Virus record (IMG/VR): IMGVR_UViG_3300029922_000014
Coordinates: 1-64,000 of that record
Length of the DNA: 64,000 bases
From: a virus
Strand: one strand, 5' to 3'
Shown: positions 1 through 64,000 of the stretch, in pieces
Layout: every line of letters starts with the position of its first letter
Numbering within the stretch: the stretch's first letter is position 1
Translations under genes and position numbers: made by a program
Notes under the pieces: model-generated
Told to the model about the DNA's origin: nothing
Database searches by the model: none
What the model saw: the letters and a program-made list of their open reading frames with translations, nothing else

Positions 1-29
1 GCGTTGGTATGGGTCTTGAAGAGGTTCAT
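1..29 (-). CDS. 5' end of a gene running off the window (MNLFKTHTN...)
   Basis: ATG at 29 preceded by GGAG RBS and promoter cassette P1. Confidence 0.6.
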
Positions 30-35
30 GGCTGA

Positions 36-125
36 CTCCGGGTCCGTGGGACCATTGGGGTATGGCGGCCAGCGTACCCGGATTGACACGATGTCAATCC
101 TATTTCCTGCATGACGCGGAAAGTC
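36..125 (-). promoter_or_regulatory. Promoter cassette P1: TTTCCGC-box, palindrome GATTGACA-N3-TGTCAATC (81..99) containing TTGACA, 15-bp spacer, TACGCT, GGTCC-CAC-GGACC stem-loop, GGAG RBS
   Basis: Same architecture at 5 loci, each directly upstream of a start codon. Confidence 0.75.
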
Positions 126-152
126 TGAAATTAAGGCCTTCTGAGAAGGACG
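109..152. repeat. 44-bp perfect direct repeat, copy 1 (within a ~77-bp imperfect repeat 76..152)
   Basis: GCATGACGCGGAAAGTCTGAAATTAAGGCCTTCTGAGAAGGACG identical to 3102..3145. Confidence 0.95.
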
Positions 153-153
153 G

Positions 154-900
154 TCACGGTTTCCGAATGCGGTACGGCCGGCGAATCCAGTACAGCAACT
201 CCTGACGTACGCTGTTTTCTTCCCCCCGCGCAACGCGCAGCATGGCCTTGCGCTCCCGTTGTCCGAGCACTGTCCAATTGGGAGGTGCTTGCATTTCAGA
301 CACGATGACGGTAGCACCCGTTGCGCTCCACTCTTCCATCGTTTGCCAGAATGTTCCGTGATCAAAGGCGCCCGCCCCACGATATTCCAAAGTCCCGGCG
401 TACGGAGGGTCGCAATAAACCACGGTGTCGGCGTCGGGGGTGTGGTCTCGGTAGTCGCAGCAAGCAATCGTCGCACCGTTGAAAGGGATCCGTGATTTCA
501 ATACGCTGGTGCGCGCCGCTGCGAGATATGGCTTGGTCCAGCGCTGCCAATGCTCATCCCACGCAGTGTCAACATATCCTCCGAAAAACTTTCCACCGAA
601 GCTGGCACCAAACCCCGCAAACCCGCGCAGTGCAGAAGGCGCCGACTTGCGAAGTTTGACGTATTCTTCGCGTGTGATGTGTTCGGGTGGTTCCCAGCCG
701 TCAGCAATTGCCTGCCACATGAGAATCAAGTCAGGGTGCGCATCACCGGCAGTAGCGCTGGAAAAGAACGGCGACAGCCGTGTAAACACCGCGCCGCTGC
801 CAACGAAGGGTTCTAAGTACTTGGACTTATTCCCGGAGACGCGAAGCACGTTTTCAACGATCCACCCGGCGATGCGGGTCTTCCCACCGACATAGCGCAT
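154..900 (-). CDS. dam: DNA adenine methyltransferase (Dam/D12 class)
   Basis: RYVGGK start, YLEPFVGSGAV SAM-binding motif, YCDPPY catalytic motif; coupled to helicase stop (TAATG). Confidence 0.9.
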   Translation of the reverse strand: MRYVGGKTRIAGWIVENVLRVSGNKSKYLEPFVGSGAVFTRLSPFFSSATAGDAHPDLILMWQAIADGWEPPEHITREEYVKLRKSAPSALRGFAGFGASFGGKFFGGYVDTAWDEHWQRWTKPYLAAARTSVLKSRIPFNGATIACCDYRDHTPDADTVVYCDPPYAGTLEYRGAGAFDHGTFWQTMEEWSATGATVIVSEMQAPPNWTVLGQRERKAMLRVARGEENSVRQELLYWIRRPYRIRKP

Positions 901-3029
901 TAGCGTTTCGCTTTCTTGCCTGTGACTTTGACTTTGACTTTGACTTTGGCTTTGGCTTTGCCAGTGCTGCGCGGTTTGCGTTTAGGTGTGAGGCGCTTGA
1001 AGCTATCGCGGAACGCGTTGCTGTTGGACACCTTGGGCTTGATGGGGGAGCGGGTCTTCAATTTATCTGTCAAGGCACGCGCGAAACGGCGTTCAGAAAT
1101 GTGCGCAACTGCGATCTGCGCCGCTTCTTTCGTCGATCCGTGCGTGGCGGCCAACGTTTCAAGAGACTGCGACGTATCGACATTTCTCCAGGACGTACGC
1201 TGCGCTGCCATCCGCGCGGGAAGACCGCTCTCCCACTTCCAGCCGCGGGTCTTGTTGAGGATGCTGAATGCGCCCCTGCAATCGGGATCGCGCTGACGCC
1301 GATTCAACTGCACAGACCACCAAGTGGCTTGCAACTTGCTGGTCTTCTTCGCAAGCGCCCCTGTTTTTGGCATCGTATTGCCGTTGGCGATCATCCACTT
1401 GCGAACTTCCGCAGCGTCATGCGTCAAGGATCCGGCACCTCCAGGGTTAGAACCTCCCCACTGAACCAGCATCGGTTCAATCGAGGACACGAATTGTACG
1501 GCATCGTCAGACAAAACTTCGACCTTGTCTGGAAGCGTTATGACCCTCTCAAAACCTTCAAGGTCGTAAACGCGTCCATCGCGCGTCACCAGCGTATTGT
1601 CGGTCTCCTCAGAGGTTTCGCGCATTGTCAACGGATCGAAGTTGGCGGCTGCCACAAGACGAGGGAACACCAATTCCCCATTTTCGTCTTGGCGCACATT
1701 CGCCGCCCGCTTAACAGGAATTGCGGACACGATCTGAGACAATGAGTCGTCACAGGCACGCAATGCGAACAACACGTTCGCAAGATTTTCGTAGGGGGTT
1801 CCGGAAAAGCTGTCAGAAGGAGCGGCGCCATCAGTAGAAACATCATCAGGGCCAATGAAGATGGGAACGATGACCAGCCCTGTTTTCTTTCCAGGGGAAA
1901 GTCGAGAAGCGCGGCCGACTCCCTGAACGATCGACGTGGTGGATTGAATCGGTTCGGTAAACGCGATAGCGTCGATGACAGGGACATCGACCCCCTCACC
2001 AAGGCATTTGGCGTTGGTTACGACCGCATAATCGCCCACGTAACTGTCAAACTTTTCCAACTTCGCGCAGCGGGAACGGCTGCTCATTGTGCCGTTGATG
2101 TGGTCGGCGTGAACATCCGTGCCATCAATGAAACGCGCCACGTGTTCATGGAGGTTGGCGAACACTGCGGCAGTGCGAACCCGGCTATGGAAGGAGATGC
2201 ACTTGCGCGCGTGGTGCTGCTTCATGGTCTTGTGGATTGCAATGTGCGTAGCAAATGCCTTCGCTTGACCTTGAATCGCCCCAAAGGTCATCCCAGGGTT
2301 GCGTTCGAGCAACGCTTCGACTTCACGACTGGTAACATGTGCAACGACGATTTTATAGTCAGTCAACAACCCGCGACGGACAGCCTCTGAGAAATTGAGG
2401 CTATAGAAGACAGGCCCGAATCGTTGGGGATCATCCATCGACAGCACATTTTCCTCGTCGCCGTCCAGGGAAAATACACGGGGCGTGGCCGTCATGAACA
2501 GGCGATGAACGCTGGGCACGGCGTGGACGGTAGTAAACAGCCCATCGGCCCTGCCTGCACACCGATGTGCTTCGTCGCAAATCATGAAGTTGAAGCGCGG
2601 GACGCCGGGGATGCGCAATGCCTCTGCGACAACTTCTGAACTGGTGTAAGTGGCAAATACGACCAACCGCGAACATTTTTTCTTCAGCAATTCAGCGAGT
2701 GTCAGTGAATTGGTGGTGACGTGGACGCCTGCGTCGACCAATTCGGTGACGGCGATGTCGTCATCCCCCACCGTCGAATCACAACAGACCGCGCACATGT
2801 CAAAGGGTTCGGCAGCGTGAGCGCGCCATTCCCGAATGCTCTGCGCCACCAATGCGATGGAAGGGGAGAACAATACGGTACGGGCGCTTTTCAAGCGTTC
2901 TGCGACGCGCAAGCCAACCCGGGTTTTTCCCGTTCCGCAGGCCATATGAAGCTGACCCGCAGAGGACTCTGCAAAGCCTTGCAGAGTGGCATCGATGGCC
3001 TCTTGTTGATGTTTGAGGTCGGGTTGCAT
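900..3029 (-). CDS. Superfamily 2 DEAH helicase (type ISP/Res-like, possible helicase-associated C-terminal domain, Lys-rich tail)
   Basis: MACGTGKT, DEAH, MTATPR, LGEGVDVP, QGVGRASR motifs; start moved to ATG 3029 after GAGGAG RBS. Confidence 0.9.
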   Translation of the reverse strand: MQPDLKHQQEAIDATLQGFAESSAGQLHMACGTGKTRVGLRVAERLKSARTVLFSPSIALVAQSIREWRAHAAEPFDMCAVCCDSTVGDDDIAVTELVDAGVHVTTNSLTLAELLKKKCSRLVVFATYTSSEVVAEALRIPGVPRFNFMICDEAHRCAGRADGLFTTVHAVPSVHRLFMTATPRVFSLDGDEENVLSMDDPQRFGPVFYSLNFSEAVRRGLLTDYKIVVAHVTSREVEALLERNPGMTFGAIQGQAKAFATHIAIHKTMKQHHARKCISFHSRVRTAAVFANLHEHVARFIDGTDVHADHINGTMSSRSRCAKLEKFDSYVGDYAVVTNAKCLGEGVDVPVIDAIAFTEPIQSTTSIVQGVGRASRLSPGKKTGLVIVPIFIGPDDVSTDGAAPSDSFSGTPYENLANVLFALRACDDSLSQIVSAIPVKRAANVRQDENGELVFPRLVAAANFDPLTMRETSEETDNTLVTRDGRVYDLEGFERVITLPDKVEVLSDDAVQFVSSIEPMLVQWGGSNPGGAGSLTHDAAEVRKWMIANGNTMPKTGALAKKTSKLQATWWSVQLNRRQRDPDCRGAFSILNKTRGWKWESGLPARMAAQRTSWRNVDTSQSLETLAATHGSTKEAAQIAVAHISERRFARALTDKLKTRSPIKPKVSNSNAFRDSFKRLTPKRKPRSTGKAKAKVKVKVKVTGKKAKR

Positions 3030-3035
3030 AGCTAA

Positions 3036-3118
3036 CTCCTCGGTCCAGGGGACCGTTGGCGACAACATACCGGGATTGACATCGTGTCAATCCGATTTAC
3101 CGCATGACGCGGAAAGTC
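3036..3118 (-). promoter_or_regulatory. Promoter cassette P2 (palindrome 3074..3092; TTGACA-N15-TATGTT; GGTCC-CCT-GGACC stem-loop; GAGGAG)
   Basis: Direct inspection; matches P1, P3, P4, P5. Confidence 0.75.
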
Positions 3119-3145
3119 TGAAATTAAGGCCTTCTGAGAAGGACG
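3102..3145. repeat. 44-bp perfect direct repeat, copy 2
   Basis: Identical to 109..152; contains the 3' end of ORF 3124..3504. Confidence 0.95.
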
Positions 3146-3504
3146 ACGAAGGCCGAGCCCATGAGGTACCGGTCGAGCGGAGCGGCAAGGTCGATGTCCC
3201 AATTACCGGGGAAGGTCTCCTCCCCGACAAAGGTGATCGCAACGCCAAACAGCGCCGCTTGTGCTTCGGGTCCGCGGGTGACCCCTCCGAGCATTTCCAT
3301 GCCGCCATCGGTCAGGCGCACGATGTCCCCGACCTGCGGCATGTAGTAATCGGGCGGACGCTGAGCGGTCCAGTCCGGACGGTTCTCGGCCAGGATGCAG
3401 GCCGGGCAGCGGAGGTCTCCGACCCAGCGCATGTGGTGCTTCTCGCACCAATAGGTCGGCGGTTCGCGGCCGGTGAACGCATCGGTGATCAGGAAGTCTT
3501 CCAT
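3124..3504 (-). CDS. hypothetical protein (CxxH/CxxC zinc-ribbon-like N-terminus)
   Basis: Tightly packed minus-strand ORF; WCEKH...CPAC. Confidence 0.6.
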   Translation of the reverse strand: MEDFLITDAFTGREPPTYWCEKHHMRWVGDLRCPACILAENRPDWTAQRPPDYYMPQVGDIVRLTDGGMEMLGGVTRGPEAQAALFGVAITFVGEETFPGNWDIDLAAPLDRYLMGSAFVVLLRRP

Positions 3505-3507
3505 AGC

Positions 3508-3837
3508 TCAGTTGCTGGTGTAGAGGATGACGGTTTCGGTCTTCGAGAAGCGTGGACCTTTACCCAAACCGTCGTGCAGTTCCTTCGGGGCGATGATGTT
3601 GCAGGTCACCCCAGTTTCGGTTGAGTGTTCGTCAGCCAACTTTTTGGCAACAATCGGAAACAGCGCAGTGGCCGGCATCTCCCATTGCTCGTATTGGAAA
3701 GCCGTCAGCAGCAGATCCGTGCCGTTGGGCGCGATACGGATCTGGAACTTGGTCGTATTCGCTTTGACGATTCCGTAGTAGTGGTGCAGGTAGACGTGCT
3801 CGCGATAGTTGAACTTGCGGGATTGTTTGAAGCTCAT
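3508..3837 (-). CDS. hypothetical protein
   Basis: Operon packing; GAGGA RBS in preceding gene end. Confidence 0.65.
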   Translation of the reverse strand: MSFKQSRKFNYREHVYLHHYYGIVKANTTKFQIRIAPNGTDLLLTAFQYEQWEMPATALFPIVAKKLADEHSTETGVTCNIIAPKELHDGLGKGPRFSKTETVILYTSN

Positions 3838-3842
3838 GACTT

Positions 3843-4448
3843 TTATTCCTCGTCGATGGCCATCGCCATCGAGCTAACAGGCATACCGGTTTCGATGGCG
3901 CGGTTGTGGTCGCAGTGTGCGACAACGTTGGGGGTGATGTATTTGCCGGAACGGGGATCGTACCCGAACCAGTTGACGTCGGAGTCCAAGCGCAGGCCCA
4001 CGGCTTCCCAGGAGAGGCGCACCAGCCGCGCGGTATCTGGCGACTGCACCTGGAAGTCGGATGTTGCCACGGTCTGGTCGGCGTATGCCCGCACACCGTC
4101 GATATAGGCGAACTCCGAAAAGCGTGCGAACAGCACGTTCTCCCACAGCCGCGGGTCGATCGGACCCTGGCATTGCTGGCGTAGCCACTTTGCCAGCGCG
4201 CTGTGCGCCCGGCTGCGCAACAGCACGAGTGTCACTTGCGGGGTGACGCTGTTGGCATTCCCGTTCCACGGGATGCCGGCGGCTTTCAACCGTTCGATGA
4301 GGCGGTCGACGATGTCGAGCGACTTTTCCAGGTGGTAGCGCGAATCCGGTCCGTTGCACAGCGTCCAGAGCGCCGCGATGCAGGGGTTGATGGAATCGAC
4401 GTTTGCGATGGCGCGCAGGGCGCGGCGGCGTTCGATGGCGACAGTCAT
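3843..4448 (-). CDS. hypothetical protein
   Basis: GAAAGG RBS before ATG 4448; operon packing. Confidence 0.65.
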   Translation of the reverse strand: MTVAIERRRALRAIANVDSINPCIAALWTLCNGPDSRYHLEKSLDIVDRLIERLKAAGIPWNGNANSVTPQVTLVLLRSRAHSALAKWLRQQCQGPIDPRLWENVLFARFSEFAYIDGVRAYADQTVATSDFQVQSPDTARLVRLSWEAVGLRLDSDVNWFGYDPRSGKYITPNVVAHCDHNRAIETGMPVSSMAMAIDEE

Positions 4449-4582
4449 GGTTTGACCTTTCAAAAAGAGGCAGCGAATGCGCGTTCACATTCATCGTTGC
4501 AGAGAGACTTCGGCGGGTCGGTCAGCTTGCCGTAAATCGTTTCGCCACATTCCGTTGATGGCTTCGACTTTGGCGGCGGCGA

Positions 4583-4810
4583 TCATGTCTGGGACTCCTT
4601 GTTGCGCCGCCATGGCGGAAGGGGTGGAACGTCACCTCCGAGGAAACCAGGAAGACGGCAGGCGCAGTCGACCTCCCTGCCCCACAAGGATATGGTGGTT
4701 CCATGGCCCTGGCAATGTTTGCAATTGGGATTCGCCGGGGTTGCGGCGATCTGGGCATGCAATGGGGCCAATAGGATGTCGACAGCGTCGGGTTTGCGCG
4801 TACGGGACAT
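4583..4810 (-). CDS. small Cys-containing hypothetical protein (CxxCxGxG...CxC)
   Basis: CKHCQGHG...CAC; follows the previous stop closely. Confidence 0.6.
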   Translation of the reverse strand: MSRTRKPDAVDILLAPLHAQIAATPANPNCKHCQGHGTTISLWGREVDCACRLPGFLGGDVPPLPPWRRNKESQT

Positions 4811-4813
4811 GAC

Positions 4814-5269
4814 TCAAGCCGCCTGCACAGCGGTGGTGGCGGCTTTGGCCTTCGGGACCTTGACGACCGGACACTTGCCGGCGGCTTCCGCGATGGCGAT
4901 CAACTGCCCGGCGTACTTGGGCATCTTGTGGAACACGATGTCCATTTGCTTGGGGCTCAAGGGCGATGGGAACTTCGAGGTTGCCGGGTTCCAGGCCGCC
5001 GCCTGCTGCGCGAACCGCGTCAGGATCTCGGCGTCGGAACCGGTGAAGCCAACGCCGTTTTCGTCCGTGGTGGCGTTCTGGATCTGTTCGGCGGTGGTCT
5101 GACGCGCGAGTATCTGCGCCAGACCGCGGAGCGCCCACTTGGCGTCATGCATCAGCTTGGCTTTGAAGAAAGCCTTGCGCGCGTCCTTGGTCGGAAACGT
5201 CGCCGGGGTTGCCTGCTTGGACAGGTCCAGGGAGGTTTGGAGGGGGGCCAGTTCGGCGGTGGTGGACAT
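4814..5269 (-). CDS. conserved-looking phage hypothetical protein
   Basis: AGGAG RBS downstream of P3; QT.EQ...NGVGF...DA...LS.KQ...KY..QL pattern. Confidence 0.75.
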   Translation of the reverse strand: MSTTAELAPLQTSLDLSKQATPATFPTKDARKAFFKAKLMHDAKWALRGLAQILARQTTAEQIQNATTDENGVGFTGSDAEILTRFAQQAAAWNPATSKFPSPLSPKQMDIVFHKMPKYAGQLIAIAEAAGKCPVVKVPKAKAATTAVQAA

Positions 5270-5275
5270 TGCAGG

Positions 5276-5380
5276 CTCCTGGTCCGTGGGACCTTTGGCA
5301 GGGTGGACCGTTGGTCCGATGGGTGAACTGTACGCGGACTGACATCGTGTCAATCAAGACTTTCCGCGCTATACGGAAAA
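5276..5380 (-). promoter_or_regulatory. Promoter cassette P3 (palindrome 5338..5355; TTGACA-N15-TACAGT; two GGWCC-N3-GGWCC stem-loops; AGGAG)
   Basis: Direct inspection. Confidence 0.75.
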
Positions 5381-5409
5381 CACCCTAAAACAGAGTTGCA
5401 TCAATAAAC

Positions 5410-5444
5410 AATTAACCCCCGACTGGTTAGGCCGGGGGTTAATT
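5410..5444 (-). terminator. Probable intrinsic terminator
   Basis: AATTAACCCCCG...CGGGGGTTAATT inverted repeat with T-rich flanks, downstream of 5465..6397. Confidence 0.7.
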
Positions 5445-5464
5445 TTACGGGGGTGTGTACAGGA

Positions 5465-6397
5465 TCAGGCTGGTGCGGTCTTGGACACCGGCGTGGGCAA
5501 CGGAACCGGAGGCGCGGGAACAGGCGCGACGCTCTGAGGATCAACCGTCTTGATGAAGGAAACGACACCAGCGGGAACCGGCTTGCCAAGAGCAGTCGCA
5601 GCCCCGCGGAGCGCGTCGTCGATGGTAGTCGTTCCGATGCCAGCGACGGCGTCGTGCAGGTCGGTCAGCTTCGAGACGAGGTGATCTTTCTCTGCATTGA
5701 CGTCTTTGACCGCCGTTTTGGCGTCAGCGATGAAGCCGGTGAAGGCCCTGTGACCCCACAACCACGCAATCGCTCCACCGACCACGAGCACTGCGCCAAC
5801 GATTCCGAGCCAAGGGCTGGTCTGGCCGTAGGCCGACATTGCCAAACCGGTCGCAACCGCGGCCACGCCAAGGGGTGCTCCCAGCTTCGGACTGATCAGC
5901 CACGACAAAGCAATACCGATGAACACGCCGGCAGCGACTACGATGCCCCCGAGCCAATTCCACGTGCGCTTGTCGGCGGCGGCATCAGCGGCTTCCTTTT
6001 CGTCCGCAATTTCTTTGCGCTCTGCCACTGCGCGTTGATCGGCTGCGTCAGCCATCGCGTCGAGCGCTTTCTGCTGCTGCGCTTGCCGCGTCTGCGCCTG
6101 ACCTTCGAGACGCCCCAGTTCTTCGGACAGCACGGCTTGCTTGTAGGATTCAGCCGTGTCGTTGTCGGCCTTCGCCTTTGCCGCTGCAAGTTCGGCCGCG
6201 CGCCGCTGCTTGTCGAGGTCGGCAACCTCTGCCGTAGCCGGAGGAACCTCAGCGCGGATCCGGGTGGCTTCTGCTGCGGCGGGGACATCGGACGTTCTGG
6301 AGGTGCCGCAGCCATGCAGCACGATCACCAAAAGCACCAGGGTAGTCAGGCCGAAACCGCCGACCACAAGATCGACGAGGTAAGATAGGCGTTTCAT
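5465..6397 (-). CDS. Lipoprotein with coiled coil and C-terminal transmembrane helices (possible spanin/lysis protein)
   Basis: GGAGG RBS; hydrophobic signal with LHG-C lipobox; Ala/Gln-rich coiled coil; about 3 TM segments. Confidence 0.6.
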   Translation of the reverse strand: MKRLSYLVDLVVGGFGLTTLVLLVIVLHGCGTSRTSDVPAAAEATRIRAEVPPATAEVADLDKQRRAAELAAAKAKADNDTAESYKQAVLSEELGRLEGQAQTRQAQQQKALDAMADAADQRAVAERKEIADEKEAADAAADKRTWNWLGGIVVAAGVFIGIALSWLISPKLGAPLGVAAVATGLAMSAYGQTSPWLGIVGAVLVVGGAIAWLWGHRAFTGFIADAKTAVKDVNAEKDHLVSKLTDLHDAVAGIGTTTIDDALRGAATALGKPVPAGVVSFIKTVDPQSVAPVPAPPVPLPTPVSKTAPA

Positions 6398-6449
6398 GGA
6401 ACCTCCAAAGGTTCTGCCCATTGGACGCACCGCCGTTCCACTGGCCACG

Positions 6450-6480
6450 AAAAAGCCTGCCAGGGTTGCTGGCAGGCTTT
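6450..6480 (-). terminator. Intrinsic terminator
   Basis: AAAGCCTGCCAG-caacc-CTGGCAGGCTTTTT on the minus strand after 6500..7207. Confidence 0.8.
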
Positions 6481-6499
6481 GACGCACGTCGAGGAAGAA

Positions 6500-7207
6500 T
6501 TACTGGAAGAGGCAGGACGCGTGCACGTTGGCGACCGGGGCGCCGGTTCCGCAGACCACGCCGAAGGTGATCAGGTCATCCGCCGCGACCGGAATCGAGC
6601 CGAGGGAGACCTGGGTGACGGTGGTCTGCGCGGCGGCGATGGTAACCGACAGCGCGGTCGCCACGCCGTTCTTGAACACCGAAATGGTCAGTGTGGCGGC
6701 ATTGGAAACCGTCGCGTCGACGAAGGCGCGCAGATTGCTCAGCGTGCCGGCGCGCGGCATCGCGACTTGCGCATTGGCGATGGTGGCGGTTCCGGCACCG
6801 CCCTGGACATTGATGCCGTAGCGCGAAGCGCTGACGACGGCGGCGATCAGACCGGACATCAGCGGGACGCTGGCGACACCGGCGACGTTGGCCTGATCAT
6901 CGACGGTGCCGAGGAAGAAGCCGGCGGCTTGATCGGCCCACACTTTGAGGACCAAGCCGCCGTTGAGCGGGATCTGGTCGAAGGTGAAGTCGTTGGAGAG
7001 CGCGGCCATGTCCAGCTTGCTCAGCAACGTGACGCCGTCGGAGGCGTAGACGCCGAGGTGGACGGCGACGTTCGCGGGGGCGCCGAGGATGCGCGCGGTG
7101 ACGCGATGCGGGGTGGCGGCACCGGCCGGCGCGGTGTGCAGCGTGGTCGGGGTCGTGGTCAGCGCCAGAGGAGCGCCGTTGGTTTGGCCGGAGCCGAAGG
7201 TGATCAT
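6500..7207 (-). CDS. beta-rich putative virion/decoration protein
   Basis: Ala/Thr/Val-rich, high third-position GC, followed by a terminator. Confidence 0.6.
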   Translation of the reverse strand: MITFGSGQTNGAPLALTTTPTTLHTAPAGAATPHRVTARILGAPANVAVHLGVYASDGVTLLSKLDMAALSNDFTFDQIPLNGGLVLKVWADQAAGFFLGTVDDQANVAGVASVPLMSGLIAAVVSASRYGINVQGGAGTATIANAQVAMPRAGTLSNLRAFVDATVSNAATLTISVFKNGVATALSVTIAAAQTTVTQVSLGSIPVAADDLITFGVVCGTGAPVANVHASCLFQ

Positions 7208-7280
7208 GGGATGTCTCGCTGTTGGCTTGAGGTGCCCGCAGTCCATCAAACGGACGCCACAGCACAAGCGAGACTGCCGC

Positions 7281-7646
7281 TTAGCTTGGGTTCAACCCCA
7301 GGCGGCGCCTTTCGGCATTGCGGCGGATGGATTCGAGAACGGCTTCCGACTTTTCCTTGGCCGTCGGCGGCTTGGGAGCTTCCAGGCCTTGGGCAATTTG
7401 CAGGCGCAGCAGGTGAAGTGCACGATGGGGATCGGGCGGATCGGTGCCTTCACCGGTCACCTTGGTATCCAAGCCACGCACTTCCCAGGTGTTTTCCTTG
7501 TGGTCGACGAACGCCCGCAGGTCAGGCCAATCACCCCGGTGGCGGTCGAATGAATCAGGAAGCTGGAGATAGAACTGCACCCGGTCTTCAGCCGACGGCA
7601 CACGCCCGGGAACCTTCATCGCACGCCAAAAGGGGGTCTTGATCAC
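7281..7646 (-). CDS. hypothetical protein
   Basis: GTG start overlapping the previous stop (GTGA). Confidence 0.5.
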   Translation of the reverse strand: MIKTPFWRAMKVPGRVPSAEDRVQFYLQLPDSFDRHRGDWPDLRAFVDHKENTWEVRGLDTKVTGEGTDPPDPHRALHLLRLQIAQGLEAPKPPTAKEKSEAVLESIRRNAERRRLGLNPS

Positions 7647-7900
7647 GCAACGCTCTCCACAACTGCATTTTTCACGTGAAACCAGCGGAACGACGGAAAG
7701 TCCCACTCAGGGCGTCGAGAAAAGATGATGCTCGCGACGACGCGACGACGAATGATGCGCCGTTGTTGCTCAACAGTGAGCGCGCCCCAGCGCATCGAGA
7801 TTGCCGTCGGAGGGTTCATGGCGCTTTCACAAATAGCAGTTTGGAGGGTACCAGCCTCGCGAAGGCGTGCATCCAGGTTTCGGAGTTCTTCGATGTCCAT
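7643..7900 (-). CDS. hypothetical protein
   Basis: Operon packing downstream of P4. Confidence 0.55.
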   Translation of the reverse strand: MDIEELRNLDARLREAGTLQTAICESAMNPPTAISMRWGALTVEQQRRIIRRRVVASIIFSRRPEWDFPSFRWFHVKNAVVESVA

Positions 7901-7902
7901 GG

Positions 7903-8061
7903 TCAGTTCTGCGAGAAGTTTTGGTTCTGGCGTTCCGAGCGCAAGCGTTCACGTGCCTGGACGCTGCGGTTGAAGTCAACCTGCGCCCGGCCGAAGGTGT
8001 AACCCACGACGACGCCACAAAGCATCATGCCGATGGCGATCCAGAGAATAGGGTCAGACAT
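7903..8061 (-). CDS. small single-TM membrane protein
   Basis: AGGAG RBS; ILWIAIGMMLCGVVVGYTF. Confidence 0.65.
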   Translation of the reverse strand: MSDPILWIAIGMMLCGVVVGYTFGRAQVDFNRSVQARERLRSERQNQNFSQN

Positions 8062-8066
8062 GGTTG

Positions 8067-8156
8067 GCTCCTGGTCCAGGGGACCGTTGGTGTTGCCGGG
8101 ATCGTATGCCAACTGACATCGTGTCAATCGTCTGTTTCCGCGTCACGCAGAAAGTC
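8067..8156 (-). promoter_or_regulatory. Promoter cassette P4 (palindrome 8112..8129; TTGACA-N15-TACGAT; GGTCC-CCT-GGACC; AGGAG)
   Basis: Direct inspection. Confidence 0.75.
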
Positions 8157-8158
8157 GG

Positions 8159-8515
8159 TCAATACCCGCCCGGAATCGACCGATCCTGCACTTCGATCAC
8201 GCCCCAAGCCACGGTAAGCGGACCGGAGGGCATGACCGCAGTCAGGGTGAAGTTCCACGAACCAAGAACGCCGGTGAGGACGGGGGTGAAGGGAATCAGC
8301 ACCAAGCCGTTCGCCCAATCCGCAGGTGGGCTGTTGTAGCATTGGATTGGCGTGATCGGGTCGCCTTCAACCGGGTTCGCTTCAAGCTGAACCGCAGTCG
8401 CAGTCGACATGTCGAAGTATCCGGAGGACGACTGCGCGGAGCGCACCCGTACCAATTGACCGATGGTGTTGTTGTAAAACAACTCCAACCGCAGGTTTCC
8501 GAGAAGGGATGCCAT
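8159..8515 (-). CDS. small beta-sandwich virion/fibre-associated protein
   Basis: End of the fibre operon; AGGAG RBS. Confidence 0.6.
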   Translation of the reverse strand: MASLLGNLRLELFYNNTIGQLVRVRSAQSSSGYFDMSTATAVQLEANPVEGDPITPIQCYNSPPADWANGLVLIPFTPVLTGVLGSWNFTLTAVMPSGPLTVAWGVIEVQDRSIPGGY

Positions 8516-8524
8516 TACGTACTC

Positions 8525-9817
8525 CTAAAGGATATAATCGAGGAGATCAACGGAAACCTCCGCGTCATTCAAGAATACTTCCTCAGTCGCACCGATGATG
8601 GCGATGATCGAAGCGCCAGCACTGCCGTTTATGGTCGCGCTGCCGCTGACGATGGTTCCGGTCACCGTTTCGATGACGACCGCGACCACTACGAGAGCGG
8701 CGGGTTGCGCGGAAAGCGTTCCTGCCCCGGTCTCTTCAACCGCGCCGACACCTGCCATCGACGCCGCCCGCGCCTGAATTGTTCCGGCAACCACGACCGC
8801 GTCTGTCGCTGAACCTGCCATGGTTGCTGGCCGGGACAGGATGTTTCCGGTGCAGGTTTCTACAACCGCTGCGGTTCCTGCTATCGCGGCGGAGCCGCTG
8901 ATGAGCGTTCCTGCGCCTGTTTGCACCACGTGAATCGAACTGGTCCACGAAGCGCCTTGCGCGCTCAGCGTGCCAGAGGAGCGTTCCTGGACGTGCCCGA
9001 TTCCGGCAACTGCCGCTGCTTGGGCGACGATGGTTCCGGTCACGGTTTCGATGACGTGCCCTGAACCGGTTGTGGTTGCTGGCTGCGCCTGGAAATTACC
9101 GGACACCGCACGGGAGGCCTGTCCAGAACCTGCCATCGTGGCGGAGCCACTGACGATGGTACCGGTCACCTTTTCCGTGATGTGCCCGGTACCCGCCGTG
9201 GTGGCGTGCTGCCCGTTGAGACTTCCCGTGATGCCAGCATCGCGCAGGACAATGCCGACAACGGTTGCTGCCTGGGCGACGATGGTGCCAGTAACCGTTT
9301 CAACCGTCTTGCCTGCGCCTGCGACAGTGGCTGCGGTGGCGGTAAGGGATCCAGAACCTGATTCGTGCACAGAGGCTGTTGCAGCCATCGAAGCATTCTG
9401 GGCTGTCAGCACCCCAGTTGCAGTTTCAATGAGCCTTCCTGAGCCTGCCACAGCCCCTGATTGGGCTTGAATCGTGCCAGTGGTCTTCTCGTTGACGATG
9501 CCGATGCCAGCCACCGTCGCGGATTGGGCGGCAATGGTTCCCGTGACCGTTTCAACCGTCTTGCCCGTACCTGCGGCGGTTGCGGACTGTGCGGTAAGCG
9601 TACCGGAGCCGCGTTCGTTGACGGCGATGACAGCCGACATCGTCGCGGATTGCGCGGTGATGACACCGGCCGGGACAACGTCCAGGGTCGTGCCGTTGAC
9701 GACCGACGGAGAGCCGTTGAGCCAGTAGCGGAATCCGCCGGGGGACTGCCGGGTGGTTCCGACCGTCGGAAGGCCGCCAACCCAGTATTTGAACCCGCCC
9801 GTATCGAGAGCGCTCAT
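8525..9817 (-). CDS. fibre protein built of ~21-aa repeats (GTI.AQ.AT.AG.G.V.E..T)
   Basis: About 17-18 tandem repeats visible in the translation. Confidence 0.75.
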   Translation of the reverse strand: MSALDTGGFKYWVGGLPTVGTTRQSPGGFRYWLNGSPSVVNGTTLDVVPAGVITAQSATMSAVIAVNERGSGTLTAQSATAAGTGKTVETVTGTIAAQSATVAGIGIVNEKTTGTIQAQSGAVAGSGRLIETATGVLTAQNASMAATASVHESGSGSLTATAATVAGAGKTVETVTGTIVAQAATVVGIVLRDAGITGSLNGQHATTAGTGHITEKVTGTIVSGSATMAGSGQASRAVSGNFQAQPATTTGSGHVIETVTGTIVAQAAAVAGIGHVQERSSGTLSAQGASWTSSIHVVQTGAGTLISGSAAIAGTAAVVETCTGNILSRPATMAGSATDAVVVAGTIQARAASMAGVGAVEETGAGTLSAQPAALVVVAVVIETVTGTIVSGSATINGSAGASIIAIIGATEEVFLNDAEVSVDLLDYIL

Positions 9818-9827
9818 CGGCGTCTCC

Positions 9828-12350
9828 TTACGACGGGATCAGGTCGTCGACGTTGATCCAACCAGCGGTACCGTTACAGACGACGGCGATGGTGATGACG
9901 CCGTCGTCTGTGGGTGAGCTTGTGGTGAAGCTGATGGTCTGTCCGGTGCCCGCGACGCCTGACCATGTGGCGAGGACGCTGTCGGTGGTGATGCCGAGAG
10001 CAATGTTGGCCTTCTGAACGATGGTCGGCGCCGATCCGTTGTAGGCTGCGCCGTCCCCGACCACGGACGTGCGGATCCACAACGTGCAGGTGACCGCAGC
10101 GCCGCTGTTGCAGCGCAGGCTGAGCAGGTTGACGGAGAAGCTGCCGACGGTCGCGCTGAGCGGGGTCAGGCGCGCGGCCGGGGATGAGGCGCCGAAGATG
10201 GCGGTATCGTAGGTCACGGTGCCGCCCGCGAAGTGCGTGCGGTGGCTGGCGGCGGTCTGCTTCCAGGCTTGATGCCCGAGGAAGCTCGCCGGGGTCATGA
10301 AGGCCTGACCGACGACCTCGACGCCGGTCGAGGCAAGGTTGCAGTCCAGGAACACGGCCTGGATGTCTGAGTTGCCGCCACTGGCGTAGATGCTCACGTC
10401 AGCGGTAGTGTGTGCGGTGCCGACCCCGAGTGTGCAGCCGATGAAGGTACAGTTCATCACGGGGAACCCTGGGTAGAACTGGAACCCGATGGGCTGCGCG
10501 AACGTACTGTCGCCAGCGAACACGCAGTTCAAGAACGTGGAGTTCACGATGGCGCCAGTGGAGGATGTCAGGCTGCCTAGAGTGCCGCCCGCGACGGAGC
10601 ATCCGACAGCCGTCAAAGTCCAGGTGACTCCGCTGATAATCCCGGCAGAAAACACAGTAAACCCTATGAGGCAGCGGCGCGAAACCGCAGTTATGGTTTG
10701 CGCGGCACCAGTGACTGCTGTGAGGATAGGGGCCACGAACGCCCATCCTCTGCTTCCGCAGGCGTGAGCGAGGTTGTTGCTCATGGTCAGGCTGGTGCTG
10801 CCGATGGCCACGTTGAAGCCGATCGCGCCAACTGTCATCGTGTTACCGGACAATGTCCCGATCCACACCCCGACATTTATGCCGTTCCCCGTGGTCAGGC
10901 TGCCGCCAGCGCTGATGTTGTTCGTTATGGTGATGCCAGTGACAGCCGAAGTGGTGAGCACCGAGATGAGATAGGCAGTCGACTTGAAGTTATAGAAGTT
11001 GTTCGAGTCGATCGTCAGGTTGTCGATTGTAGCCGAGCTAGTGACAATGCCGTTGGCGTTGGCGACGTTGATCGTGTCGTGGAATGAGCAGTACTGAATC
11101 GTCTTCGTGCCGGTGCTGCTGTTCGTGATCGCAAAGATGTTGATTGACGTGCTGCCGCCGAGCGCGGTGAACTCACAGTATTGGAAGGTGAACGGCGCGG
11201 TTGTCCCGTTGGTCTGAATATACCCGCCATTGGTCGCGTTTCCGCTGATCACAATCGAGCGGTTGAGCTTGATGACCTCGGCTTGGTTCGGGCTGGTGCC
11301 ACTGTGCGCGTTGGTCACCGCAGCGAAGCCCAGAGAGGTTCCGGAGATGGACGTCAGCGTGACCTTCTCTCCGTGAGAGTAGGTCTGGTCGGTGGCGTTG
11401 ATGGCGAGGACGTCACCAACCGCCCACCCGGTGGAAATGTTCGTGGTGGCAGCAGTTCCACTGGCAGAGAGATCCGCCGCCAGGAGCGCGCTGACGTTGG
11501 TGACCGTGTTCCCGACCATGTTGAACGCGGCCTGCCCCGTCAGGATGAGACCGTAGTTCGTTGCGGTGAGGGTGCCAGTGCCCTGCACAGTACCGGTCGA
11601 TGCGAGGTTGATCGCAAAGGCGCTGGTCGAGGCGAAGGAGTTGAAGTTCCACGTGGCGTTGCCCATGACCTCGATGTTGCCTGCACAGGTCATGACGTAG
11701 GCGGTCGAGGCTGTGGTCTGGTTCTGAAGCGTGCCACCGTGGCAGACCGCGATGGCGGTGGCGGAGATGGTGGACGGGCTGCCCCACGAGGTGTTCGCGG
11801 TTATATCGTAGGTCACGGTCCTGGTGGTCATCGTGGCCGCCGCCGTGCACTCTCCAGCCACGAGGAGGGTGTCCCCTGCGACGGGGGCGACGCCAGTGGT
11901 GGTGGTGCGTAGGTATCTGGACCAGTTATTGCCCGTGGCATTGCGGTAGGCGCTGATCTGGGAGGCTACGGATACGGAAAGTCTGACGACGTAATTCGTT
12001 GCGGCCAACAGGGTGTGGCTCGACGCGAACTTAAAGAAGACCCAGCCGTAGCGGAGTCCGGGAACGGTGATGTCGCTGACGTTTATGGTCACCGTGGCGA
12101 CACTGACGCTACTGGTGGAGTTGTACAGTTCGGCCGTGATGGTGCCACTGGGGCTCGCTGCACGGCTTAAGAACTTCACCGCGATCCCGTCTACCGTGAT
12201 GGCTCCGGGCTGGAACGTGGATGACGCGACCGGTGATGTCGTCAGGACCGTGGACGCAGCCTCAGAATCCAGGAACGACGTGCCATCCACAGCGGCCCAG
12301 GTGGCACCGGCGGAAAAGTTCCCATTGGCTGCGGCGGCGTAGATGGCCAT
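9828..12350 (-). CDS. large beta-helix-like tail spike/fibre protein
   Basis: Asn-ladder pattern (TIDSNNF, ITNNIS, LSGNTM, MSNNLA); Thr/Ser/Gly-rich. Confidence 0.7.
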   Translation of the reverse strand: MAIYAAAANGNFSAGATWAAVDGTSFLDSEAASTVLTTSPVASSTFQPGAITVDGIAVKFLSRAASPSGTITAELYNSTSSVSVATVTINVSDITVPGLRYGWVFFKFASSHTLLAATNYVVRLSVSVASQISAYRNATGNNWSRYLRTTTTGVAPVAGDTLLVAGECTAAATMTTRTVTYDITANTSWGSPSTISATAIAVCHGGTLQNQTTASTAYVMTCAGNIEVMGNATWNFNSFASTSAFAINLASTGTVQGTGTLTATNYGLILTGQAAFNMVGNTVTNVSALLAADLSASGTAATTNISTGWAVGDVLAINATDQTYSHGEKVTLTSISGTSLGFAAVTNAHSGTSPNQAEVIKLNRSIVISGNATNGGYIQTNGTTAPFTFQYCEFTALGGSTSINIFAITNSSTGTKTIQYCSFHDTINVANANGIVTSSATIDNLTIDSNNFYNFKSTAYLISVLTTSAVTGITITNNISAGGSLTTGNGINVGVWIGTLSGNTMTVGAIGFNVAIGSTSLTMSNNLAHACGSRGWAFVAPILTAVTGAAQTITAVSRRCLIGFTVFSAGIISGVTWTLTAVGCSVAGGTLGSLTSSTGAIVNSTFLNCVFAGDSTFAQPIGFQFYPGFPVMNCTFIGCTLGVGTAHTTADVSIYASGGNSDIQAVFLDCNLASTGVEVVGQAFMTPASFLGHQAWKQTAASHRTHFAGGTVTYDTAIFGASSPAARLTPLSATVGSFSVNLLSLRCNSGAAVTCTLWIRTSVVGDGAAYNGSAPTIVQKANIALGITTDSVLATWSGVAGTGQTISFTTSSPTDDGVITIAVVCNGTAGWINVDDLIPS

Positions 12351-12691
12351 CAGTCACCCTGATCGGTGGTGTCGCCGCTGTCATCGGGCACGACGGGCGG
12401 CGGGGGAGGAACGGCTTGGTCGGGGTTGGCGCGGGCGAACTCGGCCAGCGCCAGGATCGCTGCGACCATGGCGCTGTTGGCTGCGGCTGGACCTTGGTTG
12501 GCCAGGATGCCGGCGTCGAGGGAGGGCATGTTGTAGGCGACCCAGGCGACCTCGACATCCGACGGCGCGTTGGCGTCCGCGCGGGCGAGGGCAGCCGCGG
12601 CGAGGATGACCGTGATGACCGCCTCACGCCCGCTGACCGCGGTGGACAGGAGCGCAGAAGTTCCGGCTGCAATCTCCGCGGGAGTTCCCAC
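12350..12691 (-). CDS. small fibre-associated hypothetical protein
   Basis: Coupled TGATG overlap. Confidence 0.6.
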   Translation of the reverse strand: MGTPAEIAAGTSALLSTAVSGREAVITVILAAAALARADANAPSDVEVAWVAYNMPSLDAGILANQGPAAANSAMVAAILALAEFARANPDQAVPPPPPVVPDDSGDTTDQGD

Positions 12692-12696
12692 GGTAA

Positions 12697-13068
12697 TTAC
12701 GGCATCGCGTTGTAGACGAGCGAGGTCACGGACACGGTATCGCCCGAGGTGATGACGTTCGAGGACATGTTGATGTCACCGCCGGAGCCATTTCCAACGG
12801 AGCCGGTGATGACCAAGGCTGCCGCGTTGTTCTGCAACTGGAACACCGTCGCGGTTCCGGTTCCGGTAGCCGTGGCATTCGTGATGGCGTTGAAGGTCGA
12901 GGAACCGCTGGAAGCACCCGGCGCTGCGGTGGCGGAGAGCGCCAGCGTCGCCAGCACGCTCAAACCAGTGGTCATGAAGACCAGGGATCCGGCACCGCCG
13001 ACGTTTAGCAGGGCCAAAACGGCGTTTGCGGCGGCATTGCGGGCTGCGGTGCTGTGCGTGACGGCCAT
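12697..13068 (-). CDS. small virion structural protein
   Basis: S.AARNAAA...GTGTAT.F...G.VG...DI pattern typical of phage fibre/head accessory proteins. Confidence 0.65.
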   Translation of the reverse strand: MAVTHSTAARNAAANAVLALLNVGGAGSLVFMTTGLSVLATLALSATAAPGASSGSSTFNAITNATATGTGTATVFQLQNNAAALVITGSVGNGSGGDINMSSNVITSGDTVSVTSLVYNAMP

Positions 13069-13071
13069 GGG

Positions 13072-14058
13072 TTATCCGATCTTGAAACCAGGGGGGAGGC
13101 GGAGGATTGACACGATGTCAGTCCGTGTGAGCGGTCCGAACGTGGTGGGGTTGATCACCTGGAAGCCAACCAAGAGGGGCAGGATGTAGCTTTCCGGGGG
13201 TGCCGGATCGCCATCGACTGCGGGCTTCTGGCCAACGATATTCAAGGTGGTCTTCGGGAGCAGCCCGACTGTCCCTGCCTGGATCGCATCAGCGACGGTT
13301 GGGATGATCTCGGCATTGAGCATCAGGCGCCCGGATGCGTCGATGGAGCAGGCAGTGGTGGTGTGGCCACAACCATCCACAGGCTTGCCGTCAACCGACC
13401 ACGTTGCGGCGATCGGGAACTCCTGCTTCTTGAGTTGACTCAGGAGCATGCCCACCACATCAGCGGCCCACACCACACCAAGCACGCTGGGCTTGTCGGC
13501 CACGATCACGGTGGGAAGGTTTCCGGTGAAGAGCGCGAAGCTGCCAGCCACACGCGGATTGGTGATCGCCTTCGGCAGATTGGCCGCCGCTACGGGGTCG
13601 AGGGTGGCCACCAAGGAGCCGTCGGCGGCGATGTCGCTAGGCTTGAGCAACAGCAGAGCGCTGACGCTGGGGTCCTCTTGATTCCAGACCACGACCAACG
13701 AGACGAAGTACGCGCCTGCTTCGATCTGCTTGATCAGTCCGGCCGAGGTGGAGATGGTCGCGCGCAGGGTACCGTCGAAGGTGGCGGTCACCGGAACCAC
13801 GGTTCCCACTTCGGTGGTGTGCGGATTGCCCTTGGTGCTGTCGGCGGCGTCGTAGTGCTTGAGGGGGATGTGGCCGGCGTTCAGGCTGGCGGCAAAGCTG
13901 ACGAAGTTGGCGGCGGTCAGGGCACGACCAGCGATCACGTCACCCGGTTTGGTACGAACGGTGATGACGGTGGTTCCGCGAGGACTGGTAACGCTCCCCT
14001 GCCCTGACCATTTGCCAGGGGGGAGCGCTTGCGGAGTGACGAGGGAGATGGTGGACAT
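13072..14058 (-). CDS. hypothetical protein with internal duplication (possible degenerate prohead-protease fold)
   Basis: AAGGAG RBS; two similar halves. Confidence 0.6.
   Translation of the reverse strand: MSTISLVTPQALPPGKWSGQGSVTSPRGTTVITVRTKPGDVIAGRALTAANFVSFAASLNAGHIPLKHYDAADSTKGNPHTTEVGTVVPVTATFDGTLRATISTSAGLIKQIEAGAYFVSLVVVWNQEDPSVSALLLLKPSDIAADGSLVATLDPVAAANLPKAITNPRVAGSFALFTGNLPTVIVADKPSVLGVVWAADVVGMLLSQLKKQEFPIAATWSVDGKPVDGCGHTTTACSIDASGRLMLNAEIIPTVADAIQAGTVGLLPKTTLNIVGQKPAVDGDPAPPESYILPLLVGFQVINPTTFGPLTRTDIVSILRLPPGFKIG
13105..13122. promoter_or_regulatory. Dispersed palindrome (in CDS, encodes TDIVSI)
   Basis: GATTGACACGATGTCAGT. Confidence 0.85.
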
Positions 14059-14096
14059 GGGCGTCTCCTTGAAGTCTGGATGACGCTGAGGAAGCG

Positions 14097-14930
14097 TCAA
14101 CCTGGACGGGGAGTTACCATGCGCGCCGACTGTTCTTCAACAAGCTGACGCATGCGTGTCCTTGTCGTCGTTGCAGCACGCACCGCCGATACCTCGTGCG
14201 CGTCTAGAGGCACAATGGAAGCAGCGGTCGTGGCAAAATGGTCCTTGATGACGTTCTCTATCCCCAGGGCGCATTCTTCAATACGATCACGCAGGTTGCT
14301 GTGCTCACTGTAGTAGGGTTCGATGGTCGCCCACAGCCGGTCGCAAAGAACGAAGCGTTCACCTTGGTCAGGATAGGTCTCGAAGAAAAGGTCAGGGTCG
14401 AATGCGAGAGGAAAGGAGCGCAGTTGTTCGCGCATGTCGAACAGCGTAGCGCCGATCACAGTGCGCACCTTGTTGGCAATGTATGTTTCGCGTGAGGCAT
14501 AATTGTTCGCGGTCAGGGAACGATCAGCGATGGCAATCACCTGCTGCGCCAGCGTTTCGGTAAGGTGCATGCGCATCATGCGCAGTGACACGTTGCGATC
14601 CATCTGTCCGTTGGTGCGCTGAACCAGAACTCCGATCGACGAGGCCAGACGGTCGAGGGCGGCATTGGTCTGCTTCGAGTTCAGGTCTTCCTGTTCTGTG
14701 TGCTTGTACAGCGAAACCGCGAGATTATTCATGCTCTGGGTGTAGCTGTCCGCGCGTACGATCTTCGCAGCTTCAGCAGCGGCGGCGCGCTTTCCAGCAA
14801 TGTACCGCGTCACCAACAGATAGCCGATGATGACGCAGGTCATGAAGGCGATGAACGCCATCACATCGAAACGCAACGAGTTGATGACTTCGAGGAGTTT
14901 GCCAGCTTCGTCGGGTGTTGGGGCATCCAT
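14097..14930 (-). CDS. single-TM membrane protein with large C-terminal domain (possible holin-like)
   Basis: N-terminal TM VMAFIAFMTCVIIGYLLV; follows the fibre gene; function is inferred. Confidence 0.5.
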   Translation of the reverse strand: MDAPTPDEAGKLLEVINSLRFDVMAFIAFMTCVIIGYLLVTRYIAGKRAAAAEAAKIVRADSYTQSMNNLAVSLYKHTEQEDLNSKQTNAALDRLASSIGVLVQRTNGQMDRNVSLRMMRMHLTETLAQQVIAIADRSLTANNYASRETYIANKVRTVIGATLFDMREQLRSFPLAFDPDLFFETYPDQGERFVLCDRLWATIEPYYSEHSNLRDRIEECALGIENVIKDHFATTAASIVPLDAHEVSAVRAATTTRTRMRQLVEEQSARMVTPRPG

Positions 14931-14945
14931 GCAATGCTCCTGGGA

Positions 14946-16508
14946 TTAGAGGGAGTAAGAGACGAGAACCCACATCGCTTGTGGGACAAAAGACGGAATG
15001 CCGGATCCAGGTGGATTGGCGGGCGCGCTGGTTCGCACCGCAATGAAAACAAGACGGAGGAAACCCCCAGTTGCCACAATGTTTGCCGGCTGATGCCCAG
15101 AGAAAAGAGTGTAGACGTTTGGGGCAGGCGTCGGGTTATACGGAGGAGCGCTGCTGGAATCTCCACCGACCGCCAGTGTGAATTGTGTAGGCGTGGGGAT
15201 GCCGCCGTTATTGAAAATCTCGACAATCAGCGTTTGCCCTGGGATTGGGGGGAGATCCGGAGCGACCAGACCAATCGTCTGTGTGCTAAGAACGGCAATC
15301 GTACCAGAAGAGTATATGACAGCGTACGGATTCGTGTCACCTACCGGCTTCACGTAACCGGAGGTAACGATGGCAGCATGCGACACCGCCACCGTCGCCA
15401 AAGCAGCCTCAGCCGCTTCAGCGCGCGTGGTTTCGGCCGTAATGGCTGCGCTCAGCGCCGTATCGTTCGTAGCCCGCGTGGTTGCTTCGGTGTTAATGTT
15501 GTTCTGAAGCGTGTTGTCAGCAGCAATCCGCGAAACAGCTTCGTTAGTATCCGCAGTCGCACGTGCGTTCGCTTCAGCAGTGATCGCCGCAGCATTCGCC
15601 GTGCACTGACCTTGGAGGTTCGACGCGCCAGCACCTTCCGCAGCTTCAGCGCGCGTGGTCTCCGCGGTGAGGTTGGATGCAATCGTGCCTTCCGCTGTGG
15701 TGGCGCGGGAGGTTTCAGCAGTGATCGCCGCAGCATTCGCCGTGCACTGACCTTGGAGGTTCGCTGCCCCGGTACCCTCTGCCGCCCTGGCACGGGCCAC
15801 TTCAGCGGCAAGGTTGGAGGTCAGCGTGGCTTCGGCAGCTTCAGCGCGCGTGGTCTCCGCGGCCACTGAACCGCTGATCGAAGCCTCGGCTGCTTCAGCG
15901 CGGGTGGTCTCAGCGTCGACATATTCACGCGTCGCACCCTGCCACTTTGCGAGATCCCACACGGAGTAGTAGGCGGGGTTGGTTGGGTCCTGATTCAGGC
16001 TGGCGACGGTGAGGCAGATGTACACCTGCGAATCACTGGCAGTGACGAAGTCACCGATGGTGTACGTGTTGAGGTTTGACCATGCTCCGCGCGCGGTCGT
16101 CTTCGCGTACATGTTGAGATTGCGGATGTGTCCAAGACCGACAATTTGCGGTCCACCGACCGGAGAGTTCATGGCGAGGTCACCGACCATGCCGGGTGTG
16201 GTCGTGGTCACGCCATCGGGCTGATACGGCGCGCTGCCATCACGGCGCAGGAAGGTGGTATCCAAACGGTCCAGCAGATACGCCATCGCGCCGATATAGT
16301 TCAACAGCGTCAACGTGCGCTTTTCGATCGACTGCTGCGGGGAGTTGGTCGGCTTCGGACCAACGCGATCGGTAGTGACAATCCGACGCACCCCCGGAAT
16401 CGGCGTCGGCGGCAGGTCGAGGTTGCTGGAATCCGGCGCAGGGACAGTCGCACCAGGAGTGGTGAAGACCTGACCAGAAGCGAACGGCGTATTGGGGAGA
16501 TTCGCCAT
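14946..16508 (-). CDS. tail fibre with coiled-coil repeats and CBM5/12-like module
   Basis: AETTRAEAAE repeats with near-identical DNA (15400..15910); RGAWS...Y..GD.V...Y...W module. Confidence 0.75.
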   Translation of the reverse strand: MANLPNTPFASGQVFTTPGATVPAPDSSNLDLPPTPIPGVRRIVTTDRVGPKPTNSPQQSIEKRTLTLLNYIGAMAYLLDRLDTTFLRRDGSAPYQPDGVTTTTPGMVGDLAMNSPVGGPQIVGLGHIRNLNMYAKTTARGAWSNLNTYTIGDFVTASDSQVYICLTVASLNQDPTNPAYYSVWDLAKWQGATREYVDAETTRAEAAEASISGSVAAETTRAEAAEATLTSNLAAEVARARAAEGTGAANLQGQCTANAAAITAETSRATTAEGTIASNLTAETTRAEAAEGAGASNLQGQCTANAAAITAEANARATADTNEAVSRIAADNTLQNNINTEATTRATNDTALSAAITAETTRAEAAEAALATVAVSHAAIVTSGYVKPVGDTNPYAVIYSSGTIAVLSTQTIGLVAPDLPPIPGQTLIVEIFNNGGIPTPTQFTLAVGGDSSSAPPYNPTPAPNVYTLFSGHQPANIVATGGFLRLVFIAVRTSAPANPPGSGIPSFVPQAMWVLVSYSL

Positions 16509-16517
16509 GTTCGGTCC

Positions 16518-17210
16518 TTACGACGCCAGAAGCGCCCAGTACGTGGGGCTGGAAGATGGAATCTGCCCGGTGTTGGCAACGATTGCGACATAGATGCCAC
16601 CTGCATACGTGACGTAGTCGGTGGCGATGTACGCGGTCCCGCTCCCCCAGGCTCCCTTGTTTGCGCCGCTAACGCGCTGCGTCGGGCGCAGCGCAAGCGT
16701 GTGAACGGCCTGGAGACCGAGATCAGATGACTTGAGAAAGTTGCAGGTGATCTTCGCCAAAGGGAACCCATTTGCGAGCATCACGGCTTCTTCGAGGATG
16801 GTGTACCCGACGAAGTCGAGAGGCGGCAGCAAACCGTTGACACTGATCGAATAGGCGTCCGGATACCCAAAGAACACCGCTGGTTGGTACAGCAAGACTG
16901 AGACCCCAGTCGTGTCGGCCGGTGCAGGGGCTGGCGGAACATACGGAACCAGAGCACCACCGATCTGCATCGACTTGACCGTCAGTTCAGAAAGGGTCGA
17001 TATGCCTTGTGAGCCAATCGTGGGGCTGCCTCCGAGATTGCCGATGAAACGCGAAAACACTGAGAGTCCGATGTTGACGATGAGGTTGTGGTGATGGTAG
17101 CGGCGTGTGGCAAATCCACGTTTCACCGCCCAAGCCATCTCATCTTCGAGAAGCACATCGGTGATAGCAGGATCCAGTTCGTATAGCTCGAACGTTCCGT
17201 GAAGCGACAT
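16518..17210 (-). CDS. baseplate/fibre-attachment protein with C-terminal CBM5/12-like module
   Basis: HNLIVNIGL motif; KGAWGSGTAY...YWAL. Confidence 0.65.
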   Translation of the reverse strand: MSLHGTFELYELDPAITDVLLEDEMAWAVKRGFATRRYHHHNLIVNIGLSVFSRFIGNLGGSPTIGSQGISTLSELTVKSMQIGGALVPYVPPAPAPADTTGVSVLLYQPAVFFGYPDAYSISVNGLLPPLDFVGYTILEEAVMLANGFPLAKITCNFLKSSDLGLQAVHTLALRPTQRVSGANKGAWGSGTAYIATDYVTYAGGIYVAIVANTGQIPSSSPTYWALLAS

Positions 17211-17287
17211 GGATTCGTGCATGCTGCGAGCATGGGCAAACACCGGCAGTCCGCAACGGATCCCGAGGTTTGGACTCAGTCCAGACA

Positions 17288-17305
17288 ACTGACATCGTGT
17301 CAATC
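17288..17305. promoter_or_regulatory. Dispersed palindrome (intergenic)
   Basis: ACTGACATCGTGTCAATC. Confidence 0.85.
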
Positions 17306-17318
17306 ACCAAAAGAGCGT

Positions 17319-20300
17319 TCAAGCGAACTGGGACAGGTAAGACATCGCCTGTATCAGTTCGGTAGGCGTCAGTTCGCGCTGATATATCACCACGGCGCTG
17401 ACCAAACCAAAGAATGGATCGGCCCCCGATGAGTTCGTCAGATCGAGGTTTCCGACAACAACACGTCCACTGCTGGTATGTGACGGCCCATAGCCAGCAG
17501 AAGCCGCGGTGTCGCCCGCTTGCTGCACAGTCAGCGTTCCGGAACCCTGCACGCCGTATATGACAGTCGGGGTATTTGCAGCGGTCACAGACGGGGTTGG
17601 CGCACTCTGCCCATCCACCATGTAGTCGGTTTCTATGAAAGTCGAAGGCGAATTGAACCCAGCCGTTATTTGAGCGATGAATTGCCCACTGATAAGATCA
17701 CCGGCCCAGACGAGGATGTTATTACCGATTGACGGCGACGCGGTCGATTCAAATACGGCCAGAATCGTAAAGCCAGTGGTCGACAACGGCACGGCCGTCG
17801 AAGCGCTTGTCAATCCGGTCCCGGTCGCAAATCCACCAACGGCGTCATTGCCGCCGATGGATCCGAGGGTGAGGGCACCGACAGCGGTTAGATCATTGCC
17901 ATTCCCGGACAGGTCGTTCCAGCCCGTGACAACACCAAGGGAGGAAACGATCGAAGCCGGTGTCAGCAGGAGTGCTGCGCCTGATGGCAGTGACGCCACC
18001 CCGTTTGTACCGCTACCCACGATGGTGGCAGCGGCAGCTTGGAGTGTTCCGGTGCTCTCTGTCTCGTTAACGCTTCCGGTTCCAGACACCGTAGCCGCCT
18101 GTGCGCTCATAGCGCCAGCGTTCAAGACAGCGCCGGACATCGTGGCGGATTGCGCCTGAATAGTTCCAACCACCTCGGGACGTCCAGGGGCGGAGACGAT
18201 CCCAAATCGGGCAAGAATGTACGCGCGAACCGCCGCAGGATCCTGGGAAGGCGGATAGATAAGAACTTCTGTGACTGTTCCGTGGAAGAAATCACTTGGC
18301 GTCAGTTGGTCGGAACCGATCCATACTCCCAGGGTCGTGCCGTGGCCATCGCCATAAGTCCACACAGCCGATTGTTCGCCATCACTGTTCAGCTTACACG
18401 TGATGTTGGTAAGGGGGTTAAAACCACCGTCGACAAGGACCAGTTGCGAGAGCGGAACGACGTCAGCCGAATCGGCCTCGGTTCCGCCGGATCCATAAAC
18501 GCCAGCAGTGTGTCTGGCCTTACCCGAAGTCCCCGCGTCACCGACGCGCATAGAGACGCCCAGCACACTCGGATCGGTTCTTCCGTCAGCCCCCAATACG
18601 ACGTTACTTGCGCTGTATGCATTCAAAGTGCAAACGACATAGATATGCCACCCGTCCGCATCCTGGAAATTGTACGGAAGGGCCACCCGACTGGCGGAGT
18701 CAAACCCGCCCACATATGTGATGCCTCCCCCGGTGACGGCATTCAGGGTTCCTGTGCCAACACCATTGTTTCCGTTTCCTGACGAATCCGGCCAATTGAT
18801 GGTAGACCCTGACGGAACAGCGGTTCCGCTCCGCAGCCATACGAGCATCCCAGGTGGCGGGGTGGCTGTGATGGGGGTGGTGATGACAAACTGTTCGTCA
18901 AGGTACGCCGCGTCAGGAGCCAACGGCGACGGAACGTTCAGGTCAGTGTCGAACCACGCAACGTCAACATGGGCAGGCAGCACACCGAATTGGAGGTCGT
19001 TGGCGATCTGTTTTTTAATCGCCAGCATGGCTGCGGATGCCTGCGGGGTCAAAGCGACCGCCAAGGGGCTTCCATCAGGGTTGTTGAGGTGAATAGCAAC
19101 CCGGCTGGAGGGGAAGAAGATCGGAATCCGCTTCGACCAGTACCCATGGAAGTACTCACGATAGCGATCACCGAAGGTAGTAACCGTGATGGTTCCGCTG
19201 ACCGCGCCAGGATCACCGCTGGCACCAAACTGATAAGTGAAAACGGTGGGGCTGATGACGCTGACCGTAAACTTGCCATTATAGGCAGCCGGGGAAGCGC
19301 CATCAATTGCAACGGTCTGTCCCGACATCAAACCGTGAACCGGGTTTACGATGATTGACCCCGTAACCACCCCAGGATCTGTGGCTGCTGCAAAAACGTA
19401 GGTGAACGTGGTCGGTCCGGTAACGGCGACCAAATAATTTCCGTTGTAGGCAATTGGCGTCGCCCCGCTGATCGCAGCCGTTTGTCCTGACGTCAAACCG
19501 TGAGCAGACGTCGTCGTAACCGTTGCAGTGACCACGCCAGACGCGAATGCGCTCGTAATTCCGGAAACCGCAATAGAGGCAACCGTCACTGTTGCAGTGA
19601 CCATGGCAGATGCAAACGTGCGCGTGATTCCGGAACTCGGAAACGTGGCAAACGCGCGCGTACCATAAGCCGTAGATGACGTAACCTGATTGCGAATCGG
19701 CGGCCCGAAGGTCTTGAACGCGGTGATGTTGGTGACGGTCAGCAGCGAACCATAGATCGTGGTGAGGGCCGCGATGAAGTTTGCAACCGTGGTCGCCAGC
19801 GTCGCGTTGATCTGCACCTGCGGAGCAGTCGCGGATCCGGCGATGAAGGTAAAGGCGACAGCACCAAGTTCAAAGATCGTACCGGTGACTGCACCGGGGT
19901 CGACCCCCAACACGAAGGTATAGGTGAAGGTGTTCGCGCCGGTGACGGTGATGACGAATGCGCCGTTGTAGCTCGACGGGAGGGCGCCGCTGATCTGAAC
20001 GCTGGTTCCGGTTACCAATCCGTGCGGCGTCACGGTAGTGACGGTCGCAGTGACTGTTTCCGCCGCATAGGATCTGGTGATGCCAGAAACGGAAACCGGC
20101 AGCGTGATTGACACGATGTCATTCACCGCCGGGTTTGCCTGATTCTGAAAGACCACATACCCCGTGGCTTGATTGTACAAATCGGCGCCATCCATTCCAA
20201 ACGGACCGATAACGGATCCAGTCGCGGTGATCGGAACGTTGAGCAGCGTAGACGGGGTTCCGACCGCGGTGACCAATTCGATGGTCGGATCACCAGGATC

Positions 20301-21071
20301 GACCCACACCTCAGTAGCGTAGCCGAGATAGCCGAAGTCACTCAAACGCGTGACGACGCTGGACGGCAAGCCCTTCTGCTTCCACACGGAAACGATGTTC
20401 TTGACCTTGGACCGCTGAACGGTCAGCGGATCTGAGGTGTCGAGTGCGAGCCCATAATTGGCTGCCAGCGAGATGAGGTTCTGCGGCGCGCACTGATACG
20501 CGTCGTATTGCTGACGAATGATGTCGTTGTCGTACTGCCATTCGGTCAAACAGGCGCCGACCACCTTCAGGTAGTAGAGCAGCACCTTGTCGGGGTCGAA
20601 GATGGAGAACAACGCCATGCCAGCGTAAGCCCGTTCAGGCATCGACGCATACGCCTGCCAGGAGTAGACCGCGGTGTCATAGGCGTACTCGAAGCGCCAC
20701 ATCCCTTCGAGCGGCACCACCCAAACGGTCTCCCACAAAACCGGTTGGCGGAAGGAATAATAAATCTGGCTGTTCGGCCCCAGGTTCTTTGTTCCGATGG
20801 CGTTCGGCGCAGCGCCCTGATCAAAGAAGGCATCTCCGATATTCTCAGAAAACAGTGGAGAGACCACGAACGCTTGTCCAACCTGCAACGCGAACGTGTC
20901 AGTGGCATCCATGACGTCGACGGCGTAAACCAAAAGCGGAAACGACGGGCGATACCCGGTCGTGTCGTAGTAGGATTCTTTGGTTGCCGTCGGAGGACGA
21001 CTGACCGTGAACTCTGCGGTCAGCAGCGCAACGGGCTGAATCGGACTTGGCGTCTCAATGGTCGTGGTCAT
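17319..21071 (-). CDS. baseplate wedge protein (P2 gpI/T4 gp7-like core) with inserted repeat domains and two LamG-like C-terminal domains
   Basis: L..LA.NYG...R..VK.IV..WK.KG core; WPDSSGNGNN and WNDLSGNGND LamG-type starts. Confidence 0.7.
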   Translation of the reverse strand: MTTTIETPSPIQPVALLTAEFTVSRPPTATKESYYDTTGYRPSFPLLVYAVDVMDATDTFALQVGQAFVVSPLFSENIGDAFFDQGAAPNAIGTKNLGPNSQIYYSFRQPVLWETVWVVPLEGMWRFEYAYDTAVYSWQAYASMPERAYAGMALFSIFDPDKVLLYYLKVVGACLTEWQYDNDIIRQQYDAYQCAPQNLISLAANYGLALDTSDPLTVQRSKVKNIVSVWKQKGLPSSVVTRLSDFGYLGYATEVWVDPGDPTIELVTAVGTPSTLLNVPITATGSVIGPFGMDGADLYNQATGYVVFQNQANPAVNDIVSITLPVSVSGITRSYAAETVTATVTTVTPHGLVTGTSVQISGALPSSYNGAFVITVTGANTFTYTFVLGVDPGAVTGTIFELGAVAFTFIAGSATAPQVQINATLATTVANFIAALTTIYGSLLTVTNITAFKTFGPPIRNQVTSSTAYGTRAFATFPSSGITRTFASAMVTATVTVASIAVSGITSAFASGVVTATVTTTSAHGLTSGQTAAISGATPIAYNGNYLVAVTGPTTFTYVFAAATDPGVVTGSIIVNPVHGLMSGQTVAIDGASPAAYNGKFTVSVISPTVFTYQFGASGDPGAVSGTITVTTFGDRYREYFHGYWSKRIPIFFPSSRVAIHLNNPDGSPLAVALTPQASAAMLAIKKQIANDLQFGVLPAHVDVAWFDTDLNVPSPLAPDAAYLDEQFVITTPITATPPPGMLVWLRSGTAVPSGSTINWPDSSGNGNNGVGTGTLNAVTGGGITYVGGFDSASRVALPYNFQDADGWHIYVVCTLNAYSASNVVLGADGRTDPSVLGVSMRVGDAGTSGKARHTAGVYGSGGTEADSADVVPLSQLVLVDGGFNPLTNITCKLNSDGEQSAVWTYGDGHGTTLGVWIGSDQLTPSDFFHGTVTEVLIYPPSQDPAAVRAYILARFGIVSAPGRPEVVGTIQAQSATMSGAVLNAGAMSAQAATVSGTGSVNETESTGTLQAAAATIVGSGTNGVASLPSGAALLLTPASIVSSLGVVTGWNDLSGNGNDLTAVGALTLGSIGGNDAVGGFATGTGLTSASTAVPLSTTGFTILAVFESTASPSIGNNILVWAGDLISGQFIAQITAGFNSPSTFIETDYMVDGQSAPTPSVTAANTPTVIYGVQGSGTLTVQQAGDTAASAGYGPSHTSSGRVVVGNLDLTNSSGADPFFGLVSAVVIYQRELTPTELIQAMSYLSQFA
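20106..20123. promoter_or_regulatory. Dispersed palindrome (in CDS, encodes NDIVSI)
   Basis: GATTGACACGATGTCATT. Confidence 0.85.
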
Positions 21072-21075
21072 CGGA

Positions 21076-21714
21076 TCAGGACTGCTGAATGGTCAGGAGA
21101 TGGACTTGCAGGGTTCCCAGGTTCGGAACGGTCAGCGGAGCAGCAAATGCCCACCACGCCAACACGTTGCCGCCGACATCGGTGAGGTACGCTCCGGCGA
21201 CATTCGGGATGGTTCCCCCAGAAGCGCTCCAGGACTGATCAGCCAGCACGATCTGCTGCCCGCTCGCACCCTGGGACACCGTCCAGTTCGCCTTGGTGAT
21301 CGGGATGCCGCCGGTGGTATATCCATTCCCTGAAGCGACTTCGACGAATCCCTGTCCATTGATCTGCGGGGTTGACGAGGTTTGGTAGAGGCGCAACGCC
21401 ACCGCGTTGTTTGCGATACCGCCAGTGCCGATCGGGATGGCAGTTATGGTTCCGGTGGCTGGGCTTGAACCACCGACAAAGGTATAGGTGAAGGTGCTGG
21501 CGCCAGTGACGGTGATGACGAAGTAACCGTTATAGGCATCCGGCGCCGCGCCATTGATCGCCACAACAGCGCCATTGGAGAGCCCGTGCGGTGAACTCGT
21601 GGTGGCCGTTGCGGTCGTTCCCGATGAAGTGAGGCTGGTTATCGAAAGCGTCGGAGCAGAAGCTGCACCGAAGAGCGCCGAAACCTGACCTGCGTATGTG
21701 AGACTGTTGGCCAT
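21076..21714 (-). CDS. tail/baseplate structural protein with inserted HG..G..V.I.GA.P..YNG domain
   Basis: EVASGNGYTTGG motif of phage fibre-base proteins. Confidence 0.7.
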   Translation of the reverse strand: MANSLTYAGQVSALFGAASAPTLSITSLTSSGTTATATTSSPHGLSNGAVVAINGAAPDAYNGYFVITVTGASTFTYTFVGGSSPATGTITAIPIGTGGIANNAVALRLYQTSSTPQINGQGFVEVASGNGYTTGGIPITKANWTVSQGASGQQIVLADQSWSASGGTIPNVAGAYLTDVGGNVLAWWAFAAPLTVPNLGTLQVHLLTIQQS

Positions 21715-21720
21715 GGATCC

Positions 21721-24456
21721 TCAACCGGCGGTCAGAGTGAAGGAGAGCTTGCGCAGATTGATCGCAGTGGTGATCTGCGTCGGTCCGGTCGCGGAGTCGT
21801 AATAAATCTCGTCGTTGAAGGCATACACCTCGTTGTAGAAGTTCACTGACGAGATGCCACCGGTGGAGATGTCCTGGATCTGCGCATAAGTCAACACGTC
21901 GCCCACCTTGTACCCGCCACCTGGGTTGATCAGCAAGGCGGTGATGGTGCCGGTGACTGCGCCCGGATCGGAAGCGGCTGAGAAGGTATAGGTGAAGGTG
22001 TTCGCGCCGGTCACGGTGATCTGCACCAGTCCGTTATAGACCGACGGCGAAGCGCCGCTGATCAAGACGGATGACCCATTGGCGTATCCGTGCGCCGTCG
22101 CGGTGACAGTCGCAGTGACCACCATGGACGCGAAGGCGCGGGTGATGCCAGAAACGGAGATCGGGAATTGCCCGGGGCGGTAGGCGGAAAGAGGGACACC
22201 GTCGAAGTACGGCGGAGTCGCCGGCACTGCGGTGGGGATTCCGGGCGGTGGCCAGTTGTCGGCCGGCTGCGCACCCACGGGCGAGATGGTGACCGACTGG
22301 TTGATGCGATAGTCGGCGGTGACGTTCGCGTAAACGGCGGTGACCGGTTGGTACAGGATCAGCGGCGGTGAGGTGTTGGCGAAGGTGATCTTCCAAGCGC
22401 CCGTGACATAGTTGATGAAACTGTTGGCAGGTGTCGTATCCACGACGAACGGAGCACCGGTCGGGGTCAGCGGCGATGTGGTAACTGTCCAATTTCCGGA
22501 ACCGTCATCGGTACAGGTGATGGCAGTGCCATTGAGGTACGAGATGCTGACGGTGACGGTACCGGGGCTGATGACACTTCCGGGCAACACGGTCGGGCTC
22601 GACAGGGTTCCAGAAACAAACGTAGGCGAAACCACATCGCCCTGCACTTCTGTTTCGTCTGACAGCGTTCCCAGCGCAATGCGGTCGATGGTGAAGTATT
22701 TGACGCCGAGCACGGTGCGCACGGCGTTGTACAGGTCCGCGATGTGGATCACGAATCCAGTCGATGCCTGGAAAACAGCGATGATCGCAGCCGTGATGTC
22801 CTGATGAACGGTCTGCTTGTTGAATCCAGACGAATAAATCACGGTCGGCATGTAGATGTCGATCCACGTCGTTCCAGGCGTCTGGATGAGGTTCTGCACG
22901 CTGGCCAACGTCCGGGGCGTGAGAAAGTCCTGAAGCGTACCGATCAGATCGGATTGAGGCTGCGTGTATTCGAGGTAGGGAACCGTCGAGAAAAAGCCGT
23001 CGGTGGAACGTGCGGTGAACTGGACCGTTTGCGTGGTCCACACGCTCAAGCTGATGACGTTGGATTGATACGACGAGATGTACCGGTCCGCGAAGATCAG
23101 GTCGATGCCGGGAACCTGAAGCGGAACGGTGTCATAATCTTGGAGGCTGATGATCTTGTTCTGACTGCGAATGTACGCCGGAACATTGACCCGCATCTGA
23201 TCGAGAGTTTCGCGATCGGCTCCGCCTTGAGCGGCACCGACGTACACGACGGCGCTGGGGTCAGCCGGGTTGACGTTGTAGTAGTTTGCGGTCACAGGAC
23301 CACCAGCCGTGAATGCGGCTGCCAACGTGACCGACCACGCACCGGTGGAATACACGACTGTCGCCGCGGTTACCGCGATGCCCGTGGTGTTGTTGATCAC
23401 GGTCATGGTGCCATCGCCGGCATCCTGCAACTGCAAGGTACCGCCACCGGAGAGCAGGTTGAAGGTCAGTGCAAGGCTGCCCGACTGGACCGGCTTGAAC
23501 GACGTGGCGCCGGTCTGAATGGTGCCAGCGCTGGTCACGCCCTGAGGCTCATTCGACTGGAATTGAGTGCCGCCGGTGGTGGTAAGGTCCACTGACTGGT
23601 TGATGAAGGAAACGGTGACCGACCCGGTTCCAGGCGACGCGAGCGCAGCCGATATGGTTCCGGAAATGCTCCCGACCGCGGCATTGCCAGCGGCACCAGA
23701 GCAGGTTCGGTAGGGGAGGGTAACGGTCTGGGTCGGAATCGCGCCTTTCGAGCCATCACCGAACTGGATGTTCAACCGGCCCATGCCATCGAAAGAAGCC
23801 TGATAGCTGTTCGATGGTCCGTTCAGCAGCGCGAGGTTGTCCACCTGCGTCCACAGGTTTGCTGGGTTGCTGGGGTCACCGACGTAAACGCTCCAGGAGC
23901 CATCCTCGACGATGAACTTCGACCCAATGATCACCTGGGACGGTTGCGTGCTGGGAGTGAACTGTTCGGTGTAGCTGGTGCCTTCCGTGACGGTCAAGGA
24001 GATGACAGAGGTTCCCGGTGCAATCACCGCGTCGGAGAGCAATTGATAGGTCAGTCCGTTGGACCCGACAATCTGAGATCCGGCCGGAATGGTACCGCCA
24101 TAGGCCACCAGCGACGCGGGAACGGCAACGGAGGTGAGGATGGCTTCGGCGGCGGCGGCGCCGGCCGGCACGTATCCAACGGACGACGCAAACAGGAGGC
24201 CCGATTCATACCGGCGGGCGCTGGACAGAAAAATCTCGATGACCGCAGCGTCCTGTCCGGCGGAGACAAGGTCACCGACAAGGCCGAGTTGTTCGATCAG
24301 CCACTGGCCTAAGTTGGTCTCAAAGAAGTCGGACCATACGCCTGAACGGGTCTGACGGACGATGGTCACCAGTTCGTTCACGATCGACGCGTAGTCGCGC
24401 CCGGTGAAGCTCAGGCGCTGAGGGATCGCAAGTTGGGCGAGGACGGGATCGACCAT
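21721..24456 (-). CDS. baseplate wedge protein (T4 gp6/P2 gpJ-like)
   Basis: FTGRDY..I, WSDFFETNLG, FGDG..GAIP, GGADRET, ISLQDY motifs. Confidence 0.9.
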   Translation of the reverse strand: MVDPVLAQLAIPQRLSFTGRDYASIVNELVTIVRQTRSGVWSDFFETNLGQWLIEQLGLVGDLVSAGQDAAVIEIFLSSARRYESGLLFASSVGYVPAGAAAAEAILTSVAVPASLVAYGGTIPAGSQIVGSNGLTYQLLSDAVIAPGTSVISLTVTEGTSYTEQFTPSTQPSQVIIGSKFIVEDGSWSVYVGDPSNPANLWTQVDNLALLNGPSNSYQASFDGMGRLNIQFGDGSKGAIPTQTVTLPYRTCSGAAGNAAVGSISGTISAALASPGTGSVTVSFINQSVDLTTTGGTQFQSNEPQGVTSAGTIQTGATSFKPVQSGSLALTFNLLSGGGTLQLQDAGDGTMTVINNTTGIAVTAATVVYSTGAWSVTLAAAFTAGGPVTANYYNVNPADPSAVVYVGAAQGGADRETLDQMRVNVPAYIRSQNKIISLQDYDTVPLQVPGIDLIFADRYISSYQSNVISLSVWTTQTVQFTARSTDGFFSTVPYLEYTQPQSDLIGTLQDFLTPRTLASVQNLIQTPGTTWIDIYMPTVIYSSGFNKQTVHQDITAAIIAVFQASTGFVIHIADLYNAVRTVLGVKYFTIDRIALGTLSDETEVQGDVVSPTFVSGTLSSPTVLPGSVISPGTVTVSISYLNGTAITCTDDGSGNWTVTTSPLTPTGAPFVVDTTPANSFINYVTGAWKITFANTSPPLILYQPVTAVYANVTADYRINQSVTISPVGAQPADNWPPPGIPTAVPATPPYFDGVPLSAYRPGQFPISVSGITRAFASMVVTATVTATAHGYANGSSVLISGASPSVYNGLVQITVTGANTFTYTFSAASDPGAVTGTITALLINPGGGYKVGDVLTYAQIQDISTGGISSVNFYNEVYAFNDEIYYDSATGPTQITTAINLRKLSFTLTAG

Positions 24457-24457
24457 G

Positions 24458-24901
24458 TTATTGTATCGCACCAAGGATTTGGATGAAGTCGGGGATGAGG
24501 ATGAAGGGGGTCTGGCCCTGAACGCTGACCGCGCGATTCGAGGCCAGCGAGAAGTTCACCAGGAGTTGGATCTTGTTCTGCTGAGACTGCGTGTTGATCG
24601 CATTGATGACAATATGCGGGCACCAGCGTGCAGCCGCAGCGCGGATCGCGGTCATGGCCTGTTGGTTGGTCGAAAGGCTGCGCGGGTCGAACACGGTGCG
24701 GCTCAAAGCGGAACCGAAGGAGCGATTCATCGCACGCCCGGTCAACGGGGTCATGATCGCCATCAGAAAGTCGGACCATGCGATCTGGTACTGGTTCTTG
24801 ACGGCAAAGTAGCCGCCAAGCGAATACACGGGCAGTCCAAAACCTTGCAGTTCCTGCTGAACGACAGCCACAGATTGTGTTGGTCCGTAGGAGGTTGCCA
24901 C
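24458..24901 (-). CDS. baseplate wedge/sheath initiator (T4 gp25/P2 gpW-like)
   Basis: T..G.R.MN.SFGS.L...FDP...RWCP.I motif. Confidence 0.85.
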   Translation of the reverse strand: MATSYGPTQSVAVVQQELQGFGLPVYSLGGYFAVKNQYQIAWSDFLMAIMTPLTGRAMNRSFGSALSRTVFDPRSLSTNQQAMTAIRAAAARWCPHIVINAINTQSQQNKIQLLVNFSLASNRAVSVQGQTPFILIPDFIQILGAIQ

Positions 24902-24910
24902 GAGGGGACT

Positions 24911-25273
24911 CTAGGCTTCCGACAAGCCGCCGGAAGAGCACTTCACGGAAAGGACTGGATTTGGCGGATCCTGGATTGACAGCGTGTCAATTGCAGGTGC
25001 GTCCGCCAACGATTGACACGCTGTCAATCGCGCCTTGCAGTCCTTGAGGTGGTGCGACTTCCTAATGACGTCGGGTCCGAGCAGCATGTCGTGGTCGAGC
25101 ATCATGATCAGTGTGACGGTGCGTCCCAACTCCAGGTTGTTGACCGTTCGGCCACGTAGCAGCATCCGATCGGTGACGTGCTTTGCCCGCAAGCGCCAAC
25201 GGGTCAAGCGCACACGCGCATCGAACCGTGAGCAGATGCAGATCAGAGCGTGAGCGTCAGAAGTTGTTGCCAT
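24911..25273 (-). CDS. hypothetical protein in the baseplate cluster
   Basis: Fills the gap between structural genes; contains two palindromes. Confidence 0.5.
   Translation of the reverse strand: MATTSDAHALICICSRFDARVRLTRWRLRAKHVTDRMLLRGRTVNNLELGRTVTLIMMLDHDMLLGPDVIRKSHHLKDCKARLTACQSLADAPAIDTLSIQDPPNPVLSVKCSSGGLSEA
24974..25029. promoter_or_regulatory. Pair of dispersed palindromes (24974..24992, 25011..25029)
   Basis: GATTGACAGCGTGTCAATT and GATTGACACGCTGTCAATC. Confidence 0.85.
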
Positions 25274-26073
25274 TGAAGGATCTTCGTTTCAGCAGTGGCG
25301 ACACGGGAAACGATCGGCAGCACACTCGGGTCGAGACCCGTCGGAAGCAGCCCGGTGATGTTCCACTGTGTGATCGCCTGGGAGAAGGCGGTGTAGGGGT
25401 AAGACGGGTTGGAGTAAATCTCCGGGCAGACGGCGCGCACATATGCGACGTACCCGACGGTCAGCGGGAACTGGATCGCGAACTCATACGGATCGCCCAG
25501 GAGACGTTGAATCTCGCGCAGGTACCGCTGGATGTATTGGACCACCGTGGCGCTTTGCAGCGCAGCCGTGGTTGCGGCATACTGCGCTTTCACGTTCTTG
25601 ATCATGGCCTGATATTGCGCTTGGAGGGCGTAGTACAGCAGCCGCGGATCGGCCTGCCCGAGCTTGATCGGATTGGTGACTGCCCAAACGCCGGGAAATG
25701 CCGGCGGACTCTGCCCCAGTGTGTTCACGTTGGCGGCATAGACGACGCTGCCGACGTTGACGATCTCACCGGCGCGATACGGGTGGGTGATGCTCCACGG
25801 TCCGCGATAGTTCTGCACGTTGTTTTGGATCGCAATGGCGAGCGGGGTGAGCGGGCAGGTAAGCAATTGGATCAATTCGCTGATGGACGTACCGGGCGGA
25901 CTGGGAATGAGCGCGATCCACGCATCGAGGTTGTCGGTAACGCCGCCGACCACCCCAATGAGAAAACGGTTGAATGAATCGGTGAGGTTTTTGATCGCGT
26001 TGATGCGGTCCAGCACGATCTGAACCTGATTCGCGATGGTGGACAACACGGAGGATGGGCAGTCGCAGGTCAT
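25243..26073 (-). CDS. baseplate-cluster protein with inserted CBM5/12-like module
   Basis: ATGA coupling to the spike gene; RGPWS...Y..GE.V...W. Confidence 0.65.
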   Translation of the reverse strand: MTCDCPSSVLSTIANQVQIVLDRINAIKNLTDSFNRFLIGVVGGVTDNLDAWIALIPSPPGTSISELIQLLTCPLTPLAIAIQNNVQNYRGPWSITHPYRAGEIVNVGSVVYAANVNTLGQSPPAFPGVWAVTNPIKLGQADPRLLYYALQAQYQAMIKNVKAQYAATTAALQSATVVQYIQRYLREIQRLLGDPYEFAIQFPLTVGYVAYVRAVCPEIYSNPSYPYTAFSQAITQWNITGLLPTGLDPSVLPIVSRVATAETKILQWQQLLTLTL

Positions 26074-27260
26074 GACGGTAACACCGGTGTTCCAGTTTCG
26101 CCGCCACCGGTAGTGACGCCGGTGTGGAGGTGGGTGGAGAGGGTGACAGGGGTGATCGCAGTCAAGGCAGTGACGTCGCCGTCGGCGCTAATGGCGCCAG
26201 CAGCGGTCATGTCGCCGTCGGATGTGATATTTCCGGTTGCTGTGATCTGTCCATCAATAGTCAAATCGCCCTTCACGGTGGTCGGTCCGTCCAGTTCGAT
26301 CTCGGGTGAACTGACCGTTGCCTTCGTGGTGGCATTTGCCGTGATGTTTGGGGCGGTTGCGGTGATGTTGCCGGCATCGCTGGTGATGTTGACATTGCCA
26401 ACACCTGTGGCATGGACGTTGGCGTCACCTTGCGCATTGATGTCAACGCGCAGCGTCGGAAGCAGCGGAACGCCGTGGCGCAGCATCGTCCCATACGGAG
26501 CGCCGATCACGACCGTCTGCCCAACGATGTCCACTTCGGGCGTCTGAAAGATCATGGAGGGGTATGGAGCGCCGCCAAAGAATGGCACGTAGCCGCCGAT
26601 GGTGACAAGACCGCCGATCCCGGCAGGACCCTGCGCGTGGATGTCGAGGTCCTTGTTCGAGAGGACTTGGCACAGGCCAATCGGATTGCCGACACCATCA
26701 ATCGCGTCTGCACTCAACAGCGTGGTCGGACCGTGCAGAAAAATGACACCGGTCGAATCGACCTGGAAGCGCGGCGTGGCAAAGACGATCGGTCCTGACG
26801 GGCAGTTGCCGCGGATGGAACCGTCGATCTGAGACATGATCAGTTCGGCGGCGCCGGAAAGGATGCGCACCCATTGCTCATCAGGAAGTTCAGACAGTTC
26901 AACGGTATTCCCGGCGCGGTCGACCCGGCGCCAGCGCTGACGGTTGCGGGCGTAGTCAACGCGCACGTCGGCCGGCACGTCAGGAAGGCCGGCGCTGTTG
27001 GAGATCCACGAACCGACCACAACCGGCATCTGCGGATCGCCTTGCTCGAACTCCACCCAAACCGTATCGCCTTTTACCAGCGGCGGGAAGTCTCCGGCAA
27101 ACTTCGAGGTGAAGCCCATGCACGTTTCGGCCCAAGGCAGATTGCCGATCGGTACGTCGGTGAAGTTGACGTTGATGATTTGAACACGGTAGCGGTACAG
27201 CATGTCGCCGTCACCGACATCCATGATCACGCCGCGATATTTTCCGAAGTATTGTTTCAC
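26070..27260 (-). CDS. baseplate central spike (gp5/gpV/VgrG OB-fold with HxH apex)
   Basis: YFGKYRG, LPWA, GDTVWVEFEQGDP..PVVVG; C-terminal THLHTGV.TGG..TG. Confidence 0.9.
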   Translation of the reverse strand: MKQYFGKYRGVIMDVGDGDMLYRYRVQIINVNFTDVPIGNLPWAETCMGFTSKFAGDFPPLVKGDTVWVEFEQGDPQMPVVVGSWISNSAGLPDVPADVRVDYARNRQRWRRVDRAGNTVELSELPDEQWVRILSGAAELIMSQIDGSIRGNCPSGPIVFATPRFQVDSTGVIFLHGPTTLLSADAIDGVGNPIGLCQVLSNKDLDIHAQGPAGIGGLVTIGGYVPFFGGAPYPSMIFQTPEVDIVGQTVVIGAPYGTMLRHGVPLLPTLRVDINAQGDANVHATGVGNVNITSDAGNITATAPNITANATTKATVSSPEIELDGPTTVKGDLTIDGQITATGNITSDGDMTAAGAISADGDVTALTAITPVTLSTHLHTGVTTGGGETGTPVLPS

Positions 27261-28669
27261 GGGCCGTCCGCAGTGACAGGGAAGTTGGTTTCGCCGGGAG
27301 ACTGCTGGTAGCCGGTACCGCCATCGACCGCATTCGAGGCGACCGCGGTATTTGGAGCGTTCTGCACAGGCGCTTTGAACTGCGCGTTGATGGCATCCTG
27401 GTTCGCCACGTACCGGGTACCGTCACGGAACAGGGAGAAGTGCGTGGTCCAACCATCCGTTCCGTAGGTCTGATGCACCGACGCCACGAAGAAGAATCCG
27501 CTCGACCAGTGGTCGTTGCCATCCTTCTGGATGTACCTGACTTTGATGATGTCGTTGACCTGCACCGCATGCGTGCCGCGAACGCTGAGCGATGCGGTAT
27601 ACGCGGCAGTGGAGAGGCGTGAGAACTGCGCAGCGGCCATTGCCTTGAGCACCGTGTTGTCGCGCGCCGGCAAAGCGATCAGGGCATTTGTGATGCCAGC
27701 GACGGTCGGGCCACGTCCAATGGTGTTTCCGACGATCGTCTGCTTGGCGCCAGGGGCGCCGGAACCGCTGGTGGTATCGACTTCGATGCGTTCACCGCCG
27801 GCAGCATCCTTGCCAACGTATTTGGCGTTGCCGCCGCCCAAAAGCAGGACAGAGAACAGGTCATCCGCGGGCTTGAACTCGATCACTTCGCCCTGGGGAT
27901 CGCGGGCGTAGATGTATTCGGCAGCCAGCGTATACGCCGCGCCGCGCTGCGTCGAATGTTTGACAGAATGGAAGTGCGCAACGTTGCCACGGTCAAAGAA
28001 AAAGATGAAGTGGTCGCCATTGCTGTTGGCGGAACGCGGGATGAGCGTTTCGCGGATGAAGCTGATGTGACTTTCTTTCGTCAGTTGGAACGCGTCAGGA
28101 AACGTTCCGGCAGTCTCTTCGACGGTGGCGCCGAATTGGGCGACCGTTCCAGCGTAGTTGGCGGGGGTGTTGGGCGACTTCGGATCGCGCGTTACCCAAT
28201 TGTTCGCGGCTGCGATCTTGCGAAAGATGTCGGTGGCGGTCATGCCTGCGGGGAACGATCGCGGTTCGAGCGTCTTGTCGAGGACGTTGGTCAGCGAATC
28301 GGCGCCGACAATCTCGAACTCCATCGACAGGCCTTCTGGCATCGGGTTCAGGCTGACCTTGCACACCTGCCCAACGTACAGCGGAAGATTCGCAATCGCA
28401 GTCGATCCCTGATCCCATCCGAAACGGAAGGTGATCTTCTGGTTCGCACCGGTCAGGAACAGGAGACTGGTCAGGTAGGTCTCGTCGGGGTCGAACAGCG
28501 TCAGCTTCGCAGTCCAGGCGCCGTCGGAGAACTCATCGGTTTCGATGGATTGCAGATAGTTGGCAGCGGGAATGTCGATTGCGACCCCGGTGGAGGATCC
28601 CGACGGGACCAGAAAGGCCACGTCGGCAATGATCGGGGCGTAGCTGTCGGGAGTGTTGGGACCGCTCAT
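27257..28669 (-). CDS. baseplate hub (T4 gp27/P2 gpD-like)
   Basis: Position between LysM and spike genes; ITFRFGW, SG.FFV.SV.Q motifs. Confidence 0.8.
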   Translation of the reverse strand: MSGPNTPDSYAPIIADVAFLVPSGSSTGVAIDIPAANYLQSIETDEFSDGAWTAKLTLFDPDETYLTSLLFLTGANQKITFRFGWDQGSTAIANLPLYVGQVCKVSLNPMPEGLSMEFEIVGADSLTNVLDKTLEPRSFPAGMTATDIFRKIAAANNWVTRDPKSPNTPANYAGTVAQFGATVEETAGTFPDAFQLTKESHISFIRETLIPRSANSNGDHFIFFFDRGNVAHFHSVKHSTQRGAAYTLAAEYIYARDPQGEVIEFKPADDLFSVLLLGGGNAKYVGKDAAGGERIEVDTTSGSGAPGAKQTIVGNTIGRGPTVAGITNALIALPARDNTVLKAMAAAQFSRLSTAAYTASLSVRGTHAVQVNDIIKVRYIQKDGNDHWSSGFFFVASVHQTYGTDGWTTHFSLFRDGTRYVANQDAINAQFKAPVQNAPNTAVASNAVDGGTGYQQSPGETNFPVTADGP

Positions 28670-28671
28670 GG

Positions 28672-28689
28672 GATTGACACGGTGTCAGT
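28672..28689. promoter_or_regulatory. Dispersed palindrome (supplies the TGA stop of 28685..29050)
   Basis: GATTGACACGGTGTCAGT. Confidence 0.85.
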
Positions 28690-29050
28690 CTGCGGCGTTG
28701 GTGGCGAGACCCTGACGCCCAAGGAACTGCTGCACCGACGACCGCGGTGGAATGGTCAGCACCTGTCCAGGGTACATATCCGTTTCCGGATTGGTCATGG
28801 CGTTTGCTTGCATGATCGCGCGCCACATGCGCTCATACCCGGGGCCGTAATATTTGAACGCGATGAGGTCGAGGAAGCCAACTTCAGCAGAAACAACGGT
28901 GTGGTTGGTCGCGCCGACGCCCTGCTGCCCTGACAGAAACTCGGCAGGTGGAACCCACAATGCGAAGCGAATGACGTTGTCCGGGTCGAGGTAGACCGGA
29001 GTGTCCTTGTACATCGAATAATTCGATAGCTGGATCTGTTGGGTGCTCAT
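28685..29050 (-). CDS. LysM-type baseplate protein (T4 gp53/P2 gpX-like)
   Basis: LDLIAFKYYG...W.AI..AN...P...YPGQVL.IP. Confidence 0.85.
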   Translation of the reverse strand: MSTQQIQLSNYSMYKDTPVYLDPDNVIRFALWVPPAEFLSGQQGVGATNHTVVSAEVGFLDLIAFKYYGPGYERMWRAIMQANAMTNPETDMYPGQVLTIPPRSSVQQFLGRQGLATNAAD

Positions 29051-29679
29051 TGAGGACCTACCGACTGTCCAAGTTGGTTGATGGCGATGCTGAACGGAGC
29101 CATGCGGTTGGCGGCGCTCTGCTGGTAGTTCCCCATCCCCGTCGCGACACTGATAAATGTGCAGGCAACATCAGCACCGTAAGGAAGATGCGTGTCGGTA
29201 TCCCATGGACCGACCCAGGTCACTGTGGCGTTCACGACGCAGCGCATGTTCAGCAAACTGCCGATCTGGAGATAACACGGCGGCGGCGCATGGGATAGCC
29301 CATCGACCGTGATGAACGGATATTTCAGGGATTCCAGGAACTGAACCCAGCGAATGACTTCCGCCAAAATTGACGCTTCCGGAGCGGATGCGCCATCCAA
29401 GCCCTGTGCGCGCAGTTGAAAGTTGAGCGAGACGGTACGGTTCGCGGTGTTGATGTAGGTCTGATAGGATTCACCCCGCCCCAAAACCGCCGTGGCGTTG
29501 TACGTTGCTTCGGCCTGCTCCTGAATGCCTGAATCCAAGTCAACGAAGGTCGCAGAAAACTGCCTATCGCGAACAGGGACGTATTGCGTCCAGGGAATGT
29601 AGTATGGCCACGCCGTGTCTATCGACACGGTGATGAGCCCCGGACTGTGCGGCGTCTTTGCCTGTGCGTCGTAGCTCAT
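29047..29679 (-). CDS. tail tube initiator/baseplate tube-like protein
   Basis: LGRGE..Q.Y..T..RTVS, L.SL.YP...PP...L.IG; directly after the tape measure gene. Confidence 0.75.
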   Translation of the reverse strand: MSYDAQAKTPHSPGLITVSIDTAWPYYIPWTQYVPVRDRQFSATFVDLDSGIQEQAEATYNATAVLGRGESYQTYINTANRTVSLNFQLRAQGLDGASAPEASILAEVIRWVQFLESLKYPFITVDGLSHAPPPCYLQIGSLLNMRCVVNATVTWVGPWDTDTHLPYGADVACTFISVATGMGNYQQSAANRMAPFSIAINQLGQSVGPQ

Positions 29680-32600
29680 TGGTGACCGCCGCTTCCGATC
29701 ACGTCACGGGTCGAACCACGTGACCTGTTTGCAGGCTGTGACGCTGGACGATTGTTGGGGGAAGTGTTGCGGGCGATTGTCGCCAAGTGGGCCGCGATCA
29801 CCGGGCTAAGAGGATCCGCAGCGGTGACAGCGATGTCGCCAGAGGTCTTCGGTTCAGGCGCCGACGCAGTGACCGTGGCACTGGTTTCAGGGGCTTCCAC
29901 AACCGTTTTAGCGGGGGGAACCATTGCGGAGGTCCCGACAGGCGATCCGACCTGCGAAGTGTCGCCAAAACGGCTTGCAGCAGCCACGCCGGGGCCTGCA
30001 ACCGCACCAATCAGCGCAGTTCCGAAAGCAGTTCCAATCCCGCTCTTCCCAATGTGGCCAGAACGCAGTTCATCTTTGGTGATGGCACCGGTCTTCGACG
30101 AGAAGATGGTCATGAGGTCGCTGAAGAGCTTGCCATTGAAGATCGACATGAAGTCGTCCCAGTACACGATCAACTGCCGGATGAGAAAGACGACAGAGCC
30201 GATGGCGAGAGCGAAAGCGGCAAAGAAGGCCAGGGCGGTGCCACCGACCGCCAGCCCGGTCAGCGTCGCGGCCGACCCCGCAAACGCGGTGATGCCCGCA
30301 GTGATGCTTGCAATGCTCACATCAAGCGCAGCGAGGCGCAAACCAAAGCCGACGAGGCGCAAACCAAAGCCGAGAATCTGACGTGCGGCAAATGCCAATA
30401 CCGTTCCGCCAAACCACATAATGGTTTTTCCCAATCCAACAATGTTGGCGCCCCACTTCGCAAAGGTCGGAAACAGGCGACCTATCACGGATGTGGTCGT
30501 AGCAGCAGCCGTGGTGGTCGCCACGGTCGAAGCAGTGGTCGCGATCACCTGCTTTCCGGCGCTCGCGCTCATCATTGCGGATGCGCTGTAATTCAACGTC
30601 ATTGCTTCCGTGTCCGCAACCACCGCAGCCGTATGGAGCCCTGTCGCAACAGTCGCAGCACCGGTGGCAATCGCTTGGCGCCCGATGATCCAACTGCCGA
30701 ACGTCGAAAGAGCAATGAACGCTTTCTCCGCATTGGCCGCGATAACAAATGCATTCGCCACGACCGCCAGAAGCGGACCGATCGCAGAGAAGGTGTGCCA
30801 GACGTAGTTCAGCGTCGCGCTGCGGGTCACGAGGTCACTGATGTCGGTGATGAGCCCTTGCGCCCAGGTCTGGGAATCTTTGAAGATGCCGTTCATCACC
30901 GACATGCCGGTGTTGGTCTGAACCGTCTGCTTGTTCTGATCCGCGAGAGCTTGCGTGAGCGGAGAGACCCCCTTGCCCTGGAAGGCAACAGAAGCGTTCT
31001 TGGCGGCAGTCAGAGCTTCGACGCTGACGCCGAGGTTGTTGGCGAGGTTCTTGAGCGACACGTCGCTCAGGTTCTGGAGGTTGTTGCCGAACGTGTCGAG
31101 ATTGACGGTTCCATCTTCCAATCCTTTCTTCAATTCTGGCAGCGTCTTTCCGGTCAGAACATAGAGCGACTGCATCGCTTCCGGCTTGAGACCAGAGAAG
31201 GCGTCCGTCAGGGTGTCGCTGAACGCCTTGGCCAATTCAGGATTCACAGTGTTGAGCGCGCTCACCATCTTCACGGTGTTGGTAGTCACCGCTTTGAACT
31301 TGTCTGGCGAGAGTGCCGAGAAGTACCCGGCATTTTGGCGCAGCAGGTCGTTGAGCGTTTGCGTCGCGGTGGTCGCTGCGGAACCGGTCTGCGCAATTCC
31401 GGCAAAGAGGTCCTGAACCTCGGCTTTGCTGGCGCCGAAGGTCTTGGTCAGTGTCGCGCCCAGTTCGCCAGCGGCGCCAGTCGAGACGTTCGATGCTTTC
31501 GACAGGGCTTCAACCGCAGGAGCCAGCGTCAGGGCATCCTTCGACGTCAGGTTGAACTCTTCGCCCAACATGCGCGTGGTGGTCGAAAGTTCACCCAGGT
31601 TGGTAACGCCCAGGCGGAAGTCCTTCATGTCCGCCTGTAGCCCAGCAGCAAACTCGGCCTGTCCGGCAGCGTTCAGATGCCACAAGCGACTCATCGCATT
31701 CATGTTTTCGACGAAGTCCGCAATGATCGGCTCCGCACCAGAGTGTCCGAATGATTCGGCAATGCTGCCGTGAAGGTCGCGCAGCGATCCGCTGATGTTG
31801 TGGAAAGCTTCCGAGATCGCGATGAACTGCACCGGGGACATGATCTTCTTGAACAGGCGTTCGAGCGGACCGGCAGCATCTTTGGCAGCGGTCTGCATCT
31901 GATGCAACGACTTGTAGCTGTCGAGCAAGGTGCGCTTCATGCGTCCAGACCAGAGCTTGTCGTATCCGTCGGTGTCCTTGATCAGCTTCTGGAAGAGTCC
32001 GTCAGCTTCACGCAGGGAGGAGTTGAACTTCTTCATCCCCTTGGGGTCGATGTTCGCGGCGTGCATTTCCTTGTGGATCACCGCCGCCTTGATCAGGTTC
32101 TCGGCCTTCGCGAGGTTGGCGGTGAAGTCGGTGGGCAGTGCCTGAAAGTCGCCGGTGCGGATGTGCCGCGCCTGTCCGGCGATGTCGAGGATCTTTTGCG
32201 AAGCGTCAGCAGGCGTGACCATTTCATGGCGTGCCAGAACCGCGAGGTTGTCGTCAACCATGGGGCCGGCGCCACTGCTGACAGTTGCGGGTCCGCGCCC
32301 GCGTGCGTAGCCGGGGATCTTCAAAGCGCCGACCATGTCCGGTGGTTGGGGAACCTTCCGGTACAGTTTGGTCAGCGGCACGCTGGTGTCGAAGAACTTG
32401 CTCTTCTCTTTCGGAAGGCTGGCGCTGAAGCGATAGGTGCCTTTGCTCAAGAGCTTGGCCACGCCGCGGGCGATGGCGTCGGCGGCGTTCTTTCCGCGCT
32501 GCGTCTTGCCGAACATCAGTTCGACCGGTTGCTTGATCGGCTTCACGTTCTTGCGGAACATCGTCATCGTGTCCGCATAGGCCTTGGAAGCGGTCTTCGG

Positions 32601-32795
32601 GAGCACGGTAAACGATTCGACCGTCTTGCCCAGGCCAGCGAATCCAGTGTCGACCAGCTTGTTGGCCTTGGCGTTCCACTTCGAGAGGTTCTTCGTGAAC
32701 TGTTCGTAGGCGCTGCCGGCGTCGTTGATCGCCGGAGTCAGTTGGTCGTTCAGCCCCAGGAAGAAGGCCATCGTGAAGTCGGACTTGCCAGCCAT
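29676..32795 (-). CDS. tape measure protein
   Basis: 1039 aa, helical, Ala-rich, C-terminal hydrophobic stretches, canonical position. Confidence 0.85.
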   Translation of the reverse strand: MAGKSDFTMAFFLGLNDQLTPAINDAGSAYEQFTKNLSKWNAKANKLVDTGFAGLGKTVESFTVLPKTASKAYADTMTMFRKNVKPIKQPVELMFGKTQRGKNAADAIARGVAKLLSKGTYRFSASLPKEKSKFFDTSVPLTKLYRKVPQPPDMVGALKIPGYARGRGPATVSSGAGPMVDDNLAVLARHEMVTPADASQKILDIAGQARHIRTGDFQALPTDFTANLAKAENLIKAAVIHKEMHAANIDPKGMKKFNSSLREADGLFQKLIKDTDGYDKLWSGRMKRTLLDSYKSLHQMQTAAKDAAGPLERLFKKIMSPVQFIAISEAFHNISGSLRDLHGSIAESFGHSGAEPIIADFVENMNAMSRLWHLNAAGQAEFAAGLQADMKDFRLGVTNLGELSTTTRMLGEEFNLTSKDALTLAPAVEALSKASNVSTGAAGELGATLTKTFGASKAEVQDLFAGIAQTGSAATTATQTLNDLLRQNAGYFSALSPDKFKAVTTNTVKMVSALNTVNPELAKAFSDTLTDAFSGLKPEAMQSLYVLTGKTLPELKKGLEDGTVNLDTFGNNLQNLSDVSLKNLANNLGVSVEALTAAKNASVAFQGKGVSPLTQALADQNKQTVQTNTGMSVMNGIFKDSQTWAQGLITDISDLVTRSATLNYVWHTFSAIGPLLAVVANAFVIAANAEKAFIALSTFGSWIIGRQAIATGAATVATGLHTAAVVADTEAMTLNYSASAMMSASAGKQVIATTASTVATTTAAATTTSVIGRLFPTFAKWGANIVGLGKTIMWFGGTVLAFAARQILGFGLRLVGFGLRLAALDVSIASITAGITAFAGSAATLTGLAVGGTALAFFAAFALAIGSVVFLIRQLIVYWDDFMSIFNGKLFSDLMTIFSSKTGAITKDELRSGHIGKSGIGTAFGTALIGAVAGPGVAAASRFGDTSQVGSPVGTSAMVPPAKTVVEAPETSATVTASAPEPKTSGDIAVTAADPLSPVIAAHLATIARNTSPNNRPASQPANRSRGSTRDVIGSGGHQ

Positions 32796-32812
32796 ATCTC
32801 CATCCTGGGGGT

Positions 32813-32830
32813 GATTGACACGATGTCAGT
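32813..32830. promoter_or_regulatory. Dispersed palindrome (upstream of tape measure)
   Basis: GATTGACACGATGTCAGT. Confidence 0.85.
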
Positions 32831-32841
32831 TGATAACGAGG

Positions 32842-33051
32842 TCAGCCCTTCTTGGCGCGCTTGGCAGAAGCTTTCTCGTGGGCCTTCCGTTCCGCTTCCT
32901 TCTGTTCACTGAGCTTCTTGACAAAGCGCTGAAAGCGGTCGAGCGGCATGTCCATGACCCCGACATCCGTGAATCCTCCCCCGCCGTGGTAGAGCAGGAA
33001 GAAGATGTTGGATTCGATGTCTTCAACGCTTGGAAGCTGCCGGACGAAAAA
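32842..33051 (-). CDS. start-less gp51-like/second chaperone segment reached by frameshift (FFVRQLPSVEDIESNIFFLLYHGGGGFTDVGVMDMPLDRFQRFVKKLSEQKEAERKAHEKASAKRAKKG)
   Basis: Hand translation; no ATG/GTG/TTG between the upstream in-frame TGA (33118..33120) and the F.L.YH core. Confidence 0.7.
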   Translation of the reverse strand, partial: FFVRQLPSVEDIESNIFFLLYHGGGGFTDVGVMDMPLDRFQRFVKKLSEQKEAERKAHEKASAKRAKKG

Positions 33052-33820
33052 AGTCCGCGGTGATGGGTAACCCCAGTACCCGCGGCATCTGGCACGCCTG
33101 ACAATCGAGGTTGAGCTTCAGGTTGACGCCGGTCTCGACCGCGTCGAGGGCATCGACCATCGCGTAGGTGTCGGGCATGTCGAGGTCGACGATCCAGTGC
33201 TCCGTCTGCACGATGTCGGTCGGCTTGACGTCGTCGATGCTGACGATCTGGCGCGCGAGACGGTGCATCAGGCTGGTGTCTTCGACCTTGCCGGTGACGT
33301 TCTTCATGCGCTTGGCCGCCTGGGCAACCACCTTCTCGTCGGTTCCGCGCAGGAAGCGCAGTTCGACCTTCTTTCCGCATTCGGGCAGCATGCAAACGAC
33401 GGGTTCGACGAACGTCGGCCACGGTTCATTGGTGGCGGGGTTGACGGCATCGCCTTCCATGTGGCAGTCGAGTTTGCCGAGGTCGAAGTTCTTGACCATG
33501 TTGATGTGCGGGCAGTGCTGGCACTTCCAGTTGAAGTTGTAGCCCGCGGTCGGGAAGGTCCAGCGGCGCAGCGCCAACAAGATGGCAAAGCGATCGGACA
33601 TCAGCAGGTCGCGTTGCGGGAACTTGTTCGGCAGGATGGTGCAGTTGTCGATGATGACTGCGGCGCGGTCCTGATCGGCGGAGGCTTCCGATTCGAGGGC
33701 AATCAATTCGCCCGTCTTCATCTTGCGGATGGTGACCTTGCCGTCGGGAATCTTGCCTTCATACAGGCGGCCACGCGACGGCAGCGTGATTTCGAGAGTC
33801 GGAACGGGTTGGGTACCCAT
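33023..33820 (-). CDS. tail assembly chaperone/baseplate hub subunit (T4 gp26-like)
   Basis: ITLPSRG.LY, DR.AIL..LR, two CxxC motifs, terminal DFFRP. Confidence 0.8.
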   Translation of the reverse strand: MGTQPVPTLEITLPSRGRLYEGKIPDGKVTIRKMKTGELIALESEASADQDRAAVIIDNCTILPNKFPQRDLLMSDRFAILLALRRWTFPTAGYNFNWKCQHCPHINMVKNFDLGKLDCHMEGDAVNPATNEPWPTFVEPVVCMLPECGKKVELRFLRGTDEKVVAQAAKRMKNVTGKVEDTSLMHRLARQIVSIDDVKPTDIVQTEHWIVDLDMPDTYAMVDALDAVETGVNLKLNLDCQACQMPRVLGLPITADFFRPAASKR

Positions 33821-33893
33821 GGTCGTTTCCCTTCCCGGCACTGCCGGGGGATCGGGTGATGATCAAACGCAGCGCCGCATCGGCGCCTAAAAC

Positions 33894-34436
33894 TTAGACG
33901 TAGCCGTCGGCCTCGATCGCCTTGTCGATGGCCAGGGTCAGCGAAACGCTGATCTTGTCCTCGCCGCCCATTTCGATCTCGCCGTGCGAGAAGGCGCTGG
34001 GCCACACACTCTGAAGCGTGTACCGACGCAGGTTGCTGCCGTCGGGGGCGAAGAGGTCGATGTGGCCGGGCTTGGCGTAATTCTGCTTGAGGCCCACGGT
34101 GCCGGTGCGCGGATCGTACACCTGACGCCGCCACGCCAGGAGCAGCGAGACGGTGTTGTAGTTCAGGTATTCGCGGAAGGTTGCGGTGATGTCCTCGTAT
34201 TCGGGCAGGCCGGCAAACTTGCGCTTCTCGTTGAGGTACGCGACCATCGTCGGGCTGTTGGTGACCGACGGCAGCGAAAAGCCGTTGAGCGACAGCGTCA
34301 GGACGTTGTCGTTCGAGGTCAAACCGTCGCCACCGATTCCGGTGACGTACAGCAAACCACCAGCGGCACTCTGCGGCTCCTGAAGGTTCGCAGCGTCCAA
34401 GACGCCCGACAGGAAATTGGTATCGGAAGCAACCAT
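33894..34436 (-). CDS. tail tube protein (T4 gp19-like)
   Basis: LPSVT, RKFAG, W...VYDP.TG.VG...Y, Y.L..VWP. Confidence 0.85.
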   Translation of the reverse strand: MVASDTNFLSGVLDAANLQEPQSAAGGLLYVTGIGGDGLTSNDNVLTLSLNGFSLPSVTNSPTMVAYLNEKRKFAGLPEYEDITATFREYLNYNTVSLLLAWRRQVYDPRTGTVGLKQNYAKPGHIDLFAPDGSNLRRYTLQSVWPSAFSHGEIEMGGEDKISVSLTLAIDKAIEADGYV

Positions 34437-34456
34437 GGGAGTTCCTTCGGGTCAGA

Positions 34457-36724
34457 TCAGGCAGTGGGCAGGGTAAGCGAAGCGCCGGTGGGCAGCAGGG
34501 TCACGTCGAGTTCGATCACCTCGGCGGTGTCGAACGGAACGATGAAGAGCTTGGCCTTCATCGTCTTGTTCTGCTGCTGGAGCACCGGGTTGGTGGTCGC
34601 GTCGCAGATGACGTAGAACTGGTCGAGACCGCCGGCCGACTTGAGGCTGGAGAGCCCCGGGTTGACCAAGTCCTGGAGACGCTTCCAGGTGGTCGGGCTG
34701 TTCGGGCGGAAGTCGAGGATCCGCACCGCGGTGGCGCACAGCTTCTCAGCGTACAACAGCATGCGCCGGATCGCCACCTCGTTGAGCGCGCTGGAGACGC
34801 GCGATAGGGTGCGATTGGCGTACACCGTGAGCCCATCGCCGGTGGCGACGAGGTTCAGGATGTAGTTCACGCGGTTGACGATGTTGACGAGATTGCCCTG
34901 ATCACCGGGGTTCGGGCTGTATTCGACCTTGAGTCCGTTGACGTGGCCACGTTCGATGCCGGCCGGGGCCGCCCATGGACCGACTTGACTGTCGTTGAAC
35001 GCGAAGACCGCAGCGGCCGAAGCCGACGGCGGCAGCCAGATGTACGTCTGGTTGTATGCGTCGTAGTACTGGACCCAGGACCAGTACAGGGCGCCATAGC
35101 TCGAATTGAGCGGCGCAGTGGGGGCGTTGGCGATGTAACCGGCGAGACCGTTGTGCCAGTCCACGACCTGCTGGACCGACAGGCCAAAGGGCGGATCGAC
35201 GAGATAGATGAAGTCACCGCGGGTCTGGGCCAGGGTCAGGGCGGCGTTGATCACCGCCTGATTGGTGATGCCTGGAATGGCCAGGACGTTGAACTCGACC
35301 ACGTTGGGGTCTTGGAGAGCCTGAAGCCCGGTGGCCGACTGCCCCGAAACCGTGCCGATGTAGTCGGCGGCGGTCAGGTTGGCGATGCCGTCGGCGCCGG
35401 TGGTGGTGGTGCCGAGAACGTACGTCCCCGGGGTGACCACGCCCGCAACGAGGGTGAGCGAGGACAGGTACGCAGACGGACCGACTTCGTTCGGGATGCC
35501 CTGCACCAGCACGGTGTCGATGAAGCGCGCATTGCCGGCGGTCAGCGACAGGTTGTGGAACTGTTCCACCGGAGCCAGCGCGTTGGTGCCGAGGCTGCCT
35601 TGGGGGTACGACACGAGGATGTCGATGTTGCCCGCAGGAGCGCCGAGGATGACCGTCGGTTGGATCAGGACGCTGATGGCGTTGCCCCAGGTTCCCGGGG
35701 TGAACGCGGACAGCATGACGATGCTGGCGCCGGTTCCGGTCGTTGCAGCGGCGCCACCGGACATGCCGGTGATGATCTGCGTGACGGCCGAACCGTAGAG
35801 GTGCGTGTTTCCGTCCGTACCCACCACGGCTGCCCGCAGGCTCGCCAGCGGCGCATTGGTGCTGATGTTGGTCGCGACATAGCCGAGCAACGTGGCGGCG
35901 TTGATCGCCAGCACGAGGCTCGCCAGGGTGACATAAGCCGTGCTGCCGATCGGAACGGCGATGTGACCGCCACCGGGAGTGGTGTTGGTGAACTCGAAGA
36001 TGGTCTCGGGACTGCCATTGGTCGCGGTGATGATCAACGACGACGCAGCGATGGCAGCGAGCAGGTTCAGGAACGTCGCGTAGGCGTTGGTGCCGATGAG
36101 AACCTGATTGCCCGTGGGGCCAGACGCCACGAAGGTGAAGGTCACCGGGGTCACACCATCGCTGATGACCAGCGTGTCTGCCGCAGTCGGATTCGCACCG
36201 GCGATGAAACGGATCGAACCGGAAGCGGCAACGAGCGAGGTGCCACCGGACATGCCTGCAACGAGCAGAGCAGCCGAGGTGGTGGTGATCGCGACGTTGC
36301 CGGCGGTGCCAGGGGCGTTGCGCGTGAGCAGGACGGTGGGGATCTGCCGGGGGATTGACAGCGTGTCACCGGTGGTCGGATTCGCAGCGAGTCCGACGGT
36401 GCCAGTGGCGTAGGTGGCAGCGGCGGAACCGGTGAAGCCAGGAATGGTGGTCTCAGCGGCAGCGGCGTCGCTATGGGCGACACGCACATACTGGAGGTTG
36501 ATGCCTTCGGCCAGGGGCGGAATGCAGGACTGGATACCGTAGTCGTTCAGGACCGGCGGACCGAACTTGTTGACGAGATCCTGCTGACTGGTGCATTCAG
36601 TCGGCACGCCGATCGGACCCTTCGTGGCACCGCCCATGACGACGATGTTGGTGAGGCCGAGAGCGGGCGCGTACTGCGACCAGTCATATTCCTTGACGTA
36701 GATACCGGCGGGCTGGAATGCCAT
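34457..36724 (-). CDS. contractile tail sheath protein
   Basis: P.GIYVKEYD, KGPIG.P, FTPG.WGN, LAIPG, RGD...VDPP, YGALYW.W, LPPS, PWAAPAG..RG, RVN, RRML. Confidence 0.95.
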   Translation of the reverse strand: MAFQPAGIYVKEYDWSQYAPALGLTNIVVMGGATKGPIGVPTECTSQQDLVNKFGPPVLNDYGIQSCIPPLAEGINLQYVRVAHSDAAAAETTIPGFTGSAAATYATGTVGLAANPTTGDTLSIPRQIPTVLLTRNAPGTAGNVAITTTSAALLVAGMSGGTSLVAASGSIRFIAGANPTAADTLVISDGVTPVTFTFVASGPTGNQVLIGTNAYATFLNLLAAIAASSLIITATNGSPETIFEFTNTTPGGGHIAVPIGSTAYVTLASLVLAINAATLLGYVATNISTNAPLASLRAAVVGTDGNTHLYGSAVTQIITGMSGGAAATTGTGASIVMLSAFTPGTWGNAISVLIQPTVILGAPAGNIDILVSYPQGSLGTNALAPVEQFHNLSLTAGNARFIDTVLVQGIPNEVGPSAYLSSLTLVAGVVTPGTYVLGTTTTGADGIANLTAADYIGTVSGQSATGLQALQDPNVVEFNVLAIPGITNQAVINAALTLAQTRGDFIYLVDPPFGLSVQQVVDWHNGLAGYIANAPTAPLNSSYGALYWSWVQYYDAYNQTYIWLPPSASAAAVFAFNDSQVGPWAAPAGIERGHVNGLKVEYSPNPGDQGNLVNIVNRVNYILNLVATGDGLTVYANRTLSRVSSALNEVAIRRMLLYAEKLCATAVRILDFRPNSPTTWKRLQDLVNPGLSSLKSAGGLDQFYVICDATTNPVLQQQNKTMKAKLFIVPFDTAEVIELDVTLLPTGASLTLPTA
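36353..36370. promoter_or_regulatory. Dispersed palindrome (in sheath CDS, encodes GDTLSI)
   Basis: GATTGACAGCGTGTCACC. Confidence 0.8.
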
Positions 36725-36744
36725 ATGCGTGTTCCTTCGTCAGG

Positions 36745-36936
36745 TCAGGCTGGGATCTTGGTGAGATGACCGCGAGCGATCAGGGTCTCGGTGTACTCGG
36801 TCAGGTCGGAAGCGGAATAGGCGGCCGAGGTCGCGTTGGCACCCAACTTCACCTCGGCCACGGCACTGTCCTTGCGGATGGAGATGGTGATCATCTGCGT
36901 GCGGCGGTTGACGAGACGGAAGGTGGAAGAAGCCAT
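36745..36936 (-). CDS. small pre-sheath protein
   Basis: GAAAGG RBS; typical position. Confidence 0.65.
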   Translation of the reverse strand: MASSTFRLVNRRTQMITISIRKDSAVAEVKLGANATSAAYSASDLTEYTETLIARGHLTKIPA

Positions 36937-36947
36937 GTGCAAACCTT

Positions 36948-38711
36948 TCAGACTTGGTTGCCGCTGTACCCGCCAAGGTAGACCTGCGCTCCGACGTTCG
37001 CAAGGAGCACAGCGGTCGGGGTTCGGGCAACGATTGTTCCGGCAACAGGTTGGATAAGCGCGGCCATACCGACGTTGACGGCAGGATCCACCGCTTGGCT
37101 GTTGGTGAACGTCGGAGATGTGTCGTCGTCCACGTCAAAATAGCCGGAAGCCGATCCCGATGCGAGCGTAGCCAAGATCAGGAGCGGCGAGTTCGGCAGA
37201 CCTGTCCAGGTATACCACGTCTCGCCGCCGACCGCGGTCACTGTCGTAGGCGGTACCTGCGTTCCGGCATGGATCTGACGAATGACGATGTTCGATACCC
37301 AGAAGTTGGCGGCGACATTCGCACCGGCAATGGTCGCAAAGATCGTCGGCGCATTGCAGACCACGAAGAGGTGGACCTTCTTCGGGATCGGAGCGGCCGG
37401 CAGCGGCTTCGCGTAACTGGAGGTGTTGGCACCCTGAACAGTGACCGCACCGAACACCGGCTTCGTGTCGGCGGCAGAGGTGAAGGTATAGGTGAAGGTA
37501 TTCGCGCCAGTGACGGTGATGACGAATGCGCCATTGTACGCACGTGGCTGCGCACCGCAGACGGTGACCGTCGAACCGTTGGGAAGACCGTGCGGCGCAG
37601 TGGTGGTTGCAGTCACGGTGATTGTTCCGGAAGCGAACGCCTTGGTCAGCGTCACGCCAAGAATCGGCGTCGGCGTCTGCCCCAAGAGCAACGTCACCGG
37701 CTGGTCGGAAACGTAGGTGAAGCTGATTGACACGATGTCATTCGACGTCGCGAAGTCAGGAACGATGATCCGTTGGATGATCGGCACGGTGTCGGTTGGT
37801 GCATCCACCGTCATCAGCAGCGTCCCAACAGGAAAGTTTCCGCGGGTGACCTGAGCGATGGTCGCCTCCCCGGTGACCGGCCATTTGACGCTGATCATGT
37901 CGGTGTTGTACGGGATGCTGAACAGATTGTCGGTCTGGTACGCGTAGCTGCCCACAGCATCTGCCACCGCAGGAACATCCGTGGGCGCGGCATTCGGATC
38001 GGGCAGGATGACATCGAAGCCGATCGCCTGCACCTGCGGTGCTTCAGGCGCAGATTTGAACATCATCCACGTGCGCAGGTTGAAACTGTATTCGGTGCGC
38101 AGATAGCGGTAATCATCTCCTTCGAGATCAGAGAGGTCGGAGGACCCCTCATAGCGCAGGCGCTGATTCATCAGGCCCCAGGGCTGGCGATGCATCACGG
38201 GCAGCAGCCATTCGTTGTGTGCCAGTCCTGGGTATGAGCCAAAGAAGGACAGGAACCATTCCTTGATCACAGCTTCGGTGTTGCGGTTGAGACACCACGC
38301 GGTGACGGTGTACGTGGTGGTGTAGTGTCCTGGCCACTCATGTGGGATGTATTGCCCGGTCACCGGGTTGTAATCTCCGGCCTCGAACATCTTTGCAGGA
38401 CCGGCCAGTTCAGGATCGGGCTGCGGTTCACCGCGCTCAAAGGTCAGCATCGGCAGCGGAAACACAGAGAAGTCCTTGGCATTCGCCGTTGCACCTTTTC
38501 CTGTGGTGGTGATCCAGCCGGTGGTGACCAGCGTATCGACAATGGTGGCGTATTCGCGGGCGGGGCTGCCTTGAATGATCAGGATCGGAACTTGGTTCTT
38601 GGCGACGCCGTGATCGGTCTGGTCGTAATCGACGAGCAGCCCTTGCAGCCACTTCACGATGGCGAAGTCGTGGATCCGGAGCGTATCTTCGTAGGTGGTC
38701 TGTTGGGCCAT
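36948..38711 (-). CDS. tail terminator/completion protein (gp15-like) with C-terminal extensions
   Basis: Position before the sheath; LP.LTF.R, Y.VTAW, R.EYSF.L pattern. Confidence 0.65.
   Translation of the reverse strand: MAQQTTYEDTLRIHDFAIVKWLQGLLVDYDQTDHGVAKNQVPILIIQGSPAREYATIVDTLVTTGWITTTGKGATANAKDFSVFPLPMLTFERGEPQPDPELAGPAKMFEAGDYNPVTGQYIPHEWPGHYTTTYTVTAWCLNRNTEAVIKEWFLSFFGSYPGLAHNEWLLPVMHRQPWGLMNQRLRYEGSSDLSDLEGDDYRYLRTEYSFNLRTWMMFKSAPEAPQVQAIGFDVILPDPNAAPTDVPAVADAVGSYAYQTDNLFSIPYNTDMISVKWPVTGEATIAQVTRGNFPVGTLLMTVDAPTDTVPIIQRIIVPDFATSNDIVSISFTYVSDQPVTLLLGQTPTPILGVTLTKAFASGTITVTATTTAPHGLPNGSTVTVCGAQPRAYNGAFVITVTGANTFTYTFTSAADTKPVFGAVTVQGANTSSYAKPLPAAPIPKKVHLFVVCNAPTIFATIAGANVAANFWVSNIVIRQIHAGTQVPPTTVTAVGGETWYTWTGLPNSPLLILATLASGSASGYFDVDDDTSPTFTNSQAVDPAVNVGMAALIQPVAGTIVARTPTAVLLANVGAQVYLGGYSGNQV
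37725..37742. promoter_or_regulatory. Dispersed palindrome (in CDS, encodes NDIVSI)
   Basis: GATTGACACGATGTCATT. Confidence 0.85.
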
Positions 38712-38728
38712 GGCTTCATCCTCTCACC

Positions 38729-38746
38729 AATTGACACGATGTCAGT
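38729..38746. promoter_or_regulatory. Dispersed palindrome (supplies the TGA stop of 38742..39197)
   Basis: AATTGACACGATGTCAGT. Confidence 0.85.
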
Positions 38747-39197
38747 GCGCAACCACTGCACGTCCAAGAGCGGGTTCGATCGGGCGTCCGTCGAGAAGCG
38801 ACTTCACCTGCATGACGTCGAGCATGGCGTGTGTGCGAAGCCAGAGCAGGTATTCAGACGCGTTGATGTAGGCGCGGTTCATGCCAAGAGGGGTGCGCAT
38901 CGGAATTGGCGATTGGCCGATAACGTCCACCAGGAAAAGCGTCCCTGATATACCGTAGCTGCGACGGTTCTCGGCGGTCTGAAGCAAGGCGTTCTTGGCA
39001 CCAAGGAGGATGCACATGCAGTGGTGCCACATCGGCTTCTCGCGGTCGGTGAGTTCGAGCGCCTGCAAGCCGTCGAGGTCGATGACCTTTTCGACGCTGA
39101 CCCCAAAACGGAGGTCAACGCGCATGAGCACGGAACCGTGGCCTTCGACGCGCAGGATCTTCCCGGCGTACACCGCAGGTGGGAGTTGGATGGCCAT
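38742..39197 (-). CDS. thermonuclease (SNase)-like protein, catalytic motif degenerate
   Basis: Y.GKILRV...VDLRFGV...I.LDGLQA.E...SYG pattern; TGATG coupling. Confidence 0.55.
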   Translation of the reverse strand: MAIQLPPAVYAGKILRVEGHGSVLMRVDLRFGVSVEKVIDLDGLQALELTDREKPMWHHCMCILLGAKNALLQTAENRRSYGISGTLFLVDVIGQSPIPMRTPLGMNRAYINASEYLLWLRTHAMLDVMQVKSLLDGRPIEPALGRAVVAH

Positions 39198-39778
39198 CAG
39201 GAACCCGGGCGCTTGTTTTTGACGTTGCAGGTCACGTACAGAAAGATGTTGGAGTTCTTCCACCAGCCGGATGGGCTGAACTGCATGACCGCGTACTGAT
39301 CGTCCTTCCCGTTGAACGCCCAGTTGAAGTAGTCGCCAACCTGAACGGTGACTTGCGAGGCGTCGAGAATCGAGCACGGGATGTGGATGAGCAGGTCCCA
39401 GACGCGGTCGAAACCGTATTTCTGGAGTTCGTCTTTACGTGCGTTGCGTTGCAGGCGGAAGTTCATCCAGACCGGCGGAGCGTACACCTCGACGCCGGCC
39501 GCCTTGAAGTCAGGTGAGCCGTGGGGCTGCGTCCAGACCGACATATTCGGGTCGACGGCTTCGCGCCACATGGGATCAAACGCGGTCGTTCCGGGAGCGC
39601 CAACCGGGTCCAGTTGCGCGTCTTGCGCGGTGGGATTCTTCTTGATCGCGTAGTATGCACGCCGCGGAAAGAAGCGCTTGTACTGACCTTCGATCAAGCC
39701 GATCTGGGTGCGGACGTCCTTCGCCCAGGCTTCGGGGAACTCGGTCTGTTCAGTGGGGATGCTGGGGAGATACGGCAT
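39197..39778 (-). CDS. neck/head-closure protein (gp14-like)
   Basis: DP.W.E, ELQKYGFDR..DL, VGDYF.W; TGATG coupling. Confidence 0.65.
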   Translation of the reverse strand: MPYLPSIPTEQTEFPEAWAKDVRTQIGLIEGQYKRFFPRRAYYAIKKNPTAQDAQLDPVGAPGTTAFDPMWREAVDPNMSVWTQPHGSPDFKAAGVEVYAPPVWMNFRLQRNARKDELQKYGFDRVWDLLIHIPCSILDASQVTVQVGDYFNWAFNGKDDQYAVMQFSPSGWWKNSNIFLYVTCNVKNKRPGS

Positions 39779-40305
39779 CAGTGATGTCCTGCCATCGACA
39801 GCACGATGCTGCGTGTAATCATCCGGCGCAAGGTGGGCAGCATGCGTTGCATGCGATTGAACTGCGGGCGCCAATGGCGACGTGCAGGAATGCCTGCGGT
39901 GATGTTGCCATATTCCTGGATGTACGCGACCTGCGCCAACGTCAGCTTTGAGGTTGAACCGTCATAATTCACCGCGCGTACGTCCGGGTCGAATCCGATC
40001 TTGAACTCCAGGCCGCCGGCAGTGCGGGAGCGGATGACCTTGATGCCGTTCACGTAGTTGCCCCAGGCGATCATCGTCCGGGGGTCCAGATGATGGGCAT
40101 GCTTGGCTTTGACCGTCCACGGTGAGAGCTTTTTGCGTTTGAAGTCAACGAAGGCTTGCAGCCTGATGCGATCTTTAAAGTCCGTGACCTGGGACTCCGC
40201 GAAGCGCTGAATTGTGGCACCAACAGCCTCTGGAACGCCTTGCAGACGCGCTGCAACGAGCCGCCACTGTGGAATGATGTCCTTGGGGACGCGACGGACG
40301 GCCAT
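39778..40305 (-). CDS. neck/tail completion protein
   Basis: LS..T...K, AYIQEYG....IPAR.HWRP motif. Confidence 0.75.
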   Translation of the reverse strand: MAVRRVPKDIIPQWRLVAARLQGVPEAVGATIQRFAESQVTDFKDRIRLQAFVDFKRKKLSPWTVKAKHAHHLDPRTMIAWGNYVNGIKVIRSRTAGGLEFKIGFDPDVRAVNYDGSTSKLTLAQVAYIQEYGNITAGIPARRHWRPQFNRMQRMLPTLRRMITRSIVLSMAGHH

Positions 40306-40351
40306 GGCCTTATCCGTTTGTCAGGGGAGAAGAGTTGGGTAGAGTTGCGGC

Positions 40352-40870
40352 ATGGAAAAATGGAAACCGTGCCCCAACTTCGCGCGCTACGAAGTGTCGA
40401 ACTTTGGACGCATGAGACGGGCCGTCGATATGGCACGCGGATACAAGGCGGGGGGGCTGATCCAACCAGAAGCGGACAGAGCCGGCTATCTCCGCTTTTC
40501 GCTGATCGCAGTACAGGGGGGAAAAATGGTACATCGACTTGCGCATCGACTTGTCATGGAAGCCTTCACGGGACCGCCCCCATCCCCAAAGCACGTCGTC
40601 AATCACAGGGACGGAAAAAAGCACAACAATTACCATGAGAACTTGGAGTGGACGACACACCGCGGAAATAGACTTCACGCATGCCGCGTATTGGGTTGCC
40701 GCGGTGAACGTAACGGAGGAGGCGGAAAGTTGAAAGACGCGCAGGTGCGAGAAATAAAGGAAGCTCTCCGCCAAGGCGTCATGCAAAAAACGCTCTGTGC
40801 ACAATACGGGGTCAGTAGCGCCCTTATAAGCTTTATCAATACGGGTAAGGTTTGGGCGCACGTCAGCTAA
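40352..40870 (+). CDS. NUMOD4-HNH homing endonuclease
   Basis: EKWKP...YEVSNFGR, HRLV.EAF, VNHRDGKKHNN...NLEW; the only clearly genuine plus-strand gene. Confidence 0.9.
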   Translation: MEKWKPCPNFARYEVSNFGRMRRAVDMARGYKAGGLIQPEADRAGYLRFSLIAVQGGKMVHRLAHRLVMEAFTGPPPSPKHVVNHRDGKKHNNYHENLEWTTHRGNRLHACRVLGCRGERNGGGGKLKDAQVREIKEALRQGVMQKTLCAQYGVSSALISFINTGKVWAHVS

Positions 40871-41637
40871 CCCAAAACCGGCAGGAGAGGACGACGGCGC
40901 TTGCGGATCTCTTCGAGCCATTCCGCCTCTTCTTCCTTCCCCTCCTCCTTGAGGTCTTCGCTGTCGATCGGGTCCATACCGCCGTCAGGCGTAGCGATGC
41001 CGCCGAACTTGCCGCGGATCTTCGCCAGGATCTGTTTGGCGCGGGCGGTGACGAATCCGAGGAGAATGTCCGTATCCCCGTCCGGGATCATGCCGATGCC
41101 GGAGGTTGCGTCGTCATCGCCGGTATAATGGAAGGTGTAGTCGATCGAGCACAAAACAGGAACGCGGGCAATGTCGATGAACAGATACAACTCATCGCCT
41201 TCCCAGTTCTGCTGAAAGGTCGGATCGGTGGATGCCACTTCGCGGGCGAGCTTGATGTATTGCAATTGCTGGTCGATCTCACCGAAGGGTGTTCCCTGTC
41301 CGGAGAGGATTCTGCCGATGCCATTGTTGATGGTGTCGAACGGGTCGGTGACGGGCGCCTGATTGGTCACGAATTGGACCTTGGTCACCCCCTGAATCGA
41401 CGTCGGGATGCTGGGAATGGTCGAACCGTCATTCAGCGGCCCGTATTTCTTCTGGGCGGTGTTGACGAATATCGCAGCCCGCCCACGACCAGGACGGGTG
41501 CGATTGTAGACGCGAATGAAGTCCTTGAAGCACTTGTCGAAGTCGTCTTTGTCGAGTTCGACGGCAACACGCCGCGAGCCCAACGCCGTGAGCACTTCTT
41601 GCATGACCGCTGCGGTGGTCAATTCATTGCGAGGCAC
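40867..41637 (-). CDS. neck/head-tail adaptor (T4 gp13-like)
   Basis: LG...V.VELD; C-terminal ILAKIRGKFGG..PDGG...L.EEG. Confidence 0.8.
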   Translation of the reverse strand: MPRNELTTAAVMQEVLTALGSRRVAVELDKDDFDKCFKDFIRVYNRTRPGRGRAAIFVNTAQKKYGPLNDGSTIPSIPTSIQGVTKVQFVTNQAPVTDPFDTINNGIGRILSGQGTPFGEIDQQLQYIKLAREVASTDPTFQQNWEGDELYLFIDIARVPVLCSIDYTFHYTGDDDATSGIGMIPDGDTDILLGFVTARAKQILAKIRGKFGGIATPDGGMDPIDSEDLKEEGKEEEAEWLEEIRKRRRPLLPVLG

Positions 41638-41654
41638 GGCGTTGGGCTCCTAGA

Positions 41655-42167
41655 TCAGGGACGGCGCGGAGCGGGCTTCAGCGGGCCTTTCGGCGCCGTT
41701 CCCGCACTCGCTTTGGAGGCGTCGGAAGAATCTCCCGCACCACTCGCCGCGCTGCCCGCCGCAAGAGCATCAGGATCGACACCGTCATCCGCGTCGCCAG
41801 CGCTGCCGGTATCAGCAGCGGAAGCAGCAGCCGGAGCCGGTTTCGTGCGAGCCACAGGCGCAGGGACAGCTTTGCCCGAGAGGTACGCGCGGAGGTCCAC
41901 GTCCGAAAGCGGAGGAGCGGATTTGACGAGTTCTGCGGGAAACGGGCTCAGGGGACCGCGCACCCCACCGTCTCCACCGAATTGGCCGTAGTGTTCGCCG
42001 CGAACGACATAGATGGCCCGCGGGTTGCGGTCGCCCTTCTTGTCGCGCCAGGGGAGGACTTCGATCCGGCGCCCGGATGGGGTATAGACCCCGACGGCCA
42101 CGGACTGGGGGTTGTAGAAGAGCCGGCCTTCCGGTTCGTTGATCTCGTCGAGCGTTGGCAATGCCAT
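41655..42167 (-). CDS. hypothetical protein with low-complexity C-terminus
   Basis: AAGGA RBS; head-neck cluster. Confidence 0.65.
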   Translation of the reverse strand: MALPTLDEINEPEGRLFYNPQSVAVGVYTPSGRRIEVLPWRDKKGDRNPRAIYVVRGEHYGQFGGDGGVRGPLSPFPAELVKSAPPLSDVDLRAYLSGKAVPAPVARTKPAPAAASAADTGSAGDADDGVDPDALAAGSAASGAGDSSDASKASAGTAPKGPLKPAPRRP

Positions 42168-42261
42168 ACGGTGTTTCCTTGGGTTCTGAGTAAGACCGCA
42201 CTGCGGTCAGATACCCAGGTTTAAGGCAAACCGATGGCGAAGGAAGGCAGCGGCGGGTGTT

Positions 42262-42280
42262 GATTGACGTCGTGTCAATC
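42262..42280. promoter_or_regulatory. Dispersed palindrome (one mismatch) at the HNH stop
   Basis: GATTGACGTCGTGTCAATC. Confidence 0.75.
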
Positions 42281-43049
42281 AGGGAACGTGCGCCCAAACC
42301 TTTCGGCTGACGATCATACTGACCGTCGGTCGGGAAACTCCGTAGTCTTTACCGACCGCCTCCTGAACCTCACCTGCGGCGCAGCGCGTACGGATCGCAC
42401 GAACATCAGCTTCGGTCAGTTTCGCGCCGCCAACACGCTCTCCGCGTGCAACATTGACCAGCCCGGCCGCAATGGCTTCTTTCCGGCCACGGTTTGCGTT
42501 GGGGATCTTGCGCGGAATGACTGGACGAACATTTCCCTCTTCGTCGAGAGCTTGAACGTTCTTCCATGTTTTGTGGTTGACGATTCTGCTGATTTGACCA
42601 GGAACCATAGCGTAGTCGAGACCAATGGCGTACTGCGTCTCTCCTGTGGCGTACCTGCGCCGTATTTCACGAACGTCATTTTCAGTTAGCTTGGCGTTAC
42701 CGTGCGCTTCGCCACGACCACAATCGGTAAGGCCGTTGGCGACCGCATGATCACGGTTCTCCTGATTCGTGGCATATTCTAAGTTCGACGCGGCATTGTT
42801 CGTCTTGTCTGTGTCCTTGTGATTGATCTGTGGGCGATCCACAGGTGGCGGTCCGTGAAAGGTCAGAGCGATGAGCCGATGAACATAGCGTGGGTGCCTG
42901 ATCTTATCCACGTACAGCGAAACGTTGCGGTATTCACCGCCGCGTGCGCTCTTGTAGGGCGTCAGAATCTTTCCGGTGTCACTGTTTCGGATGCTGCCAT
43001 CCTCATGAGCTTCATATGGTGGAAGGTCAGGGATAGGTGTCCAGGGCAT
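42279..43049 (-). CDS. HNH homing endonuclease with duplicated C-terminal HTH
   Basis: VHRLIALTF, INHKD.DKTNN...NLE; two RGE..G.AKLTE.DVR.IR repeats. Confidence 0.9.
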   Translation of the reverse strand: MPWTPIPDLPPYEAHEDGSIRNSDTGKILTPYKSARGGEYRNVSLYVDKIRHPRYVHRLIALTFHGPPPVDRPQINHKDTDKTNNAASNLEYATNQENRDHAVANGLTDCGRGEAHGNAKLTENDVREIRRRYATGETQYAIGLDYAMVPGQISRIVNHKTWKNVQALDEEGNVRPVIPRKIPNANRGRKEAIAAGLVNVARGERVGGAKLTEADVRAIRTRCAAGEVQEAVGKDYGVSRPTVSMIVSRKVWAHVP

Positions 43050-43056
43050 GCCGCAC

Positions 43057-43083
43057 ATTATACAACATGCGCGTTGACGTCAA
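43057..43083 (-). promoter_or_regulatory. Promoter TTGACG-N15-TATAAT for a probably leaderless HNH mRNA
   Basis: TATAAT 7 nt upstream of ATG 43049; no RBS. Confidence 0.55.
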
Positions 43084-43125
43084 ATCTATACAACGTGACG
43101 CGCTGACGCTACTGTAAATGCAAAC

Positions 43126-43157
43126 GAAGAAGGGCAGGATTGCTCCTGCCCTTCTTC
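43126..43157 (-). terminator. Intrinsic terminator after the major capsid gene
   Basis: 14-bp stem GAAGAAGGGCAGGA, GCAA loop, T-rich tail. Confidence 0.85.
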
Positions 43158-43176
43158 AGCCCCTCTGGACCGCGGT

Positions 43177-44652
43177 TTAGGCGGTGAGGCTGATTCGCAC
43201 GTACATAGCAGCATTCACAACTTTCGTTGCGTAGCGGCTGGCCATCCCCTTCTGGGTGACCATATTCGCAGTGGTCAACGGATCAGTTGTGTACATCATT
43301 TGGTAGGGCGACCACACATATCCCGCCTCATAGAATTGCGACCCCTTGTACCCCATCAGGATGTTGCCCGCCGAGGCGGCGCCGACTTCCTGGTCGAGCA
43401 GCAGGTCCTTGTAGACGCGGTAGCGCCCCAGCAAGGTCCCGATGAAGTGGGGACCGTTGATGTTGGACGGGCGCGGGGCGGCGACGAACATGCCGGCCGG
43501 CAGCGATTCGATGACGTTCGCCGCGCCGTTGTCGACCACGATCCAGTTGCCGTAGGCCTTCATGGTCTTGCGCTGGATGCTGTTGCTGGCCGCGTTCAGG
43601 ACGATGACGAGGTCCTTGAAATGGTCCTGCTGGTTGTAGTAACCGGCCGACGGCGCGCTGATCTGGAAGGTCTGGACGACCGGGGCGAGTTGGAACAACT
43701 CGCTGATGATCTGGCGGCTGATCTCGTAGTTCATCTGCTCGGCGGCGCCGGAGACAAGCGACGGTTCCAGGGCCACGCCCAGTTCGTTCATGACGTCGAA
43801 GACCGATTCCATCGAGTAGTTGAGGATGAGCGCACGGCGCTCGGTCTCGACGGTCGAGGTGACGATCTGCACGTCCACCTGGGGCACGGACAGCGAGCCT
43901 TCCGAGTCCCAGCGATAGGTCGCGGTGACCGGCTGGGCGTCGACGTTGCTGCCGAAGGTGATGGAGAACACGCCGGTGGCGTAGTTGATGCTGCCGGAGA
44001 GGCCGCCGGTCCAGCCACCGTTGCCGTTGTCCGACGCCGAGGTCAGGGTGGACGAGAGCGAGGCGGTGATGACCACGGTGCCGGGGCGCACGCCGCCGCC
44101 GTCGTGGAACTGGAGGGTGCCGGTGATGACCGCCGAGGAGCCGGTGCCGGTCGCGACCACTTCGACGTCGATCACTTCATTCGAGAAGTTGTAACCGATG
44201 TCCTGCTTGCCGCGGTTCGCGTCGAACAGGCGCTGGCCCGGAGCATACGAACCCTTGCCGGAGCCGACGACCCAGTTCCAGTAGATGATGGTCGAGGTGC
44301 GGCGGGTGGTGGGCTGCACCGAGACGAGGTCGTTCGCGATGTTGGTCGGGAAGCCGGCGCGGACGATCGGGTACAGATAGTCCGAGAAGCCGCCCACCAG
44401 CGCGGCGCGGGTCGCCTCGTTGATGTTGACGCGACCCTTCGAGTCGATCTTCGAGCGGGTGATGGCGGCGAGCCAGCGCTTGCTGTTTTCCAGCATGAGC
44501 GCGGTCTGGCTGCGGAGGATGTCATCCTCCATGCGCAGGTCGCCCTGATCGCTTTCCGCGAAGTATTCGCACCAGCCGCCTTCGGCTTCGGGGGTGGCGG
44601 CGAGGCGGAGGCCCGCTTCGTAAATCTTCTCGTAGGTGCCTTGGTCGGACAT
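43177..44652 (-). CDS. major capsid protein (T4 gp23-like)
   Basis: LVSVQP, RAL...YS.E, EI.RQII, GNWIV, GTL.GRYRVY.D, LMGYKG...EAGY..SPY, SRYA; strong codon bias. Confidence 0.95.
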   Translation of the reverse strand: MSDQGTYEKIYEAGLRLAATPEAEGGWCEYFAESDQGDLRMEDDILRSQTALMLENSKRWLAAITRSKIDSKGRVNINEATRAALVGGFSDYLYPIVRAGFPTNIANDLVSVQPTTRRTSTIIYWNWVVGSGKGSYAPGQRLFDANRGKQDIGYNFSNEVIDVEVVATGTGSSAVITGTLQFHDGGGVRPGTVVITASLSSTLTSASDNGNGGWTGGLSGSINYATGVFSITFGSNVDAQPVTATYRWDSEGSLSVPQVDVQIVTSTVETERRALILNYSMESVFDVMNELGVALEPSLVSGAAEQMNYEISRQIISELFQLAPVVQTFQISAPSAGYYNQQDHFKDLVIVLNAASNSIQRKTMKAYGNWIVVDNGAANVIESLPAGMFVAAPRPSNINGPHFIGTLLGRYRVYKDLLLDQEVGAASAGNILMGYKGSQFYEAGYVWSPYQMMYTTDPLTTANMVTQKGMASRYATKVVNAAMYVRISLTA

Positions 44653-44742
44653 GGGATGAACTCCTGAATCTGGGGGGTTGGGTATAGACGTACAGAACGC
44701 TTGCGGCCTGCCAAGACGCTTTACCCGCAGGCTTGATGACGA

Positions 44743-46242
44743 CTACTTGAGCGTGGAGCGCTTGATGATCTTGGCGGCGAGGGCGACCCCGCCTTCCGCA
44801 ACGATCTTGTCCTGGTTTTCGGAGATGGACTCCGAGACCACAGAAAGACCGGTGGGGAGTGACCGACGCTTCTTGGGCGGGGCGATGGCGTTGGTCTGCG
44901 CTTCGGCCACGGGGACCTGGGCATGCACGACCTTGGTGAGATCACGAATGGTGGCGTTGAGTTCCACGAGGCTGGTGGCCTCCTCCAACTTGAGCCGGTG
45001 AGGGGCCAAGTCGGGCATTTCTTTCACCGCTTCTTCCACCGCCGCCTTCAGAGGCGATTCGGTTTTCCGCTTCGACTGCTTCGCGATCACGTCAGTAGCT
45101 GCCTCCAAACGGGCGGCCATCTTGGCGTTTTCTTCGACTTCGGCTGCGAGCTTGTCTTGAAGCATTGACACCGTGTCAGTTGCTTCAACCAGCTTGGCAT
45201 CCGCGTCGCTGAGCCGTTCACGCAGCCCGACGTTCTCCTGAACGGAGATGTCGACCTGCCGCTGCAACGTCTCGATGACCGGGGTGAACGTCTTGGCGGG
45301 TGCTTTCGGCTTGAGCAATTCGATGGATTCGGACAGCTTGCGCTGCAACCACCCACGAACGTTCTTTGCCTCCTGCGCGTCGATCAGCGCCTCCGCCTCG
45401 AAGTCGTTCACCTGCTTGAATCGGGTGACCAGCGACGACGCAAAGGCGTGCTGTTCCGTTTCAGTCAGGGTTGCGACTACGGTGGCGTTGGCGTCGGTCG
45501 CGCTTTCGACCAGGGCCTTCACTTCCTCGCTCATCTCTCCAGAGACCTTCACAGCCTCCGGCATCTTGTTCCCGATCAGCGTCGGGTACGCCCCGGGAGT
45601 GCTGGGGCGCATGACGGCGTCCCAGGTCTCAACCAGAAAGTCGGATTCACTGACGGTACCCTCGGCATTGACCGAACCGATACCGCGACTGGAAACACCC
45701 CAGCGAATGTTCTTGAGGGTGTATTCCTGAAGGATCAGGCCATGGGGGGTGTCGAGAAGTTCAGCCTTCCCCCACACGACACCGTCTTCGTTCAGCTTGA
45801 GGTCGGTGACCAGGAGAGCGCCGAGGGGTCCGTAGGTGCGACCGTTCTCAGGATGCTCGAAAAGTCCGAGCATGGCACGCTTGCGCATCGCCTCCATGAC
45901 CGCCGACTTGTTGGCAATCAGACGTTCCCAGACCTTGCGCGGGTAGGTGCGGCCATTGGCATTCTTGACATCGGAACGCTGGAACGGTCCTTCAACCATC
46001 CACTTGCCGTCCTTGACGTACTTCTTGCCATTCTCGCGTTCGAGGAGGTCGAGCTTGTCGATGCTCTCGACGAGAACGCGCCCATCGCCCTGACAGGATT
46101 CGGTCAGCAGTTTTCCGGCCGGGGTGGCTTGGCCTTCGACCACGAAGACCTTCTGCCCCTGCTGCACATAGCGCAGATCGGGGAAGAAGGCGCCTTCGTA
46201 GCCTTCACAGATCCGAACGCGCTTCGCTTGGGAGTTGGACAT
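44743..46242 (-). CDS. prohead protease (T4 gp21-like) fused to a coiled-coil scaffold
   Basis: G.FQ..DVKNANGR.YP, LG..EHP, G.AELLDTP.G, GVSSRG.GS, WD.V..PSTPGA. Confidence 0.9.
   Translation of the reverse strand: MSNSQAKRVRICEGYEGAFFPDLRYVQQGQKVFVVEGQATPAGKLLTESCQGDGRVLVESIDKLDLLERENGKKYVKDGKWMVEGPFQRSDVKNANGRTYPRKVWERLIANKSAVMEAMRKRAMLGLFEHPENGRTYGPLGALLVTDLKLNEDGVVWGKAELLDTPHGLILQEYTLKNIRWGVSSRGIGSVNAEGTVSESDFLVETWDAVMRPSTPGAYPTLIGNKMPEAVKVSGEMSEEVKALVESATDANATVVATLTETEQHAFASSLVTRFKQVNDFEAEALIDAQEAKNVRGWLQRKLSESIELLKPKAPAKTFTPVIETLQRQVDISVQENVGLRERLSDADAKLVEATDTVSMLQDKLAAEVEENAKMAARLEAATDVIAKQSKRKTESPLKAAVEEAVKEMPDLAPHRLKLEEATSLVELNATIRDLTKVVHAQVPVAEAQTNAIAPPKKRRSLPTGLSVVSESISENQDKIVAEGGVALAAKIIKRSTLK
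45163..45180. promoter_or_regulatory. Dispersed palindrome (in CDS, encodes TDTVSM)
   Basis: CATTGACACCGTGTCAGT. Confidence 0.8.
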
Positions 46243-46636
46243 AGGTGCCTTCGGGTTCGATCGTGAAAGGGCTCTGAGTTGAACCGCGGATGGTGCGGTC
46301 GAAGAGCGAGATGATGCGACCATCACGCAGGATGGCTTGGGCGCTCCCGAACTCCTTCGCCCTATCTATAGCTTCGTTGCCGATTTGCCGCAATCCCCAA
46401 ACCGCAAACCTCATCTGTACGGTGGGCAGATCAGCACCAAGCCGATAGCTCGTGTGATCGCGGTCGTCGAGAAATATGCTGAACTGACCGGTCGAGCGAT
46501 AATAGGTCAGAACGAAGAAACGCCCGGGAAGTTTGTCTGGGAGTTTCGCCCGCACGCCCTGACGGGGCATGATGATGCCCTTGCGGTCTGTTTGCGCGTT
46601 GGCGTCGCGTAGCGGAGGGATGATGGAGCGGATCAC
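46205..46636 (-). CDS. hypothetical protein
   Basis: Operon packing; start uncertain. Confidence 0.55.
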   Translation of the reverse strand: MIRSIIPPLRDANAQTDRKGIIMPRQGVRAKLPDKLPGRFFVLTYYRSTGQFSIFLDDRDHTSYRLGADLPTVQMRFAVWGLRQIGNEAIDRAKEFGSAQAILRDGRIISLFDRTIRGSTQSPFTIEPEGTYVQLPSEARSDL

Positions 46637-46860
46637 GCTGCGCCTCCGCCCCCGCCTCCGCTGGCTCCTGCACCTCCGGAACCGCCCACTGCACCCGCCC
46701 CAGAGGCTCCTGGAGCGCTTCCGCCGCCGTTCGAGATACCGCCAGCCGGGGCGGTCGTCAGACCCTTCCCAGGAGGCAGGCCGGTCTTGCGCTTCTTCGT
46801 CTTCTTGTTGCGGATTTTGAGGGCCGCTTCCATGAGTGAACGCGTATCCACAGGCGTCAC
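46633..46860 (-). CDS. small basic, Gly-rich protein
   Basis: GTGA couplings on both sides. Confidence 0.5.
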   Translation of the reverse strand: MTPVDTRSLMEAALKIRNKKTKKRKTGLPPGKGLTTAPAGGISNGGGSAPGASGAGAVGGSGGAGASGGGGGGAA

Positions 46861-47417
46861 TCGAACGGAATCAGGAGATCCTGCACCTTGACAAAACGAC
46901 CGTTGTAGTGGGTGACCACAGCGCGTCCGTACGGCGCAGCCTGCCCAGCAGTGGTGACCACGGCAAAGCCAGCGAAGAACGGCTTGGTGATGGTTTCGAT
47001 GGACAGGACCACTTTGGCGCCCGGCTGGACGGTAAGCGGAGTGCCGCCTGCGATATTCGCACCGTTGTAACGCAGGGCGATCCCCGCGTACGCGTCGGTG
47101 TTGCCATTGTCGTTCGACTGCCGCACGGTGAAGTCATACGCCGCCAAGCCGAAGTTCTCCAGGCTCACCAACAGCGGCAGGCGAATGTCGAGCGGCGTCT
47201 GGTATAACGTGTTGTTCGCCGGGAAGGCGACCGGCGACTGCGGCGCTGGCAGCGTCTTGATGATCTTGTCCGAAAGCAGAGTCGGAACCTGGAAGGCGAA
47301 CACCTTGCTGGGACCAGGAGACGGCACGGGACCGGGCGTCCCCCCCGCGTTGTAGTACGTCGCGGGGTTGACGCCGATCAGGAACTCGTCGTGGCGCGGA
47401 TAGTGCTCAAAGCCCAT
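46857..47417 (-). CDS. putative head decoration/structural protein
   Basis: beta-rich; head cluster. Confidence 0.6.
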   Translation of the reverse strand: MGFEHYPRHDEFLIGVNPATYYNAGGTPGPVPSPGPSKVFAFQVPTLLSDKIIKTLPAPQSPVAFPANNTLYQTPLDIRLPLLVSLENFGLAAYDFTVRQSNDNGNTDAYAGIALRYNGANIAGGTPLTVQPGAKVVLSIETITKPFFAGFAVVTTAGQAAPYGRAVVTHYNGRFVKVQDLLIPFE

Positions 47418-47431
47418 GGGGAGTTGCCTTC

Positions 47432-47492
47432 GATTGACACGGTGTCAGTTGAACGATGCACAGATGGCGGACTGACACGATGTCAGTCCGCC
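47432..47492. promoter_or_regulatory. Pair of dispersed palindromes (47432..47449; 47471..47487 with arms extended to 12 bp, 47466..47492)
   Basis: GATTGACACGGTGTCAGT and GGCGGACTGACA-CGA-TGTCAGTCCGCC. Confidence 0.85.
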
Positions 47493-47497
47493 GCCGA

Positions 47498-47908
47498 TCA
47501 CATCAGGATCAACTGCTGGCCGACCGACTGCATGCGACGGATCTGCATCTGCCCACGGCCATTGCCGGAAGCGAGCAGGCGCAGGTAGTTGTCGATGCCG
47601 TTGCGCATCAGGAAGGTGTAATCGAGCATGCCGAGCGCCACCAAGGTGACGTTGGTCACGACCACGAGGTTGCTGTTGACGGTCAGCGCGTTCCACGAGG
47701 AACCGTCAGCCGACACCTGCAACGAGAAGGTCAGGGGGCCGTTGGTGACCGCGAAGGCCGCGGTGCCGCCGGAAAGCGACGGGCACAGGAAGGTGGTCTT
47801 GACCAAACCGCCGGAGTGCGGGTTGTTTTTGAACCGCAGGACTTCGGTGAGGGTCGAAGGGGCACCGAAATCATATTCGTCGACGGCTGCGACTTGGAGA
47901 CCGGGCAT
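47498..47908 (-). CDS. putative head decoration protein (beta-sandwich)
   Basis: LQVSADG.SW...YLRL pattern; GAGGAG RBS. Confidence 0.6.
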   Translation of the reverse strand: MPGLQVAAVDEYDFGAPSTLTEVLRFKNNPHSGGLVKTTFLCPSLSGGTAAFAVTNGPLTFSLQVSADGSSWNALTVNSNLVVVTNVTLVALGMLDYTFLMRNGIDNYLRLLASGNGRGQMQIRRMQSVGQQLILM

Positions 47909-47946
47909 GTGAAACTCCTCTGCAAGGGGATGCCTGTGACCGTAGG

Positions 47947-48669
47947 TTAGAGATGCGACCGCGCAAGCGCATCCAGCGGCAGGTTGGAGACCGCGACAAA
48001 CGTCTCTCCGAAGTAAACTCTGGACGGAGACATCTCTGCGAAGCTCGCGCGCAACAGGTCGAGGTCTCCGGGGGGACAGTCCTTATCCCACCACGCAGGA
48101 ACGAACCCGGCTGCCCAACTCGTTTCATTCGCGGTGTTGGCGTCGTGAAACTCGTCGAAGGCCATGACGTCGATGATGCGATCGGTTTCCGGGTCCTTCA
48201 CTTGAATACACAGCGTCTTGCGCGGAGCAATCGCAGTGACTGCGGCAAGCTGCACGGGGCGAGCATTGATGTAGTCGCGCCATTCTTTGAACGCTGGGCG
48301 CAACTCTTCATCCAGATACGCACCGAAGGAGTCCAGTTTTGCATTGTACGCCGCCCGGTTGAGGTCCTGGTCGGCGTGCCCGTTGTTGATCCAGGCCCAA
48401 TCCTCTTCCGAATCCGGCGACGAAAAATACAGATGCGCCGGATTCGCTCCGGCAATCGTCCAACAGTCCGCGCCGTTAGGAATCACAGCGCCGTTGAAAA
48501 CGAACATCCCTTCGTTGAGCGCCCACTGCTCCAACCGCCACCAGTTCGTAGACATGGCGATCGTTTTCGTCGGCCCGCTGATCACGAAGTCGAGCGGGTG
48601 TTCTTCTCCGCCTTTGATGTAAAGGACCAGACCGCGCGCACAGTCTTTAAGGAACGGGTGCATGGTCAC
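47947..48669 (-). CDS. hypothetical protein
   Basis: Coupled to the end of the 2450-aa gene. Confidence 0.6.
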   Translation of the reverse strand: MTMHPFLKDCARGLVLYIKGGEEHPLDFVISGPTKTIAMSTNWWRLEQWALNEGMFVFNGAVIPNGADCWTIAGANPAHLYFSSPDSEEDWAWINNGHADQDLNRAAYNAKLDSFGAYLDEELRPAFKEWRDYINARPVQLAAVTAIAPRKTLCIQVKDPETDRIIDVMAFDEFHDANTANETSWAAGFVPAWWDKDCPPGDLDLLRASFAEMSPSRVYFGETFVAVSNLPLDALARSHL

Positions 48670-51600
48670 TCCCAGGTCGCATTTTCACGGACAACGAAAA
48701 CCTTCTCGGGCGTGCGTCCGCGTGCGAACGACGTCCATCCAGCGGCTGCACAAATTGCCAAGGCCTTCTTCACTTTGTCTCCGTCGGAAAGTACCACTGT
48801 ATGCAAATACTTCCGCACGTCGAGCGCATTGCGAACATGAAACTGCCACTGCGATCCAGGACTGACCGAATCGCCCAAGTCGCCAACGAGGCTGCCGGAA
48901 TTCGACTTGGCGTTCTTCCATGACTCCGGGGTCAGGTACCGTTTCGCCGTCACGCTTCCGTAGGCGTCAATGGATTCGGTATCGTTGGCACCACCGACCA
49001 CGACGACGTCAGTGCGCAGGAATGCCGACGGGTCGAAGTACAGAATGAGATCCGGCTGATTGACGATCTTGCGCATGCAGGCAAAGAAGCCCTGACCGCC
49101 GCCGACACGCAGGTCCTTTTCTGCGGAGGAGTTGCCCGCTGCATTCGAGCCTACGCCCATCGGAAGACCGTACAGACGTTTGATGTAGGCAGCAAAAATG
49201 GCACCGTTGTTTGCCGTCAGCTTCTGCATCATCGTAAGCACGTTATCGACGCGGTGGGCCAGGAACACCTTTCCGAACTTGGCGACGATGTCTTCGCGCG
49301 TCACCCCCACACGATAGGACTCACCGAAGCCAACATCGTTGGGATGGTGAAACTCTGGGTTCCATCCAGGGAGATCCTTCAACTTGGCCGGGGTGGTGTT
49401 GAGCTTGGCAGCCAGGATCGCAGACAGCTTCGTGCGGGCCGCTTCCGCGTTTCCGCCCTGGTAGTCGGCCATTGCCTGCTTGTATGCGCCGTCGGTGACG
49501 TCACTGCCCTCTTCGCCGGGTTTGAATCCGGTGCCCGTGTCCTGTGCCAGATACACCTGCTTCGCGAGGTACAGCACCTCCTTGTCTTTATCCGTCGGCG
49601 GCTTCATGCCGATACCGGCCGCACGTTCAAACAGGTTCAGGAGTGCGGCGACATGGGCCACGGTCGGCTCGCCCGGAATGATTCCCCAAACCTGCCCACG
49701 GAAGGATTTTACCTCGCCGTGCGGGCTGTTGAAGTACACCGTCGCACCAGGGACCTGCGTAGACGTGATGACGAACTGCGTCTGCCCGTGCCCATTCGGC
49801 TTGACCAATGCCATCGGGGTAATGTCCATCTTGACGTTCTTGCCGGTAGGCGCGCTGTCCGGCATGAACCCGGAATCGACCCGCTTCTTGATGGTGATGT
49901 CGGATGGTTCAGAGGTGTCGGATGCCGATGCTTCTGGCGCCCACACGAACGGTTCGATGGGGGGCAGCTTCTTTCCAATCTGCGCCTGCGGATTCTTGCC
50001 TGCCTCTTCGATGGCGAGACAGAAGGGCAGATACTTCGCGATCATGGCGCGCACAACTGCCTTCGGGATGGTCTGATAGTTGCCCTCGCCGTGCACATCA
50101 AGCAGCAGCGCCTGAAGTTGTTTCCGCACCGCAATCACTGCTTCGACCTTGGCCACCTTGATGTTGCCGTCGTTGTGCTCGAAGCAGTGGCTGTCGACGG
50201 AGCGCTGTGCGTCATAAATGACACCGTAGAAGGGCGAACCGCGAACAGCGCTGTCGAAAGGAAGCACCGCAGGTCCGGTTGACTCAACCACGCCACAGAC
50301 AGCGCCGAGCTTTGCGATTGCAGCAACTGCCGCATGGCGGGCCACACGAAAATAAATCACGGTGCCGGCGGTTTCGGTGGTCCCCGAGAGGATGACGCGC
50401 TTGACCATCACCTCCTGGTTGTCGATGGCATCGCGGTCGATCTGCATGCTGCGCCCGGCCCATTGCGCCTGCGCAGCGATCGACACCGACTTGTGCTCCT
50501 CATCAGAGAACCCCTGCTTGTCGGGGTAGTCGTGCAGATGCGCAGGAACGCTCGACGGCAGGGTGTACGACTTGGTGTATGCCGCCCACTCCCACTTCTC
50601 GCCGCGCTGCTTGGCCAGCTTCGCCATCTCGGCAGTCCAGGCTTCGACATACCCATCACGCCGGGTTTTCATCCGCGCCAGAAGCCCGGCGAGCTTGGAG
50701 TCGGAATAGCCGCCCTCCTGTGCGATAGGCGCGATGGTGCTTTCGAGGTCGTCATCCGTGATCGCAGCCACCCGCAGCATGGTCTTGCGCATCGCAGCGA
50801 AGACGGCGGGTGCAATGACGGTCTTTGATTTTGACCAGTCGATGAGCAATTGCTTCGCGACCGGCTGCCCGACATTGCCCGGCGCATTCCAGGCCGGGTC
50901 CAACGACTCTTCGATGCCTTTGGTGACGAACTTGAAGGCCTGCCCGATGTCGATCGGCACCAGCTTTCCGGTGGTAGTGCGCAGCCAGTTGTTTCCGTGC
51001 CCGTCGTGGTTGCCAACGAACATGTCGAACACGTGCTGCTGCATGATCGCGATCATGTCGGATTCGGAGAGGTCTTTGGACGTGTCGACCGCGAATCCGA
51101 GTTCTTTCGCGTCTGCGATGAACGGTTGTGCGGAATACGTCTTTCCGCCGAGTTTGACCACGGTCGCTGGGACGTTGTTGTCCTTGACCATGTTCGCGAG
51201 CTTGAACGCCGCGGCATCGGTGAATGGGCGGATGGCATTGGAGTCCCCGTGCGCGGGCGCCTTGAGGATCCACTTCGCGCCGTCGGCAGTCGTAGCGAAG
51301 AAGATCGGCTTCGATCCGCCGCCAGGACCAGCACCGGCAAGGGTCAGCTTGTCGCCGGAGAGCGCGAGCGTCTTCGTGATCAGGGGATCAGAGGTGATGC
51401 TGGGAGGCGGCAGCATCTGCGTGGCATTTGCCGGCGGTGCCTTCGCGCTGCCCTTCTTCTGCTTGAGCGCAGCGCGGGCCTTCAGGCAGTTGAGCATGAT
51501 CGCTTTGAGCTTCCACGGCATTCCAGGCAGGAAGAGCGTGGCGGCGGGCTTGATCAGTTCCTTTGAGACCTGCGCGTAATGTGGGAACTCCGCCTCCTTC

Positions 51601-54600
51601 AGCAGTTTGCGGAACTCGGTCAGCGTCCCATGCCAGTTGCCCTGGGCGGCGGTAGTCTGAATGAGGTGATTTTTGTTTGCGTCGGGGTGAACATAGTATG
51701 CCGGCTCATCCAGCGGGGTTTTGGGAGGTCCCCAGCCACTGGACGGAAGCTCACTGAGCGGCGCGCAGATGAACGTGGCGGCCTGCGTCATCATCACCAC
51801 ATAGGTCTTGAGCGCGCCGTCGGCAGTTTCGACGCCGACGCTCCCAAGCACGAAACAGCCCCAGAACGACGAACCGGTGTCGTCGTTGACCATTCCATAT
51901 TCGGCGCCGGCAGTGGTGGAGAGCTTGATGATCGCCTGCCCCTGCAACTTCTTCTTCACCGCCTGAATCATGTCGGTGGTAAACGGAACGGAGCCTTCGA
52001 GCAGCGCTTCCCAAACATCCTCGTACGGCGCTGGCGGGATGTTCTGACCTGCGTTGTCGGTGGCCGCGGTGGGCTGTGAGGTGTAGTCGGCTTGTTTGGG
52101 CTTTGCAGCGAGGATGTTGCCGTTCGTCGTCAGCCACTTTTCGGTATCCTTCACCACCTGCTTGTCGCGCACAGAGAGTTCTGCGTACCAGTTGGAGTCT
52201 TCGTAATTGTCCATCGGGACCAGGAAGGTCTCTTCTGTCTCTTGGGGATCCTGGTCTTTAAAGCCGGTCAGAGAGCCACCCGTGGGCTTGGCAATGAACA
52301 GGCGGGTGATCGACGTGGACCCCATGTAATCGCCCAGGTGAGCCAGCGGGACGCAAGAGATGCCAACCTCCTCGAACACTTCGCGCACGGCTGCCTTCTC
52401 GGTCGATTCGCCCGGGTCAACGCCGCCCTTCGGGAAGGTCTTGGAATAGCCACCGAACTCGTTCAGCGGATGCACCAGCAGAAGGTAATGGCAGCCGGTA
52501 GTGGCCCCACCAATCGCTGCGCCGGGGGGAAAGACCACCACGCATCCGGCGGCTGGCTTCTTGCCTGCGATCGTGGCGAACGTCGGTTGCTCAACCGCAG
52601 TGGGGTTGTTCCAGCCCTGGGGCTTCTCACACGGGATTGACACGGTGTCAATCGTCACCGCGCAGTTGTTTTCACCGGGTTTGAAGGTGGCAACGCCGAC
52701 ATGACCAAAGCCATCGGGAAGCGCCGGTTCCTGCTGTGACCACTGGAACTTAAAGCTGACGGGATCAACCTCACCCGCAACATCCTGAACCAGCGGCGTG
52801 CCTTGCCCCGGGGCGGTCGAGTCCTTGAACCAGAACCAGCCAGCGACTACGCCTTCGGCACCGCTGGTATGTTTGACCTGGGTGCCAATAGGAAAGAAAA
52901 CACCTTCAGGCGCCGGGACAAGGTGGTACCCCTGATGATTCGCGATCCAGGCGGTGACTTCTTCCGACGGCGCATATCCCAGCGGCGAACTGGGCTGGCC
53001 CTCTTCCTTCTTCTCCCAGTTCGATGGCTTGGAAACGGTGAAATACGCCTTGCCGTCCCCGTTCTTGACAACTGCCATGGGCTTCTGTCCTGAGACGAGA
53101 GGGTGGGATCTGACCCACCCCACTACCGTCACGACAACGCCCGCTCCGATCTTGTCCGTAAGCTCCGTTCCGACCGGAAAGAACTCGCCGGCTGGCGCAT
53201 GGACCAGGGTGTAATGAAGATCATTCGCCCAATCCTGAAGTTGCTGTGAAACGACATATCCGGATGCAGGCGGAATGAACTGGTCTGGCTCTTTCTTCGT
53301 CCAGGCTTCAGGGTTGAACGCGATCGACGGCGGACCGCCTCCGGGGCTCTGGGAAAGCATGAACGTCTTCGCGAGGATGGATGCCGATCCCGACGTTTTC
53401 TTCACGTACCCAGAAACGACTTCAGTCGTCCCGTAACCGACCACTTCGGTGCCGATCGGAAACTCTCCGGGCGGAACAGGAACAAAAACGTAGCCTGCCT
53501 GTTCGGCGTATTCCTGATGGTGCTGCGAAACCTCGTACCCCAACGCAAGCGATGACGTCGGCGCTTCGACCGGCTCGTCGATGATGCTGGCAACCGGAAC
53601 ACCGCCAATCACCTGTCCAACAATCCACTGCGGCGGGCCGCCCGACTGCGTGACGCTGTCGATGTAGTAGTACGTCACGTTGCCAACAGTGACGCCCCCC
53701 AGCATCTGCATGGCCTTTGGCCCATACGTCAGATAGGGCGGTTTCGTAAGCCACTTGAACGCATCGGCTGGATGGCAGTTGTGCACGACCACGCCATAAG
53801 CGTCATCAACCGCCTTGAAGTCGATATCGGGAGTCACCGGACTGCCGTGCATCGGAAGGAGCAACGCGAGCTTGTACTTTCCAGCGGTCTCGTCGACAGC
53901 GAGCACGTACATGTGCGTCTCGACCTGCTTCCCTTTCGGGATCAGGATGTCGCCTGCCTTGAAGGCCGGAACGGGCTTGGACACCACGGGCGGAAAAACC
54001 GCGATAAGCGGGAATGTCACCGTGTCCTCGATGTCCGCGTCGATCGTTTCTGCGGTGCAACGCCACATGACCCACTTGCCGTCCTTCGCAGTGTATGCGT
54101 ACGCCCAGGAATAGCCGTCGAGGTCGATCGTGTACGTTTTCGTCGCGTAGGCGAGTTCAGCCTTCCCATCCCCGGTCGGATCGGAAATGAACGCACAGGC
54201 TTTTGCAGCGGTGGAAGCAGTGCCGATGAACTCGTTTTCGCCACTCTCGTCGAAGGTCTCGGCAATGACCTTTACCGACGTTGCGCCGAACAGCGCCAGC
54301 GGAGCCAACCAATAGGTCGTGACTCCGGCTTTGGTGCCGATGTGCCCAATCCAATACCGCATCTTCTCTTCGTTGTTTCGCACGATGTCGTTGACGCTGA
54401 ACTTCGGAACGTACGCCTTGGGCATCTCCGGTGCCTTCTTCCACACCGGCGTGATCTCGCCGCTTTCGATCTTTGCTGCGAGCGCGTCGTCTTCGTAGTC
54501 GTCGATGTCACCATCGTCATCCTGGCAGATGACCAGAACATCATCGACAACGACCGCTTCGCCGTTTTCATCTGTCGCGGGCAGGTCTTTGACTTCGATC

Positions 54601-56018
54601 ACCGCCTTGACGGTGAAGATGACTCCTGATTTTACGTGCAGCAGTTGCGTGATCGACTCGTACTGCTTCTGCGTTCCTGCCGTCGCAGCAATGAATGCCG
54701 ACGCAGTCTTGGTTTCGAGGTAGTCGAGGGGATGCCAATTTTCAGGATGGTCGGTGTACCCGGCGGCGTACTTGTCTTCGAGATGCGCAGCGAGCCAGCC
54801 GGATTGCAGCGTCGGCTTCGGCGCGGCGACAGGTTCCGGTTCCGGCGTGGGTTCTGGCGCGGGGACAGAAGTCGGAGCAGCAATAGGTGCCGGCGCTGGC
54901 GTCGGTGCGGCAGCGGGCGCGGGAATGAACTTTGTGACGTGCTCTTCAGTGAAGACACCGAATGGAACGCCGACATCCGACTCGGCAGGGATGCCGCCGT
55001 TGATGACCGTCCAGTCTTTGGCGATCCACGCCGCCAAGTAGATGTGGAAGATGCCGCCATTGAGCTTGCGGTGCACGATCCATTTATGGAAAAGTTCGAG
55101 CGTCTGGTGCGCGGTGATCTTGTTGATCGCCCAACCGTGATAAGCCTTTTCGATCAGGTCCCAGAACTTCTCCATCAGATTCTCGAAACCGTGGACCTTC
55201 GACGGATCTTCCCACTTTGCCCCGTGCGGGTGCATGTAGGTGATCGCGGCGTTGATGGCGTCGGAATACTTCGCGAAGCCAGAAACCGCGTCCTCAAGGC
55301 CCGGGGGCTTCTTGGTGCTCTTGTTCAGTTCCTTGATCTTCGCCTTGTCCTCGGTCGCCAGCACGAGGTAACCGATGAAGGTCGGCCAGATCATCTTGGT
55401 GGCAACGACCGCGGGCTGATGGATCAGTTGCTGCCACTTCAGCGATTCGTCGAGCATGCGCAGGGGACGAACGACGGCGAGTTCATTCAGGTCGCAGCGG
55501 GCGGCGTCGGCGTACTTGCCCTGAATATGTTCTGCGATGACACCAAACACTTCGGGCATCTTGTAGCAGGCTTCGATGGCCTCACCGACCGCGTCTGCGT
55601 GAGAACCGAACGTGGCGACCATGTCGGGGATGTCGTGTTCTTGGCGCAGGCGCTCCCAGAGGAATCGGCCGACGCTGGCTTCGGTCAGGTTCCATTCCGT
55701 GCGCCAGCCATCATCGCCAAGGGCTTCCGCGATCTCGGTTACGCTGGCGTGAAGCAAGGTGCCAAGCGAAAGCGAAACAGGGGTCTTGCCTAAGAGCGTG
55801 GCGGTGGCAAAGGCGTATCCAGCTTCGCGCCCGTAGTGGTCCCAAGCAGCGGAAGCAGATTCGGAGACGTGGACGCGTTCACAGTTCAGGCGATTGAAGC
55901 GAACGATCCGCTTCAACACACCGATGCTGACCTGTCCACTTGCCAGAGCTTCGCTGATCTTGCGCTTCTCCGGGATGGCGGCGGCGATGGCGCGGACGGC
56001 GGCGGGTACATGGATCAC
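48666..56018 (-). CDS. giant multidomain (polyvalent-like) protein: SH3/KOW-like repeats, Nudix hydrolase, HipA/PI3-4-kinase-like domain, possible ART-like C-terminus
   Basis: Nudix box GGVDPGESTEKAAVREVFEEVGI; kinase GGS...WILK...FDMFVGNHDGHGNNWL...PIDIG. Confidence 0.8.
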   Translation of the reverse strand: MIHVPAAVRAIAAAIPEKRKISEALASGQVSIGVLKRIVRFNRLNCERVHVSESASAAWDHYGREAGYAFATATLLGKTPVSLSLGTLLHASVTEIAEALGDDGWRTEWNLTEASVGRFLWERLRQEHDIPDMVATFGSHADAVGEAIEACYKMPEVFGVIAEHIQGKYADAARCDLNELAVVRPLRMLDESLKWQQLIHQPAVVATKMIWPTFIGYLVLATEDKAKIKELNKSTKKPPGLEDAVSGFAKYSDAINAAITYMHPHGAKWEDPSKVHGFENLMEKFWDLIEKAYHGWAINKITAHQTLELFHKWIVHRKLNGGIFHIYLAAWIAKDWTVINGGIPAESDVGVPFGVFTEEHVTKFIPAPAAAPTPAPAPIAAPTSVPAPEPTPEPEPVAAPKPTLQSGWLAAHLEDKYAAGYTDHPENWHPLDYLETKTASAFIAATAGTQKQYESITQLLHVKSGVIFTVKAVIEVKDLPATDENGEAVVVDDVLVICQDDDGDIDDYEDDALAAKIESGEITPVWKKAPEMPKAYVPKFSVNDIVRNNEEKMRYWIGHIGTKAGVTTYWLAPLALFGATSVKVIAETFDESGENEFIGTASTAAKACAFISDPTGDGKAELAYATKTYTIDLDGYSWAYAYTAKDGKWVMWRCTAETIDADIEDTVTFPLIAVFPPVVSKPVPAFKAGDILIPKGKQVETHMYVLAVDETAGKYKLALLLPMHGSPVTPDIDFKAVDDAYGVVVHNCHPADAFKWLTKPPYLTYGPKAMQMLGGVTVGNVTYYYIDSVTQSGGPPQWIVGQVIGGVPVASIIDEPVEAPTSSLALGYEVSQHHQEYAEQAGYVFVPVPPGEFPIGTEVVGYGTTEVVSGYVKKTSGSASILAKTFMLSQSPGGGPPSIAFNPEAWTKKEPDQFIPPASGYVVSQQLQDWANDLHYTLVHAPAGEFFPVGTELTDKIGAGVVVTVVGWVRSHPLVSGQKPMAVVKNGDGKAYFTVSKPSNWEKKEEGQPSSPLGYAPSEEVTAWIANHQGYHLVPAPEGVFFPIGTQVKHTSGAEGVVAGWFWFKDSTAPGQGTPLVQDVAGEVDPVSFKFQWSQQEPALPDGFGHVGVATFKPGENNCAVTIDTVSIPCEKPQGWNNPTAVEQPTFATIAGKKPAAGCVVVFPPGAAIGGATTGCHYLLLVHPLNEFGGYSKTFPKGGVDPGESTEKAAVREVFEEVGISCVPLAHLGDYMGSTSITRLFIAKPTGGSLTGFKDQDPQETEETFLVPMDNYEDSNWYAELSVRDKQVVKDTEKWLTTNGNILAAKPKQADYTSQPTAATDNAGQNIPPAPYEDVWEALLEGSVPFTTDMIQAVKKKLQGQAIIKLSTTAGAEYGMVNDDTGSSFWGCFVLGSVGVETADGALKTYVVMMTQAATFICAPLSELPSSGWGPPKTPLDEPAYYVHPDANKNHLIQTTAAQGNWHGTLTEFRKLLKEAEFPHYAQVSKELIKPAATLFLPGMPWKLKAIMLNCLKARAALKQKKGSAKAPPANATQMLPPPSITSDPLITKTLALSGDKLTLAGAGPGGGSKPIFFATTADGAKWILKAPAHGDSNAIRPFTDAAAFKLANMVKDNNVPATVVKLGGKTYSAQPFIADAKELGFAVDTSKDLSESDMIAIMQQHVFDMFVGNHDGHGNNWLRTTTGKLVPIDIGQAFKFVTKGIEESLDPAWNAPGNVGQPVAKQLLIDWSKSKTVIAPAVFAAMRKTMLRVAAITDDDLESTIAPIAQEGGYSDSKLAGLLARMKTRRDGYVEAWTAEMAKLAKQRGEKWEWAAYTKSYTLPSSVPAHLHDYPDKQGFSDEEHKSVSIAAQAQWAGRSMQIDRDAIDNQEVMVKRVILSGTTETAGTVIYFRVARHAAVAAIAKLGAVCGVVESTGPAVLPFDSAVRGSPFYGVIYDAQRSVDSHCFEHNDGNIKVAKVEAVIAVRKQLQALLLDVHGEGNYQTIPKAVVRAMIAKYLPFCLAIEEAGKNPQAQIGKKLPPIEPFVWAPEASASDTSEPSDITIKKRVDSGFMPDSAPTGKNVKMDITPMALVKPNGHGQTQFVITSTQVPGATVYFNSPHGEVKSFRGQVWGIIPGEPTVAHVAALLNLFERAAGIGMKPPTDKDKEVLYLAKQVYLAQDTGTGFKPGEEGSDVTDGAYKQAMADYQGGNAEAARTKLSAILAAKLNTTPAKLKDLPGWNPEFHHPNDVGFGESYRVGVTREDIVAKFGKVFLAHRVDNVLTMMQKLTANNGAIFAAYIKRLYGLPMGVGSNAAGNSSAEKDLRVGGGQGFFACMRKIVNQPDLILYFDPSAFLRTDVVVVGGANDTESIDAYGSVTAKRYLTPESWKNAKSNSGSLVGDLGDSVSPGSQWQFHVRNALDVRKYLHTVVLSDGDKVKKALAICAAAGWTSFARGRTPEKVFVVRENATWE
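52635..52653. promoter_or_regulatory. Dispersed palindrome (in CDS, encodes IDTVSI)
   Basis: GATTGACACGGTGTCAATC. Confidence 0.85.
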
Positions 56019-56470
56019 GGTGTTCTCCGATGCTTGCTCTTGGCGTCACGCTCTTCGCGACGTTTGAGCACCTGGGATGGAAGCTTGATTGACACGATGT
56101 CAGTCTTCGGCGGCTTGAGCTTCGTCAGCAAAGCGCTCAGCGCATCTGCATTCGCTGGCGCCTCATGGAACTTGTCTTTGTACCGAACGGAGAGCGCGCC
56201 CATGAGACCGATGACGTGGACGGTGTAGTCGTGCTGGGTGAGCTTTTTGACGGCCTTGTCCACCTCGGTCACGGACCAGCCACGCGCCAACAAAGCCGCC
56301 TGTGAGGCTTCTGGAACGATCAGCGACTTCGAGGTCTGTCCGTACACCCGACGCGAAACTGCGGCGAGCGGAGAGAGCGTGCGGGGATTGATGAGGGCGT
56401 ACCCGGCTTCCTTCACCAGCGCTTCAGCGCGCGGGTGTAGTGGGCTGGTCAGGACGACGGCGACTTTCAC
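56015..56470 (-). CDS. hypothetical protein
   Basis: GTGA coupling to the giant gene. Confidence 0.6.
   Translation of the reverse strand: MKVAVVLTSPLHPRAEALVKEAGYALINPRTLSPLAAVSRRVYGQTSKSLIVPEASQAALLARGWSVTEVDKAVKKLTQHDYTVHVIGLMGALSVRYKDKFHEAPANADALSALLTKLKPPKTDIVSIKLPSQVLKRREERDAKSKHRRTP
56087..56104. promoter_or_regulatory. Dispersed palindrome (in CDS, encodes TDIVSI)
   Basis: GATTGACACGATGTCAGT. Confidence 0.85.
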
Positions 56471-56485
56471 AGGATCGACACGGCA

Positions 56486-56908
56486 TCACTCGGCACGGCG
56501 CTTGGGCATGTTCTTGAGCATGCTGGCCGCAAACCCTGCCGTGACCACTCGCGGGGCAGGAGGCGGGGCATTCTCGACAAGGGGGTGTTCACTTGCGTTC
56601 CACTCGTCGTTGGTAACGACGCCCGTCTTTTTTGCCCTGGCTTCGAGGAGAGCACCCAGCGAGGTCACAACCTTGCCTTCTGGGGTCTTGGAACCGCCCG
56701 ATGAACCCGTCTGCGGGGCTCCAGGTGCCCTTTTTCCTTCGTCAACGGCCTTCGGGACGGGTTTGCCACCAGCACGCGCCAAAATACCGGCCACGCCCGA
56801 TGCAGGGGCCTTGGCGGATTGCATGCCAGCACGGGCTGGCGGCAGGGAATGCCCTGCCGGCGCAGCGGATGCGGACTCATCGAACTCAGGGCGTTGCGGC
56901 GCTGCCAC
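56486..56908 (-). CDS. low-complexity hypothetical protein
   Basis: AAAGGG RBS; operon packing. Confidence 0.55.
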   Translation of the reverse strand: MAAPQRPEFDESASAAPAGHSLPPARAGMQSAKAPASGVAGILARAGGKPVPKAVDEGKRAPGAPQTGSSGGSKTPEGKVVTSLGALLEARAKKTGVVTNDEWNASEHPLVENAPPPAPRVVTAGFAASMLKNMPKRRAE

Positions 56909-56937
56909 AGGATAGCCCTTTCACGTAGTCGAGGTGA

Positions 56938-58146
56938 TCAGGCTTTCTTGACGGATTCCGGCTTCGGTTCCGCGCGCCGGCCATTGGGCATGCGGCTCAG
57001 GATGCGGCTGGTGAGCCCGGCACCTTCCATGACGTTCGAGATGGCGTCGGTCTGGTGCGCGAGCAAGGACTTCTTGGCCTTGCCGGGCGCCTGCTTGCTG
57101 ACCGGGACTTTGGCCTTGACCTTGGACAGGAAGCTGGCCTTGGCCTTCTTCGCCGGTTCACCCTTCTTGGGGGCAGCCTGGGGCTTGGTGGTCGCGCCGG
57201 CCTTGATCTGGGCTGCGGTCTTCTTGGTCTTGTCGCCCGACTTGGCGGCGCCGGCAGCGGACTGGGCAGCGTGGCCGCCGATGAACTTCTTGTACTTCGC
57301 GACGCCGGCCTTCGAGCCGGTGCTGTAGTCCACCTTGCCGTTGGTGTTGTATTTGTCGCCGCGGCCGGCGGTGCCGGCCTTGGTGTAGGTGCCGCCGGAC
57401 TTGGCGCCGGGGGCGACGTATTTCTTCTGGCCGGGTTTGGCGCGGGCGATGACCTGCTTCGCGAGCATGGCCAGGGACATGCGCACGACCTTGTTCTTGC
57501 CCTGCTCGCCGCTCTTGCGGATCTTCACGAAGTCGCCCTTCGCCATCTCGGTCAGTTCGGCTTCGGTCATGTCGAGGTGGCCGACGATCGCAGCACGGCG
57601 GGTCTTCTCGGCCAGGGTGCTGACGGGCAGGTTCGAGATGTGGTGCAGGACCAGCATTTCCAGGTCGTCTTCGTCGACCATGTAGGCGGCGAGTTCGCCG
57701 GGGACCTGTTGGATGATGGCCGGGACGGATTCGTCCTTCTTGTCATCTTCCTTCTTTTTGCCCTTGGTGTCCTTGTCGTCTTCTTCGTCGTCCGCATCAT
57801 CCTCGTCTTCGTCGTCGGCATCTTCCTCTTCTTCCTCATCATCGGCGTCGTCGCCCTCTTCGTCATCCTCATCATCGGCCATGGCTTCACCGATGGCGCC
57901 GACGAAGGTCTCGTCGGTCGAGGCCTTGAGGTCGATGGTGCCGTGGAAGCGCTCGACGTGCGCGCGCAGTTCCTTGTCGGCCAGGATGGATTCGATCAGC
58001 ACGTCCCAGTCGACCGATTCCAGGAAGTCCTGGATGGTCTGGCCTTCGATGGTGAGCTTGTCGCCGTTGTAGAGGAGCGCGGCGACCGATTCGTCCGCAG
58101 CGGGGGCGATGGGTTCGTCGGCGCGCTGGGTGATGATGAGCGGCAT
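56938..58146 (-). CDS. putative prohead core/internal protein with poly-acidic tract and Lys/Ala-rich C-terminus
   Basis: AGGAG RBS; strong codon bias; about 35-residue D/E tract. Confidence 0.7.
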   Translation of the reverse strand: MPLIITQRADEPIAPAADESVAALLYNGDKLTIEGQTIQDFLESVDWDVLIESILADKELRAHVERFHGTIDLKASTDETFVGAIGEAMADDEDDEEGDDADDEEEEEDADDEDEDDADDEEDDKDTKGKKKEDDKKDESVPAIIQQVPGELAAYMVDEDDLEMLVLHHISNLPVSTLAEKTRRAAIVGHLDMTEAELTEMAKGDFVKIRKSGEQGKNKVVRMSLAMLAKQVIARAKPGQKKYVAPGAKSGGTYTKAGTAGRGDKYNTNGKVDYSTGSKAGVAKYKKFIGGHAAQSAAGAAKSGDKTKKTAAQIKAGATTKPQAAPKKGEPAKKAKASFLSKVKAKVPVSKQAPGKAKKSLLAHQTDAISNVMEGAGLTSRILSRMPNGRRAEPKPESVKKA

Positions 58147-58198
58147 GAGGTTGACTCCTGATCTGCTGGCGAGGGTAGGTTAAGAAGCGCGCACGTCC

Positions 58199-58215
58199 AC
58201 TGACACGGTGTCAGT
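58199..58215. promoter_or_regulatory. Dispersed palindrome (intergenic)
   Basis: ACTGACACGGTGTCAGT. Confidence 0.85.
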
Positions 58216-58223
58216 CCTTGGGA

Positions 58224-61200
58224 TCAGACGGCGGGAACGAAGCTGATGCCGGTGCCGGTGAAGACTGCCTGTACCTTTTCGGCCGCGATGCGACCGGTGG
58301 TGACGGTGACGGTGTTCTCTTCGATCTTCACTTCGGTGTCGCGCGGGGCACCGGCGTCCTCAGCGAATTGCAGGAACTCGTCGAGGCGATTGCGCGGGAA
58401 GGTGATCACCACCGTGGTGTAGTCAAGACCTTCGAGCGACAGTCCCTTTCCGAGGGTGCGCTTGATGATCGGGTTGGCATGGGTGATCTTGCGCGCCATC
58501 GCACGCCGGCCGGGGCCAGCCTTGTACGCTTCGACCAGCGCTTGGGTCTTCGCGCGGAAGTCCTCGGGCAGGTCGTTCTTGGCGCACTGCTCCATCTCCG
58601 CAAAGAACTCGTCGTCGTCCATGCGGCGGATGGATTCGACCCATTCCTTCACGGTGTCACCCACGGTGGACGGCATCTTGAAGTCGGCGGCGCTGCCCGT
58701 GGTCCCGCAGTTGTCGCAGGAGCACTTGCCGTCTTTCACGGTGATGCCCTGCGTGGCTTCGCACTTCGGACAGGCCATCTGCAAGTTCATGCTGGCGTTG
58801 CTGGTAGTGCCTTCAGGCACGGAAGCCGGAACGTCATCATCCCCCGCGCCGCCGGCATCGTTCTGCGGCCCCTTGGTCTTGGCATCGCGCACGCCGGTGT
58901 TGGTCTTCTTGACCTTCTTCTGATTGACCGCAACACCATCCGGATCGAGGTCTTCTTCAGACTCATCCAGCTTCTGGGCGTTGGCAGCCGCGACGCCGGC
59001 CTTGAAGCGCGGGTGACGTTCGACCGGATTTGCGTTCGGATCGAAGGTAGCTTGGTGCTTCTTGAAGTAGGTGTGGTCCTCGTCGGAGTGCTTCTTGAAC
59101 GTGGCCGCCAGCTTGTGGTTGCCTGCTTTCTCATGGCGGTCGGCCATGGTCCGCAGATACCCGGTACGCTGGGCGGCGTTCAGGTAGTTGGAATGGGTGA
59201 CGCCCTTCTTGTCGCCTTCGTCCATGCCCGAATCCGGCTTGGTCTTCGAGAAGCCGCCCTTGCTGCCGGGACCGGTCTGGACCAGCTTGTTGCTGGCCAC
59301 CTTGCCCTTCTTGCCCGGGATGCCGGTCTCCTTTTCGCCTTCGCCGTCCTCGCCGGTTTCCTCTTCCTCTTTGACCAGCTTGCCCGACCAGTTCTTGGGC
59401 TTGATCGCACCCATGCGGAAGTGCTTGGCGGTGAGGGTGTGGCGGCGACCTTTGCGATGAGCGCGGGCGGTCAGGCCTTCGACGACAGACGCGAGCAATT
59501 CCTTGCCTGCCGCTTCCGCGATGGCCTGAGCGGCTTCGAGCGCAAAGGCCGGTTCGTCTTCGGAGACGGCTTGGTCGTAGGCGTCGATCAGGTTGCTGTC
59601 GATGGTGGGGTCAGCACGGAACATCTCCGCCAGGACGTTGCCCATGGCGTCGTACCATTCGTTCTTGGACTGCGGCACGTAGACATAGCCCTGCTCCTGG
59701 GCCTTCTGGCTCAGATAGGCTTCGCCGTTCGAGAGGTCGTCCTGATCGGACAGGTCGCACTCGACGGAGTCGATGATCGCGCCGTCGCCGTCATAGCCCT
59801 TGCGGAGTTCGAGTTTGCCTTCGCCGGGAACGATGACCGCGCAGCCTTCATCCGGATCCTCGCCGGTGCTGTCGTCGTCGCCGTCGTCATCCTTGCCCGC
59901 ATACGGGCTGACGGTGCCGTTGCCTTCGCCGGGGAAGAGACCGGCCTTCTTGGCCTTGATCACTTCTTCGACGTCTTCCTTGGTGGCGTTTTTGGAATGG
60001 AGCGCGCGGGCGGCGGTCGCGAACGCCTTGTTGTCGGACGCTTTCTTGAAGTCGACCTTGAACTTGGCGTCGTCGGAAGCCGGCGCGGTGCCGCCATGCT
60101 CCGTAGCGAGCTTGCGCAGTTCCGCATGCGGGAGGTGCTTCTTGATCATCTCCATGTCGAAGGTGGTCGAGGTGTCCGACTCTTCGAGAGCTTCGTCGAT
60201 CGCCGGACCGCCGCCGGTCTGATGCCCCGGATTGGTCACCCAATGCCCGCGCGCGTTGTCTTCATTTCGCACCAGCATCTGGCCGAGTTGGAAGCGCAGG
60301 TCTTCATATTCGCGACGCTGGCTCTTGCCGCCGAGGTACAAGGTGGCGTCGTCATCGGGGCCGAGCTTGTCGGACAGGGAGTCGTTCACGCTGGCGTGGA
60401 GTTCCGCGATGCGCTTGCGGGCTTCCGCGGGATCGTAGGTGTTGGCGTCGTCTTCGTTGAGCGATTCTTTGACCTTTTCGGTGGGATGAATCCCCTCCAA
60501 ACGCTTGTGCTCTTCCTTTGCAGCCTTGATGAAGGCGGGGTGCTTCATGACATCTTCGGCGTCGCCTTCTTTTCTGACCTTGGCGTATTCCGCAGAGGCG
60601 CCAGTGAATGCGCTGTGCGCGTCATTCGCAGAGTGCATGAACGGGCCATTCTCGAACTTGGCACGTTTCGCGTGTTCGCGTTTCGCGTAGCTGTGCCCAG
60701 CATCTTCGGCATGATACTCGGCGGTCCTGGGAGTCTTCGGCACCGGCTTACGCTCGACATACGCTTCAGCCAAAGCAGCGTTGATTGACACGGTGTCAGT
60801 GTCATCGGTCACCGATTCATTCACGACCTTCTCACGCAGCTTGATGTCGAGGGCCTTGACCTTAGGGTCGGCCTTGAGCGCGACCATGATGGCATTCGCG
60901 AGCTTGTCGCCCTGGTCCTCGCACACCGTCTTGATGGCGCGCTGCATGACGAACTCGGCCAGTGCGTACGACGGAGTCTCGTCGATGAAGTTGTCGCTGC
61001 GGAAGCTGATGCCGCAGTAGTTGGCGTATGCTGCTGGCTGCCCCGCCGCCATGAGTCCCTTGTTTTCGCCATCGACGCCGACGATCTTCATCCAGGCTTC
61101 GGTGAGCGCGACGCTGGCGGCCTGCTCGTCGATCTCTTCGGATTCGGTGAGCTTGAGGAGGGACTTGTGGATGCCGTCCACGTCCTCTTTGGTCAGCTTC

Positions 61201-61679
61201 TTGGCCTGTTTGAGCTTGGTCGGGCCGGGGCCGGTCTTCTTGCCGGCGGGCTTCAGGTAATGCTGCTTGCCGCCCTTGGTGACGGTCATGGCGCAGGCCT
61301 TGCCTTCCTTCATGAAGGTGGCGATGGGCAGGCCGTCGACGATCGAGGTGACGATGGTAGTGCCGGCGGAAAGCGCGCGGAACTCCTCTTCGCTGATCGC
61401 GGTGGCATCGAGCCCTTTGATGAACTGCTTCTCTTCGGCGGTCGGCTTAAGGGTGGCGCCCACCAGTCGCCCATCATTGCCCATCAGCAGGCTGTGGGTG
61501 CCGCCGGCCATCACGAAGCCGTCGCAGGTCTCGTGCAGTTCGGTGACCTTGTCGCCCTTGGCCAGGAAGATGCCCTCGGCAGCTTCGAGCGCGAGCTTGG
61601 CGGCTTCGGAAAGCTTCGTCAGGTCGTGGGTCTTGGTGACCTTGGTGGCGAAACGGGCGGCGAGGGCTTCTGCGGACAT
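58224..61679 (-). CDS. large charged putative internal head protein with zinc ribbon
   Basis: AGGAG RBS; many (L/V)xE motifs; CPKC...CSCDNC. Confidence 0.7.
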   Translation of the reverse strand: MSAEALAARFATKVTKTHDLTKLSEAAKLALEAAEGIFLAKGDKVTELHETCDGFVMAGGTHSLLMGNDGRLVGATLKPTAEEKQFIKGLDATAISEEEFRALSAGTTIVTSIVDGLPIATFMKEGKACAMTVTKGGKQHYLKPAGKKTGPGPTKLKQAKKLTKEDVDGIHKSLLKLTESEEIDEQAASVALTEAWMKIVGVDGENKGLMAAGQPAAYANYCGISFRSDNFIDETPSYALAEFVMQRAIKTVCEDQGDKLANAIMVALKADPKVKALDIKLREKVVNESVTDDTDTVSINAALAEAYVERKPVPKTPRTAEYHAEDAGHSYAKREHAKRAKFENGPFMHSANDAHSAFTGASAEYAKVRKEGDAEDVMKHPAFIKAAKEEHKRLEGIHPTEKVKESLNEDDANTYDPAEARKRIAELHASVNDSLSDKLGPDDDATLYLGGKSQRREYEDLRFQLGQMLVRNEDNARGHWVTNPGHQTGGGPAIDEALEESDTSTTFDMEMIKKHLPHAELRKLATEHGGTAPASDDAKFKVDFKKASDNKAFATAARALHSKNATKEDVEEVIKAKKAGLFPGEGNGTVSPYAGKDDDGDDDSTGEDPDEGCAVIVPGEGKLELRKGYDGDGAIIDSVECDLSDQDDLSNGEAYLSQKAQEQGYVYVPQSKNEWYDAMGNVLAEMFRADPTIDSNLIDAYDQAVSEDEPAFALEAAQAIAEAAGKELLASVVEGLTARAHRKGRRHTLTAKHFRMGAIKPKNWSGKLVKEEEETGEDGEGEKETGIPGKKGKVASNKLVQTGPGSKGGFSKTKPDSGMDEGDKKGVTHSNYLNAAQRTGYLRTMADRHEKAGNHKLAATFKKHSDEDHTYFKKHQATFDPNANPVERHPRFKAGVAAANAQKLDESEEDLDPDGVAVNQKKVKKTNTGVRDAKTKGPQNDAGGAGDDDVPASVPEGTTSNASMNLQMACPKCEATQGITVKDGKCSCDNCGTTGSAADFKMPSTVGDTVKEWVESIRRMDDDEFFAEMEQCAKNDLPEDFRAKTQALVEAYKAGPGRRAMARKITHANPIIKRTLGKGLSLEGLDYTTVVITFPRNRLDEFLQFAEDAGAPRDTEVKIEENTVTVTTGRIAAEKVQAVFTGTGISFVPAV
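60783..60800. promoter_or_regulatory. Dispersed palindrome (in CDS, encodes TDTVSI)
   Basis: GATTGACACGGTGTCAGT. Confidence 0.85.
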
Positions 61680-61738
61680 GGATGGCTCCTGAACGATTGG
61701 GAGCCTCCGGGGGTGTGTGCGGCGCAACGGCCCCGCGG

Positions 61739-61996
61739 TCAGCACTCCAGTCGTTCCACCTGTCGTAGTGGACTGTCCACCTTTCGCAAGACAACGATGC
61801 CCAAACGCTTCCGGCGCTGTTTGGCTTCAGCAATACGACGCTTCAGGCTCGCGAGGTCTTTCCTGGATTGCTTGATGCGCCGTTTTGCAGTCGCGATCTT
61901 TTCCGCTTCGTTGCCCGGTCCCAGATAATATTCAGGATCGAGGCGTGTTCCGGCGCTCTGCGCGATGGTTTGTGCTGGAACGATTGCGATTCTCAC
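61739..61996 (-). CDS. small basic coiled-coil protein
   Basis: GTGA coupling; RLDPEYY motif. Confidence 0.55.
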   Translation of the reverse strand: MRIAIVPAQTIAQSAGTRLDPEYYLGPGNEAEKIATAKRRIKQSRKDLASLKRRIAEAKQRRKRLGIVVLRKVDSPLRQVERLEC

Positions 61997-62313
61997 AGCA
62001 GCCCCAGCGCCTTGGCCGCGATCACGTTCGCGTCTTCGGCAATGGTGGTCGCCAGTGCCATGCGCACGGCCTTCACCGGGTCAGGATCGAAGGCGGTCTT
62101 GCCGTTCGACAGGCAGCACTCGTAGTCCTGCCCGCTTCCGCCCCAGAGCAACACGCCCAGGCGCACCTGCCAGATCGCGTCGGGGATCTTGATGGTGATG
62201 TTCCAAGTCGATTCATAATTGGGCGACAGCGCGACGGTCCAGCCTTCGGGCCACTTCGCATCGGTGACCACCTTGATGGCAGCCTGCAATTCGCGTTCGT
62301 TGGCATCTTCCAT
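61993..62313 (-). CDS. hypothetical protein
   Basis: GGAG RBS; operon packing. Confidence 0.6.
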   Translation of the reverse strand: MEDANERELQAAIKVVTDAKWPEGWTVALSPNYESTWNITIKIPDAIWQVRLGVLLWGGSGQDYECCLSNGKTAFDPDPVKAVRMALATTIAEDANVIAAKALGLL

Positions 62314-62316
62314 GAC

Positions 62317-62547
62317 TCACTCCGACTCGCCAACGCGACGCATCCGGTGCGGTGCGAGGCTGGTGACGATGTTGTACCCGCATCCGTTGGTCGGACACGG
62401 CACGGTGTAGTCATCTTCAACTGCACCGGAAGGAACCACTTGGCAATCACCTTGCATACAGGTGATTTCACATTTGCAGTTATTACACTTCCCCTGGCGC
62501 GCGATCGTCTCCGGTAATTTTCCGGGTGTGGTTATCTTGACGGTCAT
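62317..62547 (-). CDS. small zinc-ribbon protein
   Basis: CNNC...CP..GC; first gene after P5. Confidence 0.65.
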   Translation of the reverse strand: MTVKITTPGKLPETIARQGKCNNCKCEITCMQGDCQVVPSGAVEDDYTVPCPTNGCGYNIVTSLAPHRMRRVGESE

Positions 62548-62622
62548 GGCGCATCCCCTGAGACGCACCATACGCCAACTGACACGATGTCAATCCATGT
62601 TTTCCGCATGACGCGGAAAGTC
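62548..62622 (-). promoter_or_regulatory. Promoter cassette P5 (TTTCCGC-N5-GCGGAAA 62601..62619; palindrome 62578..62595; TTGACA-N15-TATGGT)
   Basis: Direct inspection; lacks the GGTCC stem-loop. Confidence 0.75.
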
Positions 62623-63103
62623 AGCTTGCAGCGGTTCCCGTGGCCTTTTTTTCCTCTTCCGCGGCGTGGCAGTGCCGAGACAGCGCAGCATTGGTGAACG
62701 CCAGGAGCTTGTTGTATTCGACGTGCTTGGACGCCGCAGCGATTGCCTTGTCGAGGTCGGTCAGCGGATCAGCGGGAACATCGGCCGGAGCCACCGCCAC
62801 GGCTTCGTAGTGCTCACCGTCGAGCTTGACGGCACCGCAGCCCAGCAGATTCACCAGTGCGGACTCGATGGTGTCGCGGTCGCGGTCATAGCTCCGCTTC
62901 ATCGCTTCCATGTACTCCCGCTGGAACTTCTGCTGTTCCACCAATGTCTCCGCCCGGCGCTTCGGTTTGAACTGTTCCGTGTACGCCGGCAGGTATCTCC
63001 CCAGATCCTGACGGATGGCGGTCACCAGTTCGATCAGTGTCCCGCGCCCGTTTCTGCGAATCGTGTTGAGGATCAGAGAAGTTGAAATTGCGAGAGCGCT
63101 CAC
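62621..63103 (-). CDS. winged-helix-like protein
   Basis: IL.TIRRNG..TL.EL...IE.AL..L...G.V.....Y pattern. Confidence 0.55.
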   Translation of the reverse strand: MSALAISTSLILNTIRRNGRGTLIELVTAIRQDLGRYLPAYTEQFKPKRRAETLVEQQKFQREYMEAMKRSYDRDRDTIESALVNLLGCGAVKLDGEHYEAVAVAPADVPADPLTDLDKAIAAASKHVEYNKLLAFTNAALSRHCHAAEEEKKATGTAAS

Positions 63104-63380
63104 GCTTTACTCCGTCGTTGATGGACCAGAACGCAAAGCCCACATCCATGCTCTTGATGAGCCGTTTGGACTTCTGCAAGGAACGTAGCGTAGCGTTGAT
63201 CACGAACCATTCAAAGGTCAGGTGATCTTCGAGAAATCCAGCGGTGACGCCCGCGTGATTCTTTGGGCTCTTCCGGCGCTCGAACAGCAGGGCCTGAATT
63301 GCGACACCGCACGCTTCGATCTTGGCCGGATCAACTGATCGCCCTGATGGGGCAATGCGATCGTCTTCGTCGTCAGTCAC
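62886..63380 (-). CDS. winged-helix-like protein (first ~92 aa credible; remainder overlaps the next gene)
   Basis: GVTA..L...L......INATL.SL.K...I pattern. Confidence 0.45.
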   Translation of the reverse strand: MTDDEDDRIAPSGRSVDPAKIEACGVAIQALLFERRKSPKNHAGVTAGFLEDHLTFEWFVINATLRSLQKSKRLIKSMDVGFAFWSINDGVKRERSRNFNFSDPQHDSQKRARDTDRTGDRHPSGSGEIPAGVHGTVQTEAPGGDIGGTAEVPAGVHGSDEAEL

Positions 63381-63383
63381 GTA

Positions 63384-63956
63384 TCACGCCAGCCGGATCT
63401 TGATGTTGGCGACGGTGTTTTGTACGGCCATCAGCGCGGAACCTGCGGCAGCGGCGAGGCGGTTGGCGATGAAGGTGCGATGTTCAGGACGGAGTTCGGT
63501 GGCAACCAGCCAGCATTGGATCGGAAGGTAGACGGCGGCGGCGCGCTCTTCCGGGCGGATCTGCACGCTGGCGTCGATGAACTCTGCGATACGTCCGATT
63601 TGCGCGGTCTCCAGGCATTCGACGACCTGTTCACGGATTCGGATGCCCACTACGGATGCCGGTTTTGGGGTTCGGGAAAGAAGGCGACCGAAGCTGACGG
63701 TTCGAGTGTCGTTCGCGTAGGGCAGCCCGGTCGAGGCGTCGATCAGATCGGAGATGGGGTGGCCTTCCTTGAGCTTCTTGCCGATGGCGACTACTTCGCG
63801 GAGGTCGCCGGCTGAATAGACCCGATAACCGTTGTCGTCGCGGCGGGGGCGGGGCCAGTGCAAGCGCTGTTCCCAGGCGCGCAGCTTTTCCTGGGGGATG
63901 CCGGATAGATCGGCCACGTCGGAAATGGAATATTCTTGCTTGGTCAACGTGGCCAT
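63384..63956 (-). CDS. MerR-family transcriptional regulator (CarA/MlrA-like HTH)
   Basis: YSISDVA.LSGI....LRAWE.R...P.P.R...GYRVYS..DL. Confidence 0.9.
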   Translation of the reverse strand: MATLTKQEYSISDVADLSGIPQEKLRAWEQRLHWPRPRRDDNGYRVYSAGDLREVVAIGKKLKEGHPISDLIDASTGLPYANDTRTVSFGRLLSRTPKPASVVGIRIREQVVECLETAQIGRIAEFIDASVQIRPEERAAAVYLPIQCWLVATELRPEHRTFIANRLAAAAGSALMAVQNTVANIKIRLA

Positions 63957-64000
63957 GGGGTTCTCCGGGGTCAGTGGGTGGACTCCAGAGCGTTCCAATC

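Follow-up and report, generated by a model that had tools for sequence, protein, structure and literature searches.

An evenly spaced palindrome array on a 150-kb myovirus chromosome and a ParB-family protein as its candidate reader

Which protein reads a short palindrome that is written again and again over a phage genome? We addressed this question in a window of 64,000 nucleotides (positions 1-64,000 of IMGVR_UViG_3300029922_000014), which belongs to an uncultured 150-kb myovirus. The window contains 22 exact copies of TGACA-N3-TGTCA, while its shuffles averaged 0.06 and never exceeded 1. One more copy, at 42265, has one mismatch (Table 1). A first-pass annotation had proposed at least 23 palindromes, a CG in all the centers, and fewer than 0.1 hits by chance. 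All 23 exist, although its start coordinates were 2-3 nt low because the flank was included. CG is present in every center (22/22 exact copies in the window and 50/50 in the genome).

The complete genome (150,436 bp) has 50 unique exact copies against 0.4 expected. Its assembly is circular, given a 127-bp end overlap. Another five copies with one mismatch conserve the gat...rty flanks and the CG center, for a total of about 55. The consensus site is a 19-bp dyad, RAY-TGACA-(CG-containing N3)-TGTCA-RTY. The possibility that the motif is simply frequent in high-GC DNA was not borne out: unrelated contigs totalling 916 kb (568 kb at 55-70% GC) contained no copy. Three related phage fragments (200 kb in total) also had none.

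The spacing of the sites is more regular than chance. Over the complete genome, its CV is 0.54, and the largest gap measures 6.4 kb versus 13.6 kb expected. This regularity holds against uniform placement and random gene junctions alike (P<5e-5). Sites follow each other every ~2.7-3 kb, never above ~6 kb, and 77-82% of the genome is within 1.5 kb of one. Of the five one-mismatch copies, three each split one of the largest gaps in two. The genome-wide coverage proposed at first extends over the entire chromosome.

By our own gene calls, the copies of the window consist of five at promoters (84, 3077, 5340, 8114, and 62580), ten at gene junctions, and eight inside genes. The earlier count also gave five promoters, but eight junction and ten in-gene copies; the gene calls explain the difference. 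The two sites said to supply a TGA stop are those at 28675 and 38732.

Table 1. Copies of the palindrome in the window.
Feature	Position	Strand	Observation
Palindrome, early-promoter type	84..96	.	Minus strand: TTGACA = -35, TACGCT after 15 bp; same copy as genome 150393 (assembly overlap)
Palindrome, full promoter cassette	3077..3089	.	Box B CCGC-N5-GCGG, palindrome, -10, GGTCC-N3-GGACC leader; upstream of DNA helicase gene 900-3068 (-)
Palindrome, promoter cassette	5340..5352	.	Cassette on minus strand
Palindrome, promoter cassette	8114..8126	.	Cassette on minus strand
In-gene copy	13108..13120	.	Near 3' end of 13072-14058 (-); peptide T-D-I-V-S-I
Junction copy	17290..17302	.	17 nt past stop of 1250-aa virion protein gene
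In-gene copy	20109..20121	.	Within 1250-aa virion protein gene 17319-21071 (-)
Junction copy, first of pair 37 bp apart	24977..24989	.	Upstream of baseplate-wedge block
Junction copy, second of pair with 24977	25014..25026	.	
Junction copy	28675..28687	.	TGA = stop of 28685-29014 (-); ends 6 nt before ATG of 27257-28669 (-)
Junction copy	32816..32828	.	21 nt upstream of start, 1039-aa gene 29676-32795 (-)
In-gene copy	36356..36368	.	Tail sheath gene 34457-36724 (-); orthologues differ here
In-gene copy	37728..37740	.	Gene 36948-38711 (-); orthologues: A-I-L-T-M / A-V-I-T-T
Junction copy	38732..38744	.	TGA = stop of 38742-39197 (-); 21 nt before next start
One-mismatch copy (TGACG arm)	42265..42277	.	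Flanks gat...atc, CG center; 2 nt past stop of 42279-43049 (-); bisects largest gap between exact copies (6434 bp)
In-gene copy	45166..45178	.	Prohead protease gene 44743-46242 (-); peptide absent in five orthologues
Junction copy, first of pair 38 bp apart	47435..47447	.	18 nt upstream of 46857-47417 (-), head-module entry
Junction copy, second of pair with 47435	47473..47485	.	
In-gene copy	52638..52650	.	Middle of 2450-aa gene 48666-56018 (-)
In-gene copy	56090..56102	.	Gene 56015-56470 (-)
Junction copy	58201..58213	.	11 nt past stop of 1151-aa gene
In-gene copy	60786..60798	.	1151-aa gene 58224-61679 (-)
Palindrome, promoter cassette	62580..62592	.	Box B + palindrome + TATGGT

Genome-wide, early promoters account for 14 of the 51 listed copies (13 unique), each placed over the -35/spacer, where an overlap with -35 boxes had been claimed. 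Eight of these promoters show TAnnnT 15 bp after TTGACA; the others were called from the upstream Box B. The remaining listed copies sit at gene junctions or, within long genes, are read in frame in variable segments.

All the in-gene copies use the frame xxT-GAC-ANN-NTG-TCA and encode the peptide D-[IT]-[VLM]-S. The first-pass annotation considered this forced peptide, with its rare TCA codon, a sign of selection on the DNA. TCA is indeed rare (only 8% of Ser codons). However, the frame is not a separate signal, since codon usage alone predicts a bias of 11-15:1 towards it. Selection on the DNA itself is seen in other data. The D-I-V-S peptide was not found in orthologues of the genes carrying in-gene copies. 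Covariation of the kind expected for a hairpin is absent from the bases next to the arms (T-A 12, T-G 11, C-A 18, C-G 5), and both orientations of the center are present in each class. These results support a dyad site that acts as DNA, neither as an RNA stem nor as a protein motif.

Related phages have lineage-specific arrays. The variants consist of CCAGTGACA-CGC-TGTCACTGG (17 copies), TTGAC-N5-GTCAA (20), GTGAC-N5-GTCAC (10), and TGGAC-N5-GTCCA (7). Three more ParB-bearing records present 14, 19, and 5 copies of TGAC-N5-GTCA, against 0 for the reversed control. The complete relative G003 retains the TGACA-N3-TGTCA core and the same over-regular spacing (CV 0.40). The arrays of the relatives differ in sequence and place, but their spacing is likewise over-regular or wide (CV 0.40-0.75). 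Such lineage-specific variants suggest that the reader is encoded by the phage.

The protein P0001 is an orphan member of the ParB family (396 aa). Its gene is outside the window, at genome positions 128145-129335 (-), flanked by a RecA-like gene and a FEN-like gene. It has the ParB_N (CTPase) and HTH_ParB domains and keeps the GxxRR box, ENxxR, and the QxIxVRP box. Neither a ParA in the complete genome nor a ParA-binding motif was found. Its sequence matches Caulobacter ParB and Noc, and its AF2 model (pLDDT 88.5) matches Noc, ParB, and KorB 8QA9 (TMt 0.75), with Noc at the top. The N-terminus is Ala/Pro/Lys-rich and disordered. The C-terminal domain is family-specific and unlike any solved structure. 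A modelled homodimer of this domain reached a complex-prediction score of 0.81, versus 0.01 for the best control, with at least 88% of contacts agreeing between runs and pLDDT of at least 80. Of 30 proteins solved as one-chain pairs, 20 reached this mark, as did 1 of 23 solved as single chains; these counts are only rough because our own alignment was used. The models thus support dimerisation of the C-terminal domain.

The sites are also associated with parB genes. A promoter-type palindrome lies 84 bp upstream of parB. In 8 of 13 fetched loci (three loci had less than 320 bp of upstream flank), a palindrome of the class lies close to parB, at most 250 bp upstream or 110 bp downstream, and the same is true of G000 and G003. 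A ninth locus shows a relaxed TTGAC-N5-GTCAA 44 bp upstream. In locus L249, which has ample flanks, no palindrome is adjacent to parB; its two copies lie 6.5 kb away, one on each side. The density of xGACx-N3-xGTCx next to parB is 1.8/kb versus 0.18/kb locus-wide (~10x; by our own estimate, ~0.015/kb by chance), although the whole replication module is common to all related phages, so the association with parB is not cleanly separated from that with its neighbors.

Reading these sequences together, we favor, with some reserve, that the palindromes are the dsDNA binding or loading sites of this phage-encoded, partner-less ParB-family protein. The asymmetric, strictly CG-containing center counts against ParB, as a symmetric dimer does not obviously need it.

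Instead, the sites could be operators of another dimeric protein (a domain-less phage protein or a host regulator), a repressor at early promoters and a stoperator-like roadblock elsewhere. We judge this unlikely, but the DNA-level evidence (flanks, spacing, orthologue peptides) applies to it equally. Moreover, the HTH recognition helix of ParB shows no clean covariation with the arm variants (T/G/A/C before GACA) in ~10 pairs. Several proteins shared with G003 are unannotated; those without a known domain are possible readers too. One is the highly conserved P0002 (96 aa, Cys-rich, 59% identical to its G003 orthologue), in which no domain was recognised. Among the 21 scanned G003-shared proteins, only P0001 has a recognisable sequence-specific HTH. 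Besides P0001, only one recognisable HTH was examined, the MerR-type gene (63384-63998, -) that the earlier annotation named first as reader. Orthologues of it are missing from all five MCP relatives, the complete G003 among them, which makes it a weak candidate. Palindrome enrichment at parB genes of divergent loci is unexpected for an unrelated reader, and promoter control needs no even spacing over late genes. A host factor would leave unexplained the lineage-specific variants among closely related phages. The earlier idea of a dimeric phage protein acting genome-wide largely agrees with the array coverage, the DNA-level dyad, and the phage-specific variants; the choice of MerR does not.

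It is improbable that an enzyme recognises the palindrome (site-specific nickase, DNA modification, or restriction-like self-marking), with regularly spaced nicks or modified bases in the phage DNA as a consequence. The strict arms (50 exact versus only 5 one-mismatch copies) and the invariant CG would suit such an enzyme, and a DNA methyltransferase-like gene (genome 137559-138368) is common to G003. However, this gene has no link to the palindrome, and a Tet/JBP dioxygenase was looked for and not found. Known phage nick sites are asymmetric and strand-specific, whereas the sites here are in both orientations. Nor are restriction or modification sites usually built into the -35/spacer of ~13 promoters.

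Very improbable is an action in RNA, as a hairpin in polycistronic minus-strand transcripts (processing, stability, terminator, or translational coupling). All genes are on one strand, many copies are exactly at gene junctions, and nine overlap a stop codon, two of them also the next start codon. Nevertheless, the stem has only 5 bp, and its extension into the flanks would meet a C.A mismatch in the sense strand at 18 sites, with no covariation. The mean MFE of the 19-mers is -5.3 kcal/mol, no T-tract follows, and no Rfam match was found. The stem sequence is invariant, without compensatory changes, and ~13 promoter copies are upstream of the transcription start. The least credible explanation is a functionless selfish repeat (MITE-/REP-like) or gene-conversion product, as the many near-identical copies with the same kind of asymmetric center might suggest, because they span 13-19 bp without shared flanks beyond the dyad, stand in frame in genes with no insertion relative to orthologues, are over-regular rather than clustered, and are replaced in relatives by arrays of other sequence and place.

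For P0001 as the reader, KorB-OB of plasmid RK2 comes closest among known systems. KorB has 12 OB operators (TTTAGCSGCTAAA) on this IncP-1 plasmid, and KorB-CTP reaches promoters as far as 1.5 kb away from its site (PMC11790492). KorB and P0001 share the ParB-family CTPase fold with an HTH, and KorB ranks among the top matches in the fold comparison. Both systems have a 13-bp palindrome with an odd center, replicon-wide sites (some at or in promoters, others far from them or in genes), and one at the protein's own operon. The sliding range of KorB (~1.5 kb) matches half of the phage site spacing. On the other hand, the phage has no ParA/IncC partner or ParA-binding motif, and no KorA-like partner was identified in it. 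It is an apparently virulent myovirus with ~55 evenly spaced sites in 150 kb, versus 12 in 60 kb on a plasmid. The C-terminal domain of P0001 is unrelated to any solved structure.

Noc of Bacillus subtilis, the top structural and a top sequence match, is likewise a CTP clamp of the ParB family that works without ParA, and its ~70 NBS palindromes are scattered over the whole chromosome. However, Noc tethers DNA to the membrane by an N-terminal amphipathic helix, unlike the disordered N-terminus of P0001, and the phage sites are ~20x denser and built into promoters.

Other systems are more distant. The stoperators of cluster A mycobacteriophages (L5, Bxb1) are also dozens of 13-bp sites in promoters and short intergenic spaces, bound by a phage protein with a genome-wide transcription effect. 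This analogy, drawn earlier, fails because stoperators are asymmetric and oriented with transcription, whereas the sites here are dyads in both orientations. They are read by the immunity repressor of a temperate phage, and the candidate here is a ParB-family protein; a tyrosine integrase was searched for in this phage and not found. The matS site of enterobacterial chromosomes resembles the phage site in form (13-bp palindrome, GTGAC-RNY-GTCAC) and recurs across a large DNA domain, where it serves organisation rather than promoter control. But MatP is a ribbon-helix-helix protein, and matS is limited to the terminus domain (~one per 35 kb) and not promoter-embedded. Finally, the linear plasmid-prophage N15 has palindromic SopB centromere sites at several separate positions, some near late promoters, and thus a phage ParB-family protein with dispersed sites. 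In contrast to the ~55 sites here, N15 has four, with a SopA partner and a plasmid-prophage lifestyle; our phage lacks a ParA-type partner and shows no sign of lysogeny.

If P0001 behaves like ParB, Noc, and KorB, its dimers would nucleate on each 19-bp dyad. They would then close as CTP-dependent clamps and slide ~1 kb each way, so that the site spacing would put the whole 150-kb chromosome in reach. The dyad covers both the -35 hexamer and the spacer at ~13 early promoters, where bound ParB would thus compete with RNA polymerase, and this could shut off the early genes. Because one such promoter drives parB itself, the protein may be autoregulated. The junction and in-gene copies would keep the coverage continuous across the late region, where the coat may contribute to long-range control of transcription, to compaction, or to marking of the phage DNA. 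So, a ParB-type clamp of the phage probably acts over its whole chromosome.

The first-pass annotation had described a genome-wide array of TGACA-N3-TGTCA palindromes with CG in every centre, and the counts support this description. The window holds 22 exact copies, compared with a mean of 0.06 and a maximum of 1 in shuffles preserving dinucleotides. Allowing one mismatch adds a single copy. The whole IMG/VR record (G000), whose first 64 kb make up the window, contains 51 exact matches, 50 of them unique, and none of the reversed control pattern. Its ends share a 127-bp overlap in 150,436 bp, which indicates that the assembly is circular. The centre is CGA/TCG in 39 copies, CGG/CCG in 8, CGC/GCG in 3 and CGT/ACG in 1. 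Aligning the copies reveals a longer dyad, RAY-TGACA-NNN-TGTCA-RTY. Unrelated high-GC DNA had been proposed as a check; the motif is absent from unrelated contigs totalling 916 kb, including 568 kb with 55-70% GC.

Across the genome, 50 sites have no mismatch (0.4 expected), 5 have one (5.2 expected) and 36 have two (61 expected). All five one-mismatch copies present the family flanks and the CG centre, so they are real family members. Three of the five split three of the widest gaps that the exact copies leave. The 50 exact copies are spaced with a CV of 0.54, and the widest gap between neighbours is 6,434 bp. Sites placed at random, whether uniformly or at gene junctions alone, have a CV near 1 and leave a widest gap of about 14 kb; the observed values were reached in none of 20,000 simulations. 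Once the one-mismatch copies are counted, sites are 2.7 kb apart on average, every base lies within 3.0 kb of a site, and 82% of the genome lies within 1.5 kb. The copies inside genes are mostly found in long genes (1151-2450 aa) with no available junction. Even coverage itself appears to be under selection.

On sequence comparison, the phage has no close cultured relative: 20 kb gave no megablast match to GenBank phages, and the best cultured capsid relative is 32% identical. Products encoded in the window include a tail sheath, baseplate proteins, a T4-type major head protein, a prohead protease and very large virion proteins. The minus strand carries 169 of the 172 called genes. Neither a tRNA nor a tyrosine integrase was found in the genome, and lysogeny was dropped for want of the integrase. 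The 2450-aa product is probably a giant virion or ejected protein; it has orthologues in all five relatives (21-29% identity). The T4-type portal gene is split by an intein (Intein_splicing, Hint and LAGLIDADG matches). The family A DNA polymerase is fused to an N-terminal uracil-DNA-glycosylase-superfamily domain, and this fusion is kept in the related loci L243, L247 and L249.

Read on the minus (sense) strand, 14 of the 51 listed copies lie in early-promoter cassettes. In 8, the upstream gene uses the motif's TGA as its stop codon, and 2 of these copies contain the start codon of the following gene too. A ninth stop-overlapping copy is classed with the promoters. Another 17 occupy other short intergenic spaces, typically 2-17 nt past a stop or 16-21 nt ahead of a start, and 12 are inside genes. 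We saw no conserved late-promoter element alongside the late-region copies. Two pairs of palindromes are 37-38 bp apart (about 3.5 helical turns). Both mark the entry to structural blocks.

In the promoter copies, TTGACA is the -35 element and the second arm falls in the spacer. A TAnnnT -10 element follows after an unusually short 15-bp spacer in 8 of the 14; three cassettes differ, with caTGATGc after 17 bp. Most cassettes also have an upstream palindrome, CCGC-N5-GCGG (Box B; TTTCCGC-N5-GCGGAAA in the full cassette), which stands 6-8 bp before the dyad in about ten of them. Most have a leader hairpin too, GGTCC-N3-GGACC or GGTCC-N4-GGACC, directly ahead of the Shine-Dalgarno. We speculate that Box B is the site of a KorA-like partner. 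Two cassette promoters do not have the second palindrome arm, so the dyad is no core promoter element but something added to it.

Coordinates of the array features and of the genes mentioned in the text
Feature	Position	Strand	Remark
Copy with one mismatch	window 42265
Early-promoter cassette	window 3040-3125	-
Early-promoter cassette	window 5300-5390	-
Early-promoter cassette	window 8075-8160	-
Early-promoter cassette	window 62545-62625	-
Further cassettes	genome 101.6-113.7 kb
Further cassette	genome 127.1 kb
Further cassette	genome 129.4 kb
Ninth stop-overlapping copy	genome 101684
Cassette promoter, second arm absent	genome 66520
Cassette promoter, second arm absent	genome 139808
Palindrome pair	window 24977-25026		baseplate wedge; rare GCG/CGC centre, opposite orientation
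Palindrome pair	window 47435-47485		head scaffold/protease/capsid
2450-aa ORF	window 48666-56018	-	central NUDIX domain, residues 1179-1272
T4-type portal gene with intein	genome 114177-117248	-	L240:10177-13248
DNA polymerase/uracil-DNA-glycosylase fusion	genome 132901-136914	-	L241:8901-12914
P0002, 96 aa	genome 145543-145833	-	Cys-rich, no family match

Five related IMG/VR contigs have a capsid about 60% identical and are all transcribed one way. Each one has its own enriched dyad. The complete G003 (156 kb) has 17 copies of CCAGTGACA-CGC-TGTCACTGG, with a spacing CV of 0.40 and no extra copies up to 5 mismatches. G004 (96 kb) presents 20 copies of TTGAC-N5-GTCAA, and G001 (91 kb) 10 copies of GTGAC-N5-GTCAC. 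TGGAC-N5-GTCCA is found in both G005 (72 kb, 7 copies) and G002 (37 kb, 3 copies). Six of the G004 copies are in canonical promoters, with an AT-rich UP tract, TTGACA, 17 bp and TATACT; the -10 region there reads TGnTATACT. Site positions are conserved just loosely between G000 and these relatives. Some junctions hold a site in G003, G005 and G002 alike, with a different sequence. From these comparisons, sites seem to turn over while the arrays and their coverage persist, which points to a phage-encoded reader diverging with its site. What is shown is a strictly conserved, evenly spaced array of dyads at the DNA level, with lineage-specific variants.

A gGTGTAGACa motif recurs 10-40 bp downstream of several palindromes in G003 (L011-L018) and G005 (L029-L032). 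In G003, G005 and G002, sites whose position is conserved are followed by the conserved leaders cccctacatcgaggga and ctcctgacaccgcaggag. The motif and the leaders may be promoter or leader elements specific to these lineages. Scanning IMG/VR for ATTGACA-N3-TGTCAAT gave single matches only, with more than one site in none of the 80 loci listed and no further relatives.

The candidate reader is P0001, a ParB-family protein of 396 aa and the only match to PF02195 in the genome (ParB_N, 1.3e-14); its gene occupies genome 128145-129335 on the minus strand. Its central helix-turn-helix is of the ParB type (HTH_ParB, PF17762, 5.7e-07). The boxes GHRRLLA, AENNEGLR and LQNIVVRP correspond to the ParB CTPase-domain boxes GxxRxxA, ENxxR and QPIxVR. 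Residues G116, R118, R119, E156, N157 and R162 are invariant or nearly so across 60 orthologues. P0001 is homologous to Caulobacter ParB, Noc and Spo0J, and it aligns to the CTP-bound Caulobacter ParB 6T1F. In its AF2 model (pLDDT 88.5), residues ~60-280 have the fold of Noc, ParB and KorB (8QA9, TMt 0.75), and these matches span the NTD as well as the DBD. The helical C-terminal domain has no solved look-alike in the structure search. A homodimer model of this domain scored 0.81, against 0.01 for the best control, with contact agreement of 88% or more and pLDDT of 80 or more. Among proteins of solved structure, 20 of 30 one-chain pairs and 1 of 23 single chains reach this mark; the counts are rough, since our own alignment was used. 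The modelling supports, but does not prove, dimerisation of P0001 through its C-terminal domain.

The N-termini of the phage ParBs (residues 1-55 in P0001, and in its orthologues) are disordered tails rich in Ala, Pro and Lys, with about 70 residues of KKxxAKK repeats in G003. They resemble histone-H1/HupB-like tails and could add non-specific DNA binding or condensation. A ParABS partition system was dropped. The complete genome has no AAA_31 or CbiA match, where controls matched in 14 of 14 genomes, and the N-terminus of P0001 has no ParA-binding LG[KR]GL-type motif. We also dropped a ParB-dependent thymine dioxygenase, because the ParB class described with that enzyme has no DNA-binding domain (PMC13229309). 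The Tet_JBP search gave no match in G000 and likewise none in all control genomes, so it is uninformative on absence.

Searching IMG/VR with ParB alone gave no relatives, and a word-based protein search returned P0001 itself only. A profile search recovered 151 cluster representatives of the full-length ParB family (E<1e-30). Most of the 80 metagenome ParB loci were generic ParBs and served solely as controls. In every locus with enough flank, parB adjoins a FEN-like gene, and usually it lies between FEN-like and RecA-like genes. Sites around parB in G000 include a promoter-type copy 84 bp upstream, a copy two genes downstream and one within the recA-like gene that precedes it. Of 13 fetched loci, 8 (L036, L047, L245, L246, L247, L248, L252 and L254) have an xGACx-N3-xGTCx palindrome close to parB, no more than 250 bp upstream or 110 bp downstream, and so do G000 and G003. 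L243 has a relaxed version, and in L249 no palindrome adjoins parB. The density of palindromes of this class is 1.8/kb at parB and 0.18/kb locus-wide, a ten-fold difference; chance density is about 0.015/kb by our own estimate from eight fixed or paired positions. The cognate dyad preferentially flanks this orphan parB gene.

Further copies of the parB-adjacent site, with identical lineage-specific arms, occur at other places on its contig; examples are GGGGACA-CGA-TGTCCCC, GTGACA-CNG-TGTCAC and CTAGACA-ACG-TGTCTAG. Three more ParB-bearing records contain 14, 19 and 5 copies of TGAC-N5-GTCA, against none of the reversed control. We compared the recognition-helix residues with the base before GACA. 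VRRC tends to occur with TGACA, but G003 breaks the pattern and no clean rule emerges.

Reading of the dyad by a different DNA-binding protein is an unlikely alternative. The first-pass annotation had put forward a MerR protein, but none of the five relatives has an orthologue of it. We scanned 21 proteins common to G003, namely P0001 and 20 others that cover helicases, DnaB, primase, methyltransferase, PolA-UDG, SSB-like, RecA, FEN, Mre11/Rad50, PDDEXK nuclease, terminase and portal. ParB has the sole recognisable sequence-specific helix-turn-helix among them. The small protein P0002 is 59% identical between G000 and G003, conserved like the capsid, and might conceivably be a DNA-binding partner. 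The dyad as an enzyme recognition site is less probable still.

An RNA hairpin, acting as a terminator or processing site, has very little probability. The bases flanking the arms show no stem covariation (T-A 12, T-G 11, C-A 18, C-G 5), with a C.A opposition at 18 sites, and the half-sites each prefer Y before TGACA. The 19-mer folds weakly (mean -5.3 kcal/mol) and no T-tract follows. The asymmetric centre occurs in both orientations in every class, 19 against 32 overall and 6 against 7 in promoters. An Rfam search of the site gave no match. Flank covariation, fold, centre orientation and the Rfam result together favour a site read on double-stranded DNA. A selfish repeat is the least credible origin for an array so evenly spaced.

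Selection on the DNA had also been proposed for the coding copies, and this stands in part. TCA is a rare Ser codon (8%), and orthologues in the five related phages have other peptides at the in-gene sites, such as A-I-L-T-M-I for D-I-V-S-I-S. The DNA sequence is written into tolerant parts of the proteins. All in-gene copies share the frame xxT-GAC-ANN-NTG-TCA. However, we dropped this single frame as a separate signal, because codon usage accounts for it. Frame 1 calls for ACA-NNN-TGT-CAx, which includes one of the rare Cys codons, so the observed frame is expected 11-15 times more often than the sole other stop-free one.

If P0001 is the reader, its dimers would, by analogy with the ParB family, nucleate on the dyad, then close into CTP clamps and slide along the DNA. 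KorB-CTP reaches promoters up to 1.5 kb away (PMC11790492); with a site every ~3 kb, such a reach would bring nearly the whole chromosome into range. At early promoters the nucleation site spans the -35 element and the spacer. Occupancy there should exclude sigma70; the protein is thus predicted to regulate itself and to shut off early genes. Coverage of the late region could serve long-range control, compaction, protection or self-marking. Tentatively, a virulent phage with a T4-like capsid may coat its whole chromosome with its own CTP-dependent ParB clamp from ~55 evenly spaced sites. As the protein accumulates, this phage-specific chromatin would turn early promoters off. Its further roles might be to mark, compact or shield phage DNA, or to act like the T4 gp45 clamp, which carries a mobile transcription signal to late genes.

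The stoperators of cluster A mycobacteriophages are asymmetric and have one orientation to transcription, whereas the arms in G000 form a perfect dyad with the centre either way. Their reader is the immunity repressor of a temperate phage; G000 has no tyrosine integrase, and its MerR, the only other recognisable helix-turn-helix examined, is not conserved in relatives. The short palindrome (13 bp, or 19 bp in the longer form) with a copy near parB is like those of the ParB, KorB and Noc clamps. ParB-family proteins whose dispersed palindromes double as operators (KorB-OB), and ParB paralogues with scattered sites (Noc-NBS), are a known kind. What is new here is an apparently virulent 150-kb myovirus with no ParA and ~55 evenly spaced sites in essential genes and a stereotyped promoter. 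In a full-text literature search, orphan phage ParBs appeared in surveys and a ParB-activated dioxygenase was described, but there was no account of such arrays or, for phages, of a ParB-fold coat without a partition role.

Orphan ParB-CTPase proteins are common in phages, and their roles are largely unknown; a 2025 survey lists them without function (PMC12704722). The ParB family here is sizeable, with 151 clusters. G000 offers an unusually clean pair of site and candidate protein: a strict 19-bp dyad in ~55 even copies, placed against codon preference in essential genes and in a stereotyped early promoter. With loading every ~3 kb, the clamp is predicted to cover the entire viral chromosome. 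If this is true, the KorB/Noc principle of plasmids and chromosomes would also apply to lytic phage development. How sliding clamps control transcription or organise DNA could then be studied in a compact model made up of a single protein, a single site and defined promoters.
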